NCBI RefSeq assembly: GCF_988243305.1
Contig: NZ_OZ547136.1
Length of the DNA stretch: 64,000 nucleotides
Strand: one strand, 5' to 3'
The position numbers and the translations under genes were made by a program. Numbering within the stretch: position 1 is the stretch's first letter; the number at the start of each line of letters is the position of its first letter. The notes under the pieces were generated by a model. That model searched no databases and had not been told where the DNA came from. It saw only the letters and a list, made by a program, of their open reading frames with translations. This document shows positions 1 through 64,000 of this stretch, piece after piece.

Positions 1-288
1 TGTGCCGCGCTTCTGCTCGCCCTCGCCTCACCCGCGGTACTCGCCGCGCCGGGATCCTGTGAGCGCATACAGAGCGATATATCACAGCGCATTATCAATA
101 ATGGCGTACCCGAAAGCAGCTTCACGTTAAGTATTGTACCCAATGACCAGGTTGATCAGCCTGATTCCCAGGTCGTCGGGCATTGCGCTAATGATACGCA
201 TAAAATTCTCTACACCCGCACCACCAGCGGTAACGTCTCTGCTCCCGCGCAGTCTACCCAGGATGGCGCGCCTGCCGAACCGCAGTAA
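1..288 (+). CDS. ynfD: 3' portion of a DUF1161-family secreted protein gene (YnfD-like), truncated by the window start
   Basis: Frame 1 reads through to TAA at 286-288; position immediately upstream of ynfE matches the K-12 gene order. Confidence 0.55.
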   Translation, partial: CAALLLALASPAVLAAPGSCERIQSDISQRIINNGVPESSFTLSIVPNDQVDQPDSQVVGHCANDTHKILYTRTTSGNVSAPAQSTQDGAPAEPQ

Positions 289-486
289 TACATTATCGAC
301 TGCACGCCGGATACGACACATCCGGCGATTTGAACATACAACATAATCCCACCTTATTACTCATACCCTTCTATTGATATGGATTAATAATTCTTAACCC
401 AAAATAGGTAGACTCCCTCTATTGTTAGCGCGCTAAATATTCAATATATAAACTTTTATATAACAATAAAGAACAGGGAGTGAGTT

Positions 487-2913
487 ATGTCCAAAAATGA
501 ACAAATGGTGGGCATCAGCCGCAGAACACTCGTTAAATCTACCGCGATAGGTTCTCTGGCGCTGGCTGCAGGCGGTTTTTCTTTACCGTTCACCCTACGC
601 AGTGCAGCGGCAGCGGTACAACAGGCCAGCGAAAAAGTGGTCTGGGGTGCCTGTTCCGTCAACTGTGGTAGCCGCTGTGCACTTCGTCTGCATGTTAAAG
701 ATAATGAAGTGACCTGGGTGGAAACTGACAACACCGGCAGCGACGAGTATGGCAATCATCAAGTACGCGCCTGTTTGCGCGGTCGGTCCATCCGTCGACG
801 TATTAATCATCCCGATCGCTTGAATTACCCAATGAAACGCGTGGGCAAACGCGGCGAAGGCAAATTCGAACGGATTAGCTGGGATGAAGCCCTGGATACT
901 ATCGCCAGTAGCCTGAAAAAAACCGTCGAACAATATGGCAATGAGGCTGTATATATTCAGTACTCTTCAGGGATCGTTGGCGGCAATATGACCCGCTCTT
1001 CGCCATCCGCCTCGGCGGTCAAACGCCTGATGAACTGCTACGGCGGTTCACTCAACCAGTATGGCTCCTACAGCACCGCGCAAATTTCCTGTGCCATGCC
1101 CTACACCTACGGCAGTAATGATGGCAACAGCACCACGGATATTGAAAACAGCAAGCTGGTCGTGATGTTTGGTAACAACCCGGCAGAAACCCGCATGAGC
1201 GGCGGTGGCATCACTTATCTTCTTGAAAAAGCGCGCGAGAAATCGAACGCAAAAATGATTGTTATCGATCCGCGATATACCGATACAGCTGCTGGTCGTG
1301 AAGACGAATGGCTACCTATTCGCCCGGGCACCGATGCCGCGCTGGTTGCGGGTATTGCCTGGGTATTGATTAACGAAAATCTCGTTGATCAACCTTTTCT
1401 CGATAAATACTGCGTCGGCTATGACGAAAAAACCTTACCCGCAGATGCACCAAAAAATGGTCACTATAAAGCCTATATTCTTGGTGAAGGTGACGATAAA
1501 ACAGCGAAAACGCCGCAGTGGGCTTCGCAAATTACCGGTATCCCGGTGGACCGTATCATCAAACTGGCGCGTGAAATTGGCACAGCAAAACCCGCTTATA
1601 TCTGCCAGGGCTGGGGACCGCAACGCCAGGCAAACGGCGAGCTGACTGCACGTGCTATTGCGATGTTGCCTATTCTGACGGGCAATGTCGGCATCAGCGG
1701 CGGGAATAGTGGCGCGCGTGAATCGACCTATACCATTACCATAGAACGCCTACCGGTGCTGGATAATCCGGTCAAAACGTCAATCTCCTGCTTCAGCTGG
1801 ACAGATGCTATCGATCATGGCCCGCAAATGACGGCAATCCGCGACGGTGTCCGGGGCAAAGATAAACTGGATGTGCCCATTAAGTTCATCTGGAACTATG
1901 CGGGAAATACCCTCGTTAATCAGCATTCTGACATCAACAAAACGCATGAAATTCTGCAGGACGAATCGAAATGCGAAATGATTGTGGTCATCGAAAACTT
2001 TATGACCTCATCGGCAAAATATGCCGACATTCTGCTGCCAGACCTGATGACCGTTGAGCAGGAAGATATTATTCCTAACGACTACGCCGGTAACATGGGA
2101 TATCTCATTTTCCTTCAGCCAGTCACCAGCGAAAAATTCGAACGCAAACCGATTTACTGGATCCTGAGTGAAGTCGCGAAACGTCTTGGACCTGAAGTCT
2201 ATCAAAAGTTCACTGAAGGTCGCACTCAGGAACAATGGTTACAACATCTGTACGCCAAAATGCTTGCCAAAGATCCGGCGTTACCGTCTTACGACGAACT
2301 GAAAAAAATGGGTATCTATAAGCGTAAAGATCCCAATGGTCATTTTGTCGCCTACAAAGCATTTCGTGACGACCCCGAGGCAAATCCACTTAAAACGCCT
2401 TCCGGTAAGATTGAAATTTACTCCAGCAAGCTGGCGGAAATTGCCCGTACCTGGGAACTGGAAAAAGATGAAGTGATAAGCCCACTGCCGGTTTATGCCT
2501 CAACCTTTGAAGGCTGGGACTCCCCTGAACGTAGCACCTTCCCACTGCAACTGTTTGGTTTCCATTACAAATCCCGTACTCACTCGACCTACGGCAACAT
2601 TGATGTCCTGAAGGCAGCCTGCCGTCAGGAGGTGTGGATCAACCCTATAGATGCACAGAAACGTGGGATTGCCAACGGCGATATGGTGCGGGTGTTTAAC
2701 CATCGTGGCGAAGTTCGGCTACCAGCCAAAGTGACACCACGCATTCTCCCTGGGGTTAGCGCTATGGGCCAGGGAGCCTGGCACGAGGCCAATATGTCTG
2801 GCGATAAAATCGACCATGGCGGCTGTGTGAATACGCTAACCACTCTGCGCCCTTCACCACTGGCGAAGGGAAACCCGCAGCACACGAATCTGGTCGAGAT
2901 CGAAAAAATATAA
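487..2913 (+). CDS. ynfE: Molybdopterin oxidoreductase catalytic subunit, DmsA paralog (selenate reductase) with twin-arginine signal
   Basis: 808-aa ORF; N-terminal SRRTLVKS Tat motif; Cys-rich CSVNCGSRC Fe-S motif; synteny with ynfFGH. Confidence 0.9.
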   Translation: MSKNEQMVGISRRTLVKSTAIGSLALAAGGFSLPFTLRSAAAAVQQASEKVVWGACSVNCGSRCALRLHVKDNEVTWVETDNTGSDEYGNHQVRACLRGRSIRRRINHPDRLNYPMKRVGKRGEGKFERISWDEALDTIASSLKKTVEQYGNEAVYIQYSSGIVGGNMTRSSPSASAVKRLMNCYGGSLNQYGSYSTAQISCAMPYTYGSNDGNSTTDIENSKLVVMFGNNPAETRMSGGGITYLLEKAREKSNAKMIVIDPRYTDTAAGREDEWLPIRPGTDAALVAGIAWVLINENLVDQPFLDKYCVGYDEKTLPADAPKNGHYKAYILGEGDDKTAKTPQWASQITGIPVDRIIKLAREIGTAKPAYICQGWGPQRQANGELTARAIAMLPILTGNVGISGGNSGARESTYTITIERLPVLDNPVKTSISCFSWTDAIDHGPQMTAIRDGVRGKDKLDVPIKFIWNYAGNTLVNQHSDINKTHEILQDESKCEMIVVIENFMTSSAKYADILLPDLMTVEQEDIIPNDYAGNMGYLIFLQPVTSEKFERKPIYWILSEVAKRLGPEVYQKFTEGRTQEQWLQHLYAKMLAKDPALPSYDELKKMGIYKRKDPNGHFVAYKAFRDDPEANPLKTPSGKIEIYSSKLAEIARTWELEKDEVISPLPVYASTFEGWDSPERSTFPLQLFGFHYKSRTHSTYGNIDVLKAACRQEVWINPIDAQKRGIANGDMVRVFNHRGEVRLPAKVTPRILPGVSAMGQGAWHEANMSGDKIDHGGCVNTLTTLRPSPLAKGNPQHTNLVEIEKI

Positions 2914-2970
2914 CCCACTACAACCATAAATTCTGGCATGACATTTTGTTTGAAAAGCAATAAGTGAGTA

Positions 2971-5397
2971 ATGATGAAAATCCATACCACAGAGGCGCTC
3001 ATGAAGGCTGAAATCAGCCGTAGAAGTCTGATGAAAACCTCCGCACTTGGCAGTCTTGCGCTGGCAAGCAGTGCTTTCACTCTGCCATTTTCCCAAATGG
3101 TCCGAGCGGCAGAGGCACCGGTAGAAGAGAAAGCGGTCTGGAGTTCCTGCACCGTTAACTGCGGGAGCCGCTGTCTGTTACGTTTGCATGTGAAAGATGA
3201 CACCGTGTACTGGGTGGAGTCTGATACGACAGGTGACGACGTCTACGGTAATCATCAGGTTCGGGCATGTTTACGCGGGCGCTCTATCCGCCGACGGATG
3301 AATCATCCTGACAGGTTGAAATATCCCATGAAGCGCGTCGGCAAGCGCGGTGAAGGTAAATTTGAACGGATAAGTTGGGATGAAGCCCTGGATACCATCA
3401 GTGATAATCTTCGGCGGATCCTTGAAGATTACGGCAATGAGGCTGTACATGTCCTGTACGGAACAGGCGTAGATGGCGGAAACATCACCAACTCGAACGT
3501 CCCGTACCGTCTGATGAACTCTTGCGGTGGTTTTCTCAGTCGCTATGGCAGCTACAGTACCGCTCAAATCAGTGCCGCAATGAGTTATATGTTCGGTGCC
3601 AATGATGGCAACAGCCCGGATGATATAGCCAATACGAAACTGGTCGTTATGTTCGGAAATAACCCGGCAGAAACCCGGATGAGCGGCGGTGGTGTCACTT
3701 ACTACGTCGAGCAAGCCCGAGAACGTTCAAACGCACGCATGATCGTCATCGATCCACGTTATAACGACACTGCTGCCGGGCGTGAAGATGAATGGCTGCC
3801 AATTCGCCCAGGCACCGATGGCGCACTGGCCTGTGCGATTGCCTGGGTACTGATTACTGAAAACATGGTCGATCAGCCATTTCTCGACAAATATTGTGTT
3901 GGTTACGATGAAAAAACGCTGCCCGCCAACGCACCACGTAACGCGCATTATAAAGCCTATATTCTGGGCGAAGGGCCTGACGGCATAGCTAAAACGCCGG
4001 AATGGGCAGCAAAAATCACCAGCATCCCGGCAGAAAAAATTATCCATTTGGCACGAGAGATCGGTTCAGCAAAACCTGCTTATATTTGTCAGGGTTGGGG
4101 GCCACAACGACACTCCAACGGCGAACAAACGTCCCGCGCTATTGCCATGCTTTCCGTTCTCACCGGTAACGTCGGCATAAACGGCGGCAACTCAGGTGTA
4201 CGCGAAGGTAGCTGGGATCTGGGGGTAGAATGGTTCCCGATGCTCGAGAATCCTGTTAAAACGCAGATTTCCGTCTTTACATGGACAGATGCCATCGACC
4301 ATGGTACGGAAATGACCGCGACCCGTGATGGTGTTCGTGGAAAAGAAAAACTGGATGTCCCCATCAAGTTTTTATGGTGCTACGCCAGTAACACATTGAT
4401 CAATCAACATGGCGACATCAATCACACCCATGAGGTGCTTCAGGATGACAGCAAGTGCGAGATGATTGTTGGCATTGACCACTTCATGACTGCCTCGGCT
4501 AAGTATTGCGATATCCTGTTGCCCGACCTGATGCCAACAGAGCAAGAAGACCTTATCTCTCACGAATCTGCCGGGAATATGGGCTATGTGATCCTCGCCC
4601 AACCCGCAACCTCAGCAAAATTTGAACGCAAACCCATCTACTGGATGCTGAGTGAAGTCGCCAAACGCTTAGGACCAGACGTTTATCAAACCTTTACTGA
4701 AGGCCGCAGTCAGCACGAATGGATCAAATATCTCCATGCGAAAACGAAGGAACGTAACCCTGAGATGCCCGACTACGAGGAGATGAAAACGACCGGGATC
4801 TTTAAGAAAAAATGCCCGGAAGAACACTACGTCGCTTTCCGCGCATTCCGTGAAGATCCACAGGCAAACCCGTTGAAAACACCTTCGGGGAAAATCGAAA
4901 TTTATTCTGAACGACTGGCGACGATTGCGGATACCTGGGAATTGAAAAAAGATGAAATTATTCATCCCCTTCCTGCGTATACCCCAGGTTTTGATGGCTG
5001 GGACGATCCCCTGCGGAAAACCTATCCACTGCAGCTAACGGGCTTCCACTACAAAGCGCGTACCCACTCCAGCTACGGCAATATTGATGTGTTACAGCAG
5101 GCCTGCCCACAAGAGGTGTGGATCAACCCTATTGATGCTCAGGCACGCGGTATCCGTCATGGCGATACCGTGCGGGTATTTAACAATAATGGAGAAATGC
5201 TGATTGCCGCAAAAGTGACTCCGCGTATTCTGCCTGGCGTTACCGCCATCGGGCAAGGTGCGTGGCTTAAAGCGGATATGTTTGGTGACCGGGTCGATCA
5301 CGGCGGCAGTATTAATATTCTGACCTCTCACCGCCCTTCACCGCTGGCAAAGGGAAACCCGTCGCACAGCAATCTTGTCCAGATCGAAAAGGTTTAA
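2971..5397 (+). CDS. ynfF: Molybdopterin oxidoreductase catalytic subunit, second DmsA paralog
   Basis: 808-aa ORF highly similar to the preceding ORF; Tat motif SRRSLMKT; start may be the ATG at 2974. Confidence 0.9.
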   Translation: MMKIHTTEALMKAEISRRSLMKTSALGSLALASSAFTLPFSQMVRAAEAPVEEKAVWSSCTVNCGSRCLLRLHVKDDTVYWVESDTTGDDVYGNHQVRACLRGRSIRRRMNHPDRLKYPMKRVGKRGEGKFERISWDEALDTISDNLRRILEDYGNEAVHVLYGTGVDGGNITNSNVPYRLMNSCGGFLSRYGSYSTAQISAAMSYMFGANDGNSPDDIANTKLVVMFGNNPAETRMSGGGVTYYVEQARERSNARMIVIDPRYNDTAAGREDEWLPIRPGTDGALACAIAWVLITENMVDQPFLDKYCVGYDEKTLPANAPRNAHYKAYILGEGPDGIAKTPEWAAKITSIPAEKIIHLAREIGSAKPAYICQGWGPQRHSNGEQTSRAIAMLSVLTGNVGINGGNSGVREGSWDLGVEWFPMLENPVKTQISVFTWTDAIDHGTEMTATRDGVRGKEKLDVPIKFLWCYASNTLINQHGDINHTHEVLQDDSKCEMIVGIDHFMTASAKYCDILLPDLMPTEQEDLISHESAGNMGYVILAQPATSAKFERKPIYWMLSEVAKRLGPDVYQTFTEGRSQHEWIKYLHAKTKERNPEMPDYEEMKTTGIFKKKCPEEHYVAFRAFREDPQANPLKTPSGKIEIYSERLATIADTWELKKDEIIHPLPAYTPGFDGWDDPLRKTYPLQLTGFHYKARTHSSYGNIDVLQQACPQEVWINPIDAQARGIRHGDTVRVFNNNGEMLIAAKVTPRILPGVTAIGQGAWLKADMFGDRVDHGGSINILTSHRPSPLAKGNPSHSNLVQIEKV

Positions 5398-5407
5398 GGA
5401 GTAGCCC

Positions 5408-6025
5408 ATGACCACACAATATGGATTTTTTATCGATTCCAGCCGCTGTACTGGCTGTAAAACCTGCGAACTGGCGTGCAAAGATTTTAAAGATCTTGGC
5501 CCGGAAGTCAGTTTCCGCCGTATTTATGAATATGCTGGCGGCGACTGGCAGGAAGATAATGGCGTCTGGCACCAGAACGTGTTCGCTTATTATCTCTCCA
5601 TCTCCTGTAACCATTGCGATGACCCCGCATGTACAAAAGTCTGCCCCAGCGGCGCAATGCATAAGCGTGAAGATGGCTTTGTGGTGGTTGATGAAGATGT
5701 TTGTATCGGCTGCCGCTACTGCCACATGGCTTGTCCGTACGGCGCGCCACAGTACAATGCTGAAAAAGGGCACATGACGAAGTGCGATGGTTGTTATTCG
5801 CGCGTCGCCGAGGGGAAACAACCCATATGTGTCGAATCCTGCCCGCTGCGTGCACTTGAGTTCGGTCCAATTGAAGAGCTGCGCCAGAAGCACGGCACTC
5901 TGGCTGCCGTCGCGCCACTACCGCGCGCGCATTTCACAAAACCCAATATCGTTATCAAACCTAACGCCAACAGCCGCCCGACCGGCGATACCACTGGTTA
6001 TCTGGCTAATCCGGAGGAAGTGTAA
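5408..6025 (+). CDS. ynfG: 4Fe-4S ferredoxin-type electron transfer subunit (DmsB paralog)
   Basis: 205-aa ORF with multiple CxxCxxCxxxCP clusters; directly follows ynfF. Confidence 0.9.
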   Translation: MTTQYGFFIDSSRCTGCKTCELACKDFKDLGPEVSFRRIYEYAGGDWQEDNGVWHQNVFAYYLSISCNHCDDPACTKVCPSGAMHKREDGFVVVDEDVCIGCRYCHMACPYGAPQYNAEKGHMTKCDGCYSRVAEGKQPICVESCPLRALEFGPIEELRQKHGTLAAVAPLPRAHFTKPNIVIKPNANSRPTGDTTGYLANPEEV

Positions 6026-6026
6026 A

Positions 6027-6881
6027 ATGGGAAATGGATGGCATGAATGGCCACTGGTTATCTTTACCGTATTGGGTCAATGCGTAGTAGGCGCGCTGAT
6101 TGTTAGCGGAATTGGCTGGTTCGCCGCCAATAATGACGCAGACCGTCAGCGTATTGTCCGTGGCATGTTTTTCCTCTGGCTGTTGATGGGCATCGGGTTT
6201 ATTGCCTCTGTCATGCACCTGGGATCGCCACTGCGAGCGTTTAACTCGCTGAATCGAATCGGAGCTTCTGGTCTGAGTAACGAGATTGCTGCCGGTTCAA
6301 TATTTTTTGCCGTTGGCGGATTATGGTGGCTGGTGGCGGTCATCGGTAAAATGCCGCAAGCGTTGGGGAAACTCTGGTTACTTGTCAGCATGGCGCTCGG
6401 CGTCATTTTCGTCTGGATGATGACCGGCGTGTATCAAATCGACACCGTGCCAACCTGGCATAACGGTTACACTACGCTGGCTTTCTTCCTGACAGTATTG
6501 TTGAGCGGTCCAATACTTGCTGCCGCAATTCTGCGGGCAGCCCGCATTACATTTAATACCACACCCTTTGCCATCATTAGCGTTCTGGCGCTGATCGCTT
6601 GTGCCGGGGTGATTGTGCTGCAAGGTTTGTCTCTGGCGTCTATTCACTCATCCGTACAACAAGCCAGCGCACTGGTACCAGATTACGCCTCCTTACAGGT
6701 CTGGCGTGTGGTATTGTTATGCACAGGTCTAGGATGCTGGCTTTGTCCGCTCATTCGTCGCCGTGAACCTCACGTTGCCGGACTTGTTCTGGGGCTAATC
6801 CTCATACTTGGCGGTGAGATGATCGGGCGTGTGCTCTTTTATGGCCTGCACATGACGGTAGGAATGGCTATTGCAGGTTAA
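6027..6881 (+). CDS. ynfH: DmsC-like membrane anchor subunit
   Basis: Hydrophobic 284-aa product starting MGNGWHEWPLVIF at the ATG just after the ynfG stop; the track ORF 5787..6881 is an upstream in-frame extension. Confidence 0.85.
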   Translation: MGNGWHEWPLVIFTVLGQCVVGALIVSGIGWFAANNDADRQRIVRGMFFLWLLMGIGFIASVMHLGSPLRAFNSLNRIGASGLSNEIAAGSIFFAVGGLWWLVAVIGKMPQALGKLWLLVSMALGVIFVWMMTGVYQIDTVPTWHNGYTTLAFFLTVLLSGPILAAAILRAARITFNTTPFAIISVLALIACAGVIVLQGLSLASIHSSVQQASALVPDYASLQVWRVVLLCTGLGCWLCPLIRRREPHVAGLVLGLILILGGEMIGRVLFYGLHMTVGMAIAG

Positions 6882-6923
6882 CAAATTGGTGCGGGGCAAC
6901 CCGCACATTTCAGGATGTTAGGA

Positions 6924-7538
6924 ATGACCCATTTTTCACAGCAAGATAATTTTTCTGTCGCGGCGCGCGTGTTGGGCGCGCTGTTTTATTACGCTCCAGA
7001 GAGTGCGGAAGCCGCACCTCTGGTTGCGGTACTCACCCGTGACGGCTGGGAAACTCAGTGGCCTCTACCCGAAGCGTCATTAGCGCCGCTGGTGACGGCT
7101 TTTCAGGCACAGAGTGAAGAGACTCGCGCCCAGGCCTGGCAGCGTTTGTTTGTCGGCCCGTGGGCACTGCCGTCACCGCCGTGGGGGTCGGTCTGGCTGG
7201 ATCGCGAATCTGTGCTGTTTGGCGATTCAACATTGGCACTTCGTCAGTGGATGCGCGAGAAAGGCATTCAGTTTGAAATGAAGCAAAACGAACCGGAAGA
7301 TCATTTTGGTTCACTGCTGTTGATGGCTGCGTGGTTGGCGGAGAATGGTCGCCAGACAGAATGCGAAGAATTGCTGGCATGGCACCTTTTTCCGTGGTCA
7401 ATACGTTTTCTTGACGTTTTTATCGAAAAAGCAGAACACCCTTTCTACCGTGCACTGGGTGAACTGGCTCGCTTAACGCTGGCGCAATGGCAATCACAAC
7501 TGTTAATTCCTGTCGCGGTTAAACCACTCTTTCGATAG
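6924..7538 (+). CDS. dmsD: Tat proofreading chaperone for DMSO reductase-type enzymes
   Basis: Product begins MTHFSQQDN (internal Met of track ORF 6915..7538); position after ynfH. Confidence 0.85.
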   Translation: MTHFSQQDNFSVAARVLGALFYYAPESAEAAPLVAVLTRDGWETQWPLPEASLAPLVTAFQAQSEETRAQAWQRLFVGPWALPSPPWGSVWLDRESVLFGDSTLALRQWMREKGIQFEMKQNEPEDHFGSLLLMAAWLAENGRQTECEELLAWHLFPWSIRFLDVFIEKAEHPFYRALGELARLTLAQWQSQLLIPVAVKPLFR

Positions 7539-7731
7539 GATCACCGTAATATTGCCGGATGGTGGCGATTACGCGCAATTCGGCAATAATAGGTTACAGT
7601 GTCACGTTTTTTATCTCTTAAAGCACGCACTGCTTTTGCGTCTGGCCTCTTTTGCCGCAAAATAGTCGCCCGTGTTTCATTGCCCATTTCTGCTCATGCA
7701 TCATCTACACATCTATCCGGATCTGCGCACT

Positions 7732-8988
7732 ATGTTCCGCCGTCTGCTTATCGCAACAGTCGTCGGTATTCTCGCGGCCTTTGCCGTTGCCGGGTTTCGT
7801 CATACGATGCTGCTACTGGAGTGGTTGTTCCTCAATAATGACTCGGGCAGTCTGGTCAATGCAGCGACAAATCTTTCCCCGTGGCGACGGCTGCTAACTC
7901 CGGCGCTCGGCGGACTGGCGGCGGGTTTGTTGCTGATGGGCTGGCAGAAATTTACCCAGCAACGCCCTCATGCGCCGACCGATTACATGGAAGCGTTGCA
8001 AACCGATGGGCAGTTTGATTACGCAGCAAGCCTGGTTAAATCGCTTGCCTCTCTGCTGGTAGTAACCAGCGGCAGTGCAATTGGTCGCGAAGGTGCGATG
8101 ATTCTTTTAGCTGCCCTTGCCGCCTCCTGTTTTGCCCAACGTTTTACGCCACGCCAGGAGTGGAAATTATGGATCGCCTGTGGAGCTGCGGCGGGAATGG
8201 CTGCGGCCTATCGCGCCCCGCTTGCTGGCAGTTTATTTATAGCCGAAGTGCTGTTTGGCACTATGATGTTGGCCTCTCTCGGCCCGGTGATTATTTCCGC
8301 CGTCGTGGCGTTGCTGGTTAGCAATCTGATTAATCATAGCGACGCGTTACTCTACAGCGTACAACTCTCAGTGACGATTCAGGCTCGTGACTATGCGCTG
8401 ATTATCAGTACAGGTGTGCTGGCAGGTCTGGGCGGACCACTGTTGTTAACGTTAATGAACGCCTGTCATCGTGGATTTGTAAGTCTCAAACTTGCGCCGC
8501 CCTGGCAACTGGCACTGGGCGGGTTGATCGTGGGTCTGCTTTCCCTGTTCACACCTGCAGTGTGGGGCAACGGCTATAGCACCGTACAATCCTTTTTAAC
8601 CGCCCCGCCACTGTTAATGATCATTGCCGGGATCTTCCTCTGTAAACTGTTTGCCGTGCTGGCGAGTAGTGGTTCTGGCGCGCCCGGTGGTGTCTTTACA
8701 CCGACGCTATTTATCGGTCTTGCCATTGGCATGTTGTATGGTCGTAGCCTGGGATTATGGTTCCCTGATGGCGAAGAAATTACGCTTTTACTCGGATTGA
8801 CCGGGATGGCGACACTGTTGGCGGCAACCACGCACGCGCCGATTATGTCGACGTTGATGATATGTGAAATGACCGGGGAGTATCAGCTACTCCCCGGTTT
8901 ATTGATTGCCTGCGTAATTGCGTCGGTAATTTCGCGGACGTTACACCGTGACTCTATCTACCGCCAGCACACTGCGAAGCATAGCTAA
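7732..8988 (+). CDS. clcB: ClC-family voltage-gated chloride channel / H+-Cl- antiporter
   Basis: Polytopic membrane protein; start taken at [12 protein letters not shown] (internal Met of track ORF 7672..8988) to give 418 aa. Confidence 0.8.
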
Positions 8989-9636
8989 GCGGATGTATTG
9001 CCCCAGTTCACGCTGTTCGGCGCGCGGCAGATAAGGCAGTTCACCAATGAGCGGTGCCGGAAGTTTTTTACCGAGCACATCAATGATTTCCGCATAATGC
9101 GCCAGTCCTGGATTGATTCGGTTAGCCACCCAGCCAATGAGCGGTAGCCCGTCGTTGGCGATCGCCTGAGCTGTTAGCAGTGCATGGTTAATGCAACCTT
9201 CCTGAATACCGACAACCATCAACACCGGCAGTTGTTCCTGCACCACCCATTCAGAGAGCGGACGCAAATCATTCATCAGACTGCGCCAGCCGCCAGTCCC
9301 TTCTACCACCACATGATCGACTTTATCGGTCAGGTTTGCCAGGCCGTTTGAAATGAGGGTGTAATTGATTGGGCAACTGTGCGCCACGCTACTTTCTTCT
9401 TCGCTTAACGCGATAGGATTAACTGCTTCATAAGGCAGTTCGATGGTTGAAACACTCTGCAACACCAGGGCATCTTTATTACGCAGCCCTTCGGGTGTCT
9501 CTTTGCTCCCCTTCGCTACGGGTTTATATCCCGCAACCGTTTTTCCCTGGGAGGCTAACGCTTGTAGCAATGCGCGGGAAACCACCGTTTTCCCTACAGA
9601 AGTGTCTGTACCGGTAATAAAGAAACGCTTCAGCAT
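8941..9636 (-). CDS. ynfK: Dethiobiotin synthetase paralog (BioD-like ATP-dependent ligase)
   Basis: P-loop GTDTSVGKT near N-terminus; start at MLKRFFITG; 3' end overlaps clcB convergently. Confidence 0.85.
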
Positions 9637-9760
9637 CACTAACTCCACCGTTATGCTTCACAAATATAAACCAGGAAAATAATTAACCTTGAAAGTCTAA
9701 GTTATGCTTTCCTGGCCCAAATTGAGATAGCGCAAATTTTGGTAGAACAGTTAAAAAATG

Positions 9761-10981
9761 TTAACCCTGCAACAGACGAATCAACAAAGAACCGTTATAC
9801 ATCGCGTCTTTTACTAGCGCAGCCCCTGCCATCGTACCCTGGTTAGAAAATTGAGTACTCTCAACGCTAATGTGCTGACTATACGCAGGAAGGGCCTGCT
9901 GACGGATGCTGTCCGAGATGACCGGGAAGAGGATATCTGCCGCTTTACTTAACGGTGAGCCAATCAGTATTTTTTGTGGGTTAAATAAATTCACCATGAT
10001 GGCAAGAATGCGCCCGACATGCGCGCCCACCCCGGTAATGATGTCTTTTGCCAGCAGATCGCCGCGCAATGCCGCCTGACACAATGAATCCACGGTTAAC
10101 GGCTGTCCATGTAACATCGAGCTCATGGATTGATTAAGACGCAGCTGCGCCAGCTCAAGAATACTGTCCACACTGGCGATGGTTTCGAGGCAGCCGTGAT
10201 TCCCGCAATAACAGCGTTTCCCATACGGGTCGACCTGCGTGTGACCTATTTCCACGAGGCTACTGCTGCCTGCGTGTAGCAGATGACCATCGGTAATGAC
10301 GCCCGCCCCCACGTTGTGATCGATAACCACCTGAATCACATCGCGCGCCCCGCGTGAGGCACCAAACAAGGCCTCAGCCATCGTCCATGCGCTGATATCA
10401 TGCTGAATATAAACCGGTACGCCGGTATGCTGCTCCAGCGCCTCGCCGAGCGGCATCTCTTTTACATCCTCGTAGAACGGCATGCGATGTACAATACCAT
10501 TTTCCGTATCAATAATTCCCGGCAAGGTAATGGCAATCGAAGTCAGACGCTCAAGTTTTTTCTGGTGGCGGATAAAAAACTGATCGATATGGGAAATGAT
10601 ACGATCCAGCAATGGCGAGTCATCTTTTAACGCCAGTTCCTGCGACTCCTCCACTACCAGTTTGCTGCTCAGATCGCGCAAAGCAAGGAAAATCTCCCCG
10701 CGACTAATGCGCAGAGAAAGATAGTGCCAGGCTTCAGTTTCAACCACCAGCCCCACTGCCGGACGGCCACGGTTCCCCGCTTCTTTGATTTCCAGCTCTT
10801 GCACCAGGTGTGCTTCGAGCATCTCACGGACAATTTTAGTGATACTGGCAGGAGCCAGCTGCGCCAGACGGGAAAGATCGATACGCGAGACTGGACCAAG
10901 CTGATCAATCAGGCGATAAACCGCGCCCGCGTTGGTCTGCTTTATTTGATCAATGTGCCCAGGCTGATTTTCAGCAACCAC
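9761..10981 (-). CDS. mlc: ROK-family global transcriptional repressor Mlc (DgsA)
   Basis: 406-aa ORF starting MVAENQPGHIDQIKQTNAGAVYRLIDQ with ROK sugar-kinase-like core and Cys cluster CYCGNHGC. Confidence 0.9.
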   Translation of the reverse strand: MVAENQPGHIDQIKQTNAGAVYRLIDQLGPVSRIDLSRLAQLAPASITKIVREMLEAHLVQELEIKEAGNRGRPAVGLVVETEAWHYLSLRISRGEIFLALRDLSSKLVVEESQELALKDDSPLLDRIISHIDQFFIRHQKKLERLTSIAITLPGIIDTENGIVHRMPFYEDVKEMPLGEALEQHTGVPVYIQHDISAWTMAEALFGASRGARDVIQVVIDHNVGAGVITDGHLLHAGSSSLVEIGHTQVDPYGKRCYCGNHGCLETIASVDSILELAQLRLNQSMSSMLHGQPLTVDSLCQAALRGDLLAKDIITGVGAHVGRILAIMVNLFNPQKILIGSPLSKAADILFPVISDSIRQQALPAYSQHISVESTQFSNQGTMAGAALVKDAMYNGSLLIRLLQG

Positions 10982-11115
10982 CGCATACTCCCTATATTTT
11001 CGCGCTCCGAAATAATCTGTAGGCTATGGTGAAGCACTTCAATACGTGTCGTCAAATTTTTACTTAGGCATGTGATTAACAGCACATTTTTCGGGCTTTT
11101 TCGCTGAAATTTCCC

Positions 11116-12009
11116 TCACCTGAGAGCATTCAGCAGATGAATACGAAAGTTACGCGCAGCCGGACTTTGTTCATGGTGTTTCGGCCAGACCAACCACATT
11201 TCAGAAACCGCATCCTCTTCAGCAATCGGCACCCAGCGCATTTCGTTGAGCTGAACACGTTTAAATGACGCAGGCAAAATTGAAACACCCAGACCAGCGG
11301 AAACCAGACCGATGATGGTCATTGCCTCACCCACCTCCTGAGTGATGACGGGCGTCAAATTGTAACGTCGCATCAGCCCGAGAATATCGTCATACAGCCC
11401 TGTCCCTACGTGCGGATCAAAAAAGACAAAGGGTTCTTTCGCCAGTTCAGCCAGCGTTACACTCGGATTATTTGCCAGGGGATGATCGTGCGGGATCATC
11501 GCCATAAGCGGTTCATGGACGATGACTGCGTGTTCAAGCGTCTCCGGTAACGCTGTGTTACGCAGCAATCCCATATCCAGCGTTCCTTCAATGAGCGGAG
11601 CGATTTGCTCGCGAGTGTTCATTTCGCGGGTTTGTAAATGGACATCGGGATAATCACGGCGAAACAGCGATAACGTATCGGACACCGCCCGAATAAAAGG
11701 AGCGGACGAAGTAAAACCAATGCGCAACTCCCCCGCTTCACCCTGATGCAGTCTTTCAGCGCGAGCGGCAGCGTCATCCACCATAGACAGGATTTGCCGA
11801 CTATCTGCAAGAAACTGTTTTCCTGCTGCCGTCAGCAATACACTGCGATTAGTTCGTGCCAGCAGTCGGGCACCAATTTGTTGCTCCAGCGCCTGAATCT
11901 GCTGACTTAGCGGCGGTTGCGAAATATTCAGGCGGGCAGCGGCGCGCCCGAAATGCAGCTCTTCTGCAACAGCAACAAAGTAACGCAGATGACGAAGTTC
12001 AATATTCAT
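11116..12009 (-). CDS. ynfL: LysR-family transcriptional regulator
   Basis: N-terminal HTH MNIELRHLRYFVAVAEELHFGRAAARLNISQPPLSQQI typical of LysR regulators; divergent from ynfM. Confidence 0.85.
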   Translation of the reverse strand: MNIELRHLRYFVAVAEELHFGRAAARLNISQPPLSQQIQALEQQIGARLLARTNRSVLLTAAGKQFLADSRQILSMVDDAAARAERLHQGEAGELRIGFTSSAPFIRAVSDTLSLFRRDYPDVHLQTREMNTREQIAPLIEGTLDMGLLRNTALPETLEHAVIVHEPLMAMIPHDHPLANNPSVTLAELAKEPFVFFDPHVGTGLYDDILGLMRRYNLTPVITQEVGEAMTIIGLVSAGLGVSILPASFKRVQLNEMRWVPIAEEDAVSEMWLVWPKHHEQSPAARNFRIHLLNALR

Positions 12010-12115
12010 ATTTAAAACATCTTATTTGAGATTATTAATATATTAGACAGAACAATTCGATTTTCCTAATCTATTCATAAGCCTGATCCACAGGCATATT
12101 TAGCAAGGATTTCAA

Positions 12116-13369
12116 GTGAGCCGTACTACAACTGTTGATGGCGCTCCGGCAAGCGACACTGACAAGCAAAGCATTTCTCAGCCAAATCAATTTATTAAAC
12201 GCGGTACGCCGCAATTTATGCGCGTCACCCTGGCGCTGTTCTCTGCCGGACTGGCAACCTTCGCACTTCTCTATTGTGTGCAACCTATCCTTCCGGTGCT
12301 TTCGCAGGAGTTTGGCTTAACGCCCGCGAACAGTAGTATTTCACTGTCCATTTCCACGGCGATGTTGGCTATCGGTTTGCTGTTTACTGGCCCGTTATCC
12401 GATGCCATTGGTCGCAAACCAGTGATGGTCACGGCGCTACTGTTGGCCTCCATTTGTACGTTACTTTCGACAATGATGACCAGCTGGCACGGCATTTTGA
12501 TTATGCGCGCCTTGATTGGGCTTTCGTTAAGTGGCGTAGCAGCTGTTGGCATGACTTATCTTAGCGAGGAAATCCACCCCAGTTTCGTGGCCTTTTCGAT
12601 GGGATTGTATATCAGCGGCAACTCAATTGGCGGCATGAGCGGACGCTTAATTAGCGGTGTCTTCACGGACTTTTTCAACTGGCGAATTGCGCTGGCGGCA
12701 ATCGGTTGTTTCGCGCTGGCCTCGGCGTTAATGTTCTGGAAAATCCTCCCTGAATCACGCCATTTTCGCCCGACTTCGCTGCGACCTAAGACGTTGTTTA
12801 TCAACTTTCGTCTGCACTGGCGTGACCGGGGATTACCGTTATTGTTCGCAGAAGGCTTTTTGCTGATGGGGTCGTTCGTCACGCTGTTTAATTACATCGG
12901 CTATCGGTTGATGCTCTCCCCCTGGCATGTCAGCCAGGCCGTGGTTGGCTTATTATCGCTGGCTTATTTGACCGGTACATGGAGCTCACCCAAAGCCGGA
13001 ACCATGACCACCCGCTATGGGCGCGGTCCGGTGATGTTGTTTTCGACGGGGGTTATGCTGTTTGGTTTACTGATGACCTTATTTAGCTCGCTGTGGCTGA
13101 TCTTTGCCGGAATGTTACTCTTCTCAGCCGGATTCTTCGCAGCCCACTCAGTAGCCAGCAGCTGGATCGGCCCCCGCGCAAAACGCGCTAAAGGCCAGGC
13201 CTCCTCGCTGTATCTGTTCAGTTACTATCTGGGGTCGAGTATTGCCGGGACGCTGGGTGGTGTTTTCTGGCATAACTATGGCTGGAACGGCGTCGGCACA
13301 TTTATTGCTCTGATGCTGGTCATTGCTCTGCTGGTCGGGACGCGTTTGCATCGTCGTCTGCACGCCTGA
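12116..13369 (+). CDS. ynfM: MFS-superfamily transporter
   Basis: 417-aa 12-TM-type hydrophobic protein; divergent from the LysR gene. Confidence 0.85.
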   Translation: MSRTTTVDGAPASDTDKQSISQPNQFIKRGTPQFMRVTLALFSAGLATFALLYCVQPILPVLSQEFGLTPANSSISLSISTAMLAIGLLFTGPLSDAIGRKPVMVTALLLASICTLLSTMMTSWHGILIMRALIGLSLSGVAAVGMTYLSEEIHPSFVAFSMGLYISGNSIGGMSGRLISGVFTDFFNWRIALAAIGCFALASALMFWKILPESRHFRPTSLRPKTLFINFRLHWRDRGLPLLFAEGFLLMGSFVTLFNYIGYRLMLSPWHVSQAVVGLLSLAYLTGTWSSPKAGTMTTRYGRGPVMLFSTGVMLFGLLMTLFSSLWLIFAGMLLFSAGFFAAHSVASSWIGPRAKRAKGQASSLYLFSYYLGSSIAGTLGGVFWHNYGWNGVGTFIALMLVIALLVGTRLHRRLHA

Positions 13370-13792
13370 AAAATAAGTCCGGACTGCGGTAAATACCCAT
13401 CCGGACTTATTGCCTGCTCAAACCAACGTTAATAGCCATCCTAAAATAGACGAAGCGCCAGCCAATTCCCGCAGCGCATCTAGTGTCATCAGGATTATAA
13501 GTACCCAAATAAACGGATTCATTTTGCTGTGTGTCATTTATTACTGATGCGCAGTTATTCTACCGCTTTGTAAGTAGTAAAATAGTTAACCCGATCAAGA
13601 CTACTATTATTGGTAGCTAAATTTCCCTTAAGTCACAATACGTTATTATCAACGCTGTAATTTATTCAGCGTTTGTACATATCGTTACACGCTGAAACCA
13701 ACCACTCACGGAAGTCTGCCATTCCCAGGGATATAGTTATTTCAACGGCCCCGCAGTGGGGTTAAATGAAAAAACAAATTGAGGGTATGACA

Positions 13793-14101
13793 ATGAAAAA
13801 AGTATTAGCTCTGGTTGTTGCCGCTGCTATGGGTCTGTCTTCTGCTGCCTTTGCTGCAGAGACTGCGACCACACCTGCTCCGACTGCGACGACCACCAAA
13901 GCAGCGCCGGCGAAAACCACACATCATAAAAAACAGCATAAAGCAGCACCTGCCCAGAAAGCGCAGGCGGCTAAAAAGCATCATAAAAATGCCAAAGCTG
14001 AACAGAAAGCTCCTGAACAAAAAGCGCAGGCAGCGAAGAAACACGCCAAGAAACACAGCCATCAGCAACCGGCAAAACCTGCTGCACAACCCGCAGCGTA
14101 A
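13793..14101 (+). CDS. asr: Acid shock protein (periplasmic, Lys/Ala/His-rich)
   Basis: Signal peptide [21 protein letters not shown] followed by low-complexity KAAPA/KKHHK repeats; start at the internal Met of track ORF 13766..14101. Confidence 0.85.
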
Positions 14102-14193
14102 GTTATCAATAGTAATGCTGGCGCGCCCCCTCGCGCCTGAAAATTACGGTGCTAAGCGGATAACGTTTAGCACCGCCTTTAGCGGAGGGTAGT

Positions 14194-14277
14194 ATGGTGG
14201 GCCGTTATCGCTTTGAGTTCATTCTTATCATCCTTATTTTATGCGCACTGATTGCCGCCCGTTTTTATCTTTCCTGA
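14194..14277 (+). CDS. ydgU: Small hydrophobic protein (27 aa)
   Basis: ATG 14194 to TGA 14275-14277 encodes MVGRYRFEFILIILILCALIAARFYLS; too short for the ORF track. Confidence 0.5.
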   Translation: MVGRYRFEFILIILILCALIAARFYLS

Positions 14278-14376
14278 TCGTAGTTATCTGATTTTACTCC
14301 CACTTTCATCCCGTCCCGTCTATAGTATTTATGAGGGTTTGCTTTTAATAATCATAATTACCCACCAGAGTGTGAT

Positions 14377-15198
14377 ATGCGTACAACCATTGCTGTAGTG
14401 TTGGGTGCAATTAGTTTGACGTCTGCTTTTGTGTTTGCAGATAAACCAGACGTTGCCAAATCGGCAAACGATGAGGTCAGCACCCTGTTTTTTGGTCATG
14501 ATGATCGTGTGCCAGTGAATGACACGACCCAATCACCGTGGGATGCGGTTGGCCAACTGGAAACGGCCAGCGGCAATTTATGTACGGCGACGCTGATTGC
14601 ACCCAATCTGGCATTAACGGCAGGACACTGTTTATTGACGCCGCCAAAGGGTAAAGCCGATAAAGCGGTAGCGCTGCGTTTCGTGTCAAATAAAGGTCTT
14701 TGGCGCTATGAGATCCACGACATAGAAGGCCGCGTTGATCCGACACTGGGAAAGCGGTTAAAAGCAGATGGGGATGGTTGGATTGTTCCTCCCGCAGCTG
14801 CGCCGTGGGACTTCGGTTTGATTGTGCTACGTAATCCCCCTTCTGGCATTACACCGTTGCCGTTATTTGAGGGAGATAAAGCCGCGCTTACCGCCGCATT
14901 AAAATCGGCTGGCCGTAAAGTGACTCAGGCAGGATACCCTGAAGATCATCTCGATACGTTGTACAGTCATCAAAACTGTGAAGTGACTGGCTGGGCGCAA
15001 ACGTCGGTGATGTCACATCAGTGCGATACCTTGCCGGGTGACAGCGGTTCGCCTCTGATGTTGCATACCAATGACGGCTGGCAATTAATTGGGGTGCAAA
15101 GTTCGGCTCCTGCCGCGAAAGATCGCTGGCGCGCCGATAACCGGGCCATTTCTGTTACCGGTTTTCGCGACAAGCTGGATCAACTGTCGCAAAAATAA
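14377..15198 (+). CDS. ydgD: Secreted trypsin-like serine peptidase
   Basis: Signal peptide; TAGHC and GDSGSP catalytic motifs. Confidence 0.85.
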
Positions 15199-15236
15199 TG
15201 TTCAAACGCTGCCCGACAGTGCGGGCAGCGTGTTCA

Positions 15237-15566
15237 TCAGGCAAGTTTCACCATGATCATTCCAGCCAACAGCAAGACCAGGCCAATCCAGCCTTTACGA
15301 TTTAACCGTTGACCAAACAAGATCCAACCTGCGGCTAACGTGGCGGCAATACCAAACCCGCCCCACAATGCATAAGCGACAGACAAGTCGATCCCTTTAA
15401 CGGCCTGAGAAAGCGCACTAAAGGCAGCCAGCACCGCCGCCAGGGAGAGCAAGCCAAATATTTTGCGACGAAAGCCGTCAGAAAATTTCAAAAAAACGTT
15501 AGCAACGATTTCCAGCACGATTGCCAATGCCAGCCAGGCGGCGTGAACCCATTCAAACTGCGCCAT
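15237..15566 (-). CDS. mdtI: SMR-family spermidine export protein subunit
   Basis: 109-aa 4-TM protein; overlapping gene pair with mdtJ. Confidence 0.9.
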
Positions 15567-15918
15567 GGTTCACCTCCAGTTCAGGTTTACGCGCTTTACG
15601 GGTACCTGATTTGATCAATACAATCCCGGCCACCAGGGTGGTTAACCCGGCAATTTTCATCAGCGATAAACTTTCGTCGAATAACAAAACGCTAAACAAG
15701 GTAATAAATAAAATACCGATACCTTCCCACAGCGCATAAGCCACGCCTAAGGCGATTTTTTTAACGGCGAAAGAGAGAAATATATACGACAGAGAAATCA
15801 TCACCAGCATTAAAATAAAGCCGCCATTTCCCTCACTGACGCTCGCCCATTTCATTGACAGCGTACCGGTAATTTCCGTAGCAATAGCCAGGCCTAATAA
15901 AATCCAATAAATATACAT
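15553..15918 (-). CDS. mdtJ: SMR-family spermidine export protein subunit
   Basis: 121-aa 4-TM protein overlapping mdtI start. Confidence 0.9.
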
Positions 15919-16329
15919 TGTCCTTCTCCTGCAAGAGAATTATTTTAATTTTCGCTTATTTCAGCGAAACCAAAGTAAAGTGGTCAAGCCCCGCGCATAG
16001 CGCAAGCTTAGGCAGAAGAAAGGACTAAAGCGCGTTGCGCCAGTGCTGCTCACCTACGAGCAAGATAGTGGATGAGGTACGAAGATGGGTAAATGTAGAA
16101 AATAACGTCCTGAACAAATTGTCCATAATATTACAATTATCCGCAGTGTTGCTTCTCGTCATCGCGGATGATAATTGTCCTCGGTAGTTGAACACGCCTG
16201 ATTTGTATCATAGCTTAAGAATTAACTCAAAATATTTTCACTTCTTTACCTGAGCAGTTTGATTTTCGTTATGATGACGGAGCGAAAAAGACATTATTAT
16301 TAGCAAAGGAAGAAAAAACGGGGACAAGC

Positions 16330-16466
16330 ATGGCAAAGCCGATCATCACGCTCAATGGCCTAAAAATCGTCATTATGTTGGGAATGCTGGTCATTATTCT
16401 CTGCGGTATCCGTTTTGCCGCCGAGATCATCGTGCCGTTTATTCTCGCATTATTTATTGCTGTTAT
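16330..16466 (+). pseudogene. tqsA: 5' fragment of the AI-2 exporter gene tqsA (first ~46 codons), interrupted by the island; the frame runs on into island sequence and stops at 16492-16494
   Basis: Encodes [45 protein letters not shown], then diverges; the rest of the gene resumes at 31796. Confidence 0.8.
16458..16466. repeat. Left copy of 9-bp direct repeat TGCTGTTAT at the island/host junction (putative att core or target duplication)
   Basis: Identical 9-mer at 31787-31795; both lie exactly where tqsA reading frame is broken and resumed. Confidence 0.65.
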
Positions 16467-17231
16467 ATATAACTTATTTCACATAACACGTTGATTTAAT
16501 TAAATAATTTTCACCGCAAAAAGTGCCAAAAATCGCAAAATGACTACACCAGTGACTACACCGTTCGGTGCACTGTATGAAACAACGTGGAACAAATAGA
16601 CACAAGAAATATACAGGCGGATCATCTTTCCAGGGGGAAGCGCACCAATTCATGAGGGGCGTTAATGTCGATATGGGGATCCCCACCTACCGGAATTTTT
16701 TTCCGGTTAAACGTTAATCAGGCTGGTGGGCTTTACCTGTTCGGTAGGTGTTATGATTATCGTAATACCTTTCCCCCAATGGGGTAAAAGCATCAACCGT
16801 AACGAAAGTCGTTATGGTTGCCACTGATACCCCAAATTTGGGTATCACGAGTAAGACCCAAAATCTGGGTGTTACTCTTACTACCCAAACTACGGGTAGT
16901 TTCCGTAGTTTCATGGTCGAGTTGCAGATCTGCAACTCCCCCATTAACCACAGGCGAATTTCCGCCTTCGGTCATTCCTTAATCATCTGCGTAATCATAA
17001 TGATTATTCAGCAAGCGCAATTTTGCACTTTGCTTAAAGTTCAGCGAGTTACCGCGCCGACTTCCTCAAATTGAGGTTTCCGAAAATATCAGCGGGTTAG
17101 CGATTAAGCTGATCATTAATTAAACTGCGAAAATTTCGTAGTTTGTGACTGTCTTTCAGGCAGCTTGTTAACAGTCCTCAGAAGCGAGGGATGTAGCCAC
17201 CCATTTTTGGTCCGTCGGGAATATCAACCAG

Positions 17232-17513
17232 TTACCGCCGCAACCGCTCCGGCTTCTTCCAGTGGTACGTTATTTTCTCCTTCTCCCGATACATCTCCAC
17301 GCGGCGACGGTAGGCCAGCAACTCAAGAACTCTGGTTCGTATGTTGCGCATATCCACGCCATTAAGTTCTATACCATCACGGCGCATCACCTCAGCAACA
17401 ACACGCGCATAGTTTTCGGCTGTCACGCTGTCCGGCTGCGTGGCCTGTTCGTCAGCCTGCTGGCTGATTCCGGCAACGCGGCGGATTAATCCCGTTATTT
17501 CGGCTTCTGTCAT
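17232..17513 (-). CDS. Hypothetical protein, last gene of the packaging operon
   Basis: 93-aa ORF immediately downstream of the large terminase on the same strand; no recognisable motif. Confidence 0.4.
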   Translation of the reverse strand: MTEAEITGLIRRVAGISQQADEQATQPDSVTAENYARVVAEVMRRDGIELNGVDMRNIRTRVLELLAYRRRVEMYREKEKITYHWKKPERLRR

Positions 17514-17526
17514 GCTGCTGACCTCA

Positions 17527-19188
17527 TTACACCCCGCTAAATTCTTCCAGTTTCTGGCGGTGGCTGTCGCTTATATCAAAAGCAAAATCCTCATGCTCTG
17601 CCTGGAATGTACCAAACGCCATCAGCGCCGCCACGCTCGGGTCTATCTTGTTCGGTGATTTTTTCTTGTTCGGCTTGATATTGGCGTTCGCGTCACTCTG
17701 CATCACGACGTTACTCATCGACCAGGACAACACCGGATCGCCACGATGCACAATCACCCTGCGGTTAACAAAAACTTCGAACGATTTCGCCGCCGGACTG
17801 AATCTGAGGTAGGTTTGCGGGAACGGCTCCACCTCAAAACCTGCCCCCTGTAATTGCGTTCTGAGATGCGTGGCGTTCCACGTATCAAAGCCCACCAGCC
17901 TGATATTAAATTTCTCCGCGTCCTGCATGATGTCATCTCTGATCCGGTCGTAATCAATGCAGTCGCCAGGCGTTGTGCGTATCCAGCCTGCTTTAGCCCA
18001 CTGACGATAGATGGCGCGGTTTTTATTGGCGGGGTTCTGTAGCTGAAATTCCGGCAGATAGTGACGGGAAACCAGCATAATGGTTTTACCGACCGGAAAG
18101 GCATAGCACACGCTGGAAATATCGCTGGTTGATGATAAGTCCAGCCCCGCGTAACACTCCTGGCCGTGTAAATCTTCCTCCGTGAACGTTCCGGCACACT
18201 CAGCCCATGCGCCGTTACCCATCCACGGGGTAGCCCCCAGGCACCAGATATTAAATCGCTTTGTCATCATCTCCACCCACTGCGACGGAATACCCCGCGC
18301 TTTCTGGATGGTTGAGGCCAGTTTTTCACGATCCACGGAAACATCAATATTAGGGTTCGCCTTTATCCACATCGCCGGATCATCAACCTCGTTTTCGTCG
18401 TCCAGTTCGTAAATCAGTACAAAAATTGAATCGTTGACCTCTTCGCCGTCCAGGATCTGGCAGCAATAATCATAGTGCTGCTTACAGGCTGAAACGACGT
18501 TACTGCCTGATGTGGTAATAGCAAATAACAGCCCTTCGGGACGTGCGCCCATCCCCAGCTCAAGCGCGGAATAAACGCCGTTATCGGGGTGCAAGTGGTA
18601 TTCGTCCACGATGGAAAGGCTGGGGTTTGTTCCCTCGATGGTTGCCGCTTTTGCTGCCAGCGGCTTTAACAGGCTGTTGCTTTTCGGGTGTATCACCTTA
18701 TGCGCCTGAATATTCACCCGCCTGCGTAACGGTCGGGATAAAAGGCACATCTGACGCGCATCATCAAAGACGATCCGCGCCTGGTCACGGCTCACCGCTG
18801 CGGTGTAAATATCCTGCTGACCGTTCTCCATAATCAGAAACCAGTTAGCCAGAATCGCGGCGGTCGTGGATTTCGCATTTTTGCGCGGCACTTCGATAAA
18901 GGCGCTCGTGTATTTGCGCCGTCCGGTGGCCTTAACCTTAAAGCCGAGGATGCACGCAAAGGCGAACTGCTGCCACGGCTCCAGCTCAATGGGTCTGCCA
19001 CGCATCGGCCCTTTTACGTGCGGGCACACCCTGGAAAAGGCAATAAACCGCTCCACAACCTCACGATCGAACGTGTAAAGGGGGCTTTCAAGGTCCGAAA
19101 AGTACCGTTTAACGGCCTGTTTCAGCCGTTTACAGGCCGGAATTTTGCCCGTTTTTACGTCTTCTGCGTACTTATTCCAGGCGGTCAA
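17527..19188 (-). CDS. Phage terminase large subunit
   Basis: 553-aa ORF with ATPase N-terminal region and nuclease C-terminal region typical of Terminase_1-type TerL; follows TerS. Confidence 0.85.
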   Translation of the reverse strand: MTAWNKYAEDVKTGKIPACKRLKQAVKRYFSDLESPLYTFDREVVERFIAFSRVCPHVKGPMRGRPIELEPWQQFAFACILGFKVKATGRRKYTSAFIEVPRKNAKSTTAAILANWFLIMENGQQDIYTAAVSRDQARIVFDDARQMCLLSRPLRRRVNIQAHKVIHPKSNSLLKPLAAKAATIEGTNPSLSIVDEYHLHPDNGVYSALELGMGARPEGLLFAITTSGSNVVSACKQHYDYCCQILDGEEVNDSIFVLIYELDDENEVDDPAMWIKANPNIDVSVDREKLASTIQKARGIPSQWVEMMTKRFNIWCLGATPWMGNGAWAECAGTFTEEDLHGQECYAGLDLSSTSDISSVCYAFPVGKTIMLVSRHYLPEFQLQNPANKNRAIYRQWAKAGWIRTTPGDCIDYDRIRDDIMQDAEKFNIRLVGFDTWNATHLRTQLQGAGFEVEPFPQTYLRFSPAAKSFEVFVNRRVIVHRGDPVLSWSMSNVVMQSDANANIKPNKKKSPNKIDPSVAALMAFGTFQAEHEDFAFDISDSHRQKLEEFSGV

Positions 19189-19528
19189 GCTCGTCCTCTT
19201 CTTCTGTTTCCGGTGGATTTTTACGGCGGCTTATCGGGTCAAAACCGAGCAAGGAGGCCATTTTTATCATCACCCTTTCAGCGTCGGATTTTGCGCTTAA
19301 TGCGGGGTTTCTGCTCTCGCCGCCCTGACTGTTAACAATGCTGAACCCGCGCGCCGCAAGGTCTGCAACGGCTTTCCGGTAAATGGAGTAGTTGACACAA
19401 TACAGTTCCAGATTGCTCCAGTCGGCGGGGGTCAGGTCTCCCCGTTCCGCAAGCTGCCGCGATTTTTCCCGCCACTGCTTCACGGCGATGTCATCCAGGT
19501 AGGCGGGGGCTTTCGGTGGTCTTGCCAT
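19172..19528 (-). CDS. Phage terminase small subunit (P27-family-like)
   Basis: 118-aa ORF with acidic C-terminus, immediately upstream of and overlapping TerL; family assignment from recall. Confidence 0.7.
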   Translation of the reverse strand: MARPPKAPAYLDDIAVKQWREKSRQLAERGDLTPADWSNLELYCVNYSIYRKAVADLAARGFSIVNSQGGESRNPALSAKSDAERVMIKMASLLGFDPISRRKNPPETEEEDELDRLE

Positions 19529-19817
19529 ACTTATTTTTTCGCCAGATTATTTTTCAAAAAATTCCCGTGCATAAAAATTTGAGGAGGCGTTCGGTGCCCG
19601 GCGGGGTCGGGTTTGTCCTGAAAACGCCCCCCACCCCGTCATACAGCCTCATCAGCGATTGCGGAAACATTCCATAACCTCGCGGTCACGGTCGGTTAAT
19701 CGCTTCGCTGTGATGCGTTCTGCGCGTCCTGACGCTTTATCTTTATGCCCTGTTTCCTGTGTCTTCCATGCGTCACGCTGCCTTATAAGTCCACGGATAA
19801 GGCGGTTTTGTTCCCGC
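19529..19817. other. Candidate cos/packaging-site region between HNH endonuclease and TerS
   Basis: 289-bp intergenic gap with G+C-rich tracts (GGTGCCCGGCGGGGTCGGG, CGCCCCCCACCCCG); location inferred by analogy with HK97-type HNH-dependent cos phages. Confidence 0.3.
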
Positions 19818-20258
19818 TCATTCATCAGCGTCATACATCCAGTTATTGCGGTTAGCGGACCGTTCTTCCTCTTCACGAAATCCACCTGCGGCACGCTTGC
19901 TTTTTGTTGCCGGATCAAGCCATTTCGTTTTCTGGTTATGACACGCCTGACACAATGGCTGATGGTTCCATTCGGGCCAGAAGAGAACATCATCGCCGCC
20001 ATCGATGGGGATAATGTGATCCACCACCACGGCGGGCGTATATATCCCCTTCTCAAGGCATCGCACGCATAACGGGTTTTTACTCAGATACATGGCGCGG
20101 TATTTGTCCCACTGTCTGGAGTACCCACGCGCGCGGCGGTGTCCTCGTCTGGCATCCTCTGCACGCCATGCCGCCCGCCTGTGCTCCTCACACTTACCGG
20201 ACTTAACGCGCCTGTTACAGCCTGGTTCTGTACATCGTCTTAATGGTTGCCACGGCAT
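19818..20258 (-). CDS. HNH endonuclease
   Basis: Cys-rich N-terminus (CTEPGCNRR...CEEH) and VVDHIIP...NHQPLCQACHNQKT HNH motif; sits immediately upstream of terS. Confidence 0.8.
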   Translation of the reverse strand: MPWQPLRRCTEPGCNRRVKSGKCEEHRRAAWRAEDARRGHRRARGYSRQWDKYRAMYLSKNPLCVRCLEKGIYTPAVVVDHIIPIDGGDDVLFWPEWNHQPLCQACHNQKTKWLDPATKSKRAAGGFREEEERSANRNNWMYDADE

Positions 20259-20554
20259 CAGTACACCCCCACATCACGGTAAGCCGTCCAGAGTGCGCCT
20301 ATCGTCATGGGTACGCGCGTTTTTGCGTTATCCGCGACAATCTGGCGATTTTCATACAGGTGAGCGATAAACATCATGCAGCCAATCTTTATGGCTGGCG
20401 TGAACTCCAGCCCGTCATCAAAGCGCCTGCCTATGTGTATCTGGCACGCCTCAAGCGATGCGGCAATGTATCCGCTGATTAACTGGTCTTCATCGTCGCC
20501 ATCGATGCGGCAATGGAGTTTCACTTCTTCCAGGGTGATAAGTTCTTCTGTCAT
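20258..20554 (-). CDS. Phage gp6-like head-tail connector protein
   Basis: 98-aa ORF MTEELITLEEVKLHCRIDGDDEDQLISGYIAAS... resembling the gp6-like connector family; within the head module. Confidence 0.6.
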   Translation of the reverse strand: MTEELITLEEVKLHCRIDGDDEDQLISGYIAASLEACQIHIGRRFDDGLEFTPAIKIGCMMFIAHLYENRQIVADNAKTRVPMTIGALWTAYRDVGVY

Positions 20555-20889
20555 TTTTCCGCGCCCTCACGACAAAGAATTTCAAGGCGTGTCCTGGCGG
20601 CATCCGGCAACGGTTGCCCGATGATATTCAGTACACGCCCCGCCAGCGGCCCTGTATTGACCTTTATCCGACTGGTGGCGTTGATGTCCTTCCGGTAGCG
20701 TATCCATATCCTTACCGTTCCAGTCGCCAGCTCTGCACCTGATGAAATGGCCTCCTTGCTGCTGATCATGTTCACGCTTGCCCAGAGTGTGTGACCGTCC
20801 ACCCACGTTTCGAGTATTTCGCCGGTTATATCCCTGGTCTGTTTCAGGGTCTGAATCGTTACCCTGTCACGCAGTCGCCCTATGTTCAT
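20551..20889 (-). CDS. Phage head closure / head-tail joining protein
   Basis: Start taken at MNIGRLRDRVTIQ, overlapping the portal stop by 4 nt; resembles head-tail joining family. Confidence 0.6.
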   Translation of the reverse strand: MNIGRLRDRVTIQTLKQTRDITGEILETWVDGHTLWASVNMISSKEAISSGAELATGTVRIWIRYRKDINATSRIKVNTGPLAGRVLNIIGQPLPDAARTRLEILCREGAEK

Positions 20890-22097
20890 TCCGGTTTTTC
20901 TCCCTCGCTGATTTTTACTTCCTGTTTCCATGCCTGGCTGAACTCATCACCACCATCACGCGGGGACAGCCCTTCACGTTCGCGGGCTTCGTTCGGGCAC
21001 ATAACGCCGGATTTGATGCCGCGTTCATAGGTGGCAAAGCGTTCGCCAGGTGTGGCCCGTAACAGGTCCGCGCTGTCAAACTCCACCTGATACCGGATAC
21101 CAGGTACAGGCGAGGCCACCAGCAGGGCGTTTTTTATCTGCTGCTCAAAGTTCGCCAGCCACGGGCGCATCGTCATGGTGAGAAATGCGCGGCTTGCCTC
21201 GCTGAAGTTGCTGTAGGTGCTGTTGCTGTATTCCTGCAAAAAAATCGGCGAGACGTTGAACATTCGGGCGATGTCTTCAATGGTGAAGCGACGGGAGGCC
21301 AGCCATTCGGCATCCTGATTACTCATGCCCAGCTGCTGATAGCTCATCCCCCCTTCAAGGATGGGCGTTTTTCCGGCGTTTCTGGCCCCTTTGTAGCGTT
21401 CCAGTGCGGCTAATGCCTGTTTGCCCTTCACGCCGTCCAGCCATTCGCCTGACGTGATAACCCCTGCCGCCATCATGCCATCACGCATCACGCTCGCGCC
21501 GTGGCGTTGTTGGGCCAGCCCAAGCCCCAGCGATTCGCGGCAGATGGTTACAGGTGAGCGCCCCATAAAACCGTCATCCGTGGAGTAACGAAGGTGGAGA
21601 ACCTCCCACGGTAAATAGTTGCGGGTGTTTCCGGTGTAGGCGTCAGTGATGCAGTAGCGCCAGTTATGATCACCTGTCTGCTCCACGTTCACCGACTGCG
21701 GCGGGTAAGGATGTAAAGCCACCGGAAAACCATCACGCCCCCACTGAATCACCGCATAAGCATTACCGTTTAACAGGCAGTGGCGGATCATCATTCGCTT
21801 AAACTGGTAGGGAGTCTGCCACGCGTTCGGGCGCTCGTTGAGGATGTGATCGACCGGATGAGAATCAAGCCACTCGCGGGCCTCCTTCCCCTTCTCATTG
21901 CGTACCAGGTACAGGTAACACGGCATGGTAGCCACCGCCTCAGAGATGACCGTCACGGCGTTCATGACGGCGGGCAGTGATTCCGCTGTCCCCGATGATA
22001 CGTACTCACCCGCCCCCGTGTTCGATGTGCCAGCCAGCGCCATAAACTCATCAAGCGTCATGCTGCGCTGCTCTTTTTTTCTTCTGAAAGGCCACAT
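20886..22097 (-). CDS. Phage portal protein (HK97 family)
   Basis: 403-aa ORF immediately downstream of the prohead protease; composition and size typical of HK97-type portals. Confidence 0.8.
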   Translation of the reverse strand: MWPFRRKKEQRSMTLDEFMALAGTSNTGAGEYVSSGTAESLPAVMNAVTVISEAVATMPCYLYLVRNEKGKEAREWLDSHPVDHILNERPNAWQTPYQFKRMMIRHCLLNGNAYAVIQWGRDGFPVALHPYPPQSVNVEQTGDHNWRYCITDAYTGNTRNYLPWEVLHLRYSTDDGFMGRSPVTICRESLGLGLAQQRHGASVMRDGMMAAGVITSGEWLDGVKGKQALAALERYKGARNAGKTPILEGGMSYQQLGMSNQDAEWLASRRFTIEDIARMFNVSPIFLQEYSNSTYSNFSEASRAFLTMTMRPWLANFEQQIKNALLVASPVPGIRYQVEFDSADLLRATPGERFATYERGIKSGVMCPNEAREREGLSPRDGGDEFSQAWKQEVKISEGEKPE

Positions 22098-22098
22098 A

Positions 22099-22671
22099 TC
22101 ACACCCCCGCTAAATCCACCCACCAGCGGCGATTATCCGCACGCGGCATTTTTTCGGGGTGCTGCTCATACAGGGAACGGCGGGCCAGCTCCACGCCGGA
22201 ATCGGGGTAAGCCGGTACCGATGTAACGGTAATTTCGTACAGTTCCGCCACCAGCACGGTGCGCACGCATGGATCTGTTGTGGTATCCCATACATCCTTA
22301 CGGGAGCGAAAGCCAAAGCTCATCCCCGAGATGTCCCCACGCTTAACCAGTTCGATAACGTCGCGCCCTGTACTGGTATCCGGTGGGGTCAGTTCAAAGC
22401 GTAACCCTGTTTCGTCCTCTTCCAGTTTCAGCGTGCCGGAACGGGTGCGCCCCAGTAACATGCTGTGGTCATGCTCATACAGGCCGCGAACGTCATTACC
22501 CGCCGCAAGCCACTCAGTAAACGCCCCCCGCTGGAATTTTTCGTAAAACTCCCCCCATAGCAGTTCTGAAAGCTTATCCCAGCGAACAACGTAGCCCGTC
22601 AGCGTACCGGCTCCGCTGGTAGTGATTTCCGATGACCGGATTTCCATACTCTTCATAATTTTTTCACCCAT
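22099..22671 (-). CDS. HK97-family prohead maturation protease
   Basis: 190-aa ORF between major capsid and portal genes; sequence resembles the S78-type prohead protease family. Confidence 0.75.
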   Translation of the reverse strand: MGEKIMKSMEIRSSEITTSGAGTLTGYVVRWDKLSELLWGEFYEKFQRGAFTEWLAAGNDVRGLYEHDHSMLLGRTRSGTLKLEEDETGLRFELTPPDTSTGRDVIELVKRGDISGMSFGFRSRKDVWDTTTDPCVRTVLVAELYEITVTSVPAYPDSGVELARRSLYEQHPEKMPRADNRRWWVDLAGV

Positions 22672-22710
22672 AAAACACTAAAGGGGCTTTTAAGCCCCTT
22701 CTGTATGCTG

Positions 22711-23868
22711 TTAATCGTCGTCCTGTGGCAGTTCCAGAATCTTGATCGCGTTCGAATCCACCACGCCACCGCCTAAATATTTCTGCGTGAAAATTTTGAT
22801 GAAGCCCGGCTCTGTGAGGTTGTCCGGTCTGGTGCGAACACCTGTTTCGTGATCAACAATGTAGTAACCGCGTTTGAAGTCACCCAGGGCAATAACGTTA
22901 TCCGGCATAAACTCCAGATATTCGACCGGAAGGCCCAGTAACGTATCAGGATCACCCGCCTGTAAACGGTCGCGCCAGATGTAATCACCGTTCGCGTTCT
23001 TCACCTTCTGAAGTTTTGCCGCCGTCGTGGAGTTAACCACCCAGACCGCGTTTTTGCGGTATTTTTTACGTAATGCAAATTTCAGGTCGATCAGCGGGTC
23101 CGCAGATGTCCACGCCAGAGATTCGGAAGGTTTAATTACCTGCAACGTACCAAAATCACGCTCTTTGTCGTTCTTCTCTGCACGGGGTACGGATAAAAAA
23201 CCTTTTGCTTTTTTGTCACCGTCGCCCACAACCAGATCGCTTTCTTCGGTTTCCGTGAAGGTGTCGCCAATCTCGCCCGTCAGCCATGAAAGGATGTCCA
23301 CATCGGAAAAATCCACGATTTCCTGTGTGGTGCGCGGGTACGCATAGACCGGATACAGCTTAATGCTCACCTCGTTAATCTGCGGGGTGCTGGTCTGTTC
23401 GCGTGTCTTACCCTCTTCACCGTGGTTAACGGTCGCACCGCCAGCGGAAACAAGCTGCTTAAACTCGTTGCTGCTGATTTTCTTCACGGTACAGATGCGG
23501 CGCATGGTGGACTCATCCGCCAGCATTCGCATGATTTCGGTGTTCAGTTCGGGGATAACGGTATAACCACCATCAGCGGGAACGCCTGTACTTAATGCGC
23601 GGGTTTCACCTGTCAGAATGTAGTTGCGTAGTTCTGCGGGGTCAGTGGTCTGGCTGCTTTTACCTGGCTTGCTGCGCTCTTCGTCTGCAATGGCTTCAAG
23701 GCGGGAAATGTCTTTATCGAGGGATTCAGCTTTAGCGCGTAATTCGTCAAATTTTGCGCCCTCAGCATCGTTAAGACTGCGGTTTTCTTTTTCCGCGTTC
23801 TCCAGCATGTCGCGCATCTGATTTTTAATGGCGGTTTTCTGCTGGCGTAATTCGATTATTCTCGGCAT
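22711..23868 (-). CDS. HK97-fold major capsid protein with N-terminal coiled-coil (scaffold-like delta) domain
   Basis: Start taken at the ATG for MPRIIELRQQKT; the track ORF extends to a TTG at 23913; N-terminal charged coiled-coil followed by a capsid-like body. Confidence 0.8.
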   Translation of the reverse strand: MPRIIELRQQKTAIKNQMRDMLENAEKENRSLNDAEGAKFDELRAKAESLDKDISRLEAIADEERSKPGKSSQTTDPAELRNYILTGETRALSTGVPADGGYTVIPELNTEIMRMLADESTMRRICTVKKISSNEFKQLVSAGGATVNHGEEGKTREQTSTPQINEVSIKLYPVYAYPRTTQEIVDFSDVDILSWLTGEIGDTFTETEESDLVVGDGDKKAKGFLSVPRAEKNDKERDFGTLQVIKPSESLAWTSADPLIDLKFALRKKYRKNAVWVVNSTTAAKLQKVKNANGDYIWRDRLQAGDPDTLLGLPVEYLEFMPDNVIALGDFKRGYYIVDHETGVRTRPDNLTEPGFIKIFTQKYLGGGVVDSNAIKILELPQDDD

Positions 23869-23906
23869 AAAAAAAAGTCCTGGGGTTAAGTAAGGAACTC
23901 CAGGAC
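23869..23906 (-). terminator. Stem-loop plus U8 run immediately abutting the capsid gene start codon
   Basis: Minus strand reads GTCCTGGAGTTCCTTACTTAACCCCAGGAC followed by TTTTTTTT then ATG. Confidence 0.5.
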
Positions 23907-24111
23907 GCGGCAAACACTCAACCGTTTTTCATAAGGAAATCAGCAATCGCACCGATCGTTTTCCCGCCTGGTAATGAATATTGGCGAGCACATTAACAGG
24001 CGGGAAAGTGGCCCCAGCGTCCTGGCACCACGGGCGAGAATAATCATGATTCAGTTCGGGTAAAATATGCCGATCCGCTCAGTGAACAACGTGGAACAAC
24101 CACGAACAAAT

Positions 24112-24149
24112 AATTTACAAAAAATAACAAAAAGCCGGATTGCTCCGGC
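24112..24149 (-). terminator. Rho-independent terminator downstream of the small gene 24170..24394
   Basis: Minus strand GCCGGAGCAATCCGGC hairpin followed by TTTTTGTTATTTTTT. Confidence 0.6.
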
Positions 24150-24169
24150 TGTATGTGCTGTATGGGTGC

Positions 24170-24394
24170 TCAGTCTCTGATCCCTTTCAGAAATTCTATC
24201 AATGCATCTGTCTGTTCAGGATTTACTGCCAGCATTTCACCGGATAGCGCGCAACGAACAAAACCATGATGATCCTTTTCAATCAGTGCGCCCGTCTCCA
24301 GGAATGCGCGGTAATCATTGATGCTCATCGTCTCCATGTTGTCAGCATGGTATTTATCACGCTGTTTTAATATCTCATCAAATTTCATCGGCAT
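24170..24394 (-). CDS. Small hypothetical protein (74 aa) in a terminator-bounded cassette
   Basis: ATG at 24394 preceded by AGAGGAAAAAACA RBS; terminators on both sides. Confidence 0.55.
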   Translation of the reverse strand: MPMKFDEILKQRDKYHADNMETMSINDYRAFLETGALIEKDHHGFVRCALSGEMLAVNPEQTDALIEFLKGIRD

Positions 24395-24488
24395 TGTTTT
24401 TTCCTCTGTTGTGTCTGTTTGTTTCAGATAGTAACTATGCCTGACCGTGACGAAAACCCGGTAATGCGCCATACCGTTTCAACTGGTG

Positions 24489-24512
24489 CAAAAAAAGCCG
24501 GATTTCTCCGGC
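24489..24512 (-). terminator. Rho-independent terminator ending the replication-region operon
   Basis: Minus strand GCCGGAGAAATCCGGC hairpin followed by TTTTTTT. Confidence 0.6.
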
Positions 24513-24563
24513 TGTGTGATTAGCTGTCCTGGTAATTGCGCCATATTTCATCACCAGCACCAT

Positions 24564-24833
24564 CTATCCCCATTTCGGCATAAGTGCGATCGACTGCCTT
24601 TTCAGGTCTCCGTAATTATCCGGTGGCTCCGGTGGCCTCTGTGCCTTCCTGGAACATTCCAGCCGTCGCATCGTGATGTGATGCCGTTCCTTGTCTGTCT
24701 CCACCAGCAGCATGACTTCACCCCATCGCGCCGACGCCCTCCGGTAAAATCCTTTAGCCTCGAGTTCCTCCGCTATGCGGTCATGTACCATCCTCACCCC
24801 CTCAGAACGGAATACCGTCACCGTAAGGGTCAT
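24564..24833 (-). CDS. Hypothetical protein downstream of ssb; start uncertain (24833 or 24791)
   Basis: ORF in track 24564..24911; candidate ATG starts at 24833 (GGGAGG upstream) and 24791 (GTGAGG upstream). Confidence 0.4.
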   Translation of the reverse strand: MTLTVTVFRSEGVRMVHDRIAEELEAKGFYRRASARWGEVMLLVETDKERHHITMRRLECSRKAQRPPEPPDNYGDLKRQSIALMPKWG

Positions 24834-25212
24834 CGCCTCCCGCTGGTGGCTGATTACCCTGTGTGCCTGTGGTTTTGCGTCTGTTCCCGCCAGGACGTGC
24901 CGCACGGGCACTGATTACGCTGTCTGCAATAACCTGCCAGCCCTGCCGCGTTTCTCCGTTCTGTCCGGTCCACTGGCTTACCTGCATCGTGCCGGATACG
25001 CTGGCAACATCGCCTTTTTGATGTTTAGCCAGGAAGTCGGCCTGTTTGCCAAATGCGATGACCGATAACCATAACGTCGCCTGTCCGTCCTGTGCCTGGC
25101 TGCATGGCAAAGATACCGCCATACGCGCCAGCGTCATCGGTGTGCCCTTGCTGGTCTGTTTTACCTGCGGGTCGTCCACCAGCCGCCCGTAAGCGGCTAT
25201 CTGTGCCGTCAT
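24802..25212 (-). CDS. ssb: Single-stranded DNA-binding protein
   Basis: 136-aa ORF with Gly/Gln-rich linker and C-terminal acidic tail ending DDPYGDGIPF, the hallmark SSB C-terminus. Confidence 0.8.
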   Translation of the reverse strand: MTAQIAAYGRLVDDPQVKQTSKGTPMTLARMAVSLPCSQAQDGQATLWLSVIAFGKQADFLAKHQKGDVASVSGTMQVSQWTGQNGETRQGWQVIADSVISARAARPGGNRRKTTGTQGNQPPAGGDDPYGDGIPF

Positions 25213-25490
25213 AATTCCACCTCTCCGGTTTTAACGTTGATGGTTGTTACCTGTTCCGCTTCGGCAATCTCCCGTTCTGTCAGCGTGGCAAAGTTTGCCG
25301 CCGCCGTGGTCATGAATGCGCTTATCAGGTCGGGATGTTCCTTCGCGTATCCTTCCCGCGTGTGGCGGTCTATCGTTCTGATTGCCACCTTTAAAGCGTG
25401 CTCAGTCATGTCTAACGCTTTATATTTTGGCTCTGTTCTGTCTCTGCGTTTTTGGGTCATTTCTCGCAACCTCTCACTTTTTCGCCTCAC
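25209..25490 (-). CDS. Hypothetical basic protein upstream of ssb
   Basis: 93-aa ORF overlapping ssb start by 4 nt; 5' end overlaps the iteron array so true start may be internal. Confidence 0.4.
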   Translation of the reverse strand: MRRKSERLREMTQKRRDRTEPKYKALDMTEHALKVAIRTIDRHTREGYAKEHPDLISAFMTTAAANFATLTEREIAEAEQVTTINVKTGEVEL

Positions 25491-25662
25491 TTTTTCAAGC
25501 GTCTCACTTCGTCGCAGTTGGGATTTTCGGTTTTTCTATGTGTGTGTTTCATAAGTATTTTTTTACCCCTCACTTTTGAGGATGTATACAGGTCGAAAAG
25601 TGAGGGAGAGCGGGCTAATTTTGGCCCTCTTTCTATCCCCCTCGCTTTTGCTCCTCACTTTT
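25470..25662. repeat. Iteron array (CTCACTTTT, about 7 copies including one inverted); putative replication origin
   Basis: Copies at 25473, 25486, 25502 (imperfect), 25569, 25596 (inverted), 25640 (imperfect), 25654; immediately 3' of the replication ATPase gene. Confidence 0.6.
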
Positions 25663-27061
25663 ATAGCGGCGCTACATCATCCCCATCGATACGAATAACC
25701 CCATCTTTTTCCAGCTTGTACAGCCAGCGCCGGAAGTTTTTCATTTCATACCCCAGTTTTTTCATGTCATCACGTAACAGCGGGATCGTGCACTTGTCGC
25801 CGTTCTGTGTGCGTGAACGGATGCACCCCCATAGCGCGGTATGGTTTTCCGTCTTGTTCCCTGCCTCCTCGATGCGCTCCAGTTCAACAGGAGGGCGCGG
25901 ATCATCCACCACTACCAGCGACGTGATTAATTCACCGTCAGCGTCGGTAAAAAGCTCCACCACGCGTAAGTCATATGCGGCTTCTTTGAGTTCCTCCGCG
26001 TCCTTCATTTTGGTGCATGAGATAACCAGCGCTTCGCTTCCTGCGTCCTCCCTGCGTATCCGGTATTCAGCATCCAGCGAAGCACGAAATGCACTGGAAC
26101 CGCGCGCGCCTTTCGTCTCATCCTTGCCGGAATGGTGAACCACCAGCACCGTGGCCCCTGTGCGTCGTTTCAGTTCGTCACAACCACGGATAAACGCCCC
26201 CATATCACGGGAATCATTTTCATCATTCCCACCAAAGCAACGCGCCAGCGTATCCAGAATAATCATGCGTACAGGTTTACCCGTTTCCCGCTCCACCTGA
26301 CGGGCAGCGATAACCATTTCATCAACATCAAGCGGGGCAGCCGGAAAGATGGGGCGGTTTACCAGATACAGATTTTTCACCTGCTCATCGTGCACAACCT
26401 CCCAGGCTTTTACACGACGCGGAACACCTATACCGCCTTCACCAACCACATAGAGAACCGCACCATGTGCAACCCTGCGGCCTCCCCACTGGCGACCAGT
26501 GGCAACATGGCACGCCCACGATCCGGCAAGGAATGATTTATAGGACCCGCTAGCCCCGTATATGCTGCATAGCGATACCGCCGGAATAATCCCCTTAACC
26601 ACGTAATCCAGTTGCGTGTCGTATCCGGTAGATCCAACGCTCATCGGTAGCGTGGTTTTTCGCTGGTGGTTTTTTTCTTCCACCGGCTCTTTCCCGCGCA
26701 CCCGTTCCAGGTATTCGCGCCAGTTCTCCCGCATATGGCTGTGCATCCCTTCGGGGTAATAATTCGCATCAGTTACACCCGCCGCCGCCAGCTTGTGCGC
26801 AATGGCATTAATATTTGATGGCCTGATGTGGCCTGCCTTGTACAGCCGGACACAATAGCGCCCCTCGTCGATGATTCTCAGGTCTGCCAGTTCATCCAGT
26901 TGATCATCAGCCAGCACAACGGGAGGCACATTATCGCCAGCCAGTCGCCCGTCCTGTTCCTGCCACTGTTTCGCATGTGCCCAGGCATCACTACCCGCAA
27001 AAATAATGACTTCGGTCATCTTGTCGTAAGGCTGTTTTTTTAAGTTCGGTGCGCTTTTCAT
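25661..27061 (-). CDS. Replication initiator with RecA-fold ATPase domain (satellite Pri-Rep-like)
   Basis: 466-aa ORF with Walker A-like YGASGSYKS and downstream ILDTL Walker B-like segment. Confidence 0.65.
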   Translation of the reverse strand: MKSAPNLKKQPYDKMTEVIIFAGSDAWAHAKQWQEQDGRLAGDNVPPVVLADDQLDELADLRIIDEGRYCVRLYKAGHIRPSNINAIAHKLAAAGVTDANYYPEGMHSHMRENWREYLERVRGKEPVEEKNHQRKTTLPMSVGSTGYDTQLDYVVKGIIPAVSLCSIYGASGSYKSFLAGSWACHVATGRQWGGRRVAHGAVLYVVGEGGIGVPRRVKAWEVVHDEQVKNLYLVNRPIFPAAPLDVDEMVIAARQVERETGKPVRMIILDTLARCFGGNDENDSRDMGAFIRGCDELKRRTGATVLVVHHSGKDETKGARGSSAFRASLDAEYRIRREDAGSEALVISCTKMKDAEELKEAAYDLRVVELFTDADGELITSLVVVDDPRPPVELERIEEAGNKTENHTALWGCIRSRTQNGDKCTIPLLRDDMKKLGYEMKNFRRWLYKLEKDGVIRIDGDDVAPL

Positions 27062-27357
27062 TTCTTGCCCCTGAATCCGTTAATCATGGTTTTCAGCTTC
27101 TGGATGTTTGCCCGTGCCCTGGCGTTGCTGGTGGGCACGTTATGCGGCGCGGTCTGTACCAGAGAAAAATCACGCCGGAACTGATAAACAGGCATCACGC
27201 AATCATATTCGTAACCTTCACGGCGGTAGGTTACGCGCCGTTCTTCCACGCCCTTAATCATTACCGTGCCGCCGTACTGGTCGCGGTAAATATCACCGCG
27301 CGTAAATTTAGGGTGAGTGTTGCCACTGGCAGTTAAGCCAGAATATTTAAGTTTCAT
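27058..27357 (-). CDS. Hypothetical protein, translationally coupled to the replication gene
   Basis: 99-aa ORF whose stop overlaps the replication ATPase start by 4 nt. Confidence 0.45.
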   Translation of the reverse strand: MKLKYSGLTASGNTHPKFTRGDIYRDQYGGTVMIKGVEERRVTYRREGYEYDCVMPVYQFRRDFSLVQTAPHNVPTSNARARANIQKLKTMINGFRGKK

Positions 27358-27362
27358 TATTT

Positions 27363-27596
27363 TTATTCTCCGGTGTGCTGTTCTTTATATCTGTCGTGCA
27401 ATAGATCTATTTCTTGCAGTTCCATTATTACAGGCTCAAGAAGCGTTATTAATGCCGTGGCAATTCTTGATTTTTGTTTGTCGCGTTCATTGTCGCCAAG
27501 TGTTTCAAGCCATATGCGCAATATTTCCAGCATGTTTTCACTGTGAGAAAGTGCAAGAAATACGCGGTCTATTGTTTCGTGGTAAATATCACGCAT
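27363..27596 (-). CDS. Hypothetical small protein
   Basis: 77-aa ORF tightly packed between neighbouring ORFs on the same strand. Confidence 0.4.
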   Translation of the reverse strand: MRDIYHETIDRVFLALSHSENMLEILRIWLETLGDNERDKQKSRIATALITLLEPVIMELQEIDLLHDRYKEQHTGE

Positions 27597-27597
27597 A

Positions 27598-28034
27598 TTA
27601 ATCCCCGTCCGTCGTTTTTCTTAAAATAACCTCTGTCACGAAATCAGCATAATCGGCGGCGATATTCAGTACATCAAGCCCCGTTGATTTATATTCTCTC
27701 GTGGAAAGTAAGAAAAAAGCCGCTCTAATAAGTTCTGGCATTGACGAAAGCGCATCAGCCGCATCATCAGGAACGCCGGAAAATTCCTGTTTCAGGGAAT
27801 TAAAACGATCATCACGCATAACCCCCCCCCATTTTCACAATCAGCAACAAGAATATTTTTAGCGTCATTCAGCGACCGCGTTGCGATGTATCGGATACAT
27901 TCCAGGGCGAACTGTGTCCGGTCTTTCTGTTCTTCTCCCTGCGCAAGCTCTGCAGTGCATTCAATATCGATAAGCGCGTGCATCAGCGTAGTGAGCGCGG
28001 CGGCTGCTGCGTCCGGTGTGGTTTTATTGCACAT
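27598..28034 (-). pseudogene. Gene split into two frames by a G9 homopolymer tract (27822-27830); frameshifted or phase-variable
   Basis: Upstream part starts at ATG 28034 with AGGAGG RBS and ends 27792; downstream part 27598..27819 begins 3 nt after the tract in the +1 frame. Confidence 0.55.
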
Positions 28035-28314
28035 GGCACACCTCCTGACGAATACGGGCGGCGAATACAGCAACACAACCGGACGGGCAACGGCTACGCG
28101 CTTCGCGTTCCGTCCAGGCGGTTACGTGGATGATTTGAGATTCTCCGGCACTTAGTGCCAGAAAACGCCACACAAAGGCCGTTTGTGTGTGTATAAGGCG
28201 TGGTATATGATTTACGGCAACCATAACGGCTCCTAGTTTACGTTGTTGGTTAGACGCCCCGTATGTGTTCCCAGCACTGCGGGGCGTTGATTTTTGTGTA
28301 ATGGCAAGTACAAT

Positions 28315-28358
28315 GGTAATTACCATGTAGGTATAGTAATGAAGGGTAATTACCATGT
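28315..28358. promoter_or_regulatory. Two copies of 14-bp repeat GGTAATTACCATGT, each containing the perfect palindrome GGTAATTACC; putative operator
   Basis: Copies at 28315-28328 and 28345-28358, 30 bp apart; second copy overlaps the ATG of the small plus-strand gene; region lies between divergent gene sets. Confidence 0.55.
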
Positions 28359-28528
28359 CAACACCATTAGAAAAACGTTCGCCTCCATACCAAATGCGAT
28401 TACCGGAAGACTTCAGAGCGCAGCTAGAAGAAGCAGCTAAGGCCGATGGCGACACATCTTTAGCCACTTGGATTAAACGCGTTCTCCGCAAAGAATTACA
28501 GCAACGCGGCATAGAGCCAAAAGGTTGA
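28355..28528 (+). CDS. Small putative DNA-binding protein (Arc/MetJ-type ribbon-helix-helix-like), 57 aa
   Basis: ATG 28355 to TGA 28526-28528: MSTPLEKRSPPYQMRLPEDFRAQLEEAAKADGDTSLATWIKRVLRKELQQRGIEPKG; one of only two plus-strand genes in the island. Confidence 0.5.
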   Translation: MSTPLEKRSPPYQMRLPEDFRAQLEEAAKADGDTSLATWIKRVLRKELQQRGIEPKG

Positions 28529-28549
28529 ATTTCAGAAGGAGATAAAATA

Positions 28550-28702
28550 ATGAACTGGCTGTTACATACCCTCCCAGGTCGCATTCTCATTGCACTAATT
28601 ATTTTATGGATTTTGTACCAATTCGGTTTTTTCGATTCGCTTTGGAAGCCTGACTGTTCCGTTAACCCTGGCGATGTACTGAAAGGCTGTAAAAATGGCT
28701 GA
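28550..28702 (+). CDS. Small hydrophobic peptide (50 aa), predicted membrane-associated
   Basis: AGGAG RBS 8 nt upstream of ATG 28550; MNWLLHTLPGRILIALIILWILYQFGFF... single hydrophobic segment. Confidence 0.45.
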   Translation: MNWLLHTLPGRILIALIILWILYQFGFFDSLWKPDCSVNPGDVLKGCKNG

Positions 28703-29057
28703 TCAGGGTTACTCCCTGTAATGCCTTTAACTGGCCCTCTTAAAGAGGGTTGGTTATCTTCGCAGCTCTCTACGTTTTTCGTCGGAACCTCTGAACCTAA
28801 GCAGTGTTGATGTTCAGGAGAACCCGAATACTGTTCGTGTTCGTTGCTCGCCAATTCTCGCGTTTCGCGATAATCAAAATGATTCAATGGGTTGAGATGT
28901 CCGTACGTTAAACGTACGCGGTTAATTTGTACATGCGAATTTCGTCGGCTCAAATTCTGCGCAACCCTGCTTGAGTTATGCAAATAGCACGCGGCTAACT
29001 CACAAGGATTTGAGCGCCCCCAAACGGGGGAGCGCAAAATTTTAGGCATAAGACGCA

Positions 29058-29771
29058 TCAGCGAATCTCCAACACTGACGATGAAGTGATCAGGCTGGCG
29101 AACGCATCCATACGGCGGGCAACCTCACGCACCGCATCGCCTGGACTCATGTCATTACGCACCGCCTCATTAAAGGCCGCCTGTTCGATTTTCTGCATCA
29201 CTACCAACAGCCCCAATTGCTGTTCGTCTGCGGTACCGCGTTCACCATCAGACAAACCAGCCACGCGGTTTTCAGCGCGGGCCAGATTGATGTAATGGTG
29301 CCGTTGTGCGCCCAGAGCTTTTAATCTGTCGCGGCTTTCGTGATAGCCAGGCAGGTACTCACGGCGGATAGGTTCTGCGGCGCGGCGCTTAGTGAATGCC
29401 TTCGTAACATCCAGTTTGAACTGGTTAATACGCTCAGGATCACGCCCTCGGGTGATACGCAGCAGATAGTCGAGCTGCGGCTCATTCAGCAGATAACTAA
29501 TCTCAGGACGCCCACGCTTTCGGCCGGATTTTCCCGATTTCAAATCGGTTAATTCCTTGAGTGACTGACGAGGCAGTGATCCCAGCTCGCGCAATCTGCT
29601 CTGGTGCGATTTAATCGTCGCGCTTAAGCTTTCATGTTGTATTCCGGCTCGCTCTGAAATAACGCGGGAATCGATACGCGGCTCCGATTTGTGATTAATT
29701 AAAATATCGCTCTGGCTGGCTTCAGGGCGAACGAATCCCCGCCCACGTTCTGGCGTATATTCAATCTTCAT
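29058..29771 (-). CDS. Hypothetical protein, possible phage-type regulatory protein
   Basis: 237-aa ORF between AlpA and the divergent control region; basic central segment GRKRGRP; no confident family assignment. Confidence 0.4.
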   Translation of the reverse strand: MKIEYTPERGRGFVRPEASQSDILINHKSEPRIDSRVISERAGIQHESLSATIKSHQSRLRELGSLPRQSLKELTDLKSGKSGRKRGRPEISYLLNEPQLDYLLRITRGRDPERINQFKLDVTKAFTKRRAAEPIRREYLPGYHESRDRLKALGAQRHHYINLARAENRVAGLSDGERGTADEQQLGLLVVMQKIEQAAFNEAVRNDMSPGDAVREVARRMDAFASLITSSSVLEIR

Positions 29772-29828
29772 GGTTATAGCTCTGTGTTCAGATGATTGAT
29801 GTGTGGCGGCTGCGTGCCGCCAGCGTGA

Positions 29829-30017
29829 TTAATGAACTGCCTTGCAGCTATCCTTCCAGGCCAGAACCTCGGATAAAGACCAGCCAACGGAACGACCGCC
29901 AAGTTTACGACGTGATGGGAATTGTCCGGCCTTTTCCAGGCGGTAGCGACACGTACGGCTAAGGCCGGTTAGTTTTTCGCATTCTTTTTCACGTATAAAC
30001 CGATCAGTGCTTAACAC
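29829..30017 (-). CDS. alpA: AlpA-family phage transcriptional regulator / excisionase-like HTH protein
   Basis: 62-aa ORF with AlpA-like signature ...LTGLSRTCRYRLEKAGQFPSRRKLGGRSVGW...; adjacent to integrase. Confidence 0.7.
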   Translation of the reverse strand: MLSTDRFIREKECEKLTGLSRTCRYRLEKAGQFPSRRKLGGRSVGWSLSEVLAWKDSCKAVH

Positions 30018-30381
30018 TATTGCCCCCTTTCGTTTCTTAAAGAGTCATCAGGTGTCTTATTGTGTCGTATTGTTCCCGCTAGAGTGATAAATGGCAAATA
30101 CTGAGGATGTATGATTTACAGAAAATGAAACAGTAAGAATAAAATCTTTTAAATTCATGTTAATACAAAGGCATAAAATATTGTTTCATGCCTTTTTTCT
30201 CGCTCTTTAAAGAGTGATTCGCTAGTGTATAAAAAACCAGTAACGCATTAAAAATCAGCTACTTATAAATCCGTACGCTTTTTCGCCTCTTGTTCGTAGT
30301 TGTTCCACATTGTTGCTCATTGTTGCACGTTGTATCTGTTCGCATATACAGTATGCGCATACTGAAAAAACACGAAAAAAA

Positions 30382-31611
30382 TTATTTTCTTCTGGCTACT
30401 GGTAGCGTGGTTACGTTTTCATGTGTTCCCGCCAGTATCCCTAACCGCTCCGTCCACATATCCAGCGCATTGCGTTTAGCATCCAGATAACGGGAATGAT
30501 TATAAACTCGCTGCATTCCTGGCATCTGGTGGCCTGTAAGCTGCTCCACGACATGCGGATCAACGCCTAAATCGTTCAGCATGGTTGTAAAGGTGCGCCG
30601 GATGTCATGCAGTGACCAGTGAGGATGATTAAGCCTCCTGTGCGCTAATCTTCCATACTGCGATACGCTGGCCTCCTGTTTCACTTCCCCCAGCAATAAG
30701 CCCGTGTGCCTGTTCTGCTCCACCAGCTGCGTGACGAACGGCAGGATCGCTTCCGGTATGGGCCGGAATATTGCGACCTTCGTTTTGCTGTGCTCCTTCG
30801 GAACGGTCCATAGCATTTCCGTAAAATCCCACTCCCCGATCTCCGATAACCTCAGTTCTACCGTTCTGGCTCCGAAGACAATCAGGAGGCGGATTAACGC
30901 GACGTAGTAAGGGGAGAATATTTTTTTGTCCAGTGCCTGCAATAATTCGCCAAGTTCTTTGTTACTTAAGACACGTTCGCTTATATCCGGTTTTTTCCCA
31001 ACGTCCGCCACGTTCAGATCGTCCAGAACGTTGCTGATTGCATAGCGCCGCCTACGGCAGAACTTAAGCGCCTGTTTGCACGCCTGTAGCACGAATCCGG
31101 CAGTAACAGGCGTTCGCTTTGCCACCTGGTCAAAACAGGCCAGCCAGTGCCGTAGCTCGCATTTATCCAGCGGCATAGCACCAATCTGCTGTATTACGTG
31201 ATTATTAAGTCGCCTTTTCAGGGCGATATAATCCACGCGGTTTTCCTTTACGTAATACTCAAGCCAGTAGGTGAGCGCATCGCCAACCGTTACGGGCTTT
31301 AACGCTTCCTGTACGGTGTAATTCATCTCATGACGTGGATTTTTCCCCTCAGCCAGCCATGTGCGACACTGTGCGGCTTTTTCCCTGGCTGCTTTCAGGC
31401 TCAGATCAGGATAACTTCCCAGCTTAATGCGTTCGGGTCGTGTCTCCCTTCCCGTTCCGGCCCTGTATGTGAAATACCAGGTCAATTTCCCTGATGTTAA
31501 ATATTTCACGCTCAGGTTTCCGCCATCACTATAAAACGTGTTTTTCTCCGCTGGCTTACCATGAAGTTTCCTTAGCAAGGTATCGCTCAGTTTGTTCATT
31601 GCTCTGCTCAC
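30382..31611 (-). CDS. int: Tyrosine site-specific integrase (P4-type)
   Basis: 409-aa ORF; C-terminal catalytic region with HDIRRTF (H-x-x-R) and a downstream tyrosine; located at the island right end. Confidence 0.85.
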   Translation of the reverse strand: MSRAMNKLSDTLLRKLHGKPAEKNTFYSDGGNLSVKYLTSGKLTWYFTYRAGTGRETRPERIKLGSYPDLSLKAAREKAAQCRTWLAEGKNPRHEMNYTVQEALKPVTVGDALTYWLEYYVKENRVDYIALKRRLNNHVIQQIGAMPLDKCELRHWLACFDQVAKRTPVTAGFVLQACKQALKFCRRRRYAISNVLDDLNVADVGKKPDISERVLSNKELGELLQALDKKIFSPYYVALIRLLIVFGARTVELRLSEIGEWDFTEMLWTVPKEHSKTKVAIFRPIPEAILPFVTQLVEQNRHTGLLLGEVKQEASVSQYGRLAHRRLNHPHWSLHDIRRTFTTMLNDLGVDPHVVEQLTGHQMPGMQRVYNHSRYLDAKRNALDMWTERLGILAGTHENVTTLPVARRK

Positions 31612-31786
31612 GTTTTACCCCCTCTTTACGAAAAAGTGACTACACCAGTGACTACACCGATCGTTGCACAAAGGGCTACAACGTGAAACAAGCTGGAACA
31701 AGGAAAATCACAAATCTGTTGATAATCAAAAACATAATGCACAGCCTGAAACATTATGAAACAGCAAAAAACACTAAATGATAAAA

Positions 31787-31795
31787 TGCTGTTAT
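31787..31795. repeat. Right copy of 9-bp direct repeat TGCTGTTAT at the island/host junction
   Basis: Identical to 16458-16466; the tqsA reading frame resumes here ([11 protein letters not shown]...). Confidence 0.65.
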
Positions 31796-32693
31796 TCTTA
31801 ACCCGCTGGTGCAACACATGGTCCGCTGGCGAGTGCCGCGTGTACTGGCGGTGTCGATTTTGATGACCATCATCGTGATGGCGATGGTGTTGCTGTTAGC
31901 TTATCTGGGTTCCGCACTCAACGAGTTGACGCGGACGTTACCGCAATATCGCAACTCTATTATGACGCCGCTGCAAGCGCTTGAACCGTTGTTGCAACGC
32001 GTAGGGATTGACGTCTCAGTTGACCAACTGGCGCATTACATTGATCCGAACGCGGCGATGACGTTGCTCACCAACTTATTGACGCAGTTATCTAATGCCA
32101 TGTCATCAATCTTTTTATTGCTGCTGACGGTGCTGTTTATGCTGCTCGAAGTGCCACAATTGCCCGGAAAATTTCAGCAAATGATGGCGCGTCCGGTTGA
32201 AGGGATGGCGGCGATTCAGCGTGCGATTGACAGTGTTTCTCATTATCTGGTGCTGAAAACAGCCATCAGCATCATCACCGGCCTGGTCGCCTGGGCGATG
32301 CTCGCCGCACTCGATGTTCGCTTCGCTTTTGTCTGGGGATTGCTGGCCTTTGCGCTTAATTACATCCCGAATATTGGTTCAGTTCTCGCGGCAATCCCCC
32401 CTATCGCTCAGGTATTGGTGTTTAATGGCTTCTACGAAGCGTTGCTGGTGCTGGCGGGATATCTGCTGATTAATCTGGTCTTCGGCAATATTCTGGAGCC
32501 GCGCATCATGGGGCGTGGGCTGGGGCTTTCCACATTGGTGGTATTTCTGTCGTTGATTTTTTGGGGATGGTTGTTAGGACCGGTGGGTATGCTGCTTTCC
32601 GTGCCGTTGACAATTATTGTCAAAATTGCGCTTGAACAAACAGCGGGTGGTCAAAGCATCGCCGTTCTGTTAAGCGATCTCAATAAAGAGTGA
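31796..32693 (+). pseudogene. tqsA: 3' portion of tqsA (AI-2 exporter) separated from its 5' end by the island
   Basis: In-frame continuation [24 protein letters not shown]...; track ORF starts at GTG 31809. Confidence 0.8.
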
Positions 32694-32717
32694 CGGCCTC
32701 CGCAGAGGCCGTCAGGG

Positions 32718-34109
<1,392 letters not shown>

Positions 34110-34116
34110 TTACCCC

Positions 34117-35712
<1,596 letters not shown>

Positions 35713-36172
35713 TCATGTACGAGCTAAATGTTACTCCGTTAAAATAAATTAGTAACAAACGCCCTATAACGTACTGAAAATTATGCCTGTGATCTAGCGC
35801 CAAAAATCAGTATTTCGGCGTGAACTCGCAAAATATTAACGATTCAGCCGTGATAGTGGGATAAACACCTTAGAACGTTGGATAAAGACTGATAATTGTC
35901 TTCGACGGTCAGGTAAAACGAGACATCGCCCCGGCACGAATCACTACTTAACATTAAATTAACTTATACAATTCAGTTGCTTCAGTAGTATTGATGCTGA
36001 TACGGCTGTTTTTTAAGCATAGACGGTCATTTGAGCAGGATTAAAATTGGCTTAAGGAATGTGATATGAAAAATGACGCAGACAGTTACACCGTTTAAAT
36101 GCAATAATCAGCCACGTTTCTCGTTAATAACAATACCAGTACCTGGTTTGCGCAAGGCGAAGGATTATTTTT

Positions 36173-37117
36173 ATGAAGCTTAAGAACACCCTCCTGGCGT
36201 CGGCACTGCTTTCTGCTACGGCATTCTCCGTTAACGCAGCAACAGAACTGACACCGGAGCAAGCGGCAGCGGTTAAACCTTTTGACCGTGTAGTGGTTAC
36301 CGGTCGTTTTAATGCTATTGGCGAAGCGGTGAAAGCCGTTTCTCGTCGCGCAGATAAAGAAGGTGCCGCCTCTTTTTATGTTGTCGACACTTCTGATTTT
36401 GGTAACAGCGGTAACTGGCGTGTGGTCGCTGACCTCTATAAAGCCGATGCTGAAAAAGCAGAAGAAACAAGTAATCGCGTAATTAACGGTGTTGTCGAAC
36501 TGCCGAAAGATCAGGCTGTTCTGATTGAACCGTTTGACACGGTCACCGTCCAGGGCTTCTATCGTAGCCAGCCAGAAGTCAATGATGCCATCACCAAAGC
36601 GGCAAAAGCGAAAGGTGCCTACTCTTTCTACATCGTTCGTCAAATCGATGCCAACCAGGGCGGCAACCAGCGTATTACTGCATTCATCTATAAAAAAGAT
36701 GCGAAGAAACGTATCGTCCAGAGCCCGGATGTGATCCCGGCAGATTCCGAAGCAGGACGTGCAGCTCTGGCTGCCGGTGGCGAAGCCGCGAAGAAAGTTG
36801 AGATTCCGGGTGTTGCGACTACCGCATCACCAAGCTCTGAAGTCGGTCGCTTCTTTGAAACCCAGTCATCAAAAGGCGGGCGTTACACTGTCACGCTTCC
36901 TGACGGCACTAAAGTCGAAGAACTGAACAAAGCGACCGCAGCGATGATGGTCCCGTTCGACAGCATCAAATTCTCTGGCAACTACGGCAACATGACTGAA
37001 GTCTCCTATCAGGTTGCGAAACGTGCCGCGAAGAAAGGTGCTAAATATTACCACATCACCCGCCAGTGGCAGGAACGTGGTAATAACCTGACCGTCAGCG
37101 CAGATCTGTATAAATAA
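36173..37117 (+). CDS. ydgH: Periplasmic DUF1471-repeat protein
   Basis: Signal peptide plus three internal repeats of a ~90-aa unit. Confidence 0.85.
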   Translation: MKLKNTLLASALLSATAFSVNAATELTPEQAAAVKPFDRVVVTGRFNAIGEAVKAVSRRADKEGAASFYVVDTSDFGNSGNWRVVADLYKADAEKAEETSNRVINGVVELPKDQAVLIEPFDTVTVQGFYRSQPEVNDAITKAAKAKGAYSFYIVRQIDANQGGNQRITAFIYKKDAKKRIVQSPDVIPADSEAGRAALAAGGEAAKKVEIPGVATTASPSSEVGRFFETQSSKGGRYTVTLPDGTKVEELNKATAAMMVPFDSIKFSGNYGNMTEVSYQVAKRAAKKGAKYYHITRQWQERGNNLTVSADLYK

Positions 37118-37135
37118 CTATTCAGTTACTCCTAT

Positions 37136-37166
37136 AAGGCGGCTTGATGCCGCCTTTCGCATTTTT
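37136..37166 (+). terminator. Rho-independent terminator after ydgH
   Basis: AAGGCGGCTTGATGCCGCCTT hairpin followed by TCGCATTTTT. Confidence 0.6.
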
Positions 37167-37302
37167 AGTCACAAATTTCCCCGCGACCATTGCATGCAGA
37201 CACATCTCTTCGTAAAATCCCGCGCTTCAGTGGCAAACTCCATTTTTATGCGTTTTGCCCTAATATTTATTCTTCTTATCACGTTTTAATCACTGGATAT
37301 CG

Positions 37303-38685
37303 ATGGAAAAGAAACTGGGACTGAGCGCACTCACCGCGCTGGTATTAAGCTCAATGCTGGGCGCGGGTGTTTTCAGTCTGCCGCAAAATATGGCAGCAGT
37401 TGCCAGCCCGGCAGCACTGCTCATCGGCTGGGGCATTACTGGCGCTGGCATTTTATTGCTGGCCTTTGCCATGCTGATCCTCACGCGCATTCGTCCCGAA
37501 CTTGACGGCGGTATCTTTACCTATGCCCGCGAAGGGTTTGGCGAGCTAATCGGCTTTTGTTCCGCATGGGGATACTGGCTGTGCGCGGTCATCGCCAACG
37601 TCTCCTATCTGGTGATCGTTTTTTCCGCGTTAAGCTTTTTTACGGACACGCCGGAATTGCGCCTGTTTGGCGATGGTAATACCTGGCAATCGATCGTCGG
37701 TGCATCGGCTTTATTGTGGATTGTTCACTTTTTGATCCTGCGCGGGGTGCAAACCGCTGCCAGCATTAACCTGGTGGCAACACTGGCAAAACTGTTGCCG
37801 CTGGGTCTGTTTGTTGTGTTGGCGATGATGATGTTCAAACTGGATACCTTCAAGCTCGACTTCACCGGACTTGCACTTGGCGTACCCGTTTGGGAACAGG
37901 TGAAAAACACCATGCTGATCACCCTGTGGGTTTTCATTGGTGTGGAAGGTGCCGTGGTTGTTTCTGCGCGTGCGCGTAATAAACGTGATGTTGGCAAAGC
38001 GACACTGCTGGCGGTTCTCTCCGCTCTGGGCGTTTACTTGCTGGTAACGCTGCTTTCGTTGGGTGTGGTGGCACGTCCTGAACTGGCTGAAATTCGTAAC
38101 CCGTCAATGGCCGGTCTGATGGTGGAAATGATGGGACCATGGGGCGAAATCATCATCGCTGCCGGTTTAATCGTTTCCGTTTGCGGCGCGTACTTAAGCT
38201 GGACCATCATGGCGGCAGAAGTTCCGTTCCTGGCCGCCACTCATAAAGCATTCCCGCGCATTTTTGCGCGCCAGAACGCACAAGCTGCGCCATCCGCCTC
38301 ACTGTGGTTGACCAACATCTGCGTGCAAATTTGTCTGGTACTCATCTGGCTGACCGGTTCCGATTACAACACGTTGCTGACCATCGCCTCAGAAATGATT
38401 CTGGTGCCCTATTTCCTGGTCGGCGCGTTCTTGCTGAAAATCGCAACCCGTCCACTGCATAAAGCGGTAGGTGTCGGTGCCTGCATTTATGGCTTATGGT
38501 TATTGTACGCCTCTGGTCCAATGCACTTGCTGTTATCCGTTGTTCTGTATGCACCGGGGCTGCTGGTTTTCCTGTACGCGCGTAAAACGCATACCCATGA
38601 TAATGTACTGAATCGTCAGGAAATGGTGCTGATTGGCATGCTGTTAATTGCCTCAGTTCCGGCGACCTGGATGCTGGTGGGATAA
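37303..38685 (+). CDS. ydgI: APC-family amino acid antiporter (putative arginine:ornithine antiporter)
   Basis: 460-aa polytopic membrane protein. Confidence 0.85.
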   Translation: MEKKLGLSALTALVLSSMLGAGVFSLPQNMAAVASPAALLIGWGITGAGILLLAFAMLILTRIRPELDGGIFTYAREGFGELIGFCSAWGYWLCAVIANVSYLVIVFSALSFFTDTPELRLFGDGNTWQSIVGASALLWIVHFLILRGVQTAASINLVATLAKLLPLGLFVVLAMMMFKLDTFKLDFTGLALGVPVWEQVKNTMLITLWVFIGVEGAVVVSARARNKRDVGKATLLAVLSALGVYLLVTLLSLGVVARPELAEIRNPSMAGLMVEMMGPWGEIIIAAGLIVSVCGAYLSWTIMAAEVPFLAATHKAFPRIFARQNAQAAPSASLWLTNICVQICLVLIWLTGSDYNTLLTIASEMILVPYFLVGAFLLKIATRPLHKAVGVGACIYGLWLLYASGPMHLLLSVVLYAPGLLVFLYARKTHTHDNVLNRQEMVLIGMLLIASVPATWMLVG

Positions 38686-38721
38686 CGTTCATCCCATCGT
38701 TGGATAGCAAAGGAGATAACG

Positions 38722-39444
38722 ATGGGTAAAGCCCAGCCCTTGCCAATATTAATTACTGGCGGTGGTCGTCGCATCGGCCTCGCCCTCGCATGGCATTTCA
38801 TTAATCAAAAGCAACCGGTGATTATCAGCTATCGGACGCACTATCCAGCCATTGATGGACTGATTAACGCAGGTGCGCAGTGTATTCAGGCTGATTTTTC
38901 GACCAACGACGGTGTGATGGCGTTTGCCGATGAAGTACTAAAAAGCACCCATGGCCTGCGTGCTATTTTGCATAACGCCAGCGCGTGGATGGCAGAAAAA
39001 CCAAGTACACCACTGACCGACGTACTGGCTTGCATGATGCAGATCCACGTTAATACCCCATATCTACTCAACCATGCCCTGGAAAGATTACTGCGTGGGC
39101 ACGGACACGCCGCCAGCGATATTATTCACTTTACCGATTATGTGGTGGAGCGCGGTAGCGACAAACATATTGCCTATGCTGCAAGCAAAGCGGCACTGGA
39201 TAATATGACCCGCTCGTTTGCCCGCAAGTTGGCACCGGAAGTGAAAGTGAATTCTATTGCGCCATCGCTGATCCTGTTTAATGAGCATGATGATGCCGAA
39301 TATCGACAACAGGCGCTGAATAAATCACTGATGAAAACCGCGCCTGGCGAGAAAGAAGTGATCGACCTGGTCGATTACTTACTTACCAGCTGCTTTGTCA
39401 CCGGACGCAGTTTCCCTCTTGATGGCGGTCGTCATCTGCGTTAA
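38722..39444 (+). CDS. folM: Short-chain dehydrogenase, dihydromonapterin reductase
   Basis: 240-aa SDR with N-terminal TGGGRRIG nucleotide-binding motif and YAASK catalytic motif. Confidence 0.85.
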   Translation: MGKAQPLPILITGGGRRIGLALAWHFINQKQPVIISYRTHYPAIDGLINAGAQCIQADFSTNDGVMAFADEVLKSTHGLRAILHNASAWMAEKPSTPLTDVLACMMQIHVNTPYLLNHALERLLRGHGHAASDIIHFTDYVVERGSDKHIAYAASKAALDNMTRSFARKLAPEVKVNSIAPSLILFNEHDDAEYRQQALNKSLMKTAPGEKEVIDLVDYLLTSCFVTGRSFPLDGGRHLR

Positions 39445-39776
39445 TGCAGCTTTATCCAGCATATAATCAACACCCATGCGCTTATCCCCCAACACGCAAC
39501 AGAACCAACAAAAGCGGCGGGCAAGCGCATCATTCCGGTGAAATACCACAGCGACGCCAGGTAAACAAAATAGGGAATAATCGACCACATGCTAAAAATG
39601 ATGGTTGCGCGTAAGGCTTCAATGCCGCGTTCGCTGGCAACAATATAATGCGCGATGAGCGCAAAGGTCGGGAAAAGTGGGATCAGCCCGGCGATATAAT
39701 AATTTTTCGTTTTTGCTAAAACACCAATCAACAGCACTACCAGCGCACCGAGCGCGGCTTTGATTACCAGCCCCAT
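39441..39776 (-). CDS. ydgC: GlpM-family inner membrane protein
   Basis: 111-aa hydrophobic protein; overlaps folM stop. Confidence 0.8.
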   Translation of the reverse strand: MGLVIKAALGALVVLLIGVLAKTKNYYIAGLIPLFPTFALIAHYIVASERGIEALRATIIFSMWSIIPYFVYLASLWYFTGMMRLPAAFVGSVACWGISAWVLIICWIKLH

Positions 39777-39904
39777 CTTTTTACCTTAACACTTCCATAA
39801 CAAGTCATCAGTAGAATACCTGATGAAAACTTGTTTAGAAACGATTGATAGTAAGTAAAAACAGCGCGGTGTATTGTGACGTTTTTATATCTACCGTGAA
39901 TAAT

Positions 39905-40624
39905 ATGAACACTATCGTATTTGTGGAAGATGATGCGGAAGTCGGTTCACTGATTGCCGCGTACCTGGCAAAACATGATATGCAGGTTACCGTAGAGCCG
40001 CGCGGCGACCAGGCCGAAGAAACTATTCTGCGAGAAAATCCGGATTTGGTGTTACTCGACATCATGCTACCAGGCAAGGACGGCATGACCATTTGTCGTG
40101 ATTTACGCGCAAAGTGGTCCGGACCAATTGTTCTTCTAACCTCTCTCGATAGCGATATGAACCACATCCTGGCACTGGAAATGGGAGCCTGCGACTATAT
40201 TCTCAAAACGACGCCCCCTGCTGTTTTGTTAGCGCGTTTACGTTTGCATTTGCGTCAGAATGAGCAAGCCACACTGAGCAAAGGTCTTCAGGAAACGTCT
40301 CTGACTCCCTACAAAGCCCTGCATTTCGGCACGTTGACCATCGATCCTATCAACCGCGTAGTCACCCTGGCTAACACTGAAATCTCGCTCTCGACAGCTG
40401 ATTTCGAATTATTGTGGGAATTAGCTACCCATGCTGGGCAAATCATGGACCGCGATGCATTGCTGAAAAATTTACGTGGCGTCAGTTATGACGGACTGGA
40501 TCGTAGCGTGGACGTGGCTATTTCGCGGTTAAGAAAAAAACTGCTCGATAACGCCGCAGAACCTTATCGCATTAAAACTGTGCGTAACAAAGGCTATCTT
40601 TTTGCGCCTCATGCATGGGAATAA
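39905..40624 (+). CDS. rstA: OmpR-family two-component response regulator
   Basis: Start at MNTIVFVEDD; receiver domain and winged-helix output domain; followed by rstB. Confidence 0.85.
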   Translation: MNTIVFVEDDAEVGSLIAAYLAKHDMQVTVEPRGDQAEETILRENPDLVLLDIMLPGKDGMTICRDLRAKWSGPIVLLTSLDSDMNHILALEMGACDYILKTTPPAVLLARLRLHLRQNEQATLSKGLQETSLTPYKALHFGTLTIDPINRVVTLANTEISLSTADFELLWELATHAGQIMDRDALLKNLRGVSYDGLDRSVDVAISRLRKKLLDNAAEPYRIKTVRNKGYLFAPHAWE

Positions 40625-40627
40625 GCG

Positions 40628-41929
40628 ATGAAAAAACTGTTTATCCAGTTTTACCTGTTATTGTTTGTCTGCTTCCTTGTGATGTCTCTGCTGGTTGGGT
40701 TGGTGTACAAATTTACCGCCGAACGCGCGGGCAAACAGTCGCTGGATGATTTGATGAACAGTTCGCTGTATCTGATGCGCAGCGAATTGCGTGAGATCCC
40801 CCCACACGACTGGGGTAAGACGCTGAAAGAGATGGATTTAAATCTCTCTTTCGATCTGCGTGTCGAGCCACTGAGTAAATACCATCTTGATGATATTTCC
40901 ATGCACCGACTGCGTGGCGGCGAAATTGTCGCCCTGGACGATCAGTACACGTTTTTGCAACGTATCCCGCGCAGCCACTACGTGCTGGCAGTTGGTCCTG
41001 TTCCTTATCTTTATTATCTCCATCAGATGCGATTGCTGGATATCGCCCTGATCGCTTTTATTGCTATTTCCCTCGCCTTTCCGGTGTTTATCTGGATGCG
41101 TCCGCACTGGCAGGATATGTTAAAACTGGAAGCAGCGGCGCAACGATTTGGCGATGGGCATCTCAATGAGCGTATCCACTTTGATGAGGGTTCGAGCTTT
41201 GAACGACTTGGTATCGCATTTAACCAGATGGCGGACAATATCAACGCCTTGATTGCCAGCAAAAAACAGCTTATTGACGGTATCGCTCACGAACTGCGAA
41301 CACCGTTAGTGCGCCTGCGTTATCGACTGGAGATGAGCGATAACCTGAGCGCCGCCGAATCCCAGGCGTTGAATCGTGATATCAGTCAACTTGAAGCTTT
41401 AATTGAAGAGCTGCTGACTTATGCCCGACTCGATCGCCCACAAAACGAGCTTCATCTTAGCGAACCAGACCTGCCGTTGTGGCTGTCAACGCATCTGGCA
41501 GATATTCAGGCAGTAACGCCCGATAAAACGGTACGGATAAAAACGCTCGTGCAAGGCCATTATGCGGCGTTGGATATGCGCTTAATGGAGCGCGTGCTGG
41601 ATAATTTGCTCAATAACGCCCTGCGGTACTGCCATTCAACGGTTGAAACCAGCCTGCTACTGTCGGGGAATAGAGCGACATTAATTGTTGAGGATGATGG
41701 CCCAGGGATTGCCCCAGAAAACCGCGAACATATCTTTGAACCTTTTGTTCGCCTCGATCCCAGCCGGGATCGCTCAACCGGCGGCTGCGGGCTGGGGCTG
41801 GCAATTGTCCACTCTATAGCACTGGCAATGGGCGGTACGGTTAATTGTGACACCAGCGAACTGGGTGGTGCTCGCTTCTCGTTTAGCTGGCCGTTATGGC
41901 ATAACATCCCGCAATTTACCTCTGCCTGA
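40628..41929 (+). CDS. rstB: Two-component sensor histidine kinase
   Basis: TM segments, HAMP region, H-box IAHELRTPL, ATPase G-box GGCGLGLAIV. Confidence 0.9.
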   Translation: MKKLFIQFYLLLFVCFLVMSLLVGLVYKFTAERAGKQSLDDLMNSSLYLMRSELREIPPHDWGKTLKEMDLNLSFDLRVEPLSKYHLDDISMHRLRGGEIVALDDQYTFLQRIPRSHYVLAVGPVPYLYYLHQMRLLDIALIAFIAISLAFPVFIWMRPHWQDMLKLEAAAQRFGDGHLNERIHFDEGSSFERLGIAFNQMADNINALIASKKQLIDGIAHELRTPLVRLRYRLEMSDNLSAAESQALNRDISQLEALIEELLTYARLDRPQNELHLSEPDLPLWLSTHLADIQAVTPDKTVRIKTLVQGHYAALDMRLMERVLDNLLNNALRYCHSTVETSLLLSGNRATLIVEDDGPGIAPENREHIFEPFVRLDPSRDRSTGGCGLGLAIVHSIALAMGGTVNCDTSELGGARFSFSWPLWHNIPQFTSA

Positions 41930-41971
41930 CACTACGCGCACGATGGTCAAGTCACCACCATTGTGCTATAA

Positions 41972-44334
<2,363 letters not shown>

Positions 44335-44447
44335 GGCCTGCTCCTCACCTGATTAATTTTTTCTTTCTGTTTTGCTTTCGTTAAGCAACTTTTAGCTCAC
44401 TCATTATTTACTATTTGATAACAAATGTTTGGTCTTTCGTGCCATGT

Positions 44448-44470
44448 AAAAAAACCGCCCCGAAGGGCGG
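44448..44470 (-). terminator. Rho-independent terminator downstream of fumA
   Basis: Minus strand GCCGCCCTTCGGGGCGG hairpin followed by TTTTTTT. Confidence 0.65.
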
Positions 44471-44476
44471 CTCTGT

Positions 44477-46123
44477 TTATTTCACACAGCGGGTGCACTG
44501 TGTGAGTTGTATCTGCTGGAAGAAGTCATTTCCTTTATCATCCACAAGGATAAACGCCGGGAAATCTTCCACTTCAATTTTCCAGATGGCTTCCATTCCC
44601 AGTTCCGGATATTCAACACATTCCAGGCTCTTAATGCTTCCCTGCGCCAATACAGCTGCCGGACCACCGATACTACCGAGGTAGAAACCGCCGTGTTTTT
44701 TACAGGCATCCGTCACCTGCTGGCTGCGGTTGCCTTTCGCCAGCATGATCATACTTCCGCCCTGCGCTTGCAGTTGATCGACATAAGAATCCATCCGGCC
44801 GGCGGTCGTTGGGCCAAGAGAACCGGAGGCATAACCTTCCGGCGTTTTGGCCGGACCCGCGTAGTAAATCGGATGATCTTTAATATACTGCGGCAGCCCT
44901 TCGCCGTTATCCATCCGCTCTTTCAGTTTGGCGTGAGCAATATCACGACCAACGATAATCGTGCCATTCAGCGACAAGCGCGTAGAAACGGGATACTGCG
45001 ACAACTGTGCGAGGATCTCTTTCATCGGACGGTTAAGGTCAACGCGCACCGCTTCGCCTTCTCCCGCTTTACGCAGCTCTTCAGGGATATATTTACCTGG
45101 ATTATGTTCCAGTTTTTCGATCCAGATCCCCTGACGGTTGATCTTCGCTTTGATATTACGGTCAGCAGAACAGGAGACGCCCATACCGACCGGGCAGGAT
45201 GCGCCGTGACGTGGCAGGCGAATCACGCGGATGTCGTGAGCGAAGTATTTACCACCAAACTGCGCACCCAGACCAAGATTTTGCGCTTCGATCAGCAATT
45301 CTTTTTCCAGTTCCACATCGCGGAACGCCTGACCGTGCTCATTCCCTTCCGTTGGCAGTTCATCATAGTATTTAGCGGAAGCCAGTTTCACCGTTTTAAG
45401 GTTCGTTTCCGCAGAAGTTCCACCAATCACAAATGCAATATGATAGGGAGGACAGGCTGCCGTACCCAGCGTGCGCATTTTCTCAACCAGGTAATTTTTC
45501 AGTTTTCCCGGCGTCAGTAACGCTTTGGTTTCCTGATACAGATACGTCTTGTTTGCCGAACCGCCACCTTTGGCGATACAGAGGAATTTGTACTCGTCGC
45601 CATCAACGGCATAAAGATCGATCTGCGCCGGCAAGTTGGTGCCGGTATTCACCTCTTTATACATATCCAGCGGCGCGTTTTGCGAGTAGCGCAGATTATC
45701 TTCGATATAAGTGTTATAGACACCGCGCGCCAGCGCCGCTTCATCACCACCACCGGTCCATACACGCTGCCCTTTTTTACCAACAATAATCGCGGTGCCG
45801 GTATCCTGACAGGTTGGCAGAACGCCTTTCGCCGCGATGTCGGAGTTGCGCAGGAATTGCAGCGCCACATATTTATCATTTTCGCTGGCTTCCGGGTCAC
45901 GCAGAATGTCGGCCACCTGTTGTTGGTGAGCCGGACGCAGCATAAATGACGCATCATGAAACGCCTGACGCGCCAACAGAGTTAACGCTTCGGGTGCGAC
46001 TTTCAAAATCTCCTGCCCTTCAAATTCAGATACGCTAACGTGTTCGCTGGTTAGCAGGTAATACTCAGTATCATCTTTTTTGAGTGGAAAAGGAGCCTGA
46101 TAATGAAAGGGTTTGTTTGACAT
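44477..46123 (-). CDS. fumA: Class I (Fe-S) fumarate hydratase
   Basis: 548-aa ORF; synteny upstream of fumC. Confidence 0.9.
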
Positions 46124-46321
46124 TGTTCTCTCACTTACTGCCTGGTTTGGTTATGCTCTGGGCGGGTGTTCCGTTGCCCTGTTAAAAGCGAGTAACAATA
46201 TCCTACACACTTTTTTAACAAAAACTGAGACTAGTACGACTTTTTGCGGCTCCAGGTTACTTCCCGTAGGATTCTTGCTTTAATAGCGGGATTAATTTCC
46301 ACATATAAACAGGGATTGATC

Positions 46322-47497
46322 ATGCAAAAACTCATTAACTCAGTGCAAAACTATGCCTGGGGCAGCAAAACGGCGTTGACTGAACTTTATGGTATGGAAA
46401 ATCCGTCCAGCCAGCCGATGGCCGAGCTGTGGATGGGCGCACATCCGAAAAGCAGTTCACGGGTGCAGAATGCCGCCGGAGATATCGTTTCACTGCGTGA
46501 TGTGATTGAGAGTGATAAATCGACTCTGCTCGGAGAGGCCGTTGCCAAACGCTTTGGCGAACTGCCTTTCCTGTTCAAAGTATTATGCGCAGCACAGCCG
46601 CTCTCCATTCAGGTTCATCCAAACAAACGCAATTCTGAAATCGGTTTTGCCAAAGAAAATGCCGCAGGTATTCCGATGGATGCCGCCGAGCGTAACTATA
46701 AAGATCCTAACCACAAGCCGGAGCTGGTTTTTGCGCTGACGCCTTTCCTTGCGATGAACGCGTTTCGTGAATTTTCCGAGATTGTCTCCCTACTCCAGCC
46801 AGTCGCAGGTGCACATCCGGCGATTGCTCACTTTTTACAACAGCCTGATGCCGAACGTTTAAGCGAACTGTTCGCCAGCCTGCTGAATATGCAGGGGGAA
46901 GAAAAATCCCGCGCGCTGGCGATTTTAAAATCGGCGCTCGACAGTCAGCAGGGTGAACCGTGGCAAACGATTCGTTTAATTTCTGAATTTTACCCGGATG
47001 ACAGCGGTCTGTTCTCCCCGCTGTTGCTGAATGTGGTGAAATTGAATCCTGGCGAAGCGATGTTCCTGTTCGCTGAAACACCGCACGCTTACCTGCAAGG
47101 CGTGGCGCTGGAAGTGATGGCGAACTCCGATAACGTGCTGCGTGCGGGTCTGACGCCTAAATACATTGATATTCCGGAACTGGTTGCCAATGTGAAGTTC
47201 GAAGCCAAACCGGCTAACCAGTTGTTGACCCAGCCGGTGAAACAAGGTGCAGAACTGGACTTCCCGATTCCTGTGGATGATTTTGCCTTCTCGCTGCATG
47301 ACCTTAGTGATAAAGAAACCACCATCAGCCAGCAGAGTGCCGCCATTTTGTTCTGCGTCGAAGGCGATGCAACGCTGTGGAAAGGTTCTCAGCAGTTACA
47401 GCTTAAACCGGGTGAATCAGCGTTTATTGCCGCCAACGAATCACCGGTGACTGTCAAAGGCCACGGCCGTTTAGCGCGTGTTTACAACAAGCTGTAA
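46322..47497 (+). CDS. manA: Mannose-6-phosphate isomerase
   Basis: Start at MQKLINSVQNYAWGSK (391 aa); track ORF extends upstream. Confidence 0.9.
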   Translation: MQKLINSVQNYAWGSKTALTELYGMENPSSQPMAELWMGAHPKSSSRVQNAAGDIVSLRDVIESDKSTLLGEAVAKRFGELPFLFKVLCAAQPLSIQVHPNKRNSEIGFAKENAAGIPMDAAERNYKDPNHKPELVFALTPFLAMNAFREFSEIVSLLQPVAGAHPAIAHFLQQPDAERLSELFASLLNMQGEEKSRALAILKSALDSQQGEPWQTIRLISEFYPDDSGLFSPLLLNVVKLNPGEAMFLFAETPHAYLQGVALEVMANSDNVLRAGLTPKYIDIPELVANVKFEAKPANQLLTQPVKQGAELDFPIPVDDFAFSLHDLSDKETTISQQSAAILFCVEGDATLWKGSQQLQLKPGESAFIAANESPVTVKGHGRLARVYNKL

Positions 47498-47555
47498 GAG
47501 CTTACTGAAAAAATTAACATCTCTTGCTAAGCTTATTAAAGGCTTATAACACCTT

Positions 47556-47584
47556 CAGGCGGCCAGTCCGCCTGATTTCATTTT
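47556..47584 (+). terminator. Rho-independent terminator after manA
   Basis: CAGGCGGCCAGTCCGCCTG hairpin followed by ATTTCATTTT. Confidence 0.55.
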
Positions 47585-47597
47585 ATGGATAATCATT

Positions 47598-49106
47598 ATG
47601 AATAAATCGCTGGTAGCGGTAGGCGTCATTGTTGCGCTAGGCGTAGTCTGGACAGGCGGCGCATGGTATACAGGCAAGAAGATTGAAACCCATCTCGAAG
47701 ACATGGTCGCGCAGGCGAACGCGCAACTCAAACTGACCGCTCCTGAATCCAACCTGGAAGTGAGTTATCAAAACTATCATCGCGGCGTATTCAGCAGTCA
47801 GCTGCAACTGTTGGTGAAACCCATTGCCGGGAAAGAAAATCCGTGGATTAAAAGCGGTCAGAGCGTCATCTTCAACGAATCGGTTGATCATGGTCCCTTC
47901 CCCCTTGCCCAGCTTAAAAAACTGAACCTGATCCCGTCGATGGCATCAATTCAAACCACGCTGGTTAATAACGAAGTTAGCAAGCCACTGTTTGATATGG
48001 CAAAAGGTGAAACGCCTTTTGAGATTAACTCCCGCATTGGTTACAGCGGAGATTCCAGTTCCGATATTTCGCTCAAGCCACTGAATTACGAGCAAAAGGA
48101 TGAAAAAGTCGCCTTTAGCGGCGGCGAGTTCCAGTTAAATGCAGACAGAGACGGCAAAGCTATCTCCCTTTCCGGGGAGGCGCAAAGTGGTCGGATAGAC
48201 GCGGTTAACGAATATAACCAGAAAGTACAGTTGACCTTTAATAATCTGAAAACCGACGGTTCCAGCACGCTGGCAAGTTTTGGTGAGCGCGTAGGAAATC
48301 AAAAACTATCACTGGAAAAAATGACCATTTCAGTGGAAGGCAAAGAACTGGCACTGCTGGAAGGCATGGAGATCAGCGGTAAATCGGATCTGGTCAATGA
48401 CGGTAAAACGATCAATAGCCAACTGGATTACTCGCTAAACAGCCTGAAGGTACAGAATCAGGATCTGGGCAGCGGCAAGCTGACTTTAAAAGTCGGCCAA
48501 ATTGATGGCGAAGCCTGGCATCAGTTTAGCCAGCAATATAACGCGCAAACTCAGGCGCTGCTGGCACAGCCAGAAATTGCCAACAATCCCGAACTTTATC
48601 AGGAAAAAGTGACGGAAGCCTTCTTTAGCGCCCTGCCGCTGATGTTGAAAGGCGATCCGGTGATTACTATCGCGCCGCTAAGCTGGAAAAACAGTCAGGG
48701 TGAAAGTGCGCTGAATCTGTCGCTGTTCCTGAAAGATCCGGCAACGACTAAAGAAGCGCCGCAAACGCTGGCGCAGGAAGTAGATCGTTCGGTTAAATCT
48801 CTGGATGCGAAACTGACCATTCCGGTGGATATGGCAACTGAGTTTATGACTCAGGTAGCGAAGCTGGAAGGTTATCAGGAAGATCAAGCGAAAAAACTGG
48901 CGAAACAGCAAGTTGAAGGTGCATCAGCAATGGGGCAGATGTTCCGTCTGACCACCTTGCAGGACAATACCATCACCACCAGCCTGCAATATGCTAACGG
49001 TCAGATCACGTTAAACGGGCAGAAAATGCCACTGGAAGATTTTGTTGGGATGTTTGCGATGCCGGCATTAAACGTTCCGGCTGTACCCGCTATTCCGCAG
49101 CAGTAA
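47598..49106 (+). CDS. ydgA: DUF945-family protein with N-terminal membrane anchor
   Basis: 502-aa ORF with N-terminal hydrophobic segment. Confidence 0.85.
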   Translation: MNKSLVAVGVIVALGVVWTGGAWYTGKKIETHLEDMVAQANAQLKLTAPESNLEVSYQNYHRGVFSSQLQLLVKPIAGKENPWIKSGQSVIFNESVDHGPFPLAQLKKLNLIPSMASIQTTLVNNEVSKPLFDMAKGETPFEINSRIGYSGDSSSDISLKPLNYEQKDEKVAFSGGEFQLNADRDGKAISLSGEAQSGRIDAVNEYNQKVQLTFNNLKTDGSSTLASFGERVGNQKLSLEKMTISVEGKELALLEGMEISGKSDLVNDGKTINSQLDYSLNSLKVQNQDLGSGKLTLKVGQIDGEAWHQFSQQYNAQTQALLAQPEIANNPELYQEKVTEAFFSALPLMLKGDPVITIAPLSWKNSQGESALNLSLFLKDPATTKEAPQTLAQEVDRSVKSLDAKLTIPVDMATEFMTQVAKLEGYQEDQAKKLAKQQVEGASAMGQMFRLTTLQDNTITTSLQYANGQITLNGQKMPLEDFVGMFAMPALNVPAVPAIPQQ

Positions 49107-49120
49107 TTCACAGCCAAAAC

Positions 49121-49150
49121 GCCGGAGATTTTTCTCTCCGGCATTTTTTT
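49121..49150. terminator. Terminator between convergent ydgA and uidC
   Basis: GCCGGAGATTTTTCTCTCCGGC hairpin followed by ATTTTTTT on the plus strand. Confidence 0.65.
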
Positions 49151-49151
49151 C

Positions 49152-50417
49152 TTACTTCAGCATAAAGTCATACTGAATACTCCTTTTCACATCCCAGTAA
49201 TTCAGGCGATCGCCCAGCGCACTGCCATCGCGCTTTTCCCGCCCTTTATCGGCAGCAAGAAAGAAATTCATCCCTTGTAACGGCCCTTCGCTGACCCGAT
49301 AGTTCATACCACCTAAGATACCCGCGCCTTCAATCCGCACATCTCGTTTACTGGATTCATAGCCGCGAGTCACAATCGGTGCAAATGTCATCGTAAATTG
49401 CGGGGTTAAACGATAATTGACACCCAATTGCCAGGACTGCATTCCTTCACGGTTACGATCAAGACTTAATGAAAAGGGATAGCCAATGTCGGTATCCACC
49501 ACGGCACCATTCATTGCATGGCGCAAATAACCACCACTGCCAAATACGCTTCCCCACGGCGCATTCCAGGTCAATTGTCCACTAACCAACGCCGTTTCAT
49601 TGGGCTGGCTGGTATTACGACTTAAACCTTCAAGTTGCGCGTAAAAGCCGAGCAACTCCCCTTTCAACGTATAATTCGGGTCAAGCGGTATGCTTTTCTC
49701 GAGAATACTTTGTATCTGATTGGAAACATCTTTCTGTACCGATGCCCCCAGAGAATAGCGACTGGTATCATCATGCCAACTGGCGGCTAAAAAAGAACGT
49801 GCGCGATGTTTATCGTATTTTCCCGTCTGGCTGTTATACACCCCTTCATCACGAATACCGGTTGTTGAATCAGTCCATAAAAATACTCGTGAACGCCACA
49901 TTCCCCACAGATCAATATTTGGCGTTAAAGCCCAATAACCTAATGCTCCTTCAGAAACTGTCGGTAATGTACGTTGCGAACTGCCAGCCATTAACGGAAT
50001 ACGATAAGGTAAGCTACCATAACTATAATCCGTCCCGAAGCGACCTAATTTTAGCAGGCTATTTTCACTGGGTTTTATTTTTACTGCCCCCAGGGCAAAG
50101 CCAAAACTTTTATCACCATCAAGATACCACCGGGTACTCATATCAGCACGAGCACCTAATTTATAAACATAATACGCTCCGCCTTCAACGCCAATAATAT
50201 TGGAATAATAACCACTATTGAAATCGAGCAATCCTCCCTGTACCCATGCGTAAATATCTCTTCCCGCGCCAGCACTGGGCTTATCAGCCCTGCGCAATTC
50301 GTTTTTCAGTCTGATGCGTAGTCCCGCTTCATCGTCAGCCAGTTGCGCCGCGTAAGCAGAGGTAAGGCCAGAGGCAGCCGTCAGGCAAATAACGGCCATG
50401 GCCACTATTTTTCTCAT
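49152..50417 (-). CDS. uidC: Outer membrane porin for glucuronides
   Basis: 421-aa ORF with signal peptide and C-terminal aromatic residue; last gene of uid operon. Confidence 0.85.
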   Translation of the reverse strand: MRKIVAMAVICLTAASGLTSAYAAQLADDEAGLRIRLKNELRRADKPSAGAGRDIYAWVQGGLLDFNSGYYSNIIGVEGGAYYVYKLGARADMSTRWYLDGDKSFGFALGAVKIKPSENSLLKLGRFGTDYSYGSLPYRIPLMAGSSQRTLPTVSEGALGYWALTPNIDLWGMWRSRVFLWTDSTTGIRDEGVYNSQTGKYDKHRARSFLAASWHDDTSRYSLGASVQKDVSNQIQSILEKSIPLDPNYTLKGELLGFYAQLEGLSRNTSQPNETALVSGQLTWNAPWGSVFGSGGYLRHAMNGAVVDTDIGYPFSLSLDRNREGMQSWQLGVNYRLTPQFTMTFAPIVTRGYESSKRDVRIEGAGILGGMNYRVSEGPLQGMNFFLAADKGREKRDGSALGDRLNYWDVKRSIQYDFMLK

Positions 50418-50455
50418 AGTTGCACCTTTGATGTTCTGATTATTTTTATTGAATA

Positions 50456-53688
<3,233 letters not shown>

Positions 53689-54026
53689 TTAACCAATTCT
53701 GTGTTGCACACAGTTATCTGTGAGAAACCCATGGAAGAGAAATGGAAATAAAAAGAACTGACACCGCGATCAAAAAACCAAAAACTGCAATACCCACAGC
53801 GTGATATAGATCGCATTAATCTTTAAAACAGCGTTGACATAAGCCACAAAATAAGCAATCGAACGTTCGTTCGAGCATATTGGGAACGATAAACTCTCAT
53901 GACATATGGCTACAGTGAATATTTGGGGGGAATTCTCCGAACCCAGGAAGGATATTTTTTGCACAGAGAAATTACGATATGAAACGCGGGCTCAGTTGTC
54001 ACCAGCCCGCGGAAAGAGAGAGAGGA

Positions 54027-54617
54027 TCAGGATGCGGTTAAGATACCGCCAATCATCGCGCGTAATCCCTGAGCAAACGACGCTTCACGCGCCAGATCTT
54101 CCGCTTCGATATCGGCCAGTACACCGTAGGTCAGATCCAGCAGTAAACGTGAAGTCATTGCCGTGTTGATGTCTGGGCTTATCTCGCCTTTTTGCTGGGC
54201 ATCACGCATCCGCTGGGCAACAAATTCCGTGATCGTCATATGTTTATTTTTAAGCATGGCGGCGACCTGTGGGTTACGCATCCCTTCCGCCATAATTTCA
54301 ACCACCAGCGCCCGTTGTCCAAAGGCTTCATGGGTGAGAGAGACAATGGACTCGACCATATAGTCAACAAAATGAATCCCTTCAATCGGTTCCCGGAAAC
54401 GGGCCAGCGCCCTCTCCTGGTCCTGTAAGATAATCGCCTGAATCAAGGCTTCTTTGGAGATGAAATGGTGATAGAGCGTCCCGGGACTAATGGCGCAAGA
54501 TTTACAGATGGCTTTCATCGAGGCACTGTGAAATCCATTTTCTGAAAAAATCTCTCTGGCAGCATTGAGGATCCGGGTCCGTGTCGGTTGTGCTTCAGTC
54601 TGCATGTTATCCATCAT
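54027..54617 (-). CDS. uidR: TetR-family repressor of the uid operon
   Basis: 196-aa ORF with N-terminal TetR HTH; upstream of uidA. Confidence 0.9.
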   Translation of the reverse strand: MMDNMQTEAQPTRTRILNAAREIFSENGFHSASMKAICKSCAISPGTLYHHFISKEALIQAIILQDQERALARFREPIEGIHFVDYMVESIVSLTHEAFGQRALVVEIMAEGMRNPQVAAMLKNKHMTITEFVAQRMRDAQQKGEISPDINTAMTSRLLLDLTYGVLADIEAEDLAREASFAQGLRAMIGGILTAS

Positions 54618-54845
54618 TAAACCATTATAGTTAGCGTGAATAACTAGTTTACCGCGTTGTCAGGTGAGCGCCTATCATTGCTGTTGAATAGTGCGAAGGT
54701 ACACTCTATTCGTATACTTTTCACCCAACAATTGGTTAACCAATAGCCGTGATTTGGCTGCCAGTTGTTTCGCAGAGACGTTGATGAGTTGTTCACGCTA
54801 TCCCGGTATACAACACGTACGGCTGTTTACCGGTCCGTTAGTGTA

Positions 54846-55613
54846 TTAATTGAGCTCCTGTACCCCACCACCGGAGACGGTGAGAATTTGTCCGCTTACC
54901 CAGCTGGCTGCAGGCGAGCAAAGGAACAGCGCCGCGTTAGCAATATCTTGCGGTTGGCCCAGACGTCTGATCGGCGTGTGTTGTAACATTTTTTGTTCAA
55001 TTTCTGGTGTAATAACGGATTTCAGGGCATCGGTTAATATTGCCCCCGGCGCAATGCCATTTACCCGAATATTTTTTTCACCCAGGTCAAACGCCATATT
55101 TCTGACCAGATGACTGGCCGCAGCTTTAGATGATGCATAGGAAGTCATGTTTATATTTTTATTTTCTGCCGCCATAGAAGTGATGGTCAGAATAACGCCA
55201 CCACCATTTTTTTCCATTTCTGGCGCAACAAGTTGTGACAGATGGAAAAAAGAAAACACATTCAGTTCATAAGCACGGCGAAAATCCGCCATTGGCATAT
55301 CAAACGGTTTAGGACCACCGCCACCGGCGTTGTTAACCAGAATATCAACTTTACCCAGCTTACTGACGGCAAAGTCTGCCAGTGCAGAGAGTTCCTGTTC
55401 GGACGTAATATCACAACGCCAGGCAAATGCCTGACCACCCAGTTGTTGAATTTTGTCTACAACATGGTTAGCTGCGTCGGCGTTAATATCACTGACCACC
55501 ACAGATGCGCCAGCTGTCGCGAATGTAATGGCGATTTCTTTACCAATACCTGCACCCGCACCTGTGATGATGGCGCATTTTCCGTCGAGTCTCAGGTTGT
55601 CAGAATTAAACAC
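54846..55613 (-). CDS. hdhA: 7-alpha-hydroxysteroid dehydrogenase (SDR family)
   Basis: 255-aa SDR with GAGAGIG Rossmann motif and YASSK catalytic motif. Confidence 0.9.
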   Translation of the reverse strand: MFNSDNLRLDGKCAIITGAGAGIGKEIAITFATAGASVVVSDINADAANHVVDKIQQLGGQAFAWRCDITSEQELSALADFAVSKLGKVDILVNNAGGGGPKPFDMPMADFRRAYELNVFSFFHLSQLVAPEMEKNGGGVILTITSMAAENKNINMTSYASSKAAASHLVRNMAFDLGEKNIRVNGIAPGAILTDALKSVITPEIEQKMLQHTPIRRLGQPQDIANAALFLCSPAASWVSGQILTVSGGGVQELN

Positions 55614-55724
55614 ATAAACCTCCTGTGAACTTCAGTAAAAATAAAAGGCACCGCCTGTGTGCCACATTTTTTATCATTAACCTTGAGGAAAGGACACTAC
55701 CAGGTATAGCAGATAAAGAGAGGA

Positions 55725-58520
<2,796 letters not shown>

Positions 58521-58529
58521 GGATAAGAT

Positions 58530-59702
58530 ATGTTCGATTTTTCAAAGGTCGTGGATCGTCATGGCACATGGTGTACGCAGTGGGATTATGTCGCTGACCG
58601 TTTCGGCACTGCTGACCTGTTACCGTTCACGATTTCAGACATGGATTTTGCCACTGCCCCCTGCATTATCGAGGCGCTGAATCAGCGCCTGATGCACGGC
58701 GTGTTTGGCTACAGCCGCTGGAAAAACGATGAGTTTCTCGCGGCTATTGCCCACTGGTTTTCCACCCAGCATTACACCGCCATTGATACGCAGTCGGTGG
58801 TGTATGGCCCTTCTGTTATCTACATGGTCTCGGAACTGATTCGTCAGTGGTCTGAAAAAGGTGAAGGCGTGGTGATCCACACACCCGCCTATGACGCATT
58901 TTACAAGGCCATTGAAGGTAACCAGCGCACAGTAATGCCCGTCGCTTTAGAGAAGCGGGCTGACGGCTGGTTTTGCGATATGGGCAAGCTGGAAGCCGTG
59001 TTGGCGAAACCAGAATGTAAAATTATGCTCCTGTGTAGCCCACAGAATCCTACCGGGAAAGTGTGGACGTGCGATGAACTGGAGATCATGGCTGACCTGT
59101 GCGAGCGTCATGGTGTGCGGGTTATTTCCGATGAAATCCATATGGATATGGTCTGGGGCGAGCAGCCGCATATTCCCTGGAGTAATGTGGCGCGGGGAGA
59201 CTGGGCGTTGCTGACGTCGGGATCGAAAAGTTTCAATATTCCCGCGCTGACCGGTGCTTATGGGATTATAGAAAATAGCAGCAGCCGTGATGCCTATTTA
59301 TCGGCACTGAAAGGACGTGATGGGCTTTCTTCCCCTTCGGTACTGGCGTTAACTGCCCATATCGCCGCCTATCAGCAAGGCGCGCCGTGGCTGGATGCCT
59401 TACGCGTCTATCTGAAAGATAACCTGACGTATATCGCAGATAAAATGAACTCCGCGCTCCCTGAACTCAACTGGCAGATCCCGCAATCCACTTATCTGGC
59501 CTGGATTGATCTACGTCCGTTGAATATTGACGACAACGCGTTGCAAAAAGCGCTTATCGAGCAAGAGAAGGTCGCGATCATGCCGGGGTATACCTACGGT
59601 GAAGAAGGTCGTGGTTTTGTCCGTCTCAATGCCGGGTGCCCGCGTTCGAAACTGGAAAAAGGTGTTGCTGGATTAATTAACGCCATCCGCGCTGTTCGTT
59701 AA
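58530..59702 (+). CDS. malY: PLP-dependent cystathionine beta-lyase-like enzyme / MalT-regulon modulator
   Basis: 390-aa aminotransferase class I/II fold; follows malX. Confidence 0.9.
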   Translation: MFDFSKVVDRHGTWCTQWDYVADRFGTADLLPFTISDMDFATAPCIIEALNQRLMHGVFGYSRWKNDEFLAAIAHWFSTQHYTAIDTQSVVYGPSVIYMVSELIRQWSEKGEGVVIHTPAYDAFYKAIEGNQRTVMPVALEKRADGWFCDMGKLEAVLAKPECKIMLLCSPQNPTGKVWTCDELEIMADLCERHGVRVISDEIHMDMVWGEQPHIPWSNVARGDWALLTSGSKSFNIPALTGAYGIIENSSSRDAYLSALKGRDGLSSPSVLALTAHIAAYQQGAPWLDALRVYLKDNLTYIADKMNSALPELNWQIPQSTYLAWIDLRPLNIDDNALQKALIEQEKVAIMPGYTYGEEGRGFVRLNAGCPRSKLEKGVAGLINAIRAVR

Positions 59703-59805
59703 CCCCAATTGCGCAACGTAAAAAATCGTTGCGCAATCGTGGATTTTTACCCTGCTTTGTTTTTATAATGGTGCGCACTTTTATATCCAGAAAAAGAGTG
59801 CGACC

Positions 59806-60807
59806 ATGATTGATACCACCCTGCCATTAACTGATATCCATCGCCACCTTGATGGCAACATTCGTCCCCAGACCATTCTTGAACTTGGCCGCCAGTATAA
59901 TATCTCGCTTCCTGCACAATCCCTGGAAACACTGATTCCCCACGTTCAGGTCATTGCCAACGAACCCGATCTGGTGAGCTTTCTGACCAAACTTGACTGG
60001 GGCGTTAAAGTTCTCGCCTCTCTTGATGCCTGTCGCCGCGTGGCATTTGAAAACATTGAAGATGCAGCCCGTCACGGCCTGCACTATGTCGAGCTGCGTT
60101 TTTCACCAGGCTACATGGCAATGGCACATCAGCTGCCTGTAGCGGGTGTTGTCGAAGCGGTGATCGATGGCGTACGTGAAGGTTGCCGCACCTTTGGTGT
60201 GCAGGCGAAGCTTATCGGCATTATGAGCCGGACCTTCGGCGAAGCCGCCTGTCAGCAAGAGCTGGAGGCCTTTTTAGCCCACCGTGACCAGATTACCGCA
60301 CTTGATTTAGCCGGTGATGAACTTGGTTTCCCAGGAAGTCTGTTCCTTTCTCACTTCAACCGCGCGCGTGATGCGGGCTGGCATATTACCGTCCATGCAG
60401 GCGAAGCTGCCGGGCCGGAAAGCATCTGGCAGGCGATTCGTGAACTGGGGGCGGAACGTATTGGACATGGCGTAAAAGCCATTGAAGATCGGGCGCTGAT
60501 GGATTTTCTCGCCGAGCAGCAAATTGGTATTGAATCCTGTCTGACCTCCAATATTCAGACCAGCACCGTGGCAGAGCTGGCGGCACATCCGCTGAAAACG
60601 TTCCTTGAGCATGGCATTCGTGCCAGCATTAACACTGACGATCCCGGCGTACAGGGAGTGGATATCATTCACGAATATACCGTTGCCGCGCCGGCTGCTG
60701 GGTTATCCCGCGAGCAAATCCGCCAGGCGCAGATTAATGGTCTGGAAATGGCTTTCCTCAGCGCAGAGGAAAAACGCGCACTGCGAGAAAAAGTCGCTGC
60801 GAAGTAA
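59806..60807 (+). CDS. add: Adenosine deaminase
   Basis: 333-aa ORF with metal-binding HxH (DIHRHLDG) near N-terminus. Confidence 0.9.
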
Positions 60808-60814
60808 CAAAAAT

Positions 60815-60844
60815 GGATGGTGCTAATTGCACCATCCTCTTTTC
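60815..60844. terminator. Terminator between convergent add and ydgJ
   Basis: GGATGGTGCTAATTGCACCATCC hairpin followed by TCTTTTC. Confidence 0.6.
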
Positions 60845-61883
60845 ACGCAAGGCACAGCGTCGCGCGATGTTTGGCGGATTCGATGCCCAGCTCAATCAAC
60901 TCCATTACCTGGATTGCCTGACTTGCCGGAACCGGATTTTCACCATCGCCATTTAACGCATCACGAATAGCCGCATAGTAAGCCGGATAATTCCCTGGTA
61001 CTGTCAACAGCGTTTCTTCGACACGTTCCTCACCTTCCACGCGGGTAAGTACGCCATCACGCATATCGTAGCCCCAGTCTTCCTGCGGCAGACGCTCGCC
61101 ATTTTTCAGACGTTCTTCCTGTGGATCGAGGCCATATTTCACATAACTGCCTCGGGATCCATGCACGATATAACGTGCTGACTCAGCGGCTGCCAGCATG
61201 GTGCCGTGTAAAATGACTCGCCGCTGCGGATAGGACAAGATGGCGTGGAAATAATCGGTCGACTGCGCTCCGGGCCGTAACTGTGCCAAATCTACCGTCA
61301 TGCTAACCGGTAAACCAAATAACGTAATGGCCTGATCAAGAAGGTGCGGTGCTAAATCGTACCAGATACCGCTGCCAGGGCCGCCCTGTTCACGCCAACG
61401 ATCGCGCACCTGCGGACGGAAACGGTCAAAATGAGACTCAAAGTAAGCAACTTCACCCAGTACGCCTTCCGCGAGCAAACCTTTTAGCGTCAGGAAATCG
61501 CTATCCCAGCGACGGTTATGGAATACAGACAGCACACGCCCCAGGCTTTTTGCCAGCGCTTCCAGCTCGCGCGCTTGTGACAGTGTCACGGTAAAGGGTT
61601 TATCAACGACCACATGTTTACCCGCCTCAAGCGCCGCTTTGGCTAACGGGAAATGGGTATCGTTGGGTGTAGGAATGACAATCAGGTCTATGTTGGGATC
61701 GTTAAACAGATGCTTCGGCTCAGAGACAACCGTAACCGTTGGCCAGTCGGCTTTTACTTTTGTTTCATCACTGCTGGAGATTACCGCCAGTTCCAGCCCG
61801 GGCGTGCCCGCAATCAGGGGCGCATGGAAGGTTTTGCTCGCATAACCATACCCAATCAACCCAACACGGATGTTGTCGCTCAT
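60843..61883 (-). CDS. ydgJ: Gfo/Idh/MocA-family NAD(P)-dependent oxidoreductase
   Basis: Start at MSDNIRVGLIGYGYASK (Rossmann motif); track ORF extends 13 codons upstream. Confidence 0.85.
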   Translation of the reverse strand: MSDNIRVGLIGYGYASKTFHAPLIAGTPGLELAVISSSDETKVKADWPTVTVVSEPKHLFNDPNIDLIVIPTPNDTHFPLAKAALEAGKHVVVDKPFTVTLSQARELEALAKSLGRVLSVFHNRRWDSDFLTLKGLLAEGVLGEVAYFESHFDRFRPQVRDRWREQGGPGSGIWYDLAPHLLDQAITLFGLPVSMTVDLAQLRPGAQSTDYFHAILSYPQRRVILHGTMLAAAESARYIVHGSRGSYVKYGLDPQEERLKNGERLPQEDWGYDMRDGVLTRVEGEERVEETLLTVPGNYPAYYAAIRDALNGDGENPVPASQAIQVMELIELGIESAKHRATLCLA

Positions 61884-62125
61884 GTCATTGCCTCTCATTG
61901 AAGTATGATGGCTATTTGACACTATCCTTTACCCACGCTCAACAGTTTAATAACCTGCCAGCAATAAGGGATGTTGTTTAACTTAAGTCAAAAAAATAGC
62001 GAATTTTCCAACGACAAAAGCTAAATATCGCAAAAACCTCAGTAAAAATCTTGCTGGAGCTATTATTGCTAAGTAACATTTACCCCCTGAAGTTAATGGA
62101 TCAATCAAGAGAGATGTGGGCTGTA

Positions 62126-62251
62126 ATGAATCGTCTTATTGAATTAACAGGTTGGATCGTTCTTGTCGTTTCAGTCATTCTTCTTGGCGTGGCGAGTCAC
62201 ATTGACAACTATCAGCCACCTGAACAGAGTGCTTCGGTACAACACAAGTAA
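62126..62251 (+). CDS. blr: Small membrane protein Blr (41 aa)
   Basis: MNRLIELTGWIVLVVSVILLGVASHIDNYQPPEQSASVQHK within track ORF 62051..62251. Confidence 0.7.
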   Translation: MNRLIELTGWIVLVVSVILLGVASHIDNYQPPEQSASVQHK

Positions 62252-62523
62252 GCTCTGCACTTGTGGAGCGACATGCTGCCCGTCCGGGTGCATGTTTTCA
62301 CTTGTCGGATATTAAACCAGGAATTTATTATCTTGTTCGATGTTGTTGGTGATTGTCAGGGATAGTAAAGCGCGTTACTCTTTTCAGAGCAGTTTTTCAT
62401 CCCTGAATATTTGCCATCAGCGCATTCTTATTATTGTAATAACACAAGCGTTCACTTTTGGTGAAATTTTATCATCACTAATAATACCTACCCCTTTGGT
62501 ATTAATTATTTTATGGACCTTTT

Positions 62524-62739
62524 ATGACTGTTCAGGACTACTTATTAAAATTTCGCAAAATCAGTTCACTCGAAAGTTTGGAAAAACTCTACGACCATCT
62601 TAATTACACCCTGACGGACGATCAGGAACTGATCAATATGTATCGTGCTGCCGATCACCGTCGCGCAGAGCTGGTTTCTGGCGGGCGTTTGTTTGACCTC
62701 GGCCAGGTACCGAAGTCCGTCTGGCACTATGTCCAATAA
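62524..62739 (+). CDS. cnu: Hha-family nucleoid-associated modulator Cnu (YdgT)
   Basis: 71-aa [54 protein letters not shown]... Confidence 0.9.
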
Positions 62740-62824
62740 AGAAAGTAGCGATCGGTTATAAAAGCCTTATAATAACGCCCCTAAAATTAGATTTGCCTGT
62801 TTGCGTCGCTATTCTGGAGAACCT

Positions 62825-63265
62825 ATGACCACCACAACGCCACAACGTATTGGAGGCTGGTTGCTTGGCCCATTGGCCTGGCTTTTAGTCGCTCTGTTAA
62901 GTACGACGCTGGCGTTGTTGCTGTATACCGCTGCGTTATCTTCTCCGCAAACATTTCAAACGCTCGGCGAACAAGCACTGACGACACAAATCTTATGGGG
63001 CGTTTCTTTTATTACCGCTATCGCCATGTGGTATTACACACTGTGGTTGACCATCGCTTTCTTTAAACGTCGGCGTTGTGTTCCTAAACACTATATTATC
63101 TGGCTGCTTATTTCCGTATTGCTGGCAGTAAAAGCGTTCGCTTTTTCACCCGTGGAAGATGGCATAGCCGTTCGCCAGTTACTGTTTACTTTGTTGGCAA
63201 CCGCATTGATCGTCCCCTATTTTAAACGCTCGTCGCGGGTGAAAGCGACGTTTGTGAATCCGTAA
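62825..63265 (+). CDS. ydgK: DUF2569-type inner membrane protein
   Basis: Start at MTTTTPQRIGGWLLGPL (146 aa); hydrophobic. Confidence 0.8.
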   Translation: MTTTTPQRIGGWLLGPLAWLLVALLSTTLALLLYTAALSSPQTFQTLGEQALTTQILWGVSFITAIAMWYYTLWLTIAFFKRRRCVPKHYIIWLLISVLLAVKAFAFSPVEDGIAVRQLLFTLLATALIVPYFKRSSRVKATFVNP

Positions 63266-63341
63266 TAACCTTACAGTTAACCTGTTGTCGCCTGCTCTGG
63301 ATTAACGGATAATAGGCGGCTTTTTTATTTCAGGCCGAAAA

Positions 63342-63923
63342 ATGACTGACTACCTGTTACTGTTTGTCGGAACTGTACTGGTCAATAACTTTGTACTGGT
63401 CAAGTTTCTCGGTCTCTGTCCGTTTATGGGGGTTTCCAAAAAGCTGGAAACCGCGATGGGCATGGGGCTGGCTACAACGTTTGTGATGACGCTGGCGTCT
63501 ATTTGCGCCTGGCTTATCGATACGTGGATTTTGATCCCGCTTAATCTGATTTACCTGCGCACCCTGGCGTTTATTCTGGTGATTGCTGTGGTTGTGCAGT
63601 TCACCGAGATGGTGGTGCGCAAAACCAGCCCGGTGCTTTACCGTCTGCTGGGGATTTTTTTGCCGCTTATCACCACCAACTGTGCAGTGCTCGGCGTGGC
63701 GTTGCTGAATATCAATCTCGGGCACAATTTCTTGCAGTCGGCGCTGTACGGTTTTTCCGCCGCTGTCGGTTTCTCGCTGGTGATGGTGCTTTTCGCCGCC
63801 ATCCGCGAACGCCTTGCTGTGGCTGATGTCCCGGCACCTTTTCGCGGTAATGCCATTGCGTTAATTACCGCAGGTCTTATGTCTCTGGCCTTTATGGGCT
63901 TTAGTGGTTTGGTGAAGTTGTAA
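63342..63923 (+). CDS. rsxA: Rnf/Rsx electron transport complex subunit A
   Basis: 193-aa polytopic membrane protein [32 protein letters not shown]... Confidence 0.9.
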
Positions 63924-64000
63924 TGAATGCTATCTGGATTGCCGTTGCCGCCGTGAGCCTGCTGGGCCTGGCGTTTGGCGCCATTCTGGGTTATGCCTCC
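63923..64000 (+). CDS. rsxB: Rnf/Rsx electron transport complex subunit B, 5' end only (truncated by window end)
   Basis: ATG at 63923 overlapping the rsxA stop; [26 protein letters not shown]. Confidence 0.8.

Follow-up and report, generated by a model that had tools for sequence, protein, structure and literature searches.

PICIs, including their capsid-forming variants (cf-PICIs), are phage satellites with a wide distribution, and they mobilise virulence and defence genes. Their integrases can be compared with that of P4, which we take to be the founding member and reference element of the integrase group treated here, and the arm sequence repeats of the P4 attP are said to go back to Pierson and Kahn in 1987. 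The GenBank record of P4 (NC_001609) carries 'attP arm sequence repeat' features at 3942-3953, 3954-3965, 4151-4162 and 4163-4174, with the core at 4078-4097. The P4/DUF4102 'IntSXT' subgroup of heterobivalent tyrosine integrases has been described (PMC8138268). Among the islands themselves, the cf-PICI EcCIEDL933 is induced by a helper phage and forms small capsids that use helper tails (10.1101/2022.09.08.507074), while in EcCICFT073 AlpA autoactivates its promoter, PalpA (PMC6092414). The papers on these two elements cover att cores, Int function, and AlpA activation, and arm-type sites are absent from them (10.1101/2022.09.08.507074, PMC6092414). For the arm-type sites of DUF4102, P4 or PICI integrases, the literature searched yielded general reviews and no description of these sites.

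We analysed a 64,000-nucleotide stretch of DNA (the window) that contains an island of this type. To judge by its genes, size, and dedicated att site, the element is a capsid-forming PICI. Gene order runs int, alpA, regulators, primase/helicase, SSB, major capsid, protease, portal, head closure, adaptor, HNH, TerS, and TerL. All of the cf-PICI gene set is present by PHROG assignment, including an HK97-type capsid, head-tail connectors, TerS, and TerL, and tail and lysis genes found no matches among the island ORFs scanned. The island shares its gene content and order, its length (~15.4 kb), and its int/alpA module with EcCIEDL933 and EcCICFT073, and several dedicated attB sites are in use among E. 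coli PICIs and cf-PICIs, as in the present group of islands. One member of that group, the O157:H7 island between phoQ and roxA (L002), has the same organisation and the same kind of blocks as those described below. Unlike EcCIEDL933-type PICIs, however, the present island sits in tqsA, and its Int has a variant N-domain, with 73% identity over aa 1-75 where the remainder of the protein has 95%.

The island is inserted within the tqsA coding sequence at a 9-bp core, TGCTGTTAT, the two copies of which lie 15,329 bp apart. In ~5,180 of 5,426 complete E. coli genomes tqsA is intact and joined exactly at this core (megablast alignments break at 16466 and 31787), and the site is occupied in 232-246 of the 5,426. 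The island ends at the 9-bp core, which places the blocks within the attP arms. In L002, the crossover lies within an inverted repeat, TGATAAAA-TATGTCC-TTTTATCA.

Table 1. Positions of the island, its recombination sites, and the associated genes and repeat clusters in the window.
Feature	Position	Strand	Basis
Capsid-forming PICI, 15.3 kb	16467..31795	(-)	Gene content; organisation as in L002 and EcCIEDL933
Left 9-bp core/crossover repeat TGCTGTTAT, attL side, within tqsA	16458..16466	(+)	Empty-site alignment to K-12 tqsA
Right 9-bp core repeat TGCTGTTAT, attR side; tqsA continues from here	31787..31795	(+)	Empty-site alignment, megablast
Int-distal arm block, tandem 12-bp units AATGACTACACC + AGTGACTACACC; proposed Int arm-type sites	16539..16562	(+)	Sequence, island comparison
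Int-proximal arm block, AGTGACTACACC x2 in tandem, 23-46 bp upstream of the int start codon	31635..31658	(+)	Sequence, island comparison
Int-distal arm cluster of 10-bp-phased units (GAAACAACGTGGAACAAATAGACACAAG); proposed AlpA sites	16579..16607	(+)	Unit sequence tracks AlpA allele class
Int-proximal arm cluster of phased units (TACAACGTGAAACAAGCTGGAACAAGG)	31677..31704	(+)	attP footprint alignment
Core-proximal phased TGAAACA units, then conserved AACACTAAATGATAAAA abutting the crossover; candidate core-type Int half-site region	31747..31786	(+)	attP footprint alignment, six islands
Internal cluster of 10-bp-phased AACAA units, between a terminator hairpin and the capsid operon	24085..24129	(+)	Equivalent cluster in L002
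Four to five 10-bp-phased AACAA units clustered just past the end of int and before alpA; candidate site of AlpA autoregulation	30288..30336	(-)	
alpA, 62 aa, AlpA/Vis-family excisionase and transcriptional regulator	29829..30017	(-)	PHROG 2790 and 66
int, 409-aa tyrosine integrase; Arm-DNA-bind_3 (aa 8-95), central and catalytic domains	30382..31611	(-)	Domain and structure matches

A sequence-only reading of the window had drawn attention to matching 22-bp blocks, in the same orientation, about 75-130 bp inside both junctions. The match is exact: TGACTACACCAGTGACTACACC occurs at 16541-16562 and 31637-31658, both (+), with no further matches in the 64 kb at up to three mismatches and none in 100 dinucleotide-preserving shuffles. 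The left 22-mer begins 75 bp past one core copy, and the right 22-mer ends 128 bp short of the other and lies 26 bp from the start of int (31611, minus strand). The same reading was right that the blocks are tandem repeats, but their unit is 12 bp rather than 9 bp, with A(A/G)TGACTACACC at 16539-16550, 16551-16562, 31635-31646, and 31647-31658. The word ACTACACC was not found elsewhere in the island, and it is unrelated to the core. In the distal arm, it starts 85 bp from the start of the core, and the matching pairs in five other islands lie at 83-88 bp. A further motif had been placed about 20 bp past each block, and ACAACGTG does follow each by 19 bp, at 16582 and 31678. Overall, the two arms are alike over 76 nt, at 76% identity (16537-16612 versus 31633-31708).

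The two blocks are very probably arm-type binding sites of the island's heterobivalent tyrosine integrase, as had been suggested from the sequence; the N-domain of Int, the layout in both arms, the concerted change among relatives, and the match to P4 all agree with such binding. The Int N-domain is PF13356 Arm-DNA-bind_3 (aa 8-95, E = 1e-17), and the solved structures nearest to it are the CP4-like integrase N-terminal domains 3JTZ/3RMP and 3JU0. P4, as annotated in GenBank, also has 12-bp units, with a tandem pair upstream of int (16 bp in P4, 23 bp in the island) and a second tandem pair past the core on the same strand, together with an Int that carries an Arm-DNA-bind_3 N-domain and a Vis/AlpA-family protein encoded nearby. 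The two differ in the word itself (ATGCCCCC in P4, GACTACACC in the island), in the pair-to-pair distance (209 bp versus 233 bp), and in the target, which is a tRNA gene with a 20-bp core for P4, while the island has a 9-bp identity in the tqsA coding sequence. P4 has two extra annotated copies, one within int and the other, inverted, across its start; the island lacks both, and the two integrases are only 24% identical. Arm blocks are a known kind of feature, and ordinary biology for the DUF4102/Arm-DNA-bind_3 integrase family. In the full-text literature searched, GACTACACC and AACTACACC occurred only as unrelated primer sequences.

The layout is constant in related islands at six other E. 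coli sites, with two units near int and two in the far arm. In six E. coli islands that use five different cores, the distance from the ATG to the first unit is 26-39 bp, from the first unit to the core 145-149 bp, and from the core to the far pair 83-88 bp, and the pairs lie 232-233 bp apart in the reconstructed attP. A second pair is found 232-234 bp off in three further loci (L167, L175, and L178). In diverged relatives, all copies in both arms change in concert (TGACCACAC, TGACCTCAC, and TGACCGCAC). For example, all four units of L127, whose Int is 67% identical, are CTGACCACACA, giving the word GACCACAC where the window type has ACTACACC. Salmonella-type relatives with the same core have CTGACCTCACA, CTGACCACAC or CTGACCGCAC, with period 12 throughout, as seen in the int-proximal arm of loci L128-L131, for which 10-kb flanks were taken and the far arms fall beyond them. 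The pattern extends to other genera. Among 80 loci with diverse element types and Int proteins 30-55% identical, 50 (62%) have a period-12 tandem in the 130 bp upstream of int, compared with 2 of 365 control windows (0.5%), whereas periods 8-11 and 13-16 are each at background level (at most 1 of 80 loci). The word is specific to the N-domain subfamily, and copies in the far arm are present wherever the locus extends far enough. A scan of viral contigs for ACTACACCNNNNACTACACC gave many matches that are Thr-Thr-Pro coding repeats, and these were discarded.

Across these comparisons, the block word appears to track the Int N-domain, and not AlpA or the core, although the N-domain can be only partly separated from the remainder of Int, as the two identities fall together in most pairs. 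Co-inheritance of the proximal block and the N-domain may reflect linkage, since the block adjoins the N-domain codons, and only the far-arm copies are independent witnesses. Two natural swaps confirm that the word goes with the N-domain type. L213 has the same tqsA core with another N-domain type, and carries ATTAACTACACC in both arms; L214 occupies a different site with a window-type N-domain, and carries window-type units in both arms. Covariation between the window and L002 types is weak, because only one or two flank positions of the 12-mer differ and the G/A at position 4 varies within single elements.

The phased units that accompany the blocks are most likely sites for AlpA, a Vis/Xis-like winged-helix protein, to judge from how they vary among islands. 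The count of ACAACGTG is not significant by itself (5 in the window, reached by 7 of 100 shuffles), and all four in-island copies fall in four clusters of 10-bp-phased AACAA units. The assignment could also be reversed, with AlpA, as RDF and activator, bound to the blocks and Int to the phased GAACAA units. Tandem direct repeats in att arms are typical RDF targets, AlpA-family proteins are encoded in all these islands, and both types of motif occur in both arms. We nevertheless consider this reversal unlikely, given how the two motifs sort among the islands. L125 and L126 have AlpA proteins 84-86% identical to that of L127 and share its phased motif, yet their block words differ from that of L127 (for L125, AlpA is 86% and the Int N-domain 54% identical to those of L127). 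Conversely, L002 and L125, with AlpA 61% and Int N-domain 76% identical, have a common block word and different phased motifs. The present AlpA is 100% identical to that of the O157:H7 island. Upstream of alpA, where AlpA autoactivates (PMC6092414), the phased motif recurs and the block does not, ACTACACC is confined to the blocks within the island, and the tandem 12-mers of P4 are annotated as arm repeats.

Still less probable is that the blocks have nothing to do with recombination, whether as the operator of another island regulator, as packaging (cos/pac) signals or iterons for replication, or as functionless relics left by an early arm duplication. The similarity between the arms does suggest an old duplication, and the right block lies within the int upstream region. 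However, relics would neither change in concert in four copies nor hold a spacing of 232-233 bp, and the period-12 tandem accompanies int across the 80 loci of diverse element types. Rep iterons and a cos/pac signal were rejected because islands that differ in Rep type (DUF927, RepA-helicase, and D5-primase) and in packaging module (cf-PICI and classical TerS-only PICI) carry the same blocks. The sequence-only reading had offered another possibility, in which the element truly recombines at the blocks and the outer 75-130 bp (70-130 bp in its own estimate) are left over from an earlier element. Although the blocks are same-orientation direct repeats near both ends, this is extremely improbable: the intact tqsA genes are joined exactly at TGCTGTTAT without any outer segment, islands at five other sites, with different cores, conserve these outer segments as part of their arms, the two pairs keep a fixed distance across the core, and recombination between blocks would put a block in the empty site, where none is seen.

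With the blocks taken as Int arm-type sites, excision would join the island ends at the 9-bp core to form attP, in which the core is flanked on each side by one pair of units, the pairs lying 233 bp apart and oriented alike. The four units would be bound by the Arm-DNA-bind_3 domains of the Int protomers, presumably four, and the core half-sites by their C-terminal domains, so that the arms fold into an intasome. Bending of the arms and control of directionality would fall to AlpA, which would also work at its own promoter. The resulting architecture resembles that of lambda in its heterobivalent integrase, with arm sites distinct from core sites, in its fixed arm geometry, and in the accessory-protein sites between arm sites and core (Xis, IHF, and Fis in lambda). 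However, lambda has five arm sites (P1, P2, and P'1-P'3) arranged 2+3 and inverted between the arms, where the island has 2+2 in direct orientation, and attP is faced by the 3' end of int in lambda and by its 5' end in the island. Unlike lambda, the island has candidate RDF sites on both arms. An IHF site was considered in the conserved right-arm segment TTGATAATCAAAAACATAA; its match to WATCAANNNNTTR is imperfect and no claim is made.

Binding of Int to the proximal pair would probably also repress int, because that pair lies so close upstream of the start codon. There are precedents for such autoregulation. In KplE1 (CPS-53), with IntS and TorI, arm-type and RDF sites overlap the integrase promoter, Pint, resulting in negative autoregulation (PMC2951348), and autorepression by P4 Int is credited to Piazzolla 2006 in that same paper. 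The position of the right block suggests a similar overlap, although IntS belongs to another integrase lineage with other site sequences. A strict sigma-70 scan of the right arm found no promoter, so that autoregulation is without sequence support and Pint cannot be placed relative to the block.

In the literature searched, PICI integration cores have been catalogued and arm sites have not. The arm units, their geometry, and the candidate AlpA sites delimit a minimal attP of ~360 bp for integration vectors, and the arm signature would locate both ends of such islands automatically. Natural pairs of N-domain and word also provide a test set for the reading of DNA by arm-binding domains. More tentatively, a general rule may hold for DUF4102/Arm-DNA-bind_3 integrases, although we think this somewhat less likely than not. 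Two units at a strict 12-bp period would lie by the int start and two more ~230 bp off across the core, with a short, lineage-specific word (xxACTACAC, GATACAC, TTTATAC, GTACCCC, CAATACAC, and others) set by a few N-domain residues, and each arm, not just one of them, would have 10-bp-phased sites for an AlpA-type RDF next to its Int pair. If this rule is true, arm specificity and island ends would be predictable from sequence, and swappable pairs of N-domain and word would yield orthogonal integrases.

The two 22-bp blocks near the ends of the island are exact copies of TGACTACACCAGTGACTACACC, and no further copy with up to three mismatches occurs in the 64-kb window. A set of 100 dinucleotide-preserving shuffles also gave no match. 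The sequence-only reading of two matching blocks in shared orientation holds exactly. Read closely, each block is a tandem pair of 12-bp units, AATGACTACACC then AGTGACTACACC on the left and AGTGACTACACC twice on the right, and four of the five window copies of the octamer ACTACACC are these units. The motif ACAACGTG, described as lying about 20 bp after each block, is found 19 bp past both. The left and right arms are alike over 76 nt at 76% identity.

Features of the island and its att arms (window coordinates).
Feature	Position	Strand	Place or remark
Exact 22-mer	16541-16562	+	left, int-distal arm
Exact 22-mer	31637-31658	+	right, int-proximal arm
12-bp units	16539-16562		left block
12-bp units	31635-31658		right block
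ACAACGTG	16582, 31678		past each block
9-bp core TGCTGTTAT	16458-16466, 31787-31795		both junctions
Parts of tqsA	16330-16466, 31787-32693		flanking the island
Integrase gene (409 aa)	30382-31611	-
alpA	29829-30017	-
Phased AACAA clusters	16579-16607, 31677-31704, 31747-31773		both att arms
Phased AACAA cluster	30288-30336		just downstream of int, upstream of alpA
Phased AACAA cluster	24085-24129		between terminator hairpin and capsid operon
Hairpin copies (27 nt)	24129-24155, 24492-24518		flanking a 100-aa ORF
100-aa ORF	24170-24472	-
Chi copies in island	16722-30727 (e.g. 16722-16729)		span of 12 copies

The blocks lie inside both junctions, with 75 bp and 128 bp outside them. An alternative was that the blocks mark the true boundaries and that this outer DNA is a relic of an earlier element. 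When both junctions were compared by megablast with 5,426 complete E. coli genomes, an island was found at the tqsA site in 232-246 of them; in the remainder tqsA is intact, the match ending at 16466 on the left and beginning at 31787 on the right. Alignment with K-12 tqsA gives a clean 9-bp duplication. Because the tqsA junctions break at this core, where the intact gene is joined, the outer segments are element DNA and the alternative is refuted. The insertion splits tqsA, an AI-2 exporter gene, after about codon 45 and inactivates it, since the reading frame resumes only after in-frame TGA and TAA stops at the end of the island.

Every gene between the blocks is on the minus strand, in the order integrase, alpA, regulators, primase/helicase, SSB, HK97-type major capsid, protease, portal, head-closure, adaptor, HNH, TerS and TerL; no tail or lysis genes were found in the island. 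Capsid-forming PICIs are organised in this way, and the O157:H7 island L002, between phoQ and roxA, has a near-identical annotated arrangement. The prototype, EcCIEDL933, is 15.4 kb long and has its int and alpA in common with classical PICIs (10.1101/2022.09.08.507074).

Relatives were sampled at six other E. coli sites, namely phoQ/roxA (L002), the tRNA-Asp region (L003, interrupted by an IS), smrA/abgR (L124), clpS/cspD (L125, L126), thiM/rcnR (L127) and yifB (L214), together with a classical PICI, L213, at the same tqsA site. In every complete island, two 12-bp units stand in tandem 26-39 bp upstream of the start of int, and another such pair, in like orientation, is found 83-88 bp in from the far copy of the core. 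In reconstructed attP sites, the distance between the first units of the two pairs is 232-233 bp in each of the six islands measured, which have five different cores. Further conservation shows in a MAFFT alignment of the six attP sequences, with 10-bp-phased GAACAA-type units after each block and a second phased set, then AACACTAAnTGATAAA, next to the variable core. The reconstructed attP of L002 also contains TGATAAAA-TATGTCC-TTTTATCA (L002:17470-17500 and L002:2024-2050), a perfect 8-bp inverted repeat with a 7-bp spacer, which makes a good candidate for the overlap region and the half-sites of core type that Int would use; the window counterpart, TGATAAAA-TGCTGTT-ATATATAA, is less symmetrical.

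The unit word changes in concert. In L127 (Int 67% identical), all four copies read TGACCACACA in place of TGACTACACC, and both arms contain the identical 30-mer AAAACTGACCACACAACTGACCACACATTT. Salmonella-type relatives (Int 59-63% identical), which have the same core beside rcnB, carry CTGACCTCACA twice, CTGACCACAC twice, or CTGACCGCAC two or three times, with period 12 throughout. Unit copies are the same within one element and different from element to element, the pattern expected of sites read by a co-evolving protein. Unit number varies even among close relatives, being two and three in Salmonella loci with the same Int (L130 and L131), and four to six tandem ATGTACCCCCAT units occur in Shewanella loci L174 and L180.

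Int comprises an Arm-DNA-bind_3 domain (Pfam, aa 8-95) together with central and catalytic domains. By sequence, its sole relatives in the PDB are 3JTZ/3RMP and 3JU0, which are N-domains of CP4-like integrases in isolated form. L125 and L127 have similar AlpA proteins (86% identical) and divergent Int N-domains (54%); their block words differ, whereas the phased motif CGAACAA is common to both. L002 and L125 have the reverse (AlpA 61%, N-domain 76%), sharing the block word and differing in the phased motif (GGAACAA vs CGAACAA). On these pairwise identities, block word and phased motif are doubly dissociated. Two islands are natural swaps that support a link between word and N-domain: L213 combines the tqsA core of the window with an N-domain of L002 type, and both its arms carry ATTAACTACACC units, while L214 has a window-type N-domain and window-type units in both arms. 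Given this dissociation and these swaps, it is the Int N-domain that the word tracks, and not AlpA, Rep type, packaging module or attB. Compared with each other, the Ints of the window and L002 are mosaic, with 73% identity over aa 1-75 and 95% over aa 76-409; the two AlpA proteins are 100% identical, and the arm units of the two islands differ in flanking positions (AGTGAC vs ATTAAC). The small size of this difference, and the fact that the proximal block is linked to the 5' end of int, are caveats to the tracking. The window Int and its L002 counterpart (L002:16083-17312) are associated with different cores, tqsA and phoQ/roxA, despite few C-terminal-domain substitutions.

The motif beyond each block forms part of 10-bp-phased AACAA units, with exactly phased clusters in both arms, at alpA and upstream of the capsid operon, and equivalents in L002. 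In islands with A2-class AlpA, the units take the form CGAAC(A/C) upstream of alpA as well as in the arms. Across islands the variant, GGAACAA or CGAACAA, goes with AlpA allele class, which suggests AlpA sites; the most economical reading is that the clusters would serve both transcription and recombination directionality. E. coli PICIs have four AlpA alleles, and in EcCICFT073 AlpA autoactivates PalpA, not Pint (PMC6092414).

The hairpins that flank the 100-aa ORF have a GC stem, AAAAAGCCGGATT(G/T)CTCCGGCTGT; the two copies are 93% identical and read as intrinsic terminators on the coding (minus) strand. The island is also strongly enriched in the Chi octamer GCTGGTGG, with 12 of the 18 window copies in its 15.3 kb (whole-window shuffles average 1.9). 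Five related islands hold 10-15 copies each, and in six of six islands a plus-strand Chi lies 159-275 bp in from the int-distal end. This enrichment may protect linear PICI DNA from RecBCD.

The 12-bp period extends well beyond E. coli. An alignment of 14 family integrases led to 80 loci from other genera (Int 30-55% identical). When the 200 bp upstream of int were searched for exact tandem repeats (k >= 8, with any period from 10 to 13), 49 of these loci had one, compared with 8 of 354 random windows, and the period was 12 in all 49. A second scan, covering periods 8-16 with one mismatch permitted, found period 12 in 50/80 loci (62%) vs 2/365 controls, and each of the other periods in at most one of the 80. 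Most other loci have visibly imperfect period-12 repeats. The words are peculiar to N-domain subfamilies (e.g. TGACTACAC, GTGATACACC, TGTTTATACA, GTACCCCAC, ATGTACCCCC and TGCAATACACA). Far-arm copies were seen where the 10-kb flank extends to them (L169, L179, L185, L189, L200), and in three loci the second pair is 232-234 bp from the first. Separately, AT-rich viral contigs (L004, L005, L008, L016-L018, L024, L025, L030, L035, L053, L054, L109) carry TTACTACACCA(n)TTACTACACCA tandem repeats of 12-bp period, which directly adjoin the 3' ends of genes for Tn916-type tyrosine integrases with N-termini such as MERRKDNKGRVLKEGESQRKDGLYQYRW. A closely similar ACTAC word, at the same period, appears to be in use in this different integrase subgroup.

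A documented precedent exists in satellite phage P4, in whose GenBank record (NC_001609) features of 12 bp are labelled 'attP arm sequence repeat'. The near pair, AGATGCCCCCAA then TTATGCCCCCAA, is 16 bp upstream of int; the far pair, ATATGCCCCCTT then TTGTGCCCCCAC, lies on the same strand beyond the core (4078-4097), 209 bp from the near pair as against 232-233 bp in the six islands measured. Although the Ints of P4 and the window have only 24% identity, the DUF4102 'IntSXT' subgroup takes in both (PMC8138268). On the basis of repeat layout and common subgroup, the blocks are the PICI-lineage counterpart of the P4 feature. Autorepression has two precedents. One is P4, in which the N-terminal portion of Int is reportedly enough for repression. 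The other is KplE1, where the arm sites of IntS overlap the promoter PintS and autorepression acts through them (PMC2951348). A strict promoter scan found no sigma-70 consensus here, so autoregulation of int is suggested by position.

In the excised circle, four Int protomers would place their N-domains on the four arm units while their C-terminal domains occupied the core half-sites, and the fixed spacing and A/T-rich segments would let each arm fold back. AlpA arrays beside each pair would bend the arms, favouring excision from attL and attR, and Int on the proximal pair would damp int transcription. While the anatomy, conservation and covariation of the arm units are established in the sequences, Int binding, stoichiometry and regulation are what we infer from them. 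The proposal that the blocks are arm-type integrase sites is supported by their layout, concerted change, tracking of the N-domain and likeness to P4; they belong to the P4-type arm repeats, a feature already known. The useful by-products are a family-wide 12-bp rule, a fixed geometry, and pairs of word and N-domain.

Follow-up and report, generated by a model that had tools for sequence, protein, structure and literature searches.

The 765 bp at 16467-17231 of the window (the whole stretch of DNA analysed, 64,000 nucleotides) are the non-coding tail of a capsid-forming PICI (cf-PICI) integrated in the tqsA gene of E. coli, and this tail is a mosaic of four separable modules. The module that holds all of the hairpins first reported, a cassette of about 155 bp, appears from comparisons among islands to be an exchangeable accessory module, unneeded for integration, replication or packaging. 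Tentatively, and at a confidence well below what we would call likely, we read it as the folded 3′ tail of the late-operon transcript, which would stabilise, terminate or insulate.

Results

The island measures ~15.3 kb, and its tail runs from the last gene of the late operon to the attachment site. Gene order is int, regulators, replicase, ssb, HK97-type capsid, protease, portal, connectors, HNH, P27-type TerS, TerL and then an ORF of 93 aa, in agreement with the cf-PICI family (bioRxiv 10.1101/2022.09.08.507074). By ORFs and Pfam matches, it has att repeats, int and an AlpA-like regulator at one end, a replicase, its own HK97-type capsid and packaging genes, and it has no tail genes. Gene identities also draw on the NCBI annotation of a related island in O26:H11 strain 11368, whose tail is 99.7% identical and in which tqsA is annotated as two pieces, one on each side of the island. 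Both boundaries drawn in the earlier note are right, since the island begins at 16467, right behind the 9-bp att core, and 17231 abuts the stop codon of the last late-operon ORF; its description of a non-coding island end adjoining the last packaging-operon gene is likewise borne out, and this end is the int-distal one. ARAGORN found neither tRNA nor tmRNA in the stretch. The tail as a whole is a patchwork of duplicated 3′-end fragments (Table 1), and its palindrome-rich second module is present and collinear in islands that lack the cassette (L082, L128 and L113), with megablast pieces for query positions 25-356 in many genomes.

Table 1. Coordinates of features in the island tail and at the int-proximal end of the island
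Feature	Position	Strand	Details
Module 1, attL P′ arm	16458-16620		9-bp crossover core, IHF-consensus site, tandem putative integrase arm repeats
attL crossover core	16458-16466		TGCTGTTAT; inside disrupted tqsA
Candidate IHF site	16484-16496	minus	perfect consensus AATCAACGTGTTA (pattern WATCAANNNNTTR); P′ arm, 18 bp from core
P′ arm repeat	16537-16612	+	includes tandem TGACTACACC x2 at 16541-16562
Module 2, palindrome-rich	16621-16821		common to many E. coli PICIs
Module 2 part	16674-16685		TGGGGATCCCCA
Module 2 part	16690-16706		CCGGAATTTTTTTCCGG
Module 2 part	16774-16784		CCCCAATGGGG
Module 2 hairpin	16795-16819		AACCGTAACGAAAGTCGTTATGGTT
Module 3, hairpin cassette	16822-16976	minus	strand of upstream operon; ~155 bp, ends ±2; optional
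H1	16826-16846		contains unit 1
CCCAAA unit 1	16831-16842		CCCAAATTTGGG, CCCAAA-N3-GGG
H2	16849-16877		contains unit 2
CCCAAA unit 2	16857-16869		CCCAAAATCTGGG
H3	16880-16900		contains unit 3
CCCAAA unit 3	16884-16896		CCCAAACTACGGG
Inverted repeat	16890-16895, 16903-16908		CTACGG, CCGTAG
9-bp tandem duplication at H3	16896-16903, 16905-16912		GTAGTTTC
H4, perfect 20-bp palindrome	16919-16938		GAGTTGCAGATCTGCAACTC; central GATC
G+C hairpin	16952-16967		AGGCGAATTTCCGCCT
Module 4, degenerate repeat units	16977-17237		three copies: 3′ end of 93-aa gene, IHF-like box, hairpin
A+T-rich palindrome module	16977-17011	minus	reads CTGAAT-AATCAT-T-ATGATT-ACGCAG-ATGATT-AAGG
Degenerate unit 3 (repeat family D1)	17012-17054	minus	small hairpin GCGCAATTTTGCAC and box copy AAGTTCAGCGAGTTACCG (17037-17054)
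Degenerate unit 2	17057-17102	minus	two-tier hairpin 17057-17083 (minus reading TCGGAAACCTCAATTTGAGGAAGTCGG) and box AATATCAGCGGGTTAGCG (17085-17102)
Box copy 1	17220-17237	+	AATATCAACCAGTTACCG; overlaps stop of 93-aa ORF; perfect IHF consensus 17222-17234 (candidate)
93-aa ORF, phrog_1561	17232-17513	minus	last late/packaging-operon gene, constant neighbour of the non-coding tail
RNA folding	16775-17040	+	z = -10.6
RNA folding	16775-17040	minus	z = -10.2
RNA folding	16467-17231	minus	z = -7.6
int	30382-31611	minus	Arm-DNA-bind_3 domain
attR side, P arm	31633-31795	+	TGACTACACC x2 at 31637-31658; directly upstream of int
attR crossover core copy	31787-31795		TGCTGTTAT; duplicated core, within split tqsA reading frame

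The leftmost module has the anatomy of an attachment-site arm. Other tqsA-type island ends (L113, L128 and others) have an IHF-consensus site of this type in the matching place, and the 76-nt stretch 16537-16612 is a direct repeat, 76% identical to 31633-31708 beside int. Within the island the TGACTACACC motif occurs solely at 16541, 16553, 31637 and 31649, and its tandem pairs are probably the arm-type binding sites of the integrase; in other islands the arm repeats change with the type of integrase, on both arms (GGATACC x2 in L002, GGTGTAGTYAA x2 in L056). This left part of ~150 bp resembles the attP and attL arms of lambda-, P4- and PICI-type integrases: a duplicated core, an IHF consensus beside it, tandem repeats in both arms and an integrase with an arm-binding domain. 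This likeness covers 16458-16620 alone, and the hairpin cluster, 355 bp away from the crossover, does not depend on the type of integrase. Hence the integrase-arm function proposed in the earlier note stands for the IHF-consensus site and the TGACTACACC pair, which recur at attR, and falls for the hairpin cluster, which is unchanged with at least 4 types of integrase and att site.

The hairpins of the cassette lie where they were first reported, with one correction: the three CCCAAA units had all been given an N4 spacer, and that of unit 1 is N3. The CTACGG...CCGTAG inverted repeat and the perfect 20-bp palindrome are as described. Across the 64 kb of the window CCCAAA-N3/4-GGG has 6 matches, where shuffles give 1.49 ± 1.23, and five of these six lie inside 16830-16896; the palindrome is unique in the window even with 3 mismatches allowed (0 expected). 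Folding of both strands bore out the dense structure (z from -7.6 to -10.6), with z-scores alike on the two strands and differences in folding energy that follow base composition. Sequence, arm length and spacing vary among the four palindromes, and since their stems are unrelated, folding fits them better than would one protein recognising all four. The covariance-model search suggested at the outset gave no match in the window with Rfam 15 at the gathering score, and at E<=10 only four chance-level matches of 12-18 bits. Neither terminal inverted repeats nor target-site duplications were found when the cassette junctions were compared with islands having the same end; on these grounds, and with copies confined to PICI tails, a MITE or other small transposable element was rejected.

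The cassette core (16821-16943) is present in 705 of 5426 complete E. coli genomes (~13%), at 802 places, with a median of 1 copy and a maximum of 6 per genome. Every locus inspected was in a PICI context, and in all of the ~55 loci inspected the cassette lies just downstream of the 93-aa gene in one fixed orientation. Conservation in related islands, the lack of which the earlier note would have held against a structured RNA or protein-binding locus, was thus found. In comparison with L082 and L128, which have the same tqsA end, the cassette is a clean insertion or deletion; it accompanies three packaging systems, at least 4 integrase types and two origin types, and near-identical islands either lack it or carry an alternative. 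Islands without it seem complete, and any role must therefore be dispensable. The core has no DNA match in the phage collection, and a DNA-pattern scan of 100,044 species representatives gave 3 matches, of which one, when read, was an unrelated coding region and two lie in Bacteroidota contigs. By these searches the cassette appears confined to PICIs of E. coli and Shigella. The element was not found described in literature searched by sequence string and by topic, and the E. coli PICI papers searched do not mention the region. That the cassette is merely the 3′ flank of a cargo gene was considered and rejected, because a gene between cassette and att, of the Abi family, is present only in the L003-type island.

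In some islands the same slot is occupied by an alternative cassette, marked by GTGAC x4, that ends in a canonical minus-strand intrinsic terminator (GACGTGGCCAACGTCATTTTTT). Among 52 loci, 22 have the core, 17 the alternative, 13 neither and none both, where ~6 loci with both would be expected. Such strict exclusivity suggests that the slot has a role.

In the flanking units of the fourth module, covariation supports the hairpins. Variants of the A+T-rich palindrome keep their pairing by double changes (AATCAT/ATGATT vs GGTCAT/ATGACC), and the equivalent of the unit 3 hairpin in other islands has compensatory changes (ACGCA/TGCGT vs GTGCA/TGCAC). For the unit 2 hairpin, 10 distinct variants give 13 cells changed on both sides against 5.0 ± 1.7 in shuffled alignments (a level reached by 0 of 500) and a covariation score of 0.432 against 0.173, and its U-G pairs exist solely in the minus-strand reading. 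At the stop codon of the 93-aa ORF, a weak terminator-like hairpin on the minus strand (17246-17229) is followed by a U-rich tail that is box copy 1. Perfect IHF-consensus sites number 56 in 24 kb of tail from 40 distinct PICI tails and 0 in 99 kb of adjacent coding DNA, an enrichment of ~50-fold as counted by consensus matches. The small, basic 93-aa protein has no Pfam match, its PHROG matches are all of function-unknown families, and its AlphaFold model is poor (pLDDT 58). Its family is narrow: 36 cluster representatives at E<=0.001, with exhaustive HMMER giving mostly fragments of the same family, no relative in a protein-pattern scan of the 100,044 species representatives, and a single weak, partial protein match in the phage collection.

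Discussion

In E. coli, PICIs are among the main carriers of transferred genes and phage defences, and to our knowledge work on them so far has been almost all on proteins. What is new here is the anatomy of a PICI tail, with the attL arm of a tqsA-type integrase and a highly conserved hairpin cassette found in ~13% of complete E. coli genomes, together with an exclusive second cassette in the same slot and arrays of IHF-like boxes and hairpins with a covarying stem. A cassette that shaped the expression of the late operon, or that insulated int and host genes, would bear on the timing of the satellite life cycle; it would then matter for engineered PICI delivery vehicles, and the seemingly “empty” region would be a natural cargo site. 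If instead the cassette is neutral filler, it still marks recombination between PICI lineages.

Structured RNA, the first suggestion of the earlier note, is the leading reading for the hairpin cluster and is unproven. Transcription of the late/packaging operon, on the minus strand, probably continues through the tail and makes it the 3′ untranslated end. The hairpins of the cassette and of the flanking units would then act in the RNA, protecting the 3′ end of the message and slowing or stopping transcription. In the excised circle the effect would be to insulate attP and int, both downstream on the same strand, and in the integrated island to shield the mdtJI genes of the host, while DNA bending may be contributed by the IHF-like boxes. 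In a circle that was deposited, excised, as a plasmid, the order on one strand is 93-aa ORF, cassette, ~550 bp and int. The strong folding, the covarying or compensatory hairpins of the flanks and the terminator of the alternative cassette support the RNA reading at the level of sequence. Within the cassette itself, where the sequences compared are 94% identical, 92% of cells are paired and 2 pairs are changed on both sides, a count matched by 317 of 500 shuffles; H2 is broken in the most divergent variant, and wobble and mismatch patterns in the cassette gave no consistent strand. With no relatives found in the searches beyond E. coli and Shigella, the alignment behind this count is a shallow one. 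No canonical terminator was found on either strand of the cassette in this window. In favour of RNA, a 10-bp G+C stem and then UUACUUAUU come after the cassette, in the minus-strand reading, in the commonest flank type; here, on the other hand, the G+C hairpin comes before the hairpins. Moreover, the loops of H2-H4 and the linkers are invariant, which counts against a reading based on structure alone because structure alone does not require it.

The most serious challenge to the folded 3′ tail comes from the idea that the cassette does nothing: it would be a palindromic by-product of recombination at PICI ends, or a selfish insertion, persisting since the tail tolerates filler or since island length must fit a small capsid. 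This we hold to be unlikely, although many features of the locus speak for it, including clean presence or absence between islands with an otherwise shared end, at least 3 flank contexts with occasional double copies 434 bp apart, a G+C hairpin on opposite sides in two contexts (like tandem copies resolved differently), the patchwork tail itself and a narrow, recent-looking distribution. Clusters of change in the H1 loop could arise by template switching in quasi-palindromes, and cos islands are size-constrained (PMC10530653). Set against all this, two independent comparisons show the cassette better conserved than the coding gene beside it (94.9% vs 82.5% and 75.4% vs 71.5% nucleotide identity), though high identity may reflect recent spread rather than selection in an element confined to PICIs of E. 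coli and Shigella. Apart from a 9-bp indel among variants, changes are concentrated in the H1 loop, with the stems and a 20-nt stretch invariant; and the exclusivity with the alternative cassette, the missing hallmarks of transposition at the junctions, and the restriction to PICIs at 6 or fewer copies per genome speak against mere filler. The invariance of loops as well as stems would also suit a double-stranded or cruciform DNA site, architectural or protein-binding, that works with the IHF-like boxes in the manner of RIP/BIME-1 and has as partner the 93-aa protein, a host nucleoid protein or a helper-phage protein. The enrichment of IHF consensus in PICI tails, the near-perfect palindromes with a central GATC in H4, and a small, basic protein as constant neighbour all point this way. 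However, palindromes so different in sequence, arm length and spacer fit no single dimeric protein, the 93-aa gene is present in many islands that lack the cassette, and the AlphaFold model is too poor to show a DNA-binding fold. The IHF assignment is one of consensus, and the box doubles as the U-rich tail of the minus-strand stop-codon hairpin. We hold the DNA site, too, to be unlikely.

A trans-acting small RNA, or an RNA or DNA decoy, encoded on either strand and directed against helper-phage or host genes, seems to us improbable. With its 120-155 nt the cassette forms a compact, strongly folding unit that is complete in itself, its invariant single-stranded loops and linkers could be pairing seeds, it is an accessory and movable module like PICI cargo, and there is a precedent in satellite small RNAs of the Vibrio PLE (bioRxiv 10.1101/2022.04.08.487710). 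What is missing is a conserved promoter at either cassette border, the only promoter-like site being at 16597-16625 on the plus strand, a canonical terminator inside the cassette, an Rfam family even at E<=10, and any similarity in phage records or trace of the sequence in the literature. It would be a long shot, too, to suppose that the two cassettes are alleles of an unrecognised non-coding accessory slot and that the hairpin one is a satellite regulatory RNA or decoy, which could act on helper phage or host (by tuning helper exploitation, interference or island induction, for example) beyond ending a transcript. A small protein gene in the cassette, be it a minus-strand peptide resembling type I toxins or a plus-strand ORF of 50-86 aa, is very unlikely. 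Three of the 6 frames are open across it, the 9-bp indel is in frame, the most divergent variant has five substitutions in an ELQICNSTM stretch, every one of them synonymous in one of the minus-strand frames, and NCBI places a “hypothetical protein” there in a few genomes. Nonetheless, even the best frame counts 11 synonymous changes among 30 distinct substitutions, next to 16-18 that are non-synonymous and 1-3 that give stops, so that there is no synonymous excess; the divergent variant has a stop that truncates the minus-strand peptide, for which neither a start codon nor a ribosome-binding site is shared, the plus-strand ORF starts and ends differently in each flank type, and most genome annotations call nothing here. 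The original judgement that the stretch has no convincing ORF thus agrees with the NCBI annotation of O26:H11 strain 11368, which has none. Stop-codon read-through and a peptide of 26-35 aa were rejected on the same substitution counts.

Least probable of all, and largely refuted by comparisons between islands, is that the hairpin cluster is a cis site for one of the core machines of the island, i.e., cos or pac, a replication origin or the integrase/excisionase arms. In satellite P4, cos lies between the late operon and the accessory region with int, a position like that of the cassette; the three repeats with ~27-bp spacing are iteron-like, an ori-like iteron module is present in this tail in some islands (L024), and the cassette is enriched in islands with the D5-type primase (8 vs 1), an association that likely reflects lineage structure. 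As for cos, the same cassette is found with P27-TerS/TerL/HNH, Rpp (DUF1441) and Nu1-like TerS packaging modules, while the packaging role suggested for the hairpins fails on cf-PICIs with 100% identical TerS and 98-99% identical TerL that carry no cassette. A search for lambda-like cosN with <=2 mismatches had no match in this island, and in the Rpp island cosN is elsewhere (L056, 8469-8480), in agreement with a cos upstream of rpp in such islands (PMC9026076). As for ori, the tail shared at 99.7% identity with O26 strain 11368 goes with different replicases, an AAA_25 helicase here and a D5-type primase there, which have in common only a 130-aa N-terminal domain; and the iterons beside each replicase differ, being CTCACTT x5 at 25473-25660 here and the P4-type TGTTCACC in L001. 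The integrase types found with the cassette have their own arm repeats elsewhere. Co-occurrence with such varied packaging, integrase and origin types, taken with near-identical islands that lack the cassette, argues that it is not cos, ori or an integrase arm.

Several known systems resemble the cassette in part. Like satellite cos sites (P4 cos; cos1/cos2 of EcCICFT073), it is non-coding and near packaging genes and an island end; unlike them, it is terminase-independent, dispensable, and found in an island without a lambda-type cosN. It shares with the P4 iteron origin (TGTTCACC in ori and crr) and the SaPI origins three repeats at ~27-bp spacing. The SaPI origins have iterons flanking an A+T-rich region next to rep; true iteron clusters adjoin replicase genes and vary among islands that have this tail in common, whereas the cassette has neither those iterons nor an A+T-rich unwinding region. 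The terminators and structured 3′ UTRs of late operons are closer, since they too are strong hairpins after the last gene on the same strand; the alternative cassette has a canonical one, and the hairpin at the 93-aa stop codon is a weak relative. The cassette of this island differs in having no stem with a U-tract, and a conserved stretch of 120 nt with four hairpins far exceeds what termination needs. In lambda, sib is a hairpin across attP that controls int mRNA by retroregulation, and the likeness is that of a hairpin-rich site split from int by integration and rejoined by excision. The cassette, however, ends up upstream of int and not downstream, and therefore could offer no 3′ RNase III entry on int mRNA and at most a block to read-through. 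With REP/BIME elements, especially the IHF-containing RIP (BIME-1), the cassette shares the character of species-restricted extragenic palindromes at an operon 3′ end, with variable copy number, mosaic arrangement and association with IHF consensus. It differs in being found at 1-6 copies per genome, in PICIs only, instead of hundreds of dispersed copies, in its 155 bp with four different hairpins and in having no link to a RAYT transposase; in a comparison by eye, it does not resemble the REP consensus. The roles of REP elements include protection of mRNA 3′ ends and attenuation of transcription, and these match the mechanism proposed here for the cassette.

The island and its noncoding end

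The E. coli chromosome in the window (ynfEFGH, dmsD, clcB, mlc, asr, ydgD, mdtIJ) carries an island of ~15.3 kb inserted in tqsA. Its gene order agrees with what NCBI annotates in O26:H11 strain 11368, where a copy is 99.7% identical, and its architecture is that of a capsid-forming phage-inducible chromosomal island (cf-PICI), as described in bioRxiv 10.1101/2022.09.08.507074. The feature under study (16467-17231) is the entire noncoding stretch from the left junction to the 93-aa ORF. That ORF (phrog_1561) is the constant last gene in three different PICI packaging modules. Its family is very narrow; the C-terminus is strongly basic, and neither a Pfam match nor a confident structure was obtained. 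The autoinducer-2 exporter gene tqsA is split (16330-16494 and 31787 onward): its N-terminal part, 54 aa long, runs on into island sequence, its C-terminal part has no start, and the gene is presumably inactive in this strain.

Coordinates of features of the island
Feature	Position	Strand	Remark
Crossover core TGCTGTTAT	16458-16466 and 31787-31795		both junctions
Perfect IHF consensus, left	16484-16496		18 bp from crossover core
76-nt imperfect direct repeat	16537-16612 and 31633-31708		second copy just upstream of int
Hairpin cassette	16822-16976		H1 16826-16846, H2 16849-16877, H3 16880-16900, H4 16919-16938
Repeated units	16977-17237		with A+T palindrome module
Perfect IHF consensus, right	17222-17234		plus-strand reading of box
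93-aa ORF	17232-17513	minus	last gene of the order
TerL	17527-19188	minus	
P27-family TerS	19172-19528	minus	
TerS-HNH gap	19529-19817		~290 bp
HNH	19818-20258	minus	
HK97-type capsid, protease, portal, connectors		minus	after ssb, before HNH
CTCACTT array	25473-25660		directly downstream of replicase gene
AAA_25 replicase	25661-27061	minus	
int	30382-31611	minus	starts the order; then AlpA-like regulator, replicase, ssb

All the hairpin units, the inverted repeat and the palindrome reported in the earlier note lie where it placed them, except that the first of its three CCCAAA-N4-GGG units has a spacer of 3 nt. The motif CCCAAA-N3/4-GGG occurs 6 times in 64 kb versus 1.5 expected, with 5 of the 6 inside 16830-16896, and the 20-bp palindrome occurs only once. 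Folding of 16775-17040 gives z-scores of -10.6 and -10.2 on the two strands; the full 765 nt give -7.6. Nor was the note mistaken in seeing no convincing ORF, as neither annotation nor substitution pattern backs a coding frame. The feature is real, nonrandom, and conserved; by megablast, it is also modular.

The attachment-site arm and the repeated units

By its sequence, the left 150 bp reads as a classical P' arm, an ordinary member of the attP-arm class. Besides the core and the IHF consensus, the 76-nt repeat holds a tandem TGACTACACC x2 in each arm, and the integrase has an arm-DNA-binding domain. Tandem repeats in both arms differ with the integrase, being GGATACC x2 in the compared PICI locus L002 (tRNA-Ile) and GGTGTAGTYAA x2 in L056. 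The integrase-arm function that had been proposed is therefore right here, but it does not extend to the hairpins.

The right part consists of an A+T palindrome module and 3 degenerate copies of one unit, built from the 3′-terminal 10-20 nt of the 93-aa ORF, a box (GGTAACTnnTTGATATT, minus strand), and a hairpin; other islands have 1 to 5 units. In its plus-strand reading, the box corresponds to the IHF consensus WATCAANNNNTTR. Perfect sites of this kind number 56 over 40 distinct PICI tails (24 kb); the coding DNA beside them has 0 in 99 kb. The unit hairpin retains two tiers even as its inner stem is wholly replaced (CCUCA/UGAGG, CAGCC/GGCUG, CCCCC/GGGGG); 13 cells change on both sides, versus 5.0 +/- 1.7 in shuffled alignments, and none of 500 shuffles reached the observed score. 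Double compensatory changes are also found in the A+T palindrome and in a small hairpin adjoining the cassette, and thus hairpin formation is under selection in the tail. U-G pairs in the outer stem of the unit hairpin exist only in the minus-strand reading, and the best strand signal points to the late-operon strand. The substitution patterns indicate that the predicted hairpins neighbouring the cassette are selected as minus-strand structures, and the surroundings of the cassette are now well explained.

Distribution of the cassette

The hairpins are conserved in related islands: segment 16821-16943 has matches in 705 of 5426 complete E. coli genomes (802 places, 1-6 copies per genome). It matched no phage record and was carried by no other species in a scan of species representatives; 3 records of the plasmid collection match, of which one was inspected and proved to be a circular, excised PICI. 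Some islands that share this tqsA site and these flanks are simply without the cassette, which is therefore a clean indel of ~155 bp. Elsewhere it has different flanks, at times as two copies 434 bp apart, and in some islands its G+C hairpin is on the opposite side. In the loci inspected, the 93-aa ORF is always upstream and the cassette in one orientation, but the converse fails. Among 52 islands with enough sequence for a survey of the slot downstream of this ORF, 22 have the hairpin cassette, 17 an alternative cassette, 13 neither, and none both. The alternative (in the compared loci L113, L092, L100, L115 and others) lies 30-320 nt downstream of the ORF; in it, GTGAC x4 at 10-11-bp spacing is followed by an A+T-rich stretch and, on the operon strand, by a canonical terminator, GACGTGGCCAACGTCATTTTTT.

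Two islands carry further material here. In L024, a cf-PICI integrated beside hpt, an origin-like module (1170-1360) lies between two copies of the hairpin cassette, with three direct GCGGGTTA repeats, an A+T-rich stretch, and three inverted TAACCCGC repeats. In L003, a PICI type whose insertion site is a prophage capsid gene, a TIR-domain gene lies near int. An abortive-infection family gene (8103-8864), oriented convergently to the late operon, separates the cassette from the island end; thus, the tail is also a cargo site.

The closest likeness of the whole tail, in position, palindromic mosaic, and IHF association, is to the IHF-containing REP/BIME clusters, a family to which it does not belong: it has no REP consensus and few copies, and is confined to PICIs. 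In the PICI literature searched, full text included, neither the cassette nor the box-hairpin units are described; the cassette is a previously undescribed accessory noncoding module of E. coli PICIs.

Possible roles of the cassette

In the excised circle, the order on a single strand is 93-aa ORF, cassette, attP, and int, and the cassette directly follows the last late gene. Our leading, though tentative, reading is that the tail could be transcribed as the late operon's 3′ untranslated end. The hairpins of the cassette, as RNA, would then stabilise the message and hinder read-through into attP and int or, when integrated, into host mdtJI; IHF-type bending might add a role at the DNA level. 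Evidence on the cassette itself is weaker than on the neighbouring hairpins. Among 17 distinct variants (mean identity 94%), 92% of cells pair, but only 2 pairs, one each in H1 and H4, have changes on both sides, which is no better than shuffles; the most divergent type has a disrupted H2. That the cassette is a neutral by-product of recombination, or filler, is a somewhat doubtful alternative, to be weighed with its clean absence from some islands and with its conservation. Variation clusters in the H1 loop, the 20-nt stretch TTACTACCCAAACTACGGGT and the H2 loop are invariant, and identity exceeds that of the adjacent gene (94.9% versus 82.5%; 75.4% versus 71.5%), which suggests constraint or recent exchange. 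The cassette lacks terminal repeats and a target duplication and its copies are PICI-only, so it is not a MITE.

A double-stranded DNA site, protein-binding or architectural, is a rather unlikely reading. A trans-acting small RNA or decoy is improbable; the covariance-model search proposed for the hairpins gave no Rfam match, and there was no tRNA or tmRNA match for the cassette. A small ORF is very improbable, the cassette being not convincingly coding. Scarcely credible at all is a cos, ori, or integrase-arm site. The same cassette is found with three packaging systems (P27 TerS/TerL/HNH, Rpp/DUF1441, and Nu1-like TerS) and is absent from cf-PICIs with TerS 100% and TerL 98-99% identical, which speaks against the packaging role once suggested for the hairpins. 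Moreover, Rpp-type cos is upstream of rpp (PMC9026076), and a lambda-like cosN is located elsewhere in L056; none was found in the window's island. As for ori, the tails of this island and the O26 island (L001) are 99.7% identical despite different replicases (AAA_25 helicase-type versus D5-type primase) and different iterons, and as for integrase or AlpA sites, the cassette is common to at least 4 integrase types and several AlpA types. Any role of the cassette is probably RNA-level and dispensable.

Packaging and replication sites elsewhere

By analogy with HK97, the gap between TerS and HNH, where the O26 annotation has a frameshifted small ORF, is the expected place of the cf-PICI cos. L056 (NZ_CP148328.1, 10,790 bp), an E. 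coli record entered as a non-mobilizable "plasmid," is in reality the complete circle of an excised Rpp-type PICI, with int, alpA, primase, capsid-protease fusion, rpp, the 93-aa ORF, and an intact attP.

The AAA_25 helicase and the D5_N/Pox_D5 primase-helicase of L001 (25266-27083), otherwise unrelated, have in common a 130-aa N-terminal domain (73% identity) with no Pfam match. CTCACTT x5 (AAAGTGAGG on the gene strand), at spacings of ~83-85 bp and 13-17 bp, marks what is probably the replication origin of the window's island. In L001, the D5-type primase gene is closely followed, on its downstream side, by at least 10 copies of TGTTCACC or GGTGAACA (24960-25290); these repeats, the type I iteron of satellite phage P4 ori/crr, point to a P4-like origin in that PICI lineage.

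Follow-up and report, generated by a model that had tools for sequence, protein, structure and literature searches.

[quoted passage not shown] The experimentally characterised prototype is EcCIEDL933, from E. coli O157:H7 EDL933 (Alqurainy et al., bioRxiv 10.1101/2022.09.08.507074), and two further members, EcCIGN02175 and KpCIDSM30104, release tail-less capsids whose adaptor and connector choose the tail (He et al., bioRxiv 10.1101/2025.02.11.637232). We conclude, with a probability of about 93%, that the region studied here is the operon for head formation and DNA packaging of a cf-PICI that is closely related to EcCIEDL933 and has integrated into tqsA on a chromosome of the E. coli type. 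These genes differ very little from their EcCIEDL933 counterparts, and the island is thus a known kind of element; the family, and essentially the island's packaging module, have already been published and structurally solved.

Island borders and gene order

Within the 64-kb stretch of DNA analysed (the window), which outside the island is colinear with E. coli K-12, the island occupies positions 16467–31795 on the minus strand (15,329 bp, counting one copy of a 9-bp repeat) and is inserted at codon 43 of tqsA. The K-12 alignment stops at 16466 and restarts at 31787 with an overlap of 9 bp, and the repeat TGCTGTTAT stands at both ends, in agreement with the 15.3-kb island of the original prediction. 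All island genes except one lie on the minus strand (Table 1), in the order int, alpA, regulators, RepA-type helicase replication module, SSB and PerC-like gene, followed by major capsid, prohead protease, portal, head closure, head-tail connector, HNH, 60-aa ORF, TerS, TerL and 93-aa ORF.

Table 1. Features of the tqsA island in window coordinates, with amino acid identity to the EcCIEDL933 counterpart.
Feature	Position	Strand	Matches and remarks	Identity
att core copy TGCTGTTAT	16458-16466		9-bp direct repeat; far end of island
Tandem AGTGACTACACC x2	16537-16563		Repeat family D2; recurs at 31633-31659
Near-perfect palindrome cluster, 123 nt	16821-16943
Helical, highly charged protein, 93 aa	17232-17513	-	phrog_1561; last gene of island	87%
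Large terminase TerL, 553 aa	17527-19188	-	phrog_9, 2.5e-178	98.4%
Small terminase TerS, P27 family, 118 aa	19172-19528	-	TIGR01558 sm_term_P27; PHROGs 2.6e-39	100%
Putative cos site, hnh/terS gap	19529-19651
Basic protein, 60 aa	19652-19834	-	phrog_3173, 9e-36; between HNH and TerS	100%
HNH endonuclease, 146 aa	19818-20258	-	phrog_144, 1.2e-44	99.3%
Head-tail connector/adaptor Ad1, 98 aa	20258-20554	-	TIGR01560; phrog_40, 8.4e-36	99.0%
Head closure Hc1, SPP1 gp16 type, 112 aa	20551-20889	-	TIGR01563 gp16_SPP1; phrog_25, 6.3e-35	93.8%
Portal, HK97 family, 403 aa	20886-22097	-	TIGR01537 portal_HK97, 246 bits; PHROGs 6.9e-117	99.3%
Prohead protease, HK97 family, 190 aa	22099-22671	-	TIGR01543 proheadase_HK97, 179 bits; PHROGs 1.9e-67	97.4%
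Major capsid protein, HK97 fold, 385 aa	22711-23868	-	TIGR01554 major_cap_HK97, 295 bits (cut-off 27.5); PHROGs major head protein, 1.6e-88	99.7%
AACAA-N5-AACAA repeats	24085-24109		~220 bp upstream of capsid gene
74-aa protein	24170-24394	-	phrog_1957; terminator-like hairpin 3' of gene, 24150-24133	97%
PerC-family regulator	24564-24791	-	1-nt deletion causing frameshift; 75 aa instead of 90
SSB, 136 aa	24802-25212	-	phrog_44, 3.6e-40	99.3%
Three copies of CCCTCACTTTT / AAAAGTGAGGG	25567-25662		Directly 3' of helicase gene
RepA-family helicase, replication protein, 466 aa	25661-27061	-	phrog_2850, 1.6e-266; primase/helicase families also matched; RefSeq 'helicase RepA family protein'
DUF4222 protein, 99 aa	27058-27357	-	phrog_285; name from RefSeq	81%
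Icd-like protein	28024-28224	-	NF033153, 1.1e-16, residues 295-338 only of a 344-aa ORF	95%
Palindrome ATGGTAATTACCAT, two copies	28312-28358		Repeat family D12; on divergent promoter-like sites
Arc-like ribbon-helix-helix protein, 57 aa	28355-28528	+	phrog_228 Arc-like repressor, 1.5e-6; Pfam Arc match weak, 0.041
Rha-family regulator, 237 aa	29058-29771	-	Pfam PF09669, 3.2e-5; variable slot after alpA
AlpA-type excisionase/activator, 62 aa	29829-30017	-	phrog_2790, 2.5e-17	100%
Three AACAA-N5-AACAA repeats, 10-bp phasing	30290-30324	-	Between int and alpA
Tyrosine integrase, 409 aa	30382-31611	-	phrog_1, 7e-72	91.2%
att core copy TGCTGTTAT	31787-31795		9-bp direct repeat; integrase end

The packaging module

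The nine ORFs that the original prediction had named, from major capsid to the short terminal ORF, are all present where it had placed them on the minus strand, with the functions it gave them in PHROGs and NCBIfam; its capsid, portal and terminase assignments held under this HMM annotation, the capsid protein and the portal also match PDB chains (portal chains in the case of the portal), and the NCBIfam matches of the packaging proteins all lie far above the curated cut-offs. The names that RefSeq gives to near-identical proteins agree with these assignments. Some details had to be corrected. For the capsid gene, the likeliest start is 23868, which gives the 385 residues found in EcCIEDL933 and PDB 9GYI, rather than the TTG further upstream at 23913; for the head-closure gene it is 20889; and the 60-aa ORF had been missed. 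By our reckoning of the gene numbering, this ORF is probably the EcCIEDL933 'hypothetical gene 1792', mutation of which severely reduced transfer (bioRxiv 10.1101/2022.09.08.507074). The capsid protein, which has an N-terminal delta domain and the cleavage motif STGVPAD at residue 93, is identical to chain B of PDB 9GYI at 384 of 385 positions.

For direct comparison, EcCIEDL933 was located at NZ_CP008957.1 1680154–1695588. It shares with the island its size class (15.4 and 15.3 kb, respectively), gene order and orientation, and the two align at 96.65% nucleotide identity across 8,244 bp that take in the whole packaging module, SSB, PerC and two small genes; the ten packaging proteins are equal in length and 87–100% identical. 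The 145 synonymous and 44 non-synonymous differences across the packaging module give a pN/pS of 0.088, a low value that reflects purifying selection, and 409 of 5,426 complete E. coli genomes carry 80% or more of the module. This comparison, together with the presence of every published family feature, bears out the earlier proposal of a cf-PICI. Head genes ahead of terminase genes, which the prediction had remarked on, are real and standard for the group, being the order in all Proteobacterial cf-PICIs (bioRxiv 10.1101/2022.09.08.507074).

Like bacteriophage HK97, the island encodes an HK97-fold capsid protein with delta domain and protease cleavage and an HK97-family protease and portal, and appears to share HNH-dependent cos packaging with cos between HNH and TerS (bioRxiv 10.1101/2022.09.08.507074; 10.1101/2025.02.11.637232). 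Unlike HK97, it lacks tail, lysis and immunity genes, its capsid-protease-portal order is inverted, and its capsid, as in EcCIEDL933, would be T=4 rather than T=7. The prediction that tail and lysis genes are absent was upheld by all searches (PHROGs, Pfam, NCBIfam, PADLOC, fold search). To the extent that profile and fold searches can detect relatives of small orphan proteins, the island ORFs of either strand include no tail, holin or endolysin gene; a hydrophobicity scan of the island gave no credible holin/endolysin pair, and a fold search with the only unassigned protein of the operon returned nothing significant.

Regulation, replication and noncoding sites

The left half of the island, int-alpA-Icd-like-DUF4222-RepA/primase, is that of classical E. 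coli PICIs (EcCICFT073 type), with which the int-alpA-rep layout is shared, and a classical PICI adjoining tRNA-Pro has an Arc-like segment with 99% identity to that of the island. The classical islands differ in lacking portal, connectors and TerL, and redirect helper terminase and capsids via lambda-type cos sites and Rpp. EcCIGN02175 and KpCIDSM30104, compared by their published description, share the island's family and architecture, and vary at the same spots, namely in the gene that follows alpA and on either side of the packaging operon.

Outside the packaging module, EcCIEDL933 departs from the island in several ways. Its attachment core is GGACATATTT in the roxA-phoQ intergenic region rather than TGCTGTTAT in tqsA, it replicates by a 710-aa DUF927 primase rather than the RepA helicase, its PerC-like gene is not frameshifted, and it has neither the Arc-like repressor candidate nor the far-end palindrome cluster; after alpA the island instead carries Rha-family, Arc-like and 50-aa ORFs. 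Since the replication module and post-alpA region differ, regulation may differ as well. The Rha regulator, whose homologues carry the name Rha family transcriptional regulator, has only its first 16 residues in common with the EcCIEDL933 gene of the same slot, and the changes in the integrase cluster in its N-terminal half. The claim that the island has no phage repressor was therefore right only in part: a CI/Cro pair is missing, but the island does encode a Rha-family regulator and an Arc-like candidate repressor, the latter accompanied by two palindromic operator-like sites.

The ATGGTAATTACCAT palindromes overlap promoter-like sites at 28361–28333 (-) and 28287–28314 (+), and are predicted to be operator-like sites of the Arc-like ORF region. 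On the plus strand, the Arc-like gene and the adjoining 50-aa ORF are the only plausible genes. The 344-aa ORF that encloses the Icd-like gene (28024–29058), and whose N-terminal 280 residues had no match, is probably an artefact of ORF extension.

Position and conservation suggest candidates for cos, for the replication origin and for AlpA binding. The hnh/terS gap is identical to that of EcCIEDL933 at 122 of 123 positions, with the adjoining terS differing at 16% of synonymous sites, and the linear record of vB_KppS-Ant, a related 16.5-kb element, ends within the conserved GGGGTGGGGG..TTTTCAGGAC motif; no lambda-type cosN was found in the island, and cos most likely lies within this gap. The CCCTCACTTTT / AAAAGTGAGGG repeats are a candidate origin of replication. 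Seven of the nine AACAA-N5-AACAA matches in the window fall in the island (0.39 expected), and the repeats occur at the same four positions in EcCIEDL933; those between int and alpA may be binding sites of AlpA or an inducer, and those upstream of the capsid gene may control the packaging operon. The tandem AGTGACTACACC copies, which span 31635–31658 at the integrase end, are candidate integrase arm-type sites.

Alternative explanations

We consider it unlikely, though conceivable, that this is an intact cf-PICI genome that is silent or immobile in its present host, either for want of a compatible helper or through the Arc-like repressor, Rha regulator or RepA helicase altering or blocking induction. 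No helper prophage, or any other, lies within the window, the post-alpA region unlike that of EcCIEDL933 holds a repressor-like gene whose putative operators lie on the promoter directed towards the icd-replication genes, and the 17 prophages of EDL933 itself failed to induce EcCIEDL933 (bioRxiv 10.1101/2022.09.08.507074). However, AlpA and the 2-kb int-alpA block, including the alpA upstream region, are conserved (100% amino acid and 93.5% nucleotide identity to EcCIEDL933, respectively), the RepA helicase module is that of classical, mobile-looking E. coli PICIs, and the presence of the island at the same site in many unrelated strains argues for its recent mobility.

It is very improbable that the island is a cryptic prophage in decay, derived from an HK97-like phage and now inert after deletion of the tail, lysis and immunity genes. 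Such decay could be read from its phage-like genes, which RefSeq labels simply as phage proteins, from the frameshift in the PerC-like gene, from a sister copy with IS1 inside the head-closure gene, and from the EDL933 counterpart, first annotated as cryptic prophage CP-933C. Yet the ten packaging genes are intact, with the lengths of functional EcCIEDL933 and the low pN/pS given above, the same compact architecture recurs across hundreds of genomes, and in place of a phage immunity/replication region the left half holds an int-alpA-rep module of PICI type. Full-size phage capsid proteins are at most about 40% identical to that of the island, and matches at 58–65% came only from three 'phage' records that are satellite-sized or fragmentary, and from a 106.5-kb record of a Klebsiella phage, where the match sits at the record's end. 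The near-identical EcCIEDL933, moreover, is mobile in experiments (bioRxiv 10.1101/2022.09.08.507074).

We give almost no weight to a classical PICI or P4-like satellite remodelling helper capsids, or to a domesticated GTA-like head module packaging host DNA: the int, alpA, Icd-like, DUF4222 and RepA genes are common to classical PICIs, and the Rhodobacter GTA capsid is the best solved-structure match of the island capsid besides 9GYI, but the island encodes the full capsid, protease, portal, connector and TerL set, by which SatelliteFinder separates cfPICI from PICI and which is absent from classical PICIs and P4, and, unlike a GTA, it is integrase-bounded and mobile, encodes a terminase and HNH of its own and has a conserved cos-like gap.

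Proposed life cycle

For a cf-PICI closely related to EcCIEDL933, a life cycle can be proposed in which steps shown for the prototype and its relatives (bioRxiv 10.1101/2022.09.08.507074 and 10.1101/2025.02.11.637232) are carried over by near-identity. As in EcCIEDL933, where AlpA is needed for induction and transfer, an induced helper prophage would turn on alpA; Int and AlpA would then cut the island out at the TGCTGTTAT cores, and the RepA-type helicase may start replication at the iterons directly 3' of its own gene. With the packaging operon on, the delta-domain capsid protein would assemble on the portal and be cut by the protease at the SxGxxAD motif, giving, as for EcCIEDL933, a small T=4 capsid of ~47 nm with a capacity of ~15 kb that would exclude the ~40-kb helper genome. 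The island's TerS, TerL and HNH would load this capsid with island DNA, cutting most likely at cos in the hnh/terS gap. Ad1 and the SPP1 gp16-type head-closure protein would seal the portal, and the DNA-filled heads would be released tail-less, becoming infectious, as shown for cf-PICIs, only once joined to phage-made tails whose fit is set by adaptor and connector.

Given the identity of AlpA (100%), adaptor (99%) and closure protein (94%) to those of EcCIEDL933, HK106/HK446-type helpers and HK106-type siphovirus tails would be the expected partners. The EcCIEDL933-type adaptor and connector are only 35–40% and 61–63% identical, respectively, to those of EcCIGN02175 and KpCIDSM30104 (bioRxiv 10.1101/2025.02.11.637232), and a different tail specificity is therefore expected (HK106, not HK022).

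The far end of the island is also shared with classical E. coli PICIs, which have both the 93-aa gene and the palindrome cluster there. The AlphaFold model of the 93-aa protein has three helices (pLDDT 75); the protein had no Pfam match and its fold search no match at E < 0.5. The 191 nt surrounding the palindrome cluster, which had no Rfam match, fold at -91 kcal/mol on either strand (z = -9.2), and the cluster was found in 720 E. coli genomes, where PICIs of different types carry it at the same relative position.

Results

EcCIEDL933, the prototype capsid-forming phage-inducible chromosomal island (cf-PICI) of Escherichia coli O157:H7 EDL933, was found in NZ_CP008957.1. The direct comparison with a published cf-PICI that had been proposed as a check aligned it with window 25462-17220 at 96.65% identity over 8,244 bp, and all ten proteins of the head and packaging module are equal in length to their EcCIEDL933 counterparts. 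The differences within the module comprise 145 synonymous and 44 non-synonymous changes (pN/pS 0.088); it is under selection, not in decay. Outside the module the two elements diverge. The att sequence is TGCTGTTAT in tqsA here and GGACATATTT between roxA and phoQ in EcCIEDL933; the integrases differ by 36 substitutions, 35 of them in the first 260 residues; a RepA helicase stands in place of the DUF927 primase; and the segment after alpA (28296-29723) is replaced. That slot is a variable region of unknown function in cf-PICIs (He et al., bioRxiv 10.1101/2025.02.11.637232). A classical PICI adjoining tRNA-Pro in strain RM8385 has the Arc-like segment too, along with Icd-like, DUF4222 and RepA genes in common with this island.

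Every ORF listed in the original prediction is present on the minus strand with the identity proposed, and the capsid, portal and terminase assignments hold under profile search. NCBIfam equivalogs concur, far over their curated cut-offs (major_cap_HK97, proheadase_HK97, portal_HK97, gp16_SPP1 head closure, head-tail connector and sm_term_P27), and the capsid, prohead protease and portal fall in HK97 families (TIGR01554, TIGR01543 and TIGR01537, each above its curated cut-off). A solved structure adds weight to the assignments: the capsid protein agrees at 384 of 385 residues with chain B of PDB 9GYI ("Major head protein"), and it carries STGVPAD at residue 93. The start of the capsid gene is most likely 23868 (385 aa) rather than 23913, that of the head-closure gene is most likely 20889, and a 60-aa ORF between hnh and terS had been missed. 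By sequence, the closest solved structures to the capsid protein after 9GYI are capsids of the Rhodobacter capsulatus gene transfer agent (6TB9 and 6TBA, E ~3e-46), not HK97.

Features of the island and its flanks, with profile matches and protein identity to EcCIEDL933
Feature	Position	Strand	Profile match	Identity to EcCIEDL933	Remarks
tqsA parts	16330-16466; 31787-32693
att repeat TGCTGTTAT	16458-16466; 31787-31795				9 bp, direct
Tandem AGTGACTACACC x2	16537-16563; 31633-31659				direct orientation, close to both island ends
AACAA-N5-AACAA	16581-16595; 31687-31701				att arms
AACAA-N5-AACAA	30290-30324				int/alpA
AACAA-N5-AACAA	24085-24109				~220 bp upstream of capsid gene
Tyrosine integrase	30382-31611	-		91%	one end of island
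AlpA	29829-30017	-		100%
Rha-family regulator	29058-29771	-			237 aa; gene after alpA
50-aa membrane ORF	28550-28702	+
Arc-like ORF	28355-28528	+	phrog_228 1.5e-6; Pfam Arc weak, 0.041		57 aa
Two ATGGTAATTACCAT palindromes	28312-28358
Icd-like protein	28024-28224	-
Three small ORFs		-			between Icd-like and DUF4222 genes
DUF4222 protein	27058-27357	-
RepA-family helicase	25661-27061	-	phrog_2850 1.6e-266
Three CCCTCACTTTT iterons					directly after helicase gene
Small ORF		-			between iterons and SSB gene
SSB	24802-25212	-
PerC-family gene	24564-24791	-
74-aa ORF		-			then terminator-like hairpin, then packaging operon
Major head protein (capsid)	22711-23868	-	PHROGs 1.6e-88	99.7%	start most likely
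Head maturation protease		-	PHROGs 1.9e-67	97.4%
Portal		-	PHROGs 6.9e-117	99.3%
Head closure Hc1		-	PHROGs 6.3e-35	93.8%
Head-tail adaptor Ad1		-	PHROGs 8.4e-36	99.0%
HNH endonuclease		-	PHROGs 1.2e-44	99.3%
60-aa ORF	19652-19834	-		100%
Small terminase (TerS)		-	PHROGs 2.6e-39	100%
Large terminase (TerL)		-	PHROGs 2.5e-178	98.4%
93-aa ORF		-		87.1%	last gene
GGCG(C/G)GGTAACTnGnTGA	17035-17060; 17225-17250
Palindrome cluster	16821-16943				123 nt

The window is an E. coli-type chromosome that aligns colinearly with K-12 MG1655 1,657,583-1,706,425 at ~98.3% identity, with two breaks: the insertion of 15.3 kb and, near window 49,130, a ~150-bp difference. At the latter (49117-49147), ~150 bp of K-12 between ydgA and uidC is missing from the window. 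The K-12 alignment stops at 16466 and restarts at 31787 with a 9-bp overlap, where the direct repeat lies; the island is therefore 16467-31795, and its 15,329 bp between the att repeats agree with the 15.3 kb first estimated. The empty site is present in K-12. The island interrupts tqsA (ydgG), which encodes the AI-2 exporter, after codon 43, and RefSeq likewise annotates a split tqsA in sister genomes. The island end supplies no in-frame start, so strains with this island most likely lack a working tqsA. Six attB sites have been published for cf-PICIs, and our literature search found no paper that pairs tqsA with a PICI. The tandem AGTGACTACACC copies are likely candidates for arm-type binding sites of the integrase.

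The layout is int-alpA-rep, as in Gram-negative PICIs. A 344-aa ORF at 28024-29058 was discarded as a gene: nothing but its C-terminal 65 aa, the Icd-like protein, has a match, and the Arc-like gene lies antisense inside it. Compared with EcCIEDL933 and strain 14EC001, the PerC-family gene has lost 1 nt from an A-run, giving a product of 75 aa with an altered C-terminus in place of 90 aa. The Rha-family gene has only its first 16 codons in common with the EcCIEDL933 gene of the same slot; its homologues, of ~230 aa, are widespread in Enterobacterales, and near-identical DNA occurs in only three complete E. coli genomes.

Searches bore out the claim that the island lacks genes for tails and lysis. 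PHROGs, run on all minus-strand ORFs and the ten longest plus-strand ORFs, gave no match to a family of tail, holin or endolysin proteins. PADLOC, NCBIfam or Pfam was run on most of the unassigned ORFs, with no tail, holin or endolysin among the results; PADLOC and NCBIfam matched no lysis or defence gene among the ORFs submitted, and PADLOC no defence system in the variable region. A hydrophobicity scan of all island ORFs of at least 35 aa gave no transmembrane/endolysin pair and only one credible intergenic membrane ORF, of 50 aa, with no adjoining lysin. This ORF, with one predicted transmembrane helix, directly follows the Arc-like gene; a surrounding stretch of ~210 bp (28525-28735) falls outside all listed blastn matches in 5,426 complete E. 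coli genomes and the listed plasmid matches. No structured RNA was matched in Rfam across the whole island at E up to 0.1.

The further claim, that no phage repressor is present, stands only in part, since Rha-family and Arc-like genes, the latter with palindromes, occupy the variable segment. The Arc-like ribbon-helix-helix ORF is unannotated, and the two ATGGTAATTACCAT palindromes overlap divergent promoter-like hexamers facing the icd-replication genes. The Arc-like segment is not in EcCIEDL933; many E. coli PICIs have it at 99% identity, and the RefSeq annotation there shows nothing but pseudogenes on the antisense strand. The Arc-like protein is a candidate and may be a resident repressor.

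At the far end of the island, the 93-aa protein belongs to a narrow family of 36 representatives, mostly fragments. Its AlphaFold model has three helices (pLDDT 75), and Foldseek against BFVD and PDB gave no match with E <0.5. The 'holin' rows, at E >=1, are noise, since this strongly charged protein lacks any transmembrane segment. Beyond this gene lies a cluster of near-perfect palindromes. The 191 nt around it have a folding energy of -91 kcal/mol (z = -9.2), whichever strand is taken, and no Rfam match. The cluster is present in 720 of 5,426 E. coli genomes and in 83 IMG/VR contig stretches, and is absent from EcCIEDL933. In the copies inspected, it directly follows a 93-aa-like gene at the island end away from the integrase, both in cf-PICIs and in classical PICIs whose hijacking modules are unrelated; on some contigs it is present twice, ~434 nt apart. 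The 36 unique sequences used to look for covariation, from IMG/VR and the window, barely vary.

Of 5,426 complete E. coli genomes, 409 carry 80% or more of the module. A 16-kb query made up of the island and both flanks is covered to 80% or more by one match in 52 genomes; the copy inspected, in strain 14EC001, sits in tqsA, and dozens of sequenced E. coli strains have a near-identical island in that gene. The closest complete E. coli genomes match the module at 99.0% identity and 90% of the 16-kb query at 98.2%, and no identical copy was found among the complete E. coli genomes in the collection. The phage collection gave six records only at the DNA level, with at most 71% identity and mostly satellite-sized (15-16.5 kb) or fragments. 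Full-size phage capsid proteins reach no more than ~40% identity to the window capsid. Four capsid matches at 58-65% come from vB_KppS-Ant and Pmp8, both satellite-sized, from a 3.8-kb fragment, and from a 106.5-kb Klebsiella phage record, at its extreme end. 'Escherichia phage vB_KppS-Ant' (L008, LR881103.1; 16.5 kb) itself has the gene content of a cf-PICI. A 2.3-kb gene at 2036-4333 of this record, in the accessory slot after terL, is annotated 'tail length tape measure protein' and may be a mis-annotated accessory gene.

Discussion

The cf-PICI interpretation is correct, and the island is a further copy of a published, widespread kind of element. He et al. (bioRxiv 10.1101/2025.02.11.637232) describe cf-PICIs operationally as elements of 10-18 kb with an integrase, regulation, replication and eight packaging genes, and with no lysis genes and no complete tail module. 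[quoted passage not shown] The packaging proteins of a cf-PICI are expected to be 50-90% or more similar to those of EcCIEDL933 and far from those of phages, and the values here are 87-100% versus at most ~40%. The placing of head genes before terminase genes, at first remarked on as the reverse of a canonical HK97 map, is the order published for Proteobacterial cf-PICIs, in which capsid, protease, portal and connectors precede hnh, terS and terL (Alqurainy et al., bioRxiv 10.1101/2022.09.08.507074). In the SatelliteFinder cfPICI model, 11 core components define Type A and tail and holin profiles are forbidden (de Sousa et al. 2023, PMC10085698); our own annotation gives 11 of 11 component types and no forbidden one. 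Type A cfPICIs occur in 13% of Enterobacteriaceae genomes (SatelliteFinder; PMC10085698). Classical PICIs of the EcCICFT073 type have no portal, connector or TerL and are packaged by the helper terminase through a lambda-type cos; this type can be dismissed, given the portal, connectors and TerL and the absence of a lambda-type cosN from the island.

Cf-PICIs were defined from EcCIEDL933, a 15.4-kb element with int, alpA and rep together with capsid, protease, portal, connectors, HNH, TerS and TerL, and without tail genes. It is induced by phages HK106 and HK446 and needs alpA for this; mutation of any of its packaging genes abolished transfer of the island and not of the phage, except for "hypothetical gene 1792", whose mutant was severely impaired; and transfer was kept with helper capsid mutants and abolished with helper tail mutants (Alqurainy et al., bioRxiv 10.1101/2022.09.08.507074). 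Its capsid is T=4 and 47.5 nm across, built of HK97-fold subunits cut at an SxGxxAD motif (He et al., bioRxiv 10.1101/2025.02.11.637232). By near-identity with EcCIEDL933, the present island would be induced by a helper phage, make small capsids of its own and need only tails from the helper. The life cycle would follow experiments on EcCIEDL933 and its relatives, with putative cos, origin and AlpA sites placed by us.

Cf-PICI DNA has cohesive cos ends (He et al., bioRxiv 10.1101/2025.02.11.637232). From sequence comparison, the cos site may lie in the 123-bp gap between the 60-aa ORF and terS: the gap is identical to EcCIEDL933 at 122 of 123 positions, and the neighbouring terS differs at 16% of synonymous sites. 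The linear record of vB_KppS-Ant, a related element, starts 22 bp before terS and stops inside the conserved GGGGTGGGGG..TTTTCAGGAC motif. For the replication origin, the candidate is the set of iterons immediately 3' of the helicase gene. The phased repeat AACAA-N5-AACAA occurs nine times in the window against 0.39 expected, with seven of the nine inside the island at four places, and in the 50 kb of EcCIEDL933 DNA examined it is confined to the corresponding four; these repeats could be AlpA binding sites and mark candidate sites of an AlpA regulon.

Recognising a cf-PICI means that the host holds a self-spreading mobile element. Such islands carry genes across strains, and even genera: the capsids are released without tails and acquire those of unrelated phages. 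That the class was recognised correctly here indicates that a reading of raw sequence is able to do so. The packaging module is essentially the published, structurally solved one of EcCIEDL933 and adds no new principle; the island illustrates the freedom with which the capsid module is recombined with integrase, replication and regulatory cassettes of different kinds.

Residual novelty, if any, is confined to side observations and to the parts that differ from the prototype. We consider it unlikely that those parts hold undescribed satellite biology, in the form of an Arc-like repressor layer, a terminal module of 93-aa gene and palindromes, or both. Gram-negative PICIs are currently described as controlled via AlpA activation; an Arc-like repressor with twin palindromic operators would, if real, add a resident repressor layer to them. 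The 93-aa gene and the 123-nt palindrome element would together form a conserved terminal module, common to cf-PICIs and classical PICIs and missing from EcCIEDL933, in which the palindrome element may act in cis, for instance by stabilising mRNA 3' ends or as a terminator, or may be bound by the 93-aa protein. The 93-aa gene (..PERLRR-stop) ends in the sequence GGCG(C/G)GGTAACTnGnTGA, which has one further copy downstream in the window and about three more in EcCIEDL933 (44800-45200 of the comparison locus, L003); these copies may be scars of cassette exchange at the far end of the island.

Follow-up and report, generated by a model that had tools for sequence, protein, structure and literature searches.

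Evidence for an HK97/SfV-type cos site between the HNH endonuclease and small terminase genes of a capsid-forming PICI

A non-coding stretch of 123 bp (19529-19651), lying between the HNH endonuclease and small terminase (terS) genes of a 15.1-kb capsid-forming PICI (cf-PICI), is very probably the cos site of that island, an HNH-dependent one of the HK97/SfV class. The window analyzed was a 64,000-nucleotide stretch of DNA (NCBI RefSeq assembly GCF_988243305.1, contig NZ_OZ547136.1), and all coordinates refer to it. That this interval holds the packaging cut site of the satellite, in the form of an ordinary HK97/SfV-type cos, is supported by position, by conservation, by homology to mapped sites and by the physical ends of a relative; the cut itself was placed to the nucleotide by homology. 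Synteny with HK97-like phages would lead a specialist to expect this finding. The cf-PICI literature that was searched states that the ends are cos ends and gives neither their position nor their sequence. Placement of a cf-PICI cut at the nucleotide level is what the present analysis adds, and the site is a previously unplaced HK97/SfV-class HNH-dependent cos in a known kind of satellite.

The island lies on the minus strand of the window and is of the EcCIEDL933 type. It is bounded by a direct repeat (D2) of 76 nt, imperfect and 76% identical, with the common core AAA[A/G]TGACTACACCAGTGACTACACCG; the att repeat at the terL-side end lies at 16537-16612 and its partner at the integrase-side end at 31633-31708. 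The spacing of the att repeats is 15,096 bp, and the island fits the description of a cf-PICI, which is 10-18 kb long, encodes an integrase (here at 30382-31611, minus strand) and is flanked by att sites. Along the minus strand the genes follow in the order capsid (22711-23913), protease (22099-22671), portal (20886-22097), head closure (Hc1, 20551-20931), adaptor (Ad1, 20258-20554), HNH endonuclease (19818-20258), terS (19172-19528) and terL (17527-19188). The HNH protein, a terminase accessory nuclease, matched PF01844 and phrog_144 (1.2e-44); TerS belongs to the P27/Terminase_4 family (PF05119, 1.3e-23), and the large terminase carries ATPase and nuclease parts (PF03354, 1.3e-25; PF20441, 9.6e-50; phrog_9, 2.5e-178). 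The published cf-PICI layout has the same order (10.1101/2022.09.08.507074); EcCIEDL933 and KpCIDSM30104 share its island type and gene order. The ORFs longer than 100 aa that were scanned within 16.5-31.7 kb were packaging, head, replication (AAA_25), Rha-like, integrase or unknown small genes. There was no tail module and there were no lysis genes among them, and an island of only 15 kb is too short to hold a tail module. Of 5,426 complete E. coli genomes, 532 (~10%) carried the 1.2-kb region spanning HNH to terS, chromosomal every time, and the region of the island was 98% identical to the O157:H7 copies.

The preliminary description had taken 19529-19817 for a 289-bp gap and the likely packaging site. 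The length of the interval between HNH and terS was right, but the interval is not empty, as its upstream 58% is coding. A small conserved gene for a basic protein of 57 aa occupies 19652-19825 on the minus strand, so only the 123 bp from 19529 to 19651 are non-coding. The gene product matched the phrog_3173 profile (E 7.5e-37, full profile covered), and NCBI PGAP annotated a hypothetical protein at the same locus in a 99.4%-identical genome. The reading frame was intact in 128 of 132 distinct relatives, where the product was 50, 57 or 58 aa long (three in-frame length classes), and dN/dS was 0.27-0.40. Its ATG overlaps the HNH stop codon (ATGAATGA); the protein begins MNEREQNRLIRGL and has the C-terminal sequence RDREVMECFRNR. 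The AlphaFold model showed two helices and a disordered basic linker, and its pLDDT of 72 and pTM of 0.36 were too little for a fold search. An ORF at 19652-20056 on the minus strand had been dismissed as spurious. It does overlap the HNH gene out of frame, but the verdict holds only for its long N-terminal extension, and its 3' 57 codons are the real gene described here. A conserved gene in the interval had been named as grounds for giving up the packaging site; such a gene does fill 19652-19817, and the cos site is not displaced by it.

The two G+C-rich tracts that had drawn attention to the interval are present on the plus strand (GGTGCCCGGCGGGGTCGGG at 19593-19611 and CGCCCCCCACCCCG at 19625-19638), but as a signal they did not hold up. 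They are statistically unremarkable by themselves: the local GC content was only 0.37-0.63, and for a 13-mer like the G-run with at most 2 mismatches, 1.8 occurrences are expected per window by chance. It is the conservation and position of the blocks that exceed chance, and not the G+C tracts themselves. The first tract (19593-19611) is mostly variable spacer, although its GGCAC end is conserved and the predicted cohesive 10-mer (19584-19593) adjoins it.

On the coding strand the stretch reads stop-TGAGGCTGTATGAC-GGGGTGGGGGGCG-TTTTCAGGAC-AAACCCGACCCCGCCG-GGCAC-CGAACGCCTC-CTCAAATTTTTATGCACGGGAATTTTTTGAAAAATAA-TCTGGCGAAAAAATAAGT-ATG(terS). A conservation profile was made from 24 lineages, gathered through their HNH or TerS proteins with no DNA motif used, which over the surrounding 450 nt share only ~57-60% identity with the window. 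Three elements were near-invariant in these lineages: the G-run/TTTTCAGGAC block, the GGCAC, and a 37-nt block starting CTCAAATTTTT. All features of the stretch are given on the minus strand. The conserved G-run and T-tract, GGGGTGGGGGGCG-TTTTCAGGAC, lie at 19615-19637, with the G-run proper at 19625-19637 and its end 42 nt ahead of the coding-strand cut; the G-run may serve cleavage or termination. The spacer that follows (19599-19614), which makes up most of the tract GGTGCCCGGCGGGGTCGGG, is variable in sequence and fixed in length (about 13 nt), reading CCCGACCCCGCCG in the window versus CCTCAAGGCGCCA, ACCCCAGCCGCAA and others in relatives. The conserved GGCAC (19594-19598) would abut the right end of the packaged genome.

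The predicted 10-nt cohesive end lies at 19584-19593, where the coding strand reads CGAACGCCTC and the plus strand GAGGCGTTCG. Nicks are predicted at 19583/19584 on the coding strand and at 19593/19594 on the plus strand, and the packaged genome is predicted to start (+1) at base 19583 on the minus strand. The C-rich, semi-conserved 10-mer takes different forms in different lineages (CGAACGCCTC, CACCCGCCCC and others), so the nicks in this island could be off by one or two bases. Next to it stands the near-invariant left-end block CTCAAATTTTTATGCACGGGAATTTTTTGAAAAATAA (19547-19583), a T-tract, GC core and T-tract, which is largely retained in the Pasteurella cf-PICI Pmp8; a 29-mer of this block occurred once in the window versus 0 occurrences expected. 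Within the block, a putative TerS-binding site is placed at 19556-19572 (GC core CACGGG at +15 to +20, T6 tract at +23 to +28, the two spanning 19556-19569), by analogy with the placement of the corresponding site in HK97. The 18 bp that remain before the terS ATG (19529-19546) form the leader and ribosome-binding region, which was poorly conserved and variable in length across the 24 lineages. The A+T-rich block at 19547-19583, which the preliminary description did not mention, is the most conserved element of the interval.

An imperfect inverted repeat (19551-19567/19608-19624) centered on the 10-mer in the window was considered as a two-fold symmetry at the cut. It was rejected as a conserved feature, as complementarity was at background across the 24 lineages (mean 0.22).

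Conservation alone cannot separate a cos site from regulation, and the conserved blocks stand directly upstream of terS, with a TTGAAA-like hexamer in the A+T-rich segment 30-40 nt before the terS ATG. They could on these grounds be read as expression signals for terS-terL (a promoter or operator, a translational control or a leader RNA), with the real packaging site elsewhere. Neither a sigma-70-like site nor a terminator was found on the coding strand of the interval, there was no Rfam match, and the RNA fold was no better than that of shuffled sequences (z -1.2). As described below, the same blocks also surround experimentally mapped ends in SfI, HK97 and EPP-1, and a related unit-length contig ends there. 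We regard the expression-signal reading as very unlikely. The two roles, cos and regulatory, are not mutually exclusive.

The cos reading was compared with cos sites that have been mapped. The 123-nt stretch aligned with the HNH-terS junction of SfV at z=5.8, a score reached by 0 of 1000 dinucleotide shuffles, and with Pmp8 at z=9.4, where the same blocks stand within a 127-nt gap without the small gene. The alignment with HK97 was marginal (z=2.2), which fits the proteins: the island TerS was 36% identical to SfV TerS (E 4e-21) and unrecognizable against HK97 gp1, to which no similarity was detectable. A PDB sequence search with the island TerS gave no matches. The island HNH was 39% identical to HK97 gp74 (E 3e-19).

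In the SfV alignment, CGAACGCCTC (19584-19593) fell opposite TGCCCGCCCC, the 10-mer mapped in SfI and present also in SfV and ST64B. Run-off sequencing of SfI virion DNA left a 10-nt gap of exactly this sequence (PMC3636060), as expected if recessed 5' ends were copied or 3' tails trimmed. The ends of HK97 have been mapped with a 10-nt 3' overhang, and its record starts and ends at cos (PMC9410871). In HK97 the minimal TerS site spans +15 to +29, CTAACCCGATTTTTT, and its A/T tract is essential (PMC11331095); the site numbering of that study agrees with the HK97 record. For Edwardsiella phage EPP-1, whose sequence was corrected with PhageTerm (PMC11043334), the record ends in ...TGCCCGCCTC, homologous to the 10-mer, and starts with CCCCAATTTTTATGACCGCG.

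When the record ends were joined, a common order emerged: G-run, 40-42 nt, C-rich 10-mer, T-tract, GC core, A/T tract and terS. The distance from G-run to mapped end was 40-42 nt for HK97, SfV, ST64B and EPP-1. CCCGCG or ACCGCG followed by A5 was found at +15 to +25 in SfV, ST64B and EPP-1, and a T/A-tract with a GC core at +15 to +30 in HK97 and EPP-1. The blocks seen in the window are carried by ST64B, EPP-1, AbIPP1 and HK97. The earlier proposal of a packaging site between HNH and terS is thus supported for the non-coding part, which is homologous to the mapped cos junctions of SfI/SfV, HK97 and EPP-1. Three marks of an HK97/SfV-type cos are present in the island, namely the HNH-terS-terL position, a TerS homologous to that of SfV, and nucleotide homology that includes the C-rich 10-mer.

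SfI, SfV, ST64B and EPP-1, which have an HNH and a P27-family TerS, are the closest counterparts. Their cos likewise lies in an HNH-terS gap of ~125 nt, their TerS proteins are homologous to that of the island, and the order of elements is the same (G-run, ~41 nt, C-rich 10-mer, T-tract, GC core, A/T tract); run-off sequencing (SfI) and PhageTerm (EPP-1) place the genome ends at the 10-mer that is aligned with that of the island. In contrast to these phages of 37-40 kb, the island is a 15-kb tail-less satellite. Its order is circularly permuted relative to the prophage map, with HNH after the head genes rather than the lysis genes, it has the extra 57-aa gene between HNH and cos, and its 10-mer and core sequences differ (CGAACGCCTC; GCACGGG). 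HK97 (gp1, the TerL gp2, and gp74) has its cos between the HNH gene and terS and its G-run 42 nt before the cut, as in the island. The GC core and essential A/T tract of the HK97 TerS site lie at +15 to +29, where the putative site of the island has CACGGG and T6 at +15 to +28; since the island TerS has no detectable similarity to HK97 gp1, the assignment of this site draws on position and composition. The distance from HNH to the end is 319 nt in HK97 and 234 nt in the island.

A likeness to HK97 could also mean that the site is a copy of a helper phage cos, cut by the helper terminase as in P4 and the cos-type SaPIs. The overall architecture does resemble that of HK97, and EcCIEDL933 has as its helpers HK97-like cos phages that depend on HNH (10.1101/2022.09.08.507074). 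This has a slimmer chance still than the expression-signal reading, because HNH, TerS and TerL genes belonging to the island itself immediately surround the site. The putative TerS site is ATGCACGGGAATTTTTT here versus CTAACCCGATTTTTT in HK97, and the low z of the HK97 alignment and the TerS unrelated in sequence to gp1 likewise argue against a helper site. Mutants of the packaging-module genes of EcCIEDL933 abolished transfer in all but one case, the exception being the hypothetical gene 1792, whose mutant severely reduced it, and packaging of the island and of the helper is mutually exclusive (10.1101/2022.09.08.507074).

Physical ends were found in a relative of the island. A motif scan of IMG/VR returned the metagenomic contig IMGVR_UViG_3300022664_000095 (15,518 bp), a related cf-PICI. 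The contig starts at CTCAAATTTTT (first bases C-TCAAATTTTTACGCACGG), and its other end, found in an HNH-anchored search, is ...TTTTCAGGACAAAACCCAAGCCGCAAGGCAC (...GCAAGGCAC, finishing in GGCAC). The overlap of two contig loci proves that the left-end locus is base 1 of the contig. Between these flanks, 73 related loci carry precisely 10 nt (CGCCTGCCCC, CACCCGCCCC or the like), which the contig is without. The contig thus ends exactly at the homologous 10-mer, as a packaging site between HNH and terS would have it, and it appears to be a unit-length linear molecule minus the predicted cohesive 10-mer. The 10-mer is lost and not duplicated at the contig ends, as expected for a trimmed 10-nt 3' overhang, and only from this loss do we infer the 3' polarity. 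This evidence on the ends was obtained in a Klebsiella-type relative, with a terS of ~83% identity, and from one end-anchored contig in total. A metagenome scan with the left-end motif gave 69 hits, all of them internal (integrated copies) and 0 end-anchored, and the only hit for GGCAC joined directly to CTCAAATTTTT without the 10-mer was an unrelated chance match.

Many small terminases recognize pac sites within their own gene. With 58% of the interval taken up by a conserved gene, the remainder might be unremarkable spacer and packaging might proceed by the headful (pac) mechanism, from terS or elsewhere. We consider this the least probable of the readings. The non-coding spacer was far more conserved than the flanking coding sequence, and the related unit-length contig has fixed ends that lack the 10-mer, which is not the picture of headful packaging. 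In every mapped relative, HNH-associated P27-family terminases are cos enzymes (PMC3636060, PMC9410871). The packaged DNA of cf-PICIs, including KpCIDSM30104, has been reported to have cohesive cos ends (10.1101/2025.02.11.637232).

For a cos site at 19529-19651, the following course of packaging may be proposed. Once a helper has induced excision and replication, the TerS encoded by the island would bind the block just downstream of the cut, its likely contact being the GC core and T-tract at ~+15 to +28 (19556-19572). TerS would position TerL, and TerL and HNH would then make two nicks 10 nt apart, flanking CGAACGCCTC (19584-19593) and leaving 10-nt 3' cohesive ends. Packaging would run from 19583 through terS, terL, the att junction, int, the replication genes and the capsid genes, and would stop at the next cos, past HNH and the small gene, to give a unit-length genome of ~15.1 kb. 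The G-run 42 nt upstream of the cut would be a second element, probably for cleavage or termination. The TerS contact, the strand-by-strand assignment of the enzymes and the role of the G-run are what we infer here. In a cos site of this class, cleavage would also need the HNH protein.

The lambda cos (cosQ-cosN-cosB) follows the same logic, with a nicking site that has the TerS-binding region on the packaged side and an upstream element on the other. Lambda (gpNu1/gpA) differs in having a 12-nt 5' overhang and another TerS family, whereas the island site would be HNH-dependent, with an overhang of 10 nt that is presumably 3'. A lambda-type cos was considered for the island and rejected: the cosN sequence GGGCGGCGACCT was unmatched in the island with 2 mismatches allowed, and the TerS is of the Terminase_4 type and not the Nu1 type.

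The cf-PICIs are widespread and package only their own DNA, into capsids that they build themselves. The 10-mer, the candidate TerS site and the upstream G-run provide concrete sequences to mutate, and a segment of ~90 bp (19547-19637) is a candidate minimal cassette for satellite-specific transduction. In viromes, the same blocks offer a simple way to recognize the ends of cf-PICI genomes. The annotation of the interval is also corrected, in that a real small gene is present.

In the enterobacterial cf-PICIs, the G-run follows directly after the phrog_3173 gene, which is wedged between HNH and cos. The phrog_3173 protein could be a third component of HNH-dependent cos sites, one that binds the G-run or the terminase and sets satellite-specific cleavage or termination. 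We hold this to be rather unlikely; if it were true, it would explain the mutual exclusion of cf-PICI and helper packaging. The small gene might be the 'hypothetical gene 1792' of EcCIEDL933.

Two Klebsiella records were also inspected for their ends. The record of Klebsiella phage P12620-1 was rejected as evidence of ends, as its cf-PICI-like block is joined at terS codon 2 and breaks off within the small gene; the record probably reflects a chimeric assembly. The sequence of vB_KppS-Ant was assembled from particle DNA with Nextera XT and matches part of the genome of its host, K. pneumoniae DSM 30104, at >99% identity (PMC8006926). Its record (LR881103, 16.5 kb, linear) ends directly after TTTTCAGGAC and begins 22 nt before terS; at the predicted cut it is without the 10-mer, together with 21 nt on one flank and 38 nt on the other. 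The record thus breaks at the same place as the related contig and agrees with its ends. Such a loss of ends would be expected from a tagmentation library of a linear molecule. The isolation host of vB_KppS-Ant, K. pneumoniae DSM 30104, is the strain after which the cf-PICI KpCIDSM30104 is named.

The HNH gene of the island and its predicted packaging cut site (cos) are separated by a small conserved gene of 57 codons (19652-19825, minus strand; phrog_3173), whose ATG overlaps the HNH stop codon. Two helices are predicted in the encoded protein, and an R..RE..EC.RNR motif at its C-terminus is invariant. The gene was found in enterobacterial cf-PICIs and was absent from the Pasteurella element Pmp8 and from phages SfV, ST64B and EPP-1. 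In the published cf-PICI EcCIEDL933, mutation of "hypothetical gene 1792" results in a severe drop in transfer (10.1101/2022.09.08.507074), and the phrog_3173 gene could be that locus. Acinetobacter phage AbIPP1 (PQ201581.1) also carries a small ORF between HNH and a cos-like region (72 aa, 342-560 of the compared record L360); this ORF had no match in PHROG and no evident relation to phrog_3173.

A G-run of the form GGGG.GGGG..GG was located at 19625-19637 of the window, on the cos side of the small gene, at 676-689 in HK97 (L088) and at 740-752 in SfV (L089), and was also present in ST64B (L358) and EPP-1 (L362). In the cf-PICIs and in all four of these phages, it precedes the mapped or predicted cut by 40-42 nt. 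AbIPP1 (L360) likewise has a G-run ahead of a C-rich block, a resemblance at the level of sequence blocks. No description of a G-run preceding the cut was found in the papers on HK97 cos that were consulted.

vB_KppS-Ant (L002, LR881103.1) was reported as a filamentous ssDNA phage of a novel genus (PMC8006926). Its genes include an HK97-type capsid, portal, protease, HNH, TerS, TerL, integrase and primase. Given this gene content, vB_KppS-Ant is a cf-PICI from K. pneumoniae DSM 30104, and its published description appears to be wrong. The gene at 2036-4333 of this record is annotated as "tail length tape measure protein". In Klebsiella phage P12620-1 (PQ569648.1; L004, L356), a cf-PICI-like block of ~16 kb (90.6-106.5 kb) closes the 106.5-kb "complete genome", with the junction to unrelated DNA at codon 2 of terS and the other limit inside the small gene; this record is probably a chimeric assembly. 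The unverified 1,621-bp record "Escherichia phage ECO95 1-6-1" (OR845787.1, L003) is a cf-PICI fragment of the Klebsiella-type lineage spanning HNH, the small gene, cos and terS.

Imperfect direct repeats of 76 nt, the probable attL and attR sites, lie at 16537-16612 and 31633-31708 and set the island length at 15,096 bp. Outside them are an SMR-type efflux gene (15553-15918) and, on the other flank, an AI-2E transporter ORF (31809-32693), which may be truncated at its N-terminus, given that its profile match begins at position 40 of 327. Within the island, a 93-aa ORF matching phrog_1561 over its full length (17232-17513, minus strand; E 2.9e-56) lies directly 3' of terL and is the final gene ahead of the att site. 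Upstream of the capsid gene, a small ORF (24170-24472) is bracketed by two copies of a 27-nt element (24129-24155 and 24492-24518), each with the GC hairpin AAAAAGCCGGATTGCTCCGGCTGTATG, which may act as terminators or regulatory hairpins. Outside the island, at the start of the window, are two adjacent plus-strand ORFs of equal length, 808 aa each (487-2913 and 2971-5397).

Follow-up and report, generated by a model that had tools for sequence, protein, structure and literature searches.

Capsid-forming PICIs (cf-PICIs) are satellites that make their own capsids and borrow tails, which allows them to spread across species. The window, by which we mean the whole stretch of 64,000 nt of DNA that was analysed, carries an island of about 15 kb (approximately 16.6 to 31.8 kb of the window) that is inserted in tqsA and has all of its genes on the minus strand. 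The first part of the island contains int, alpA, accessory genes, a RepA-type helicase, an SSB, a PerC-family gene and a gene encoding a product of 74 aa; the packaging genes are those for capsid, protease, portal, head closure protein, connector, HNH, terS and terL. An integrase gene, alpA, a replication gene, a packaging set, a length of about 15 kb and an att site of its own are all present, and tail and lysis genes are absent. Judged from the window ORFs together with the RefSeq annotation of near-identical islands, this is a capsid-forming PICI of E. coli of the EcCIEDL933 type, EcCIEDL933 being the copy in EDL933 and the published cf-PICI prototype (bioRxiv 10.1101/2022.09.08.507074; Alqurainy et al.). 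The two share island type, gene order and leader, with 98.3% identity across the 296-nt leader region. Defence-system models gave no match to the two accessory genes of the island. In the cf-PICI papers searched, the words promoter and terminator are absent, and the capsid promoter, its leader and the hairpin discussed below are all undescribed. The features of the control region and the related sites are collected in Table 1.

Table 1. Features of the capsid-gene control region and related sites, listed in the direction of island transcription (window positions).
Feature	Position	Strand	Remarks
10-bp-phased TTGTTS array between int and alpA	30290-30335	+	Opposite strand; TTGTTCGTAGTTGTTCCACATTGTTG, close to the capsid-promoter repeats
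alpA	29829-30017	-	62 aa, excisionase-type HTH; candidate binder of the repeats
Intrinsic terminator of upstream cassette	24133-24150	-	AGCCGGAGCAATCCGGCT plus T run; near-twin of 24496-24513
TGTAAAT box	24113-24119	-	In an A/T-rich stretch; conserved 5' of the capsid gene in almost every clade
Three TTGTTC repeats	24109-24104, 24099-24094, 24089-24084	-	Exact 10-bp spacing; candidate regulator site
Transcription start TSS_A	24074	-	Transferred from EDL933 NZ_CP008957.1 position 1687918, 206 nt 5' of the ATG (1688124)
Sigma70-like candidate promoter P_B	24037-24064	-	TTTACC (24064-24059), 16-nt spacer, TATTCT (24042-24037)
5' strand of H0	24035-24046	-	UGAUUAUUCUCG; possible long-range helix, complementary to capsid codons 2-5 (23864-23853)
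H1	24008-24031	-	GUGGUGCCAG-GACG-CUGGGGCCAC; conserved GACG-type loop
H2	23960-24007	-	UUUCCCGCCUG ... CAGGCGGGAAA; long hairpin
H3 5' arm plus 2 nt	23908-23900	-	GCGUCCUGG; perfect 9-mer complement of CCAGGACGC in H1 (24025-24017)
H3 stem-loop	23906-23877	-	GTCCTGGAGTTCCTTACTTAACCCCAGGAC; 30 nt, last leader hairpin (sequence, RNAfold)
SD-like AGGA	23881-23878	-	In the 3' arm of H3, 9 nt 5' of the ATG
U8 tract	23876-23869	-	Directly 3' of H3, directly 5' of the capsid ATG (23868)
Major capsid gene	22711-23868	-	HK97 type, 385 aa; first in the packaging operon
Terminator-like hairpin 3' of capsid gene	22701-22680		Terminator scan

An earlier, sequence-only reading of this DNA had drawn attention to a 30-nt stem-loop on the minus strand that is followed by eight U residues and abuts the capsid ATG, and the sequence bears this out. 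As folded by RNAfold, the stem of this hairpin (H3) comprises seven GC-rich base pairs, a 1x1 mismatch and three further pairs with an 8-nt loop. Its energy is about -12.7 to -14 kcal/mol, and the internal mismatch caused it to be overlooked by a simple terminator scan. Three hallmarks of an intrinsic terminator are found here, namely a stable GC-rich stem-loop, a U tract directly 3' of it, and a location on the transcribed strand inside a transcription unit. Taken alone, the 61-nt stretch containing H3 is only mildly unusual (z = -1.9, with 10 of 200 shuffles folding equally well), and from the window sequence by itself H3 could be a product of chance; the argument for its reality comes from conservation. 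When the whole leader between the mapped start and the U tract is folded, H3 is part of the minimum-energy structure (-74.4 kcal/mol) with pair probabilities of 0.99-1.0, and in folding of the nascent RNA the 5' arm of H3 stays unpaired until the 3' arm has been transcribed. Transcription would presumably terminate at U8 in vivo.

The capsid ATG at 23868-23866 is the RefSeq start in near-identical islands. An in-frame TTG at 23913, which had been offered as an alternative start, is rejected because RefSeq uses the ATG and the relatives align from residue 1, the M1 encoded by that ATG; the N-terminal extension produced by the TTG start would pass through H3. The further claim that no Shine-Dalgarno (SD) sequence precedes the ATG holds for the junction of the U tract and the start codon, but an AGGA lies inside the 3' arm of H3. 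It is the only SD-like sequence present, would pair weakly with the anti-SD (-4.0 kcal/mol), and according to the folding is sequestered in H3. Weak or absent SDs are found throughout the family (-4.0 to +1.6 kcal/mol), and the cost of opening positions -18 to +12 is 14.8 kcal/mol here versus 6.2 kcal/mol in the sister clades.

The elements common to the long-leader clades occur in the order TGTAAAT box, two to three direct repeats with 10-bp spacing, H1, H2 and H3, and the distance from the box to the ATG is 203-259 nt in these clades and ~116 nt in short-leader clades. The ACAACGTG motif reported earlier at 24086-24099 is real, and represents a plus-strand view of the TTGTTC repeats; other clades have different repeats (TTACCC, CATGTTT, ATTC) at the same place and with the same spacing. 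In a published Cappable-seq data set for EDL933, the capsid gene EDL933_RS08700 has a single gene-specific start, at position 1687918, detected in seven of eight culture conditions (PMC10469882 Table S5); these were bulk, uninduced cultures of another strain (EDL933), in which a spontaneously induced subpopulation is possible. Transferred to the window, with its register checked against the EDL933 sequence, this start (TSS_A) is the A between CACTGACAGG and TCGG. It lies 10 nt 3' of the third TTGTTC repeat, which places the repeats at -35, -25 and -15, and no canonical -10 precedes it. A TTGCCA-17-AACAAT promoter had been predicted beforehand for alpA, and in the same table the main start of this gene lies 8 nt beyond the AACAAT -10 (PMC10469882), an agreement that supports the data set.

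There is a second candidate promoter, the sigma70-like P_B, whose predicted start at ~24030 is at the base of H1 and 44 nt downstream of TSS_A. Among 99 distinct leaders, a TTTnnn-16-TATnnT site ending 5 nt before H1 reaches a score of 7-9/12 in 92 and outscores every other site in 68, and the P_B start is absent from the starts detected by Cappable-seq in uninduced EDL933. P_B may be an induced promoter, in which case the repeats would be at -79 to -54. H3 is downstream of both candidate starts. A promoter composed of the TTGTTC at 24089 and TATTTT was also considered and is not supported by the EDL933 start. Transcript mapping had been named as the check on the sequence-only reading, and the EDL933 start is upstream of the hairpin, with no room for a start between the hairpin and the ATG. 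The same result tells against the proposal that the hairpin is a second terminator of the upstream cassette, since this cassette is already flanked by terminators at 24513-24496 and 24150-24133 and the mapped start falls between these and the hairpin. The breakpoint of homology with other islands is at 24155-24122, which indicates that the leader travels with the capsid gene.

The leader is rich in structure beyond H3. A region of 226 nt folds at -83 kcal/mol versus -57.7 kcal/mol in shuffles (z = -5.7). For H1, 99.1% of cells are paired and four pairs are changed on both sides, with a covariation of 0.479 versus 0.211 in shuffles (reached by 0 of 500), and among the H2 basal stems of the relatives there are 33 distinct ones, 26 of which are 10-13 bp long (shuffled mean 6). 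From these comparisons the H1-H2-H3 leader is a conserved structured RNA, with compensatory changes that are clear in H1 and H2. Searches of the window against Rfam 15 yielded no match at gathering thresholds, and at permissive thresholds the hits in the leader were at chance level only. A possible long-range helix, H0, would join the leader to the start of the capsid coding region; it has 12 bp, compared with a shuffle maximum of 9, is present in the full-length fold, and has one mismatch in EDL933 and one in L090, a divergent variant described below. H0 can form only in transcripts from the upstream start. A leader peptide was considered and rejected, as the 35-codon ORF at 24047 is not preceded by an SD and has not been kept in L090. 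A mini-ORF is present in some type-I leaders and missing from others.

Relatives of the capsid gene were gathered from genomes and from IMG/VR, and their upstream regions were extracted. Of 5,426 complete E. coli genomes, 426 contain a match to the 296-nt leader, which in 359 of them extends over 80% or more of the leader. There was no match among 50,697 phage records, and the leader sequences do not occur in the searchable literature; type-III leaders are represented by only two in IMG/VR. In the clade whose capsids start with MPRIIEL, each of the 11 distinct variants retains H3, a tract of seven or eight T residues (T7 in seven and T8 in four) and the abutting ATG; among them is L090, whose capsid is only 69% identical and whose hairpin differs in the loop and upper stem. 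All variation of H3 in this clade is confined to the 3' arm or the loop, and the 5' arm does not vary. Some of these changes improve the pairing: a CC to TT change, for example, turns a G-C pair into G-U and an A·C mismatch into A-U. The covariation count for H3 (88.9% of cells paired, with one double change) is reached by 46 of 500 shuffles and is not significant. H3 is conserved mostly by identity.

Outside this clade the hairpin takes a different form. In the sister long-leader clades it ends 5-8 nt 5' of the ATG and is not followed by a U tract; the sister-clade H3 (GGUUUC...GAAACC) has the motifs CGUCCUG and CUUAAC in common with H3 of the window, CUUAAC being the loop motif common to the long-leader clades, and its 3' arm contains a weak SD-like GGA(A). 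The presence of a start-codon hairpin without a U tract in these clades indicates that the hairpin is ancestral and that the terminator signature is a clade-specific addition. Leaders of the L125, L126, L094 and L096 types have no terminator of any kind, which argues that termination is not needed by the family. We also considered and rejected the notion that there is one terminator in every clade's leader, as a hairpin and T run directly 3' of the repeats are present in some clades and absent from many. Where they do occur, this post-repeat hairpin and T run would precede the conserved sigma70-like site.

The 5' arm of H3 has a potential second partner in H1, and equivalent segments are seen in other clades as AGACGUG:CACGUCU and GGCGGG:CCCGUC. 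For this pairing 80.8% of cells are paired and there are four double-change pairs; pair 15-39, for instance, is U:A, C:G or G:C in three clades. The covariation is 0.313 versus 0.142 in shuffles (reached by 0 of 500) and at most 0.208 in slid controls, a signal contributed by three to four lineages only. Neither H1 nor H3 can coexist with this helix, so that its formation would abolish the terminator and expose the SD. Its ensemble probability is zero and its stability falls short of that of the terminator state by 14.5 kcal/mol, so that a factor would be needed for it to form. The CCAGGACGC/GCGUCCUGG pairing is a possible antiterminator or anti-sequestor.

A candidate for the regulator is encoded by the island itself. 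AlpA is the master activator of Gram-negative PICIs; the helper phage switches alpA on, and AlpA activates its own promoter (PMC6092414, PMC11773190). Within the window, TTGTTS arrays phased at 10 bp are found only at the capsid promoter and in the int-alpA region, and copies of the motif also adjoin doubled GGTGTAGTCAC motifs at both island ends. The match between the capsid repeats, the array near alpA and the motif copies near the att ends makes AlpA, an excisionase-type HTH protein, the likely binder of the TTGTTC repeats. Across islands the AlpA type and the repeat type show a loose association only, with exceptions in L111 and L114-117, and in type-D islands no matching repeats were found near alpA. 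We note that a TTGTTS pair with exactly 10-bp spacing is also present at 62333/62343, far outside the island, where it looks like a chance occurrence.

The repeats invite comparison with the sites of lambda CII, TTGC-N6-TTGC, which belong to activator-dependent promoters with helically spaced direct repeats. Short repeats at 10-bp spacing, a weak core promoter and the swapping of repeat sequence between related elements are common to both; the window differs in having three repeats, which are located at -35 to -15 relative to the mapped start or at -79 to -54 relative to the sigma70-like site. Two neighbouring genes were also considered. The PerC-family gene is rejected as a dedicated regulator, as it occurs in just 9 of 81 loci. 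The 74-aa gene belongs to phrog_1957 and is present in 64 of 81 loci; its structure model is confident (pLDDT 93), the protein has no match in Pfam, PDB sequences or Foldseek, and its fold is not recognisable.

We tentatively favor, with slightly less than even confidence, the interpretation that H3-U8, at the end of a structured leader RNA of about 160-206 nt, is a leader attenuator that also occludes the ribosome binding site, with relief coming from the AlpA-driven programme of the island itself. H3-U8 would act as an intrinsic terminator at which most transcripts from the capsid promoter are halted just before the ATG. In those that read through, H3 would bury the AGGA and, together with the H0 helix to codons 2-5, keep the translation start closed, such that the default output of the head operon is set low. 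Relief would be autonomous to the island once AlpA is induced, with no helper function required: the TTGTTC repeats would serve as the regulator site, and a strong rise in initiation would most likely be combined either with partial read-through or with the CCAGGACGC/GCGUCCUGG pairing, which would dissolve terminator and SD trap alike. What is observed comprises the sequence features and how they are conserved, the structure of the leader, and the upstream start in a near-identical island; that termination occurs in vivo, what binds the repeats and how relief comes about are inferred. As in known leader attenuators and riboswitch platforms, the 5' arm of the terminator can pair upstream instead (with H1), and compensatory changes are seen in both helices, but the leader in the window has no conserved leader peptide and its alternative fold is much less stable.

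The hairpin and U tract could instead constitute a translation module, in which H3 positions or masks the start, U8 replaces the SD as a landing pad for ribosomal protein S1, and termination is minor. Conservation offers some encouragement for this, since a start-adjacent hairpin is kept in all long-leader clades and the U tract was added in the window clade only, and the weak or absent SDs across the family imply that capsid translation must use another route; moreover, the satellite is functional in experiments with the EcCIEDL933 leader. A similar arrangement occurs in the leader of E. coli rnd (RNase D), in which a hairpin-U8 is reportedly required for translation. The likeness consists of a terminator-like hairpin and eight U residues directly 5' of a start codon without a good SD; the element in the window, by contrast, forms the end of a long conserved leader and is followed by an ATG. 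We nonetheless regard a purely translational role as doubtful, though second in likelihood, as intrinsic termination is defined by just such a signal, a perfect U8 behind a stable GC-rich stem, and the predicted folding probability of this stem is ~1. In addition, the hairpin is more stable than those of the sister clades, and the 14.8 kcal/mol required to open the start would be odd for an enhancer.

A promoter and a terminator in front of head genes also recall lambda pR'/tR', as the sequence-only reading had noted, and the resemblance extends to the promoter, the ~200-nt leader ending in a terminator-like hairpin just before the structural genes, and a promoter start that is detectable in uninduced cultures, as in lambdoid pR'/tR'/Q systems including PR'/StxS of Stx phages. 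The Q-binding element of phage 21 likewise has direct repeats within the promoter region (PMC6606751). The helper-supplied antiterminator or activator that was proposed with this likeness is not supported, as published cf-PICI work has capsids forming without helper phage, from which it follows that a helper-encoded antiterminator is not required. Processive antitermination of the Q type might still be provided by an island protein, AlpA or another, that binds the repeats inside the promoter, loads onto RNA polymerase paused at an early point of the transcript and causes it to ignore H3-U8 and later terminators. With the mapped start as reference, although P_B is a second candidate promoter, the repeats at -35, -25 and -15 are where Q-binding elements and the AlpA-binding element of P. 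aeruginosa are placed (PMC6606751, PMC9371919), a -10-like TATTTT lies at +8 to +13 (24067-24062), one terminator stands ahead of the late genes, and a second terminator-like hairpin is present 3' of the capsid gene.

Several findings make this form of antitermination unlikely to be the explanation. PHROG scans of 14 island ORFs revealed no Q- or N-like antiterminator family, and the -10-like element is not conserved as TAnnnT, being TATTTAC or TGTTTAC in other clades. The L096 group has the same TTGTTC-repeat promoter in front of a leader without a terminator, and the L125 and L126 types also have the repeat promoter driving terminator-free leaders, such that antitermination is not the conserved logic of the promoter. 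The PICI AlpA is only a 62-aa HTH protein, unlike AlpA of P. aeruginosa, which contacts DNA up to residue 142, has an eight-helix fold and inserts an N-terminal ring into the RNA exit channel; the much larger size and different architecture of the P. aeruginosa antiterminator led us to reject it as a model for the PICI protein, and the shared name is probably a coincidence. Relative to the lambdoid system, the window island has no Q-like protein among the ORFs scanned and no need of helper functions, its terminator directly adjoins the start codon and masks the SD, and its sister elements have no terminator.

The island might, alternatively, have a capsid promoter that is on in uninduced cells and use H3-U8 to release from it a stable, trans-acting leader RNA of ~200 nt, with read-through representing the induced state. 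This would be comparable to StxS, the short RNA produced from PR' of Stx phages (PMC7547250). Detection of the capsid start in seven of the eight uninduced conditions is in keeping with an RNA of this kind, as are the highly structured leader, the terminator hairpin that would stabilise its 3' end, and the conserved H1 loop, which suggests recognition by some partner. However, most clades have no terminator and would release no such RNA, and neither a target nor an Hfq-type motif was identified, and we consider it improbable that this is the main role of the element. An RNA product is compatible with the attenuator that we favor. A broader proposal incorporates it: H1-H2-H3 would be an undescribed cis-regulatory RNA family of cf-PICI capsid operons and act as a conformational switch, in which pairing of H1 with the H3 5' arm competes with H3, the U tract gained in this clade adds termination to a translational gate, the off state releases a stable RNA of 160-206 nt, and the selector is an AlpA-induced island factor, possibly the phrog_1957 protein. 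Taken in all its parts, this proposal is doubtful.

It is very improbable that H3-U8 is simply a back-up terminator or insulator against transcription from the upstream replication and accessory genes, for although all island genes share one orientation and the small upstream gene is flanked by two terminators, implying that control of read-through matters, the hairpin is downstream of the mapped start and the sigma70-like site, so that capsid transcripts would be stopped too, and it is inherited with the capsid gene and not with the upstream cassette.

How cf-PICIs time or limit the production of their capsids is undescribed in the papers searched. The analysis presented here locates the control region of the packaging operon, with a repeat promoter whose motif is also found near alpA and at the att ends, and a leader of three hairpins that is absent from Rfam; in the islands of the E. 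coli O157 type this leader ends in a predicted terminator fused to the start codon. The exact nucleotides to be mutated are now given. This is a known kind of control in a new form, set within an undescribed family of leader RNAs, and it offers a natural example of a start-site hairpin that would have become a terminator by the gain of a U tract.

The most constant gene partner of the capsid promoter, present at 64 of 81 related loci, is a small gene whose 74-aa product belongs to phrog_1957, a family of unknown function. A confident AlphaFold model (pLDDT 93) predicts three helices, three short strands and one long helix, and neither Pfam, PDB sequences nor Foldseek returned a match; the protein may act in trans on the H1-H2-H3 leader RNA that precedes the capsid start codon. 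The gene sits between two near-identical intrinsic terminators, an arrangement that reads as if it had been inserted as a terminator-bounded cassette. We note that in related islands the terminator at 24496-24513 is covered by a pseudogene that RefSeq calls 'frameshifted trigger factor', which looks like an annotation artefact. The PerC-family gene inside the island has PHROG relatives labelled as transcriptional activators, and it is unlikely to be the conserved regulator of the capsid operon because only nine of the 81 related loci carry it.

Features of the island and its regulatory regions, with window coordinates unless stated
Feature	Coordinates	Strand	Sequence or arrangement
Island ends	16535-16596 and 31625-31701	minus	TTGTTYCACGTTGT motif, ~20 nt, doubled GGTGTAGTCAC motif at both
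Hairpin after capsid gene, terminator-like	22680-22701	minus	GAAGGGGCTTAAAAGCCCCTT, 9 bp
phrog_1957 gene (74 aa)	24173-24394	minus	
Paired intrinsic terminators	24496-24513 and 24133-24150	minus	AGCCGGAG[A/C]AATCCGGCT + T run
PerC-family gene	24564-24836	minus	
Accessory genes following alpA (237 aa and 344 aa)	28024-29771	minus	
alpA promoter (sequence prediction)	30044-30119; EDL933 1681879-1681896	minus in window	TTGCCA-17-AACAAT
Array between int and alpA	30290-30335	plus	four to five TTGTT(C/G), exact 10-bp spacing

Elements of the capsid promoter recur around alpA, the gene for the published master activator of Gram-negative PICIs. The repeat array between int and alpA is almost the same as the capsid-promoter repeats and lies in the opposite orientation, facing the 3' end of int; AlpA may bind there, or the array may serve as a promoter reading antisense into int. 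The predicted alpA promoter agrees with the published start (PMC10469882 Table S5). Its -10 hexamer, read on the opposite strand, gives the ATTGTT repeat core, and 16 nt upstream of its -35 there is a TGTAAAT box, a motif also conserved upstream of the capsid gene. In some clades of related loci (L053, L088, L002 and L003) a hairpin and T run are found immediately 3' of the repeats. They follow the TGTAAAT box by ~35 nt, come shortly before the conserved sigma70-like site, and might serve as an insulator or an early terminator; in other clades the equivalent 17-18-nt spacer has no hairpin.

Variable regions of cf-PICIs (capsid-forming PICIs) are expected to hold immune systems. The two accessory genes that follow alpA differ from those at the equivalent position in EDL933 and strain DETEC-S792, PADLOC found no defence-system match for either, and the 344-aa protein has a C-terminal repressor-like domain. 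The arrangement shared by the two island ends, with its doubled GGTGTAGTCAC, is similar to the doubled arm-type motif known from PICI attP sites (PMC10111431), and it suggests paired sites at which an integrase arm domain and a directionality factor would bind. Finally, the 39 nt that separate the capsid stop codon from the protease start contain a terminator-like hairpin; as a partial terminator, or by stabilising the mRNA, it may set how much capsid is made relative to the other head proteins.
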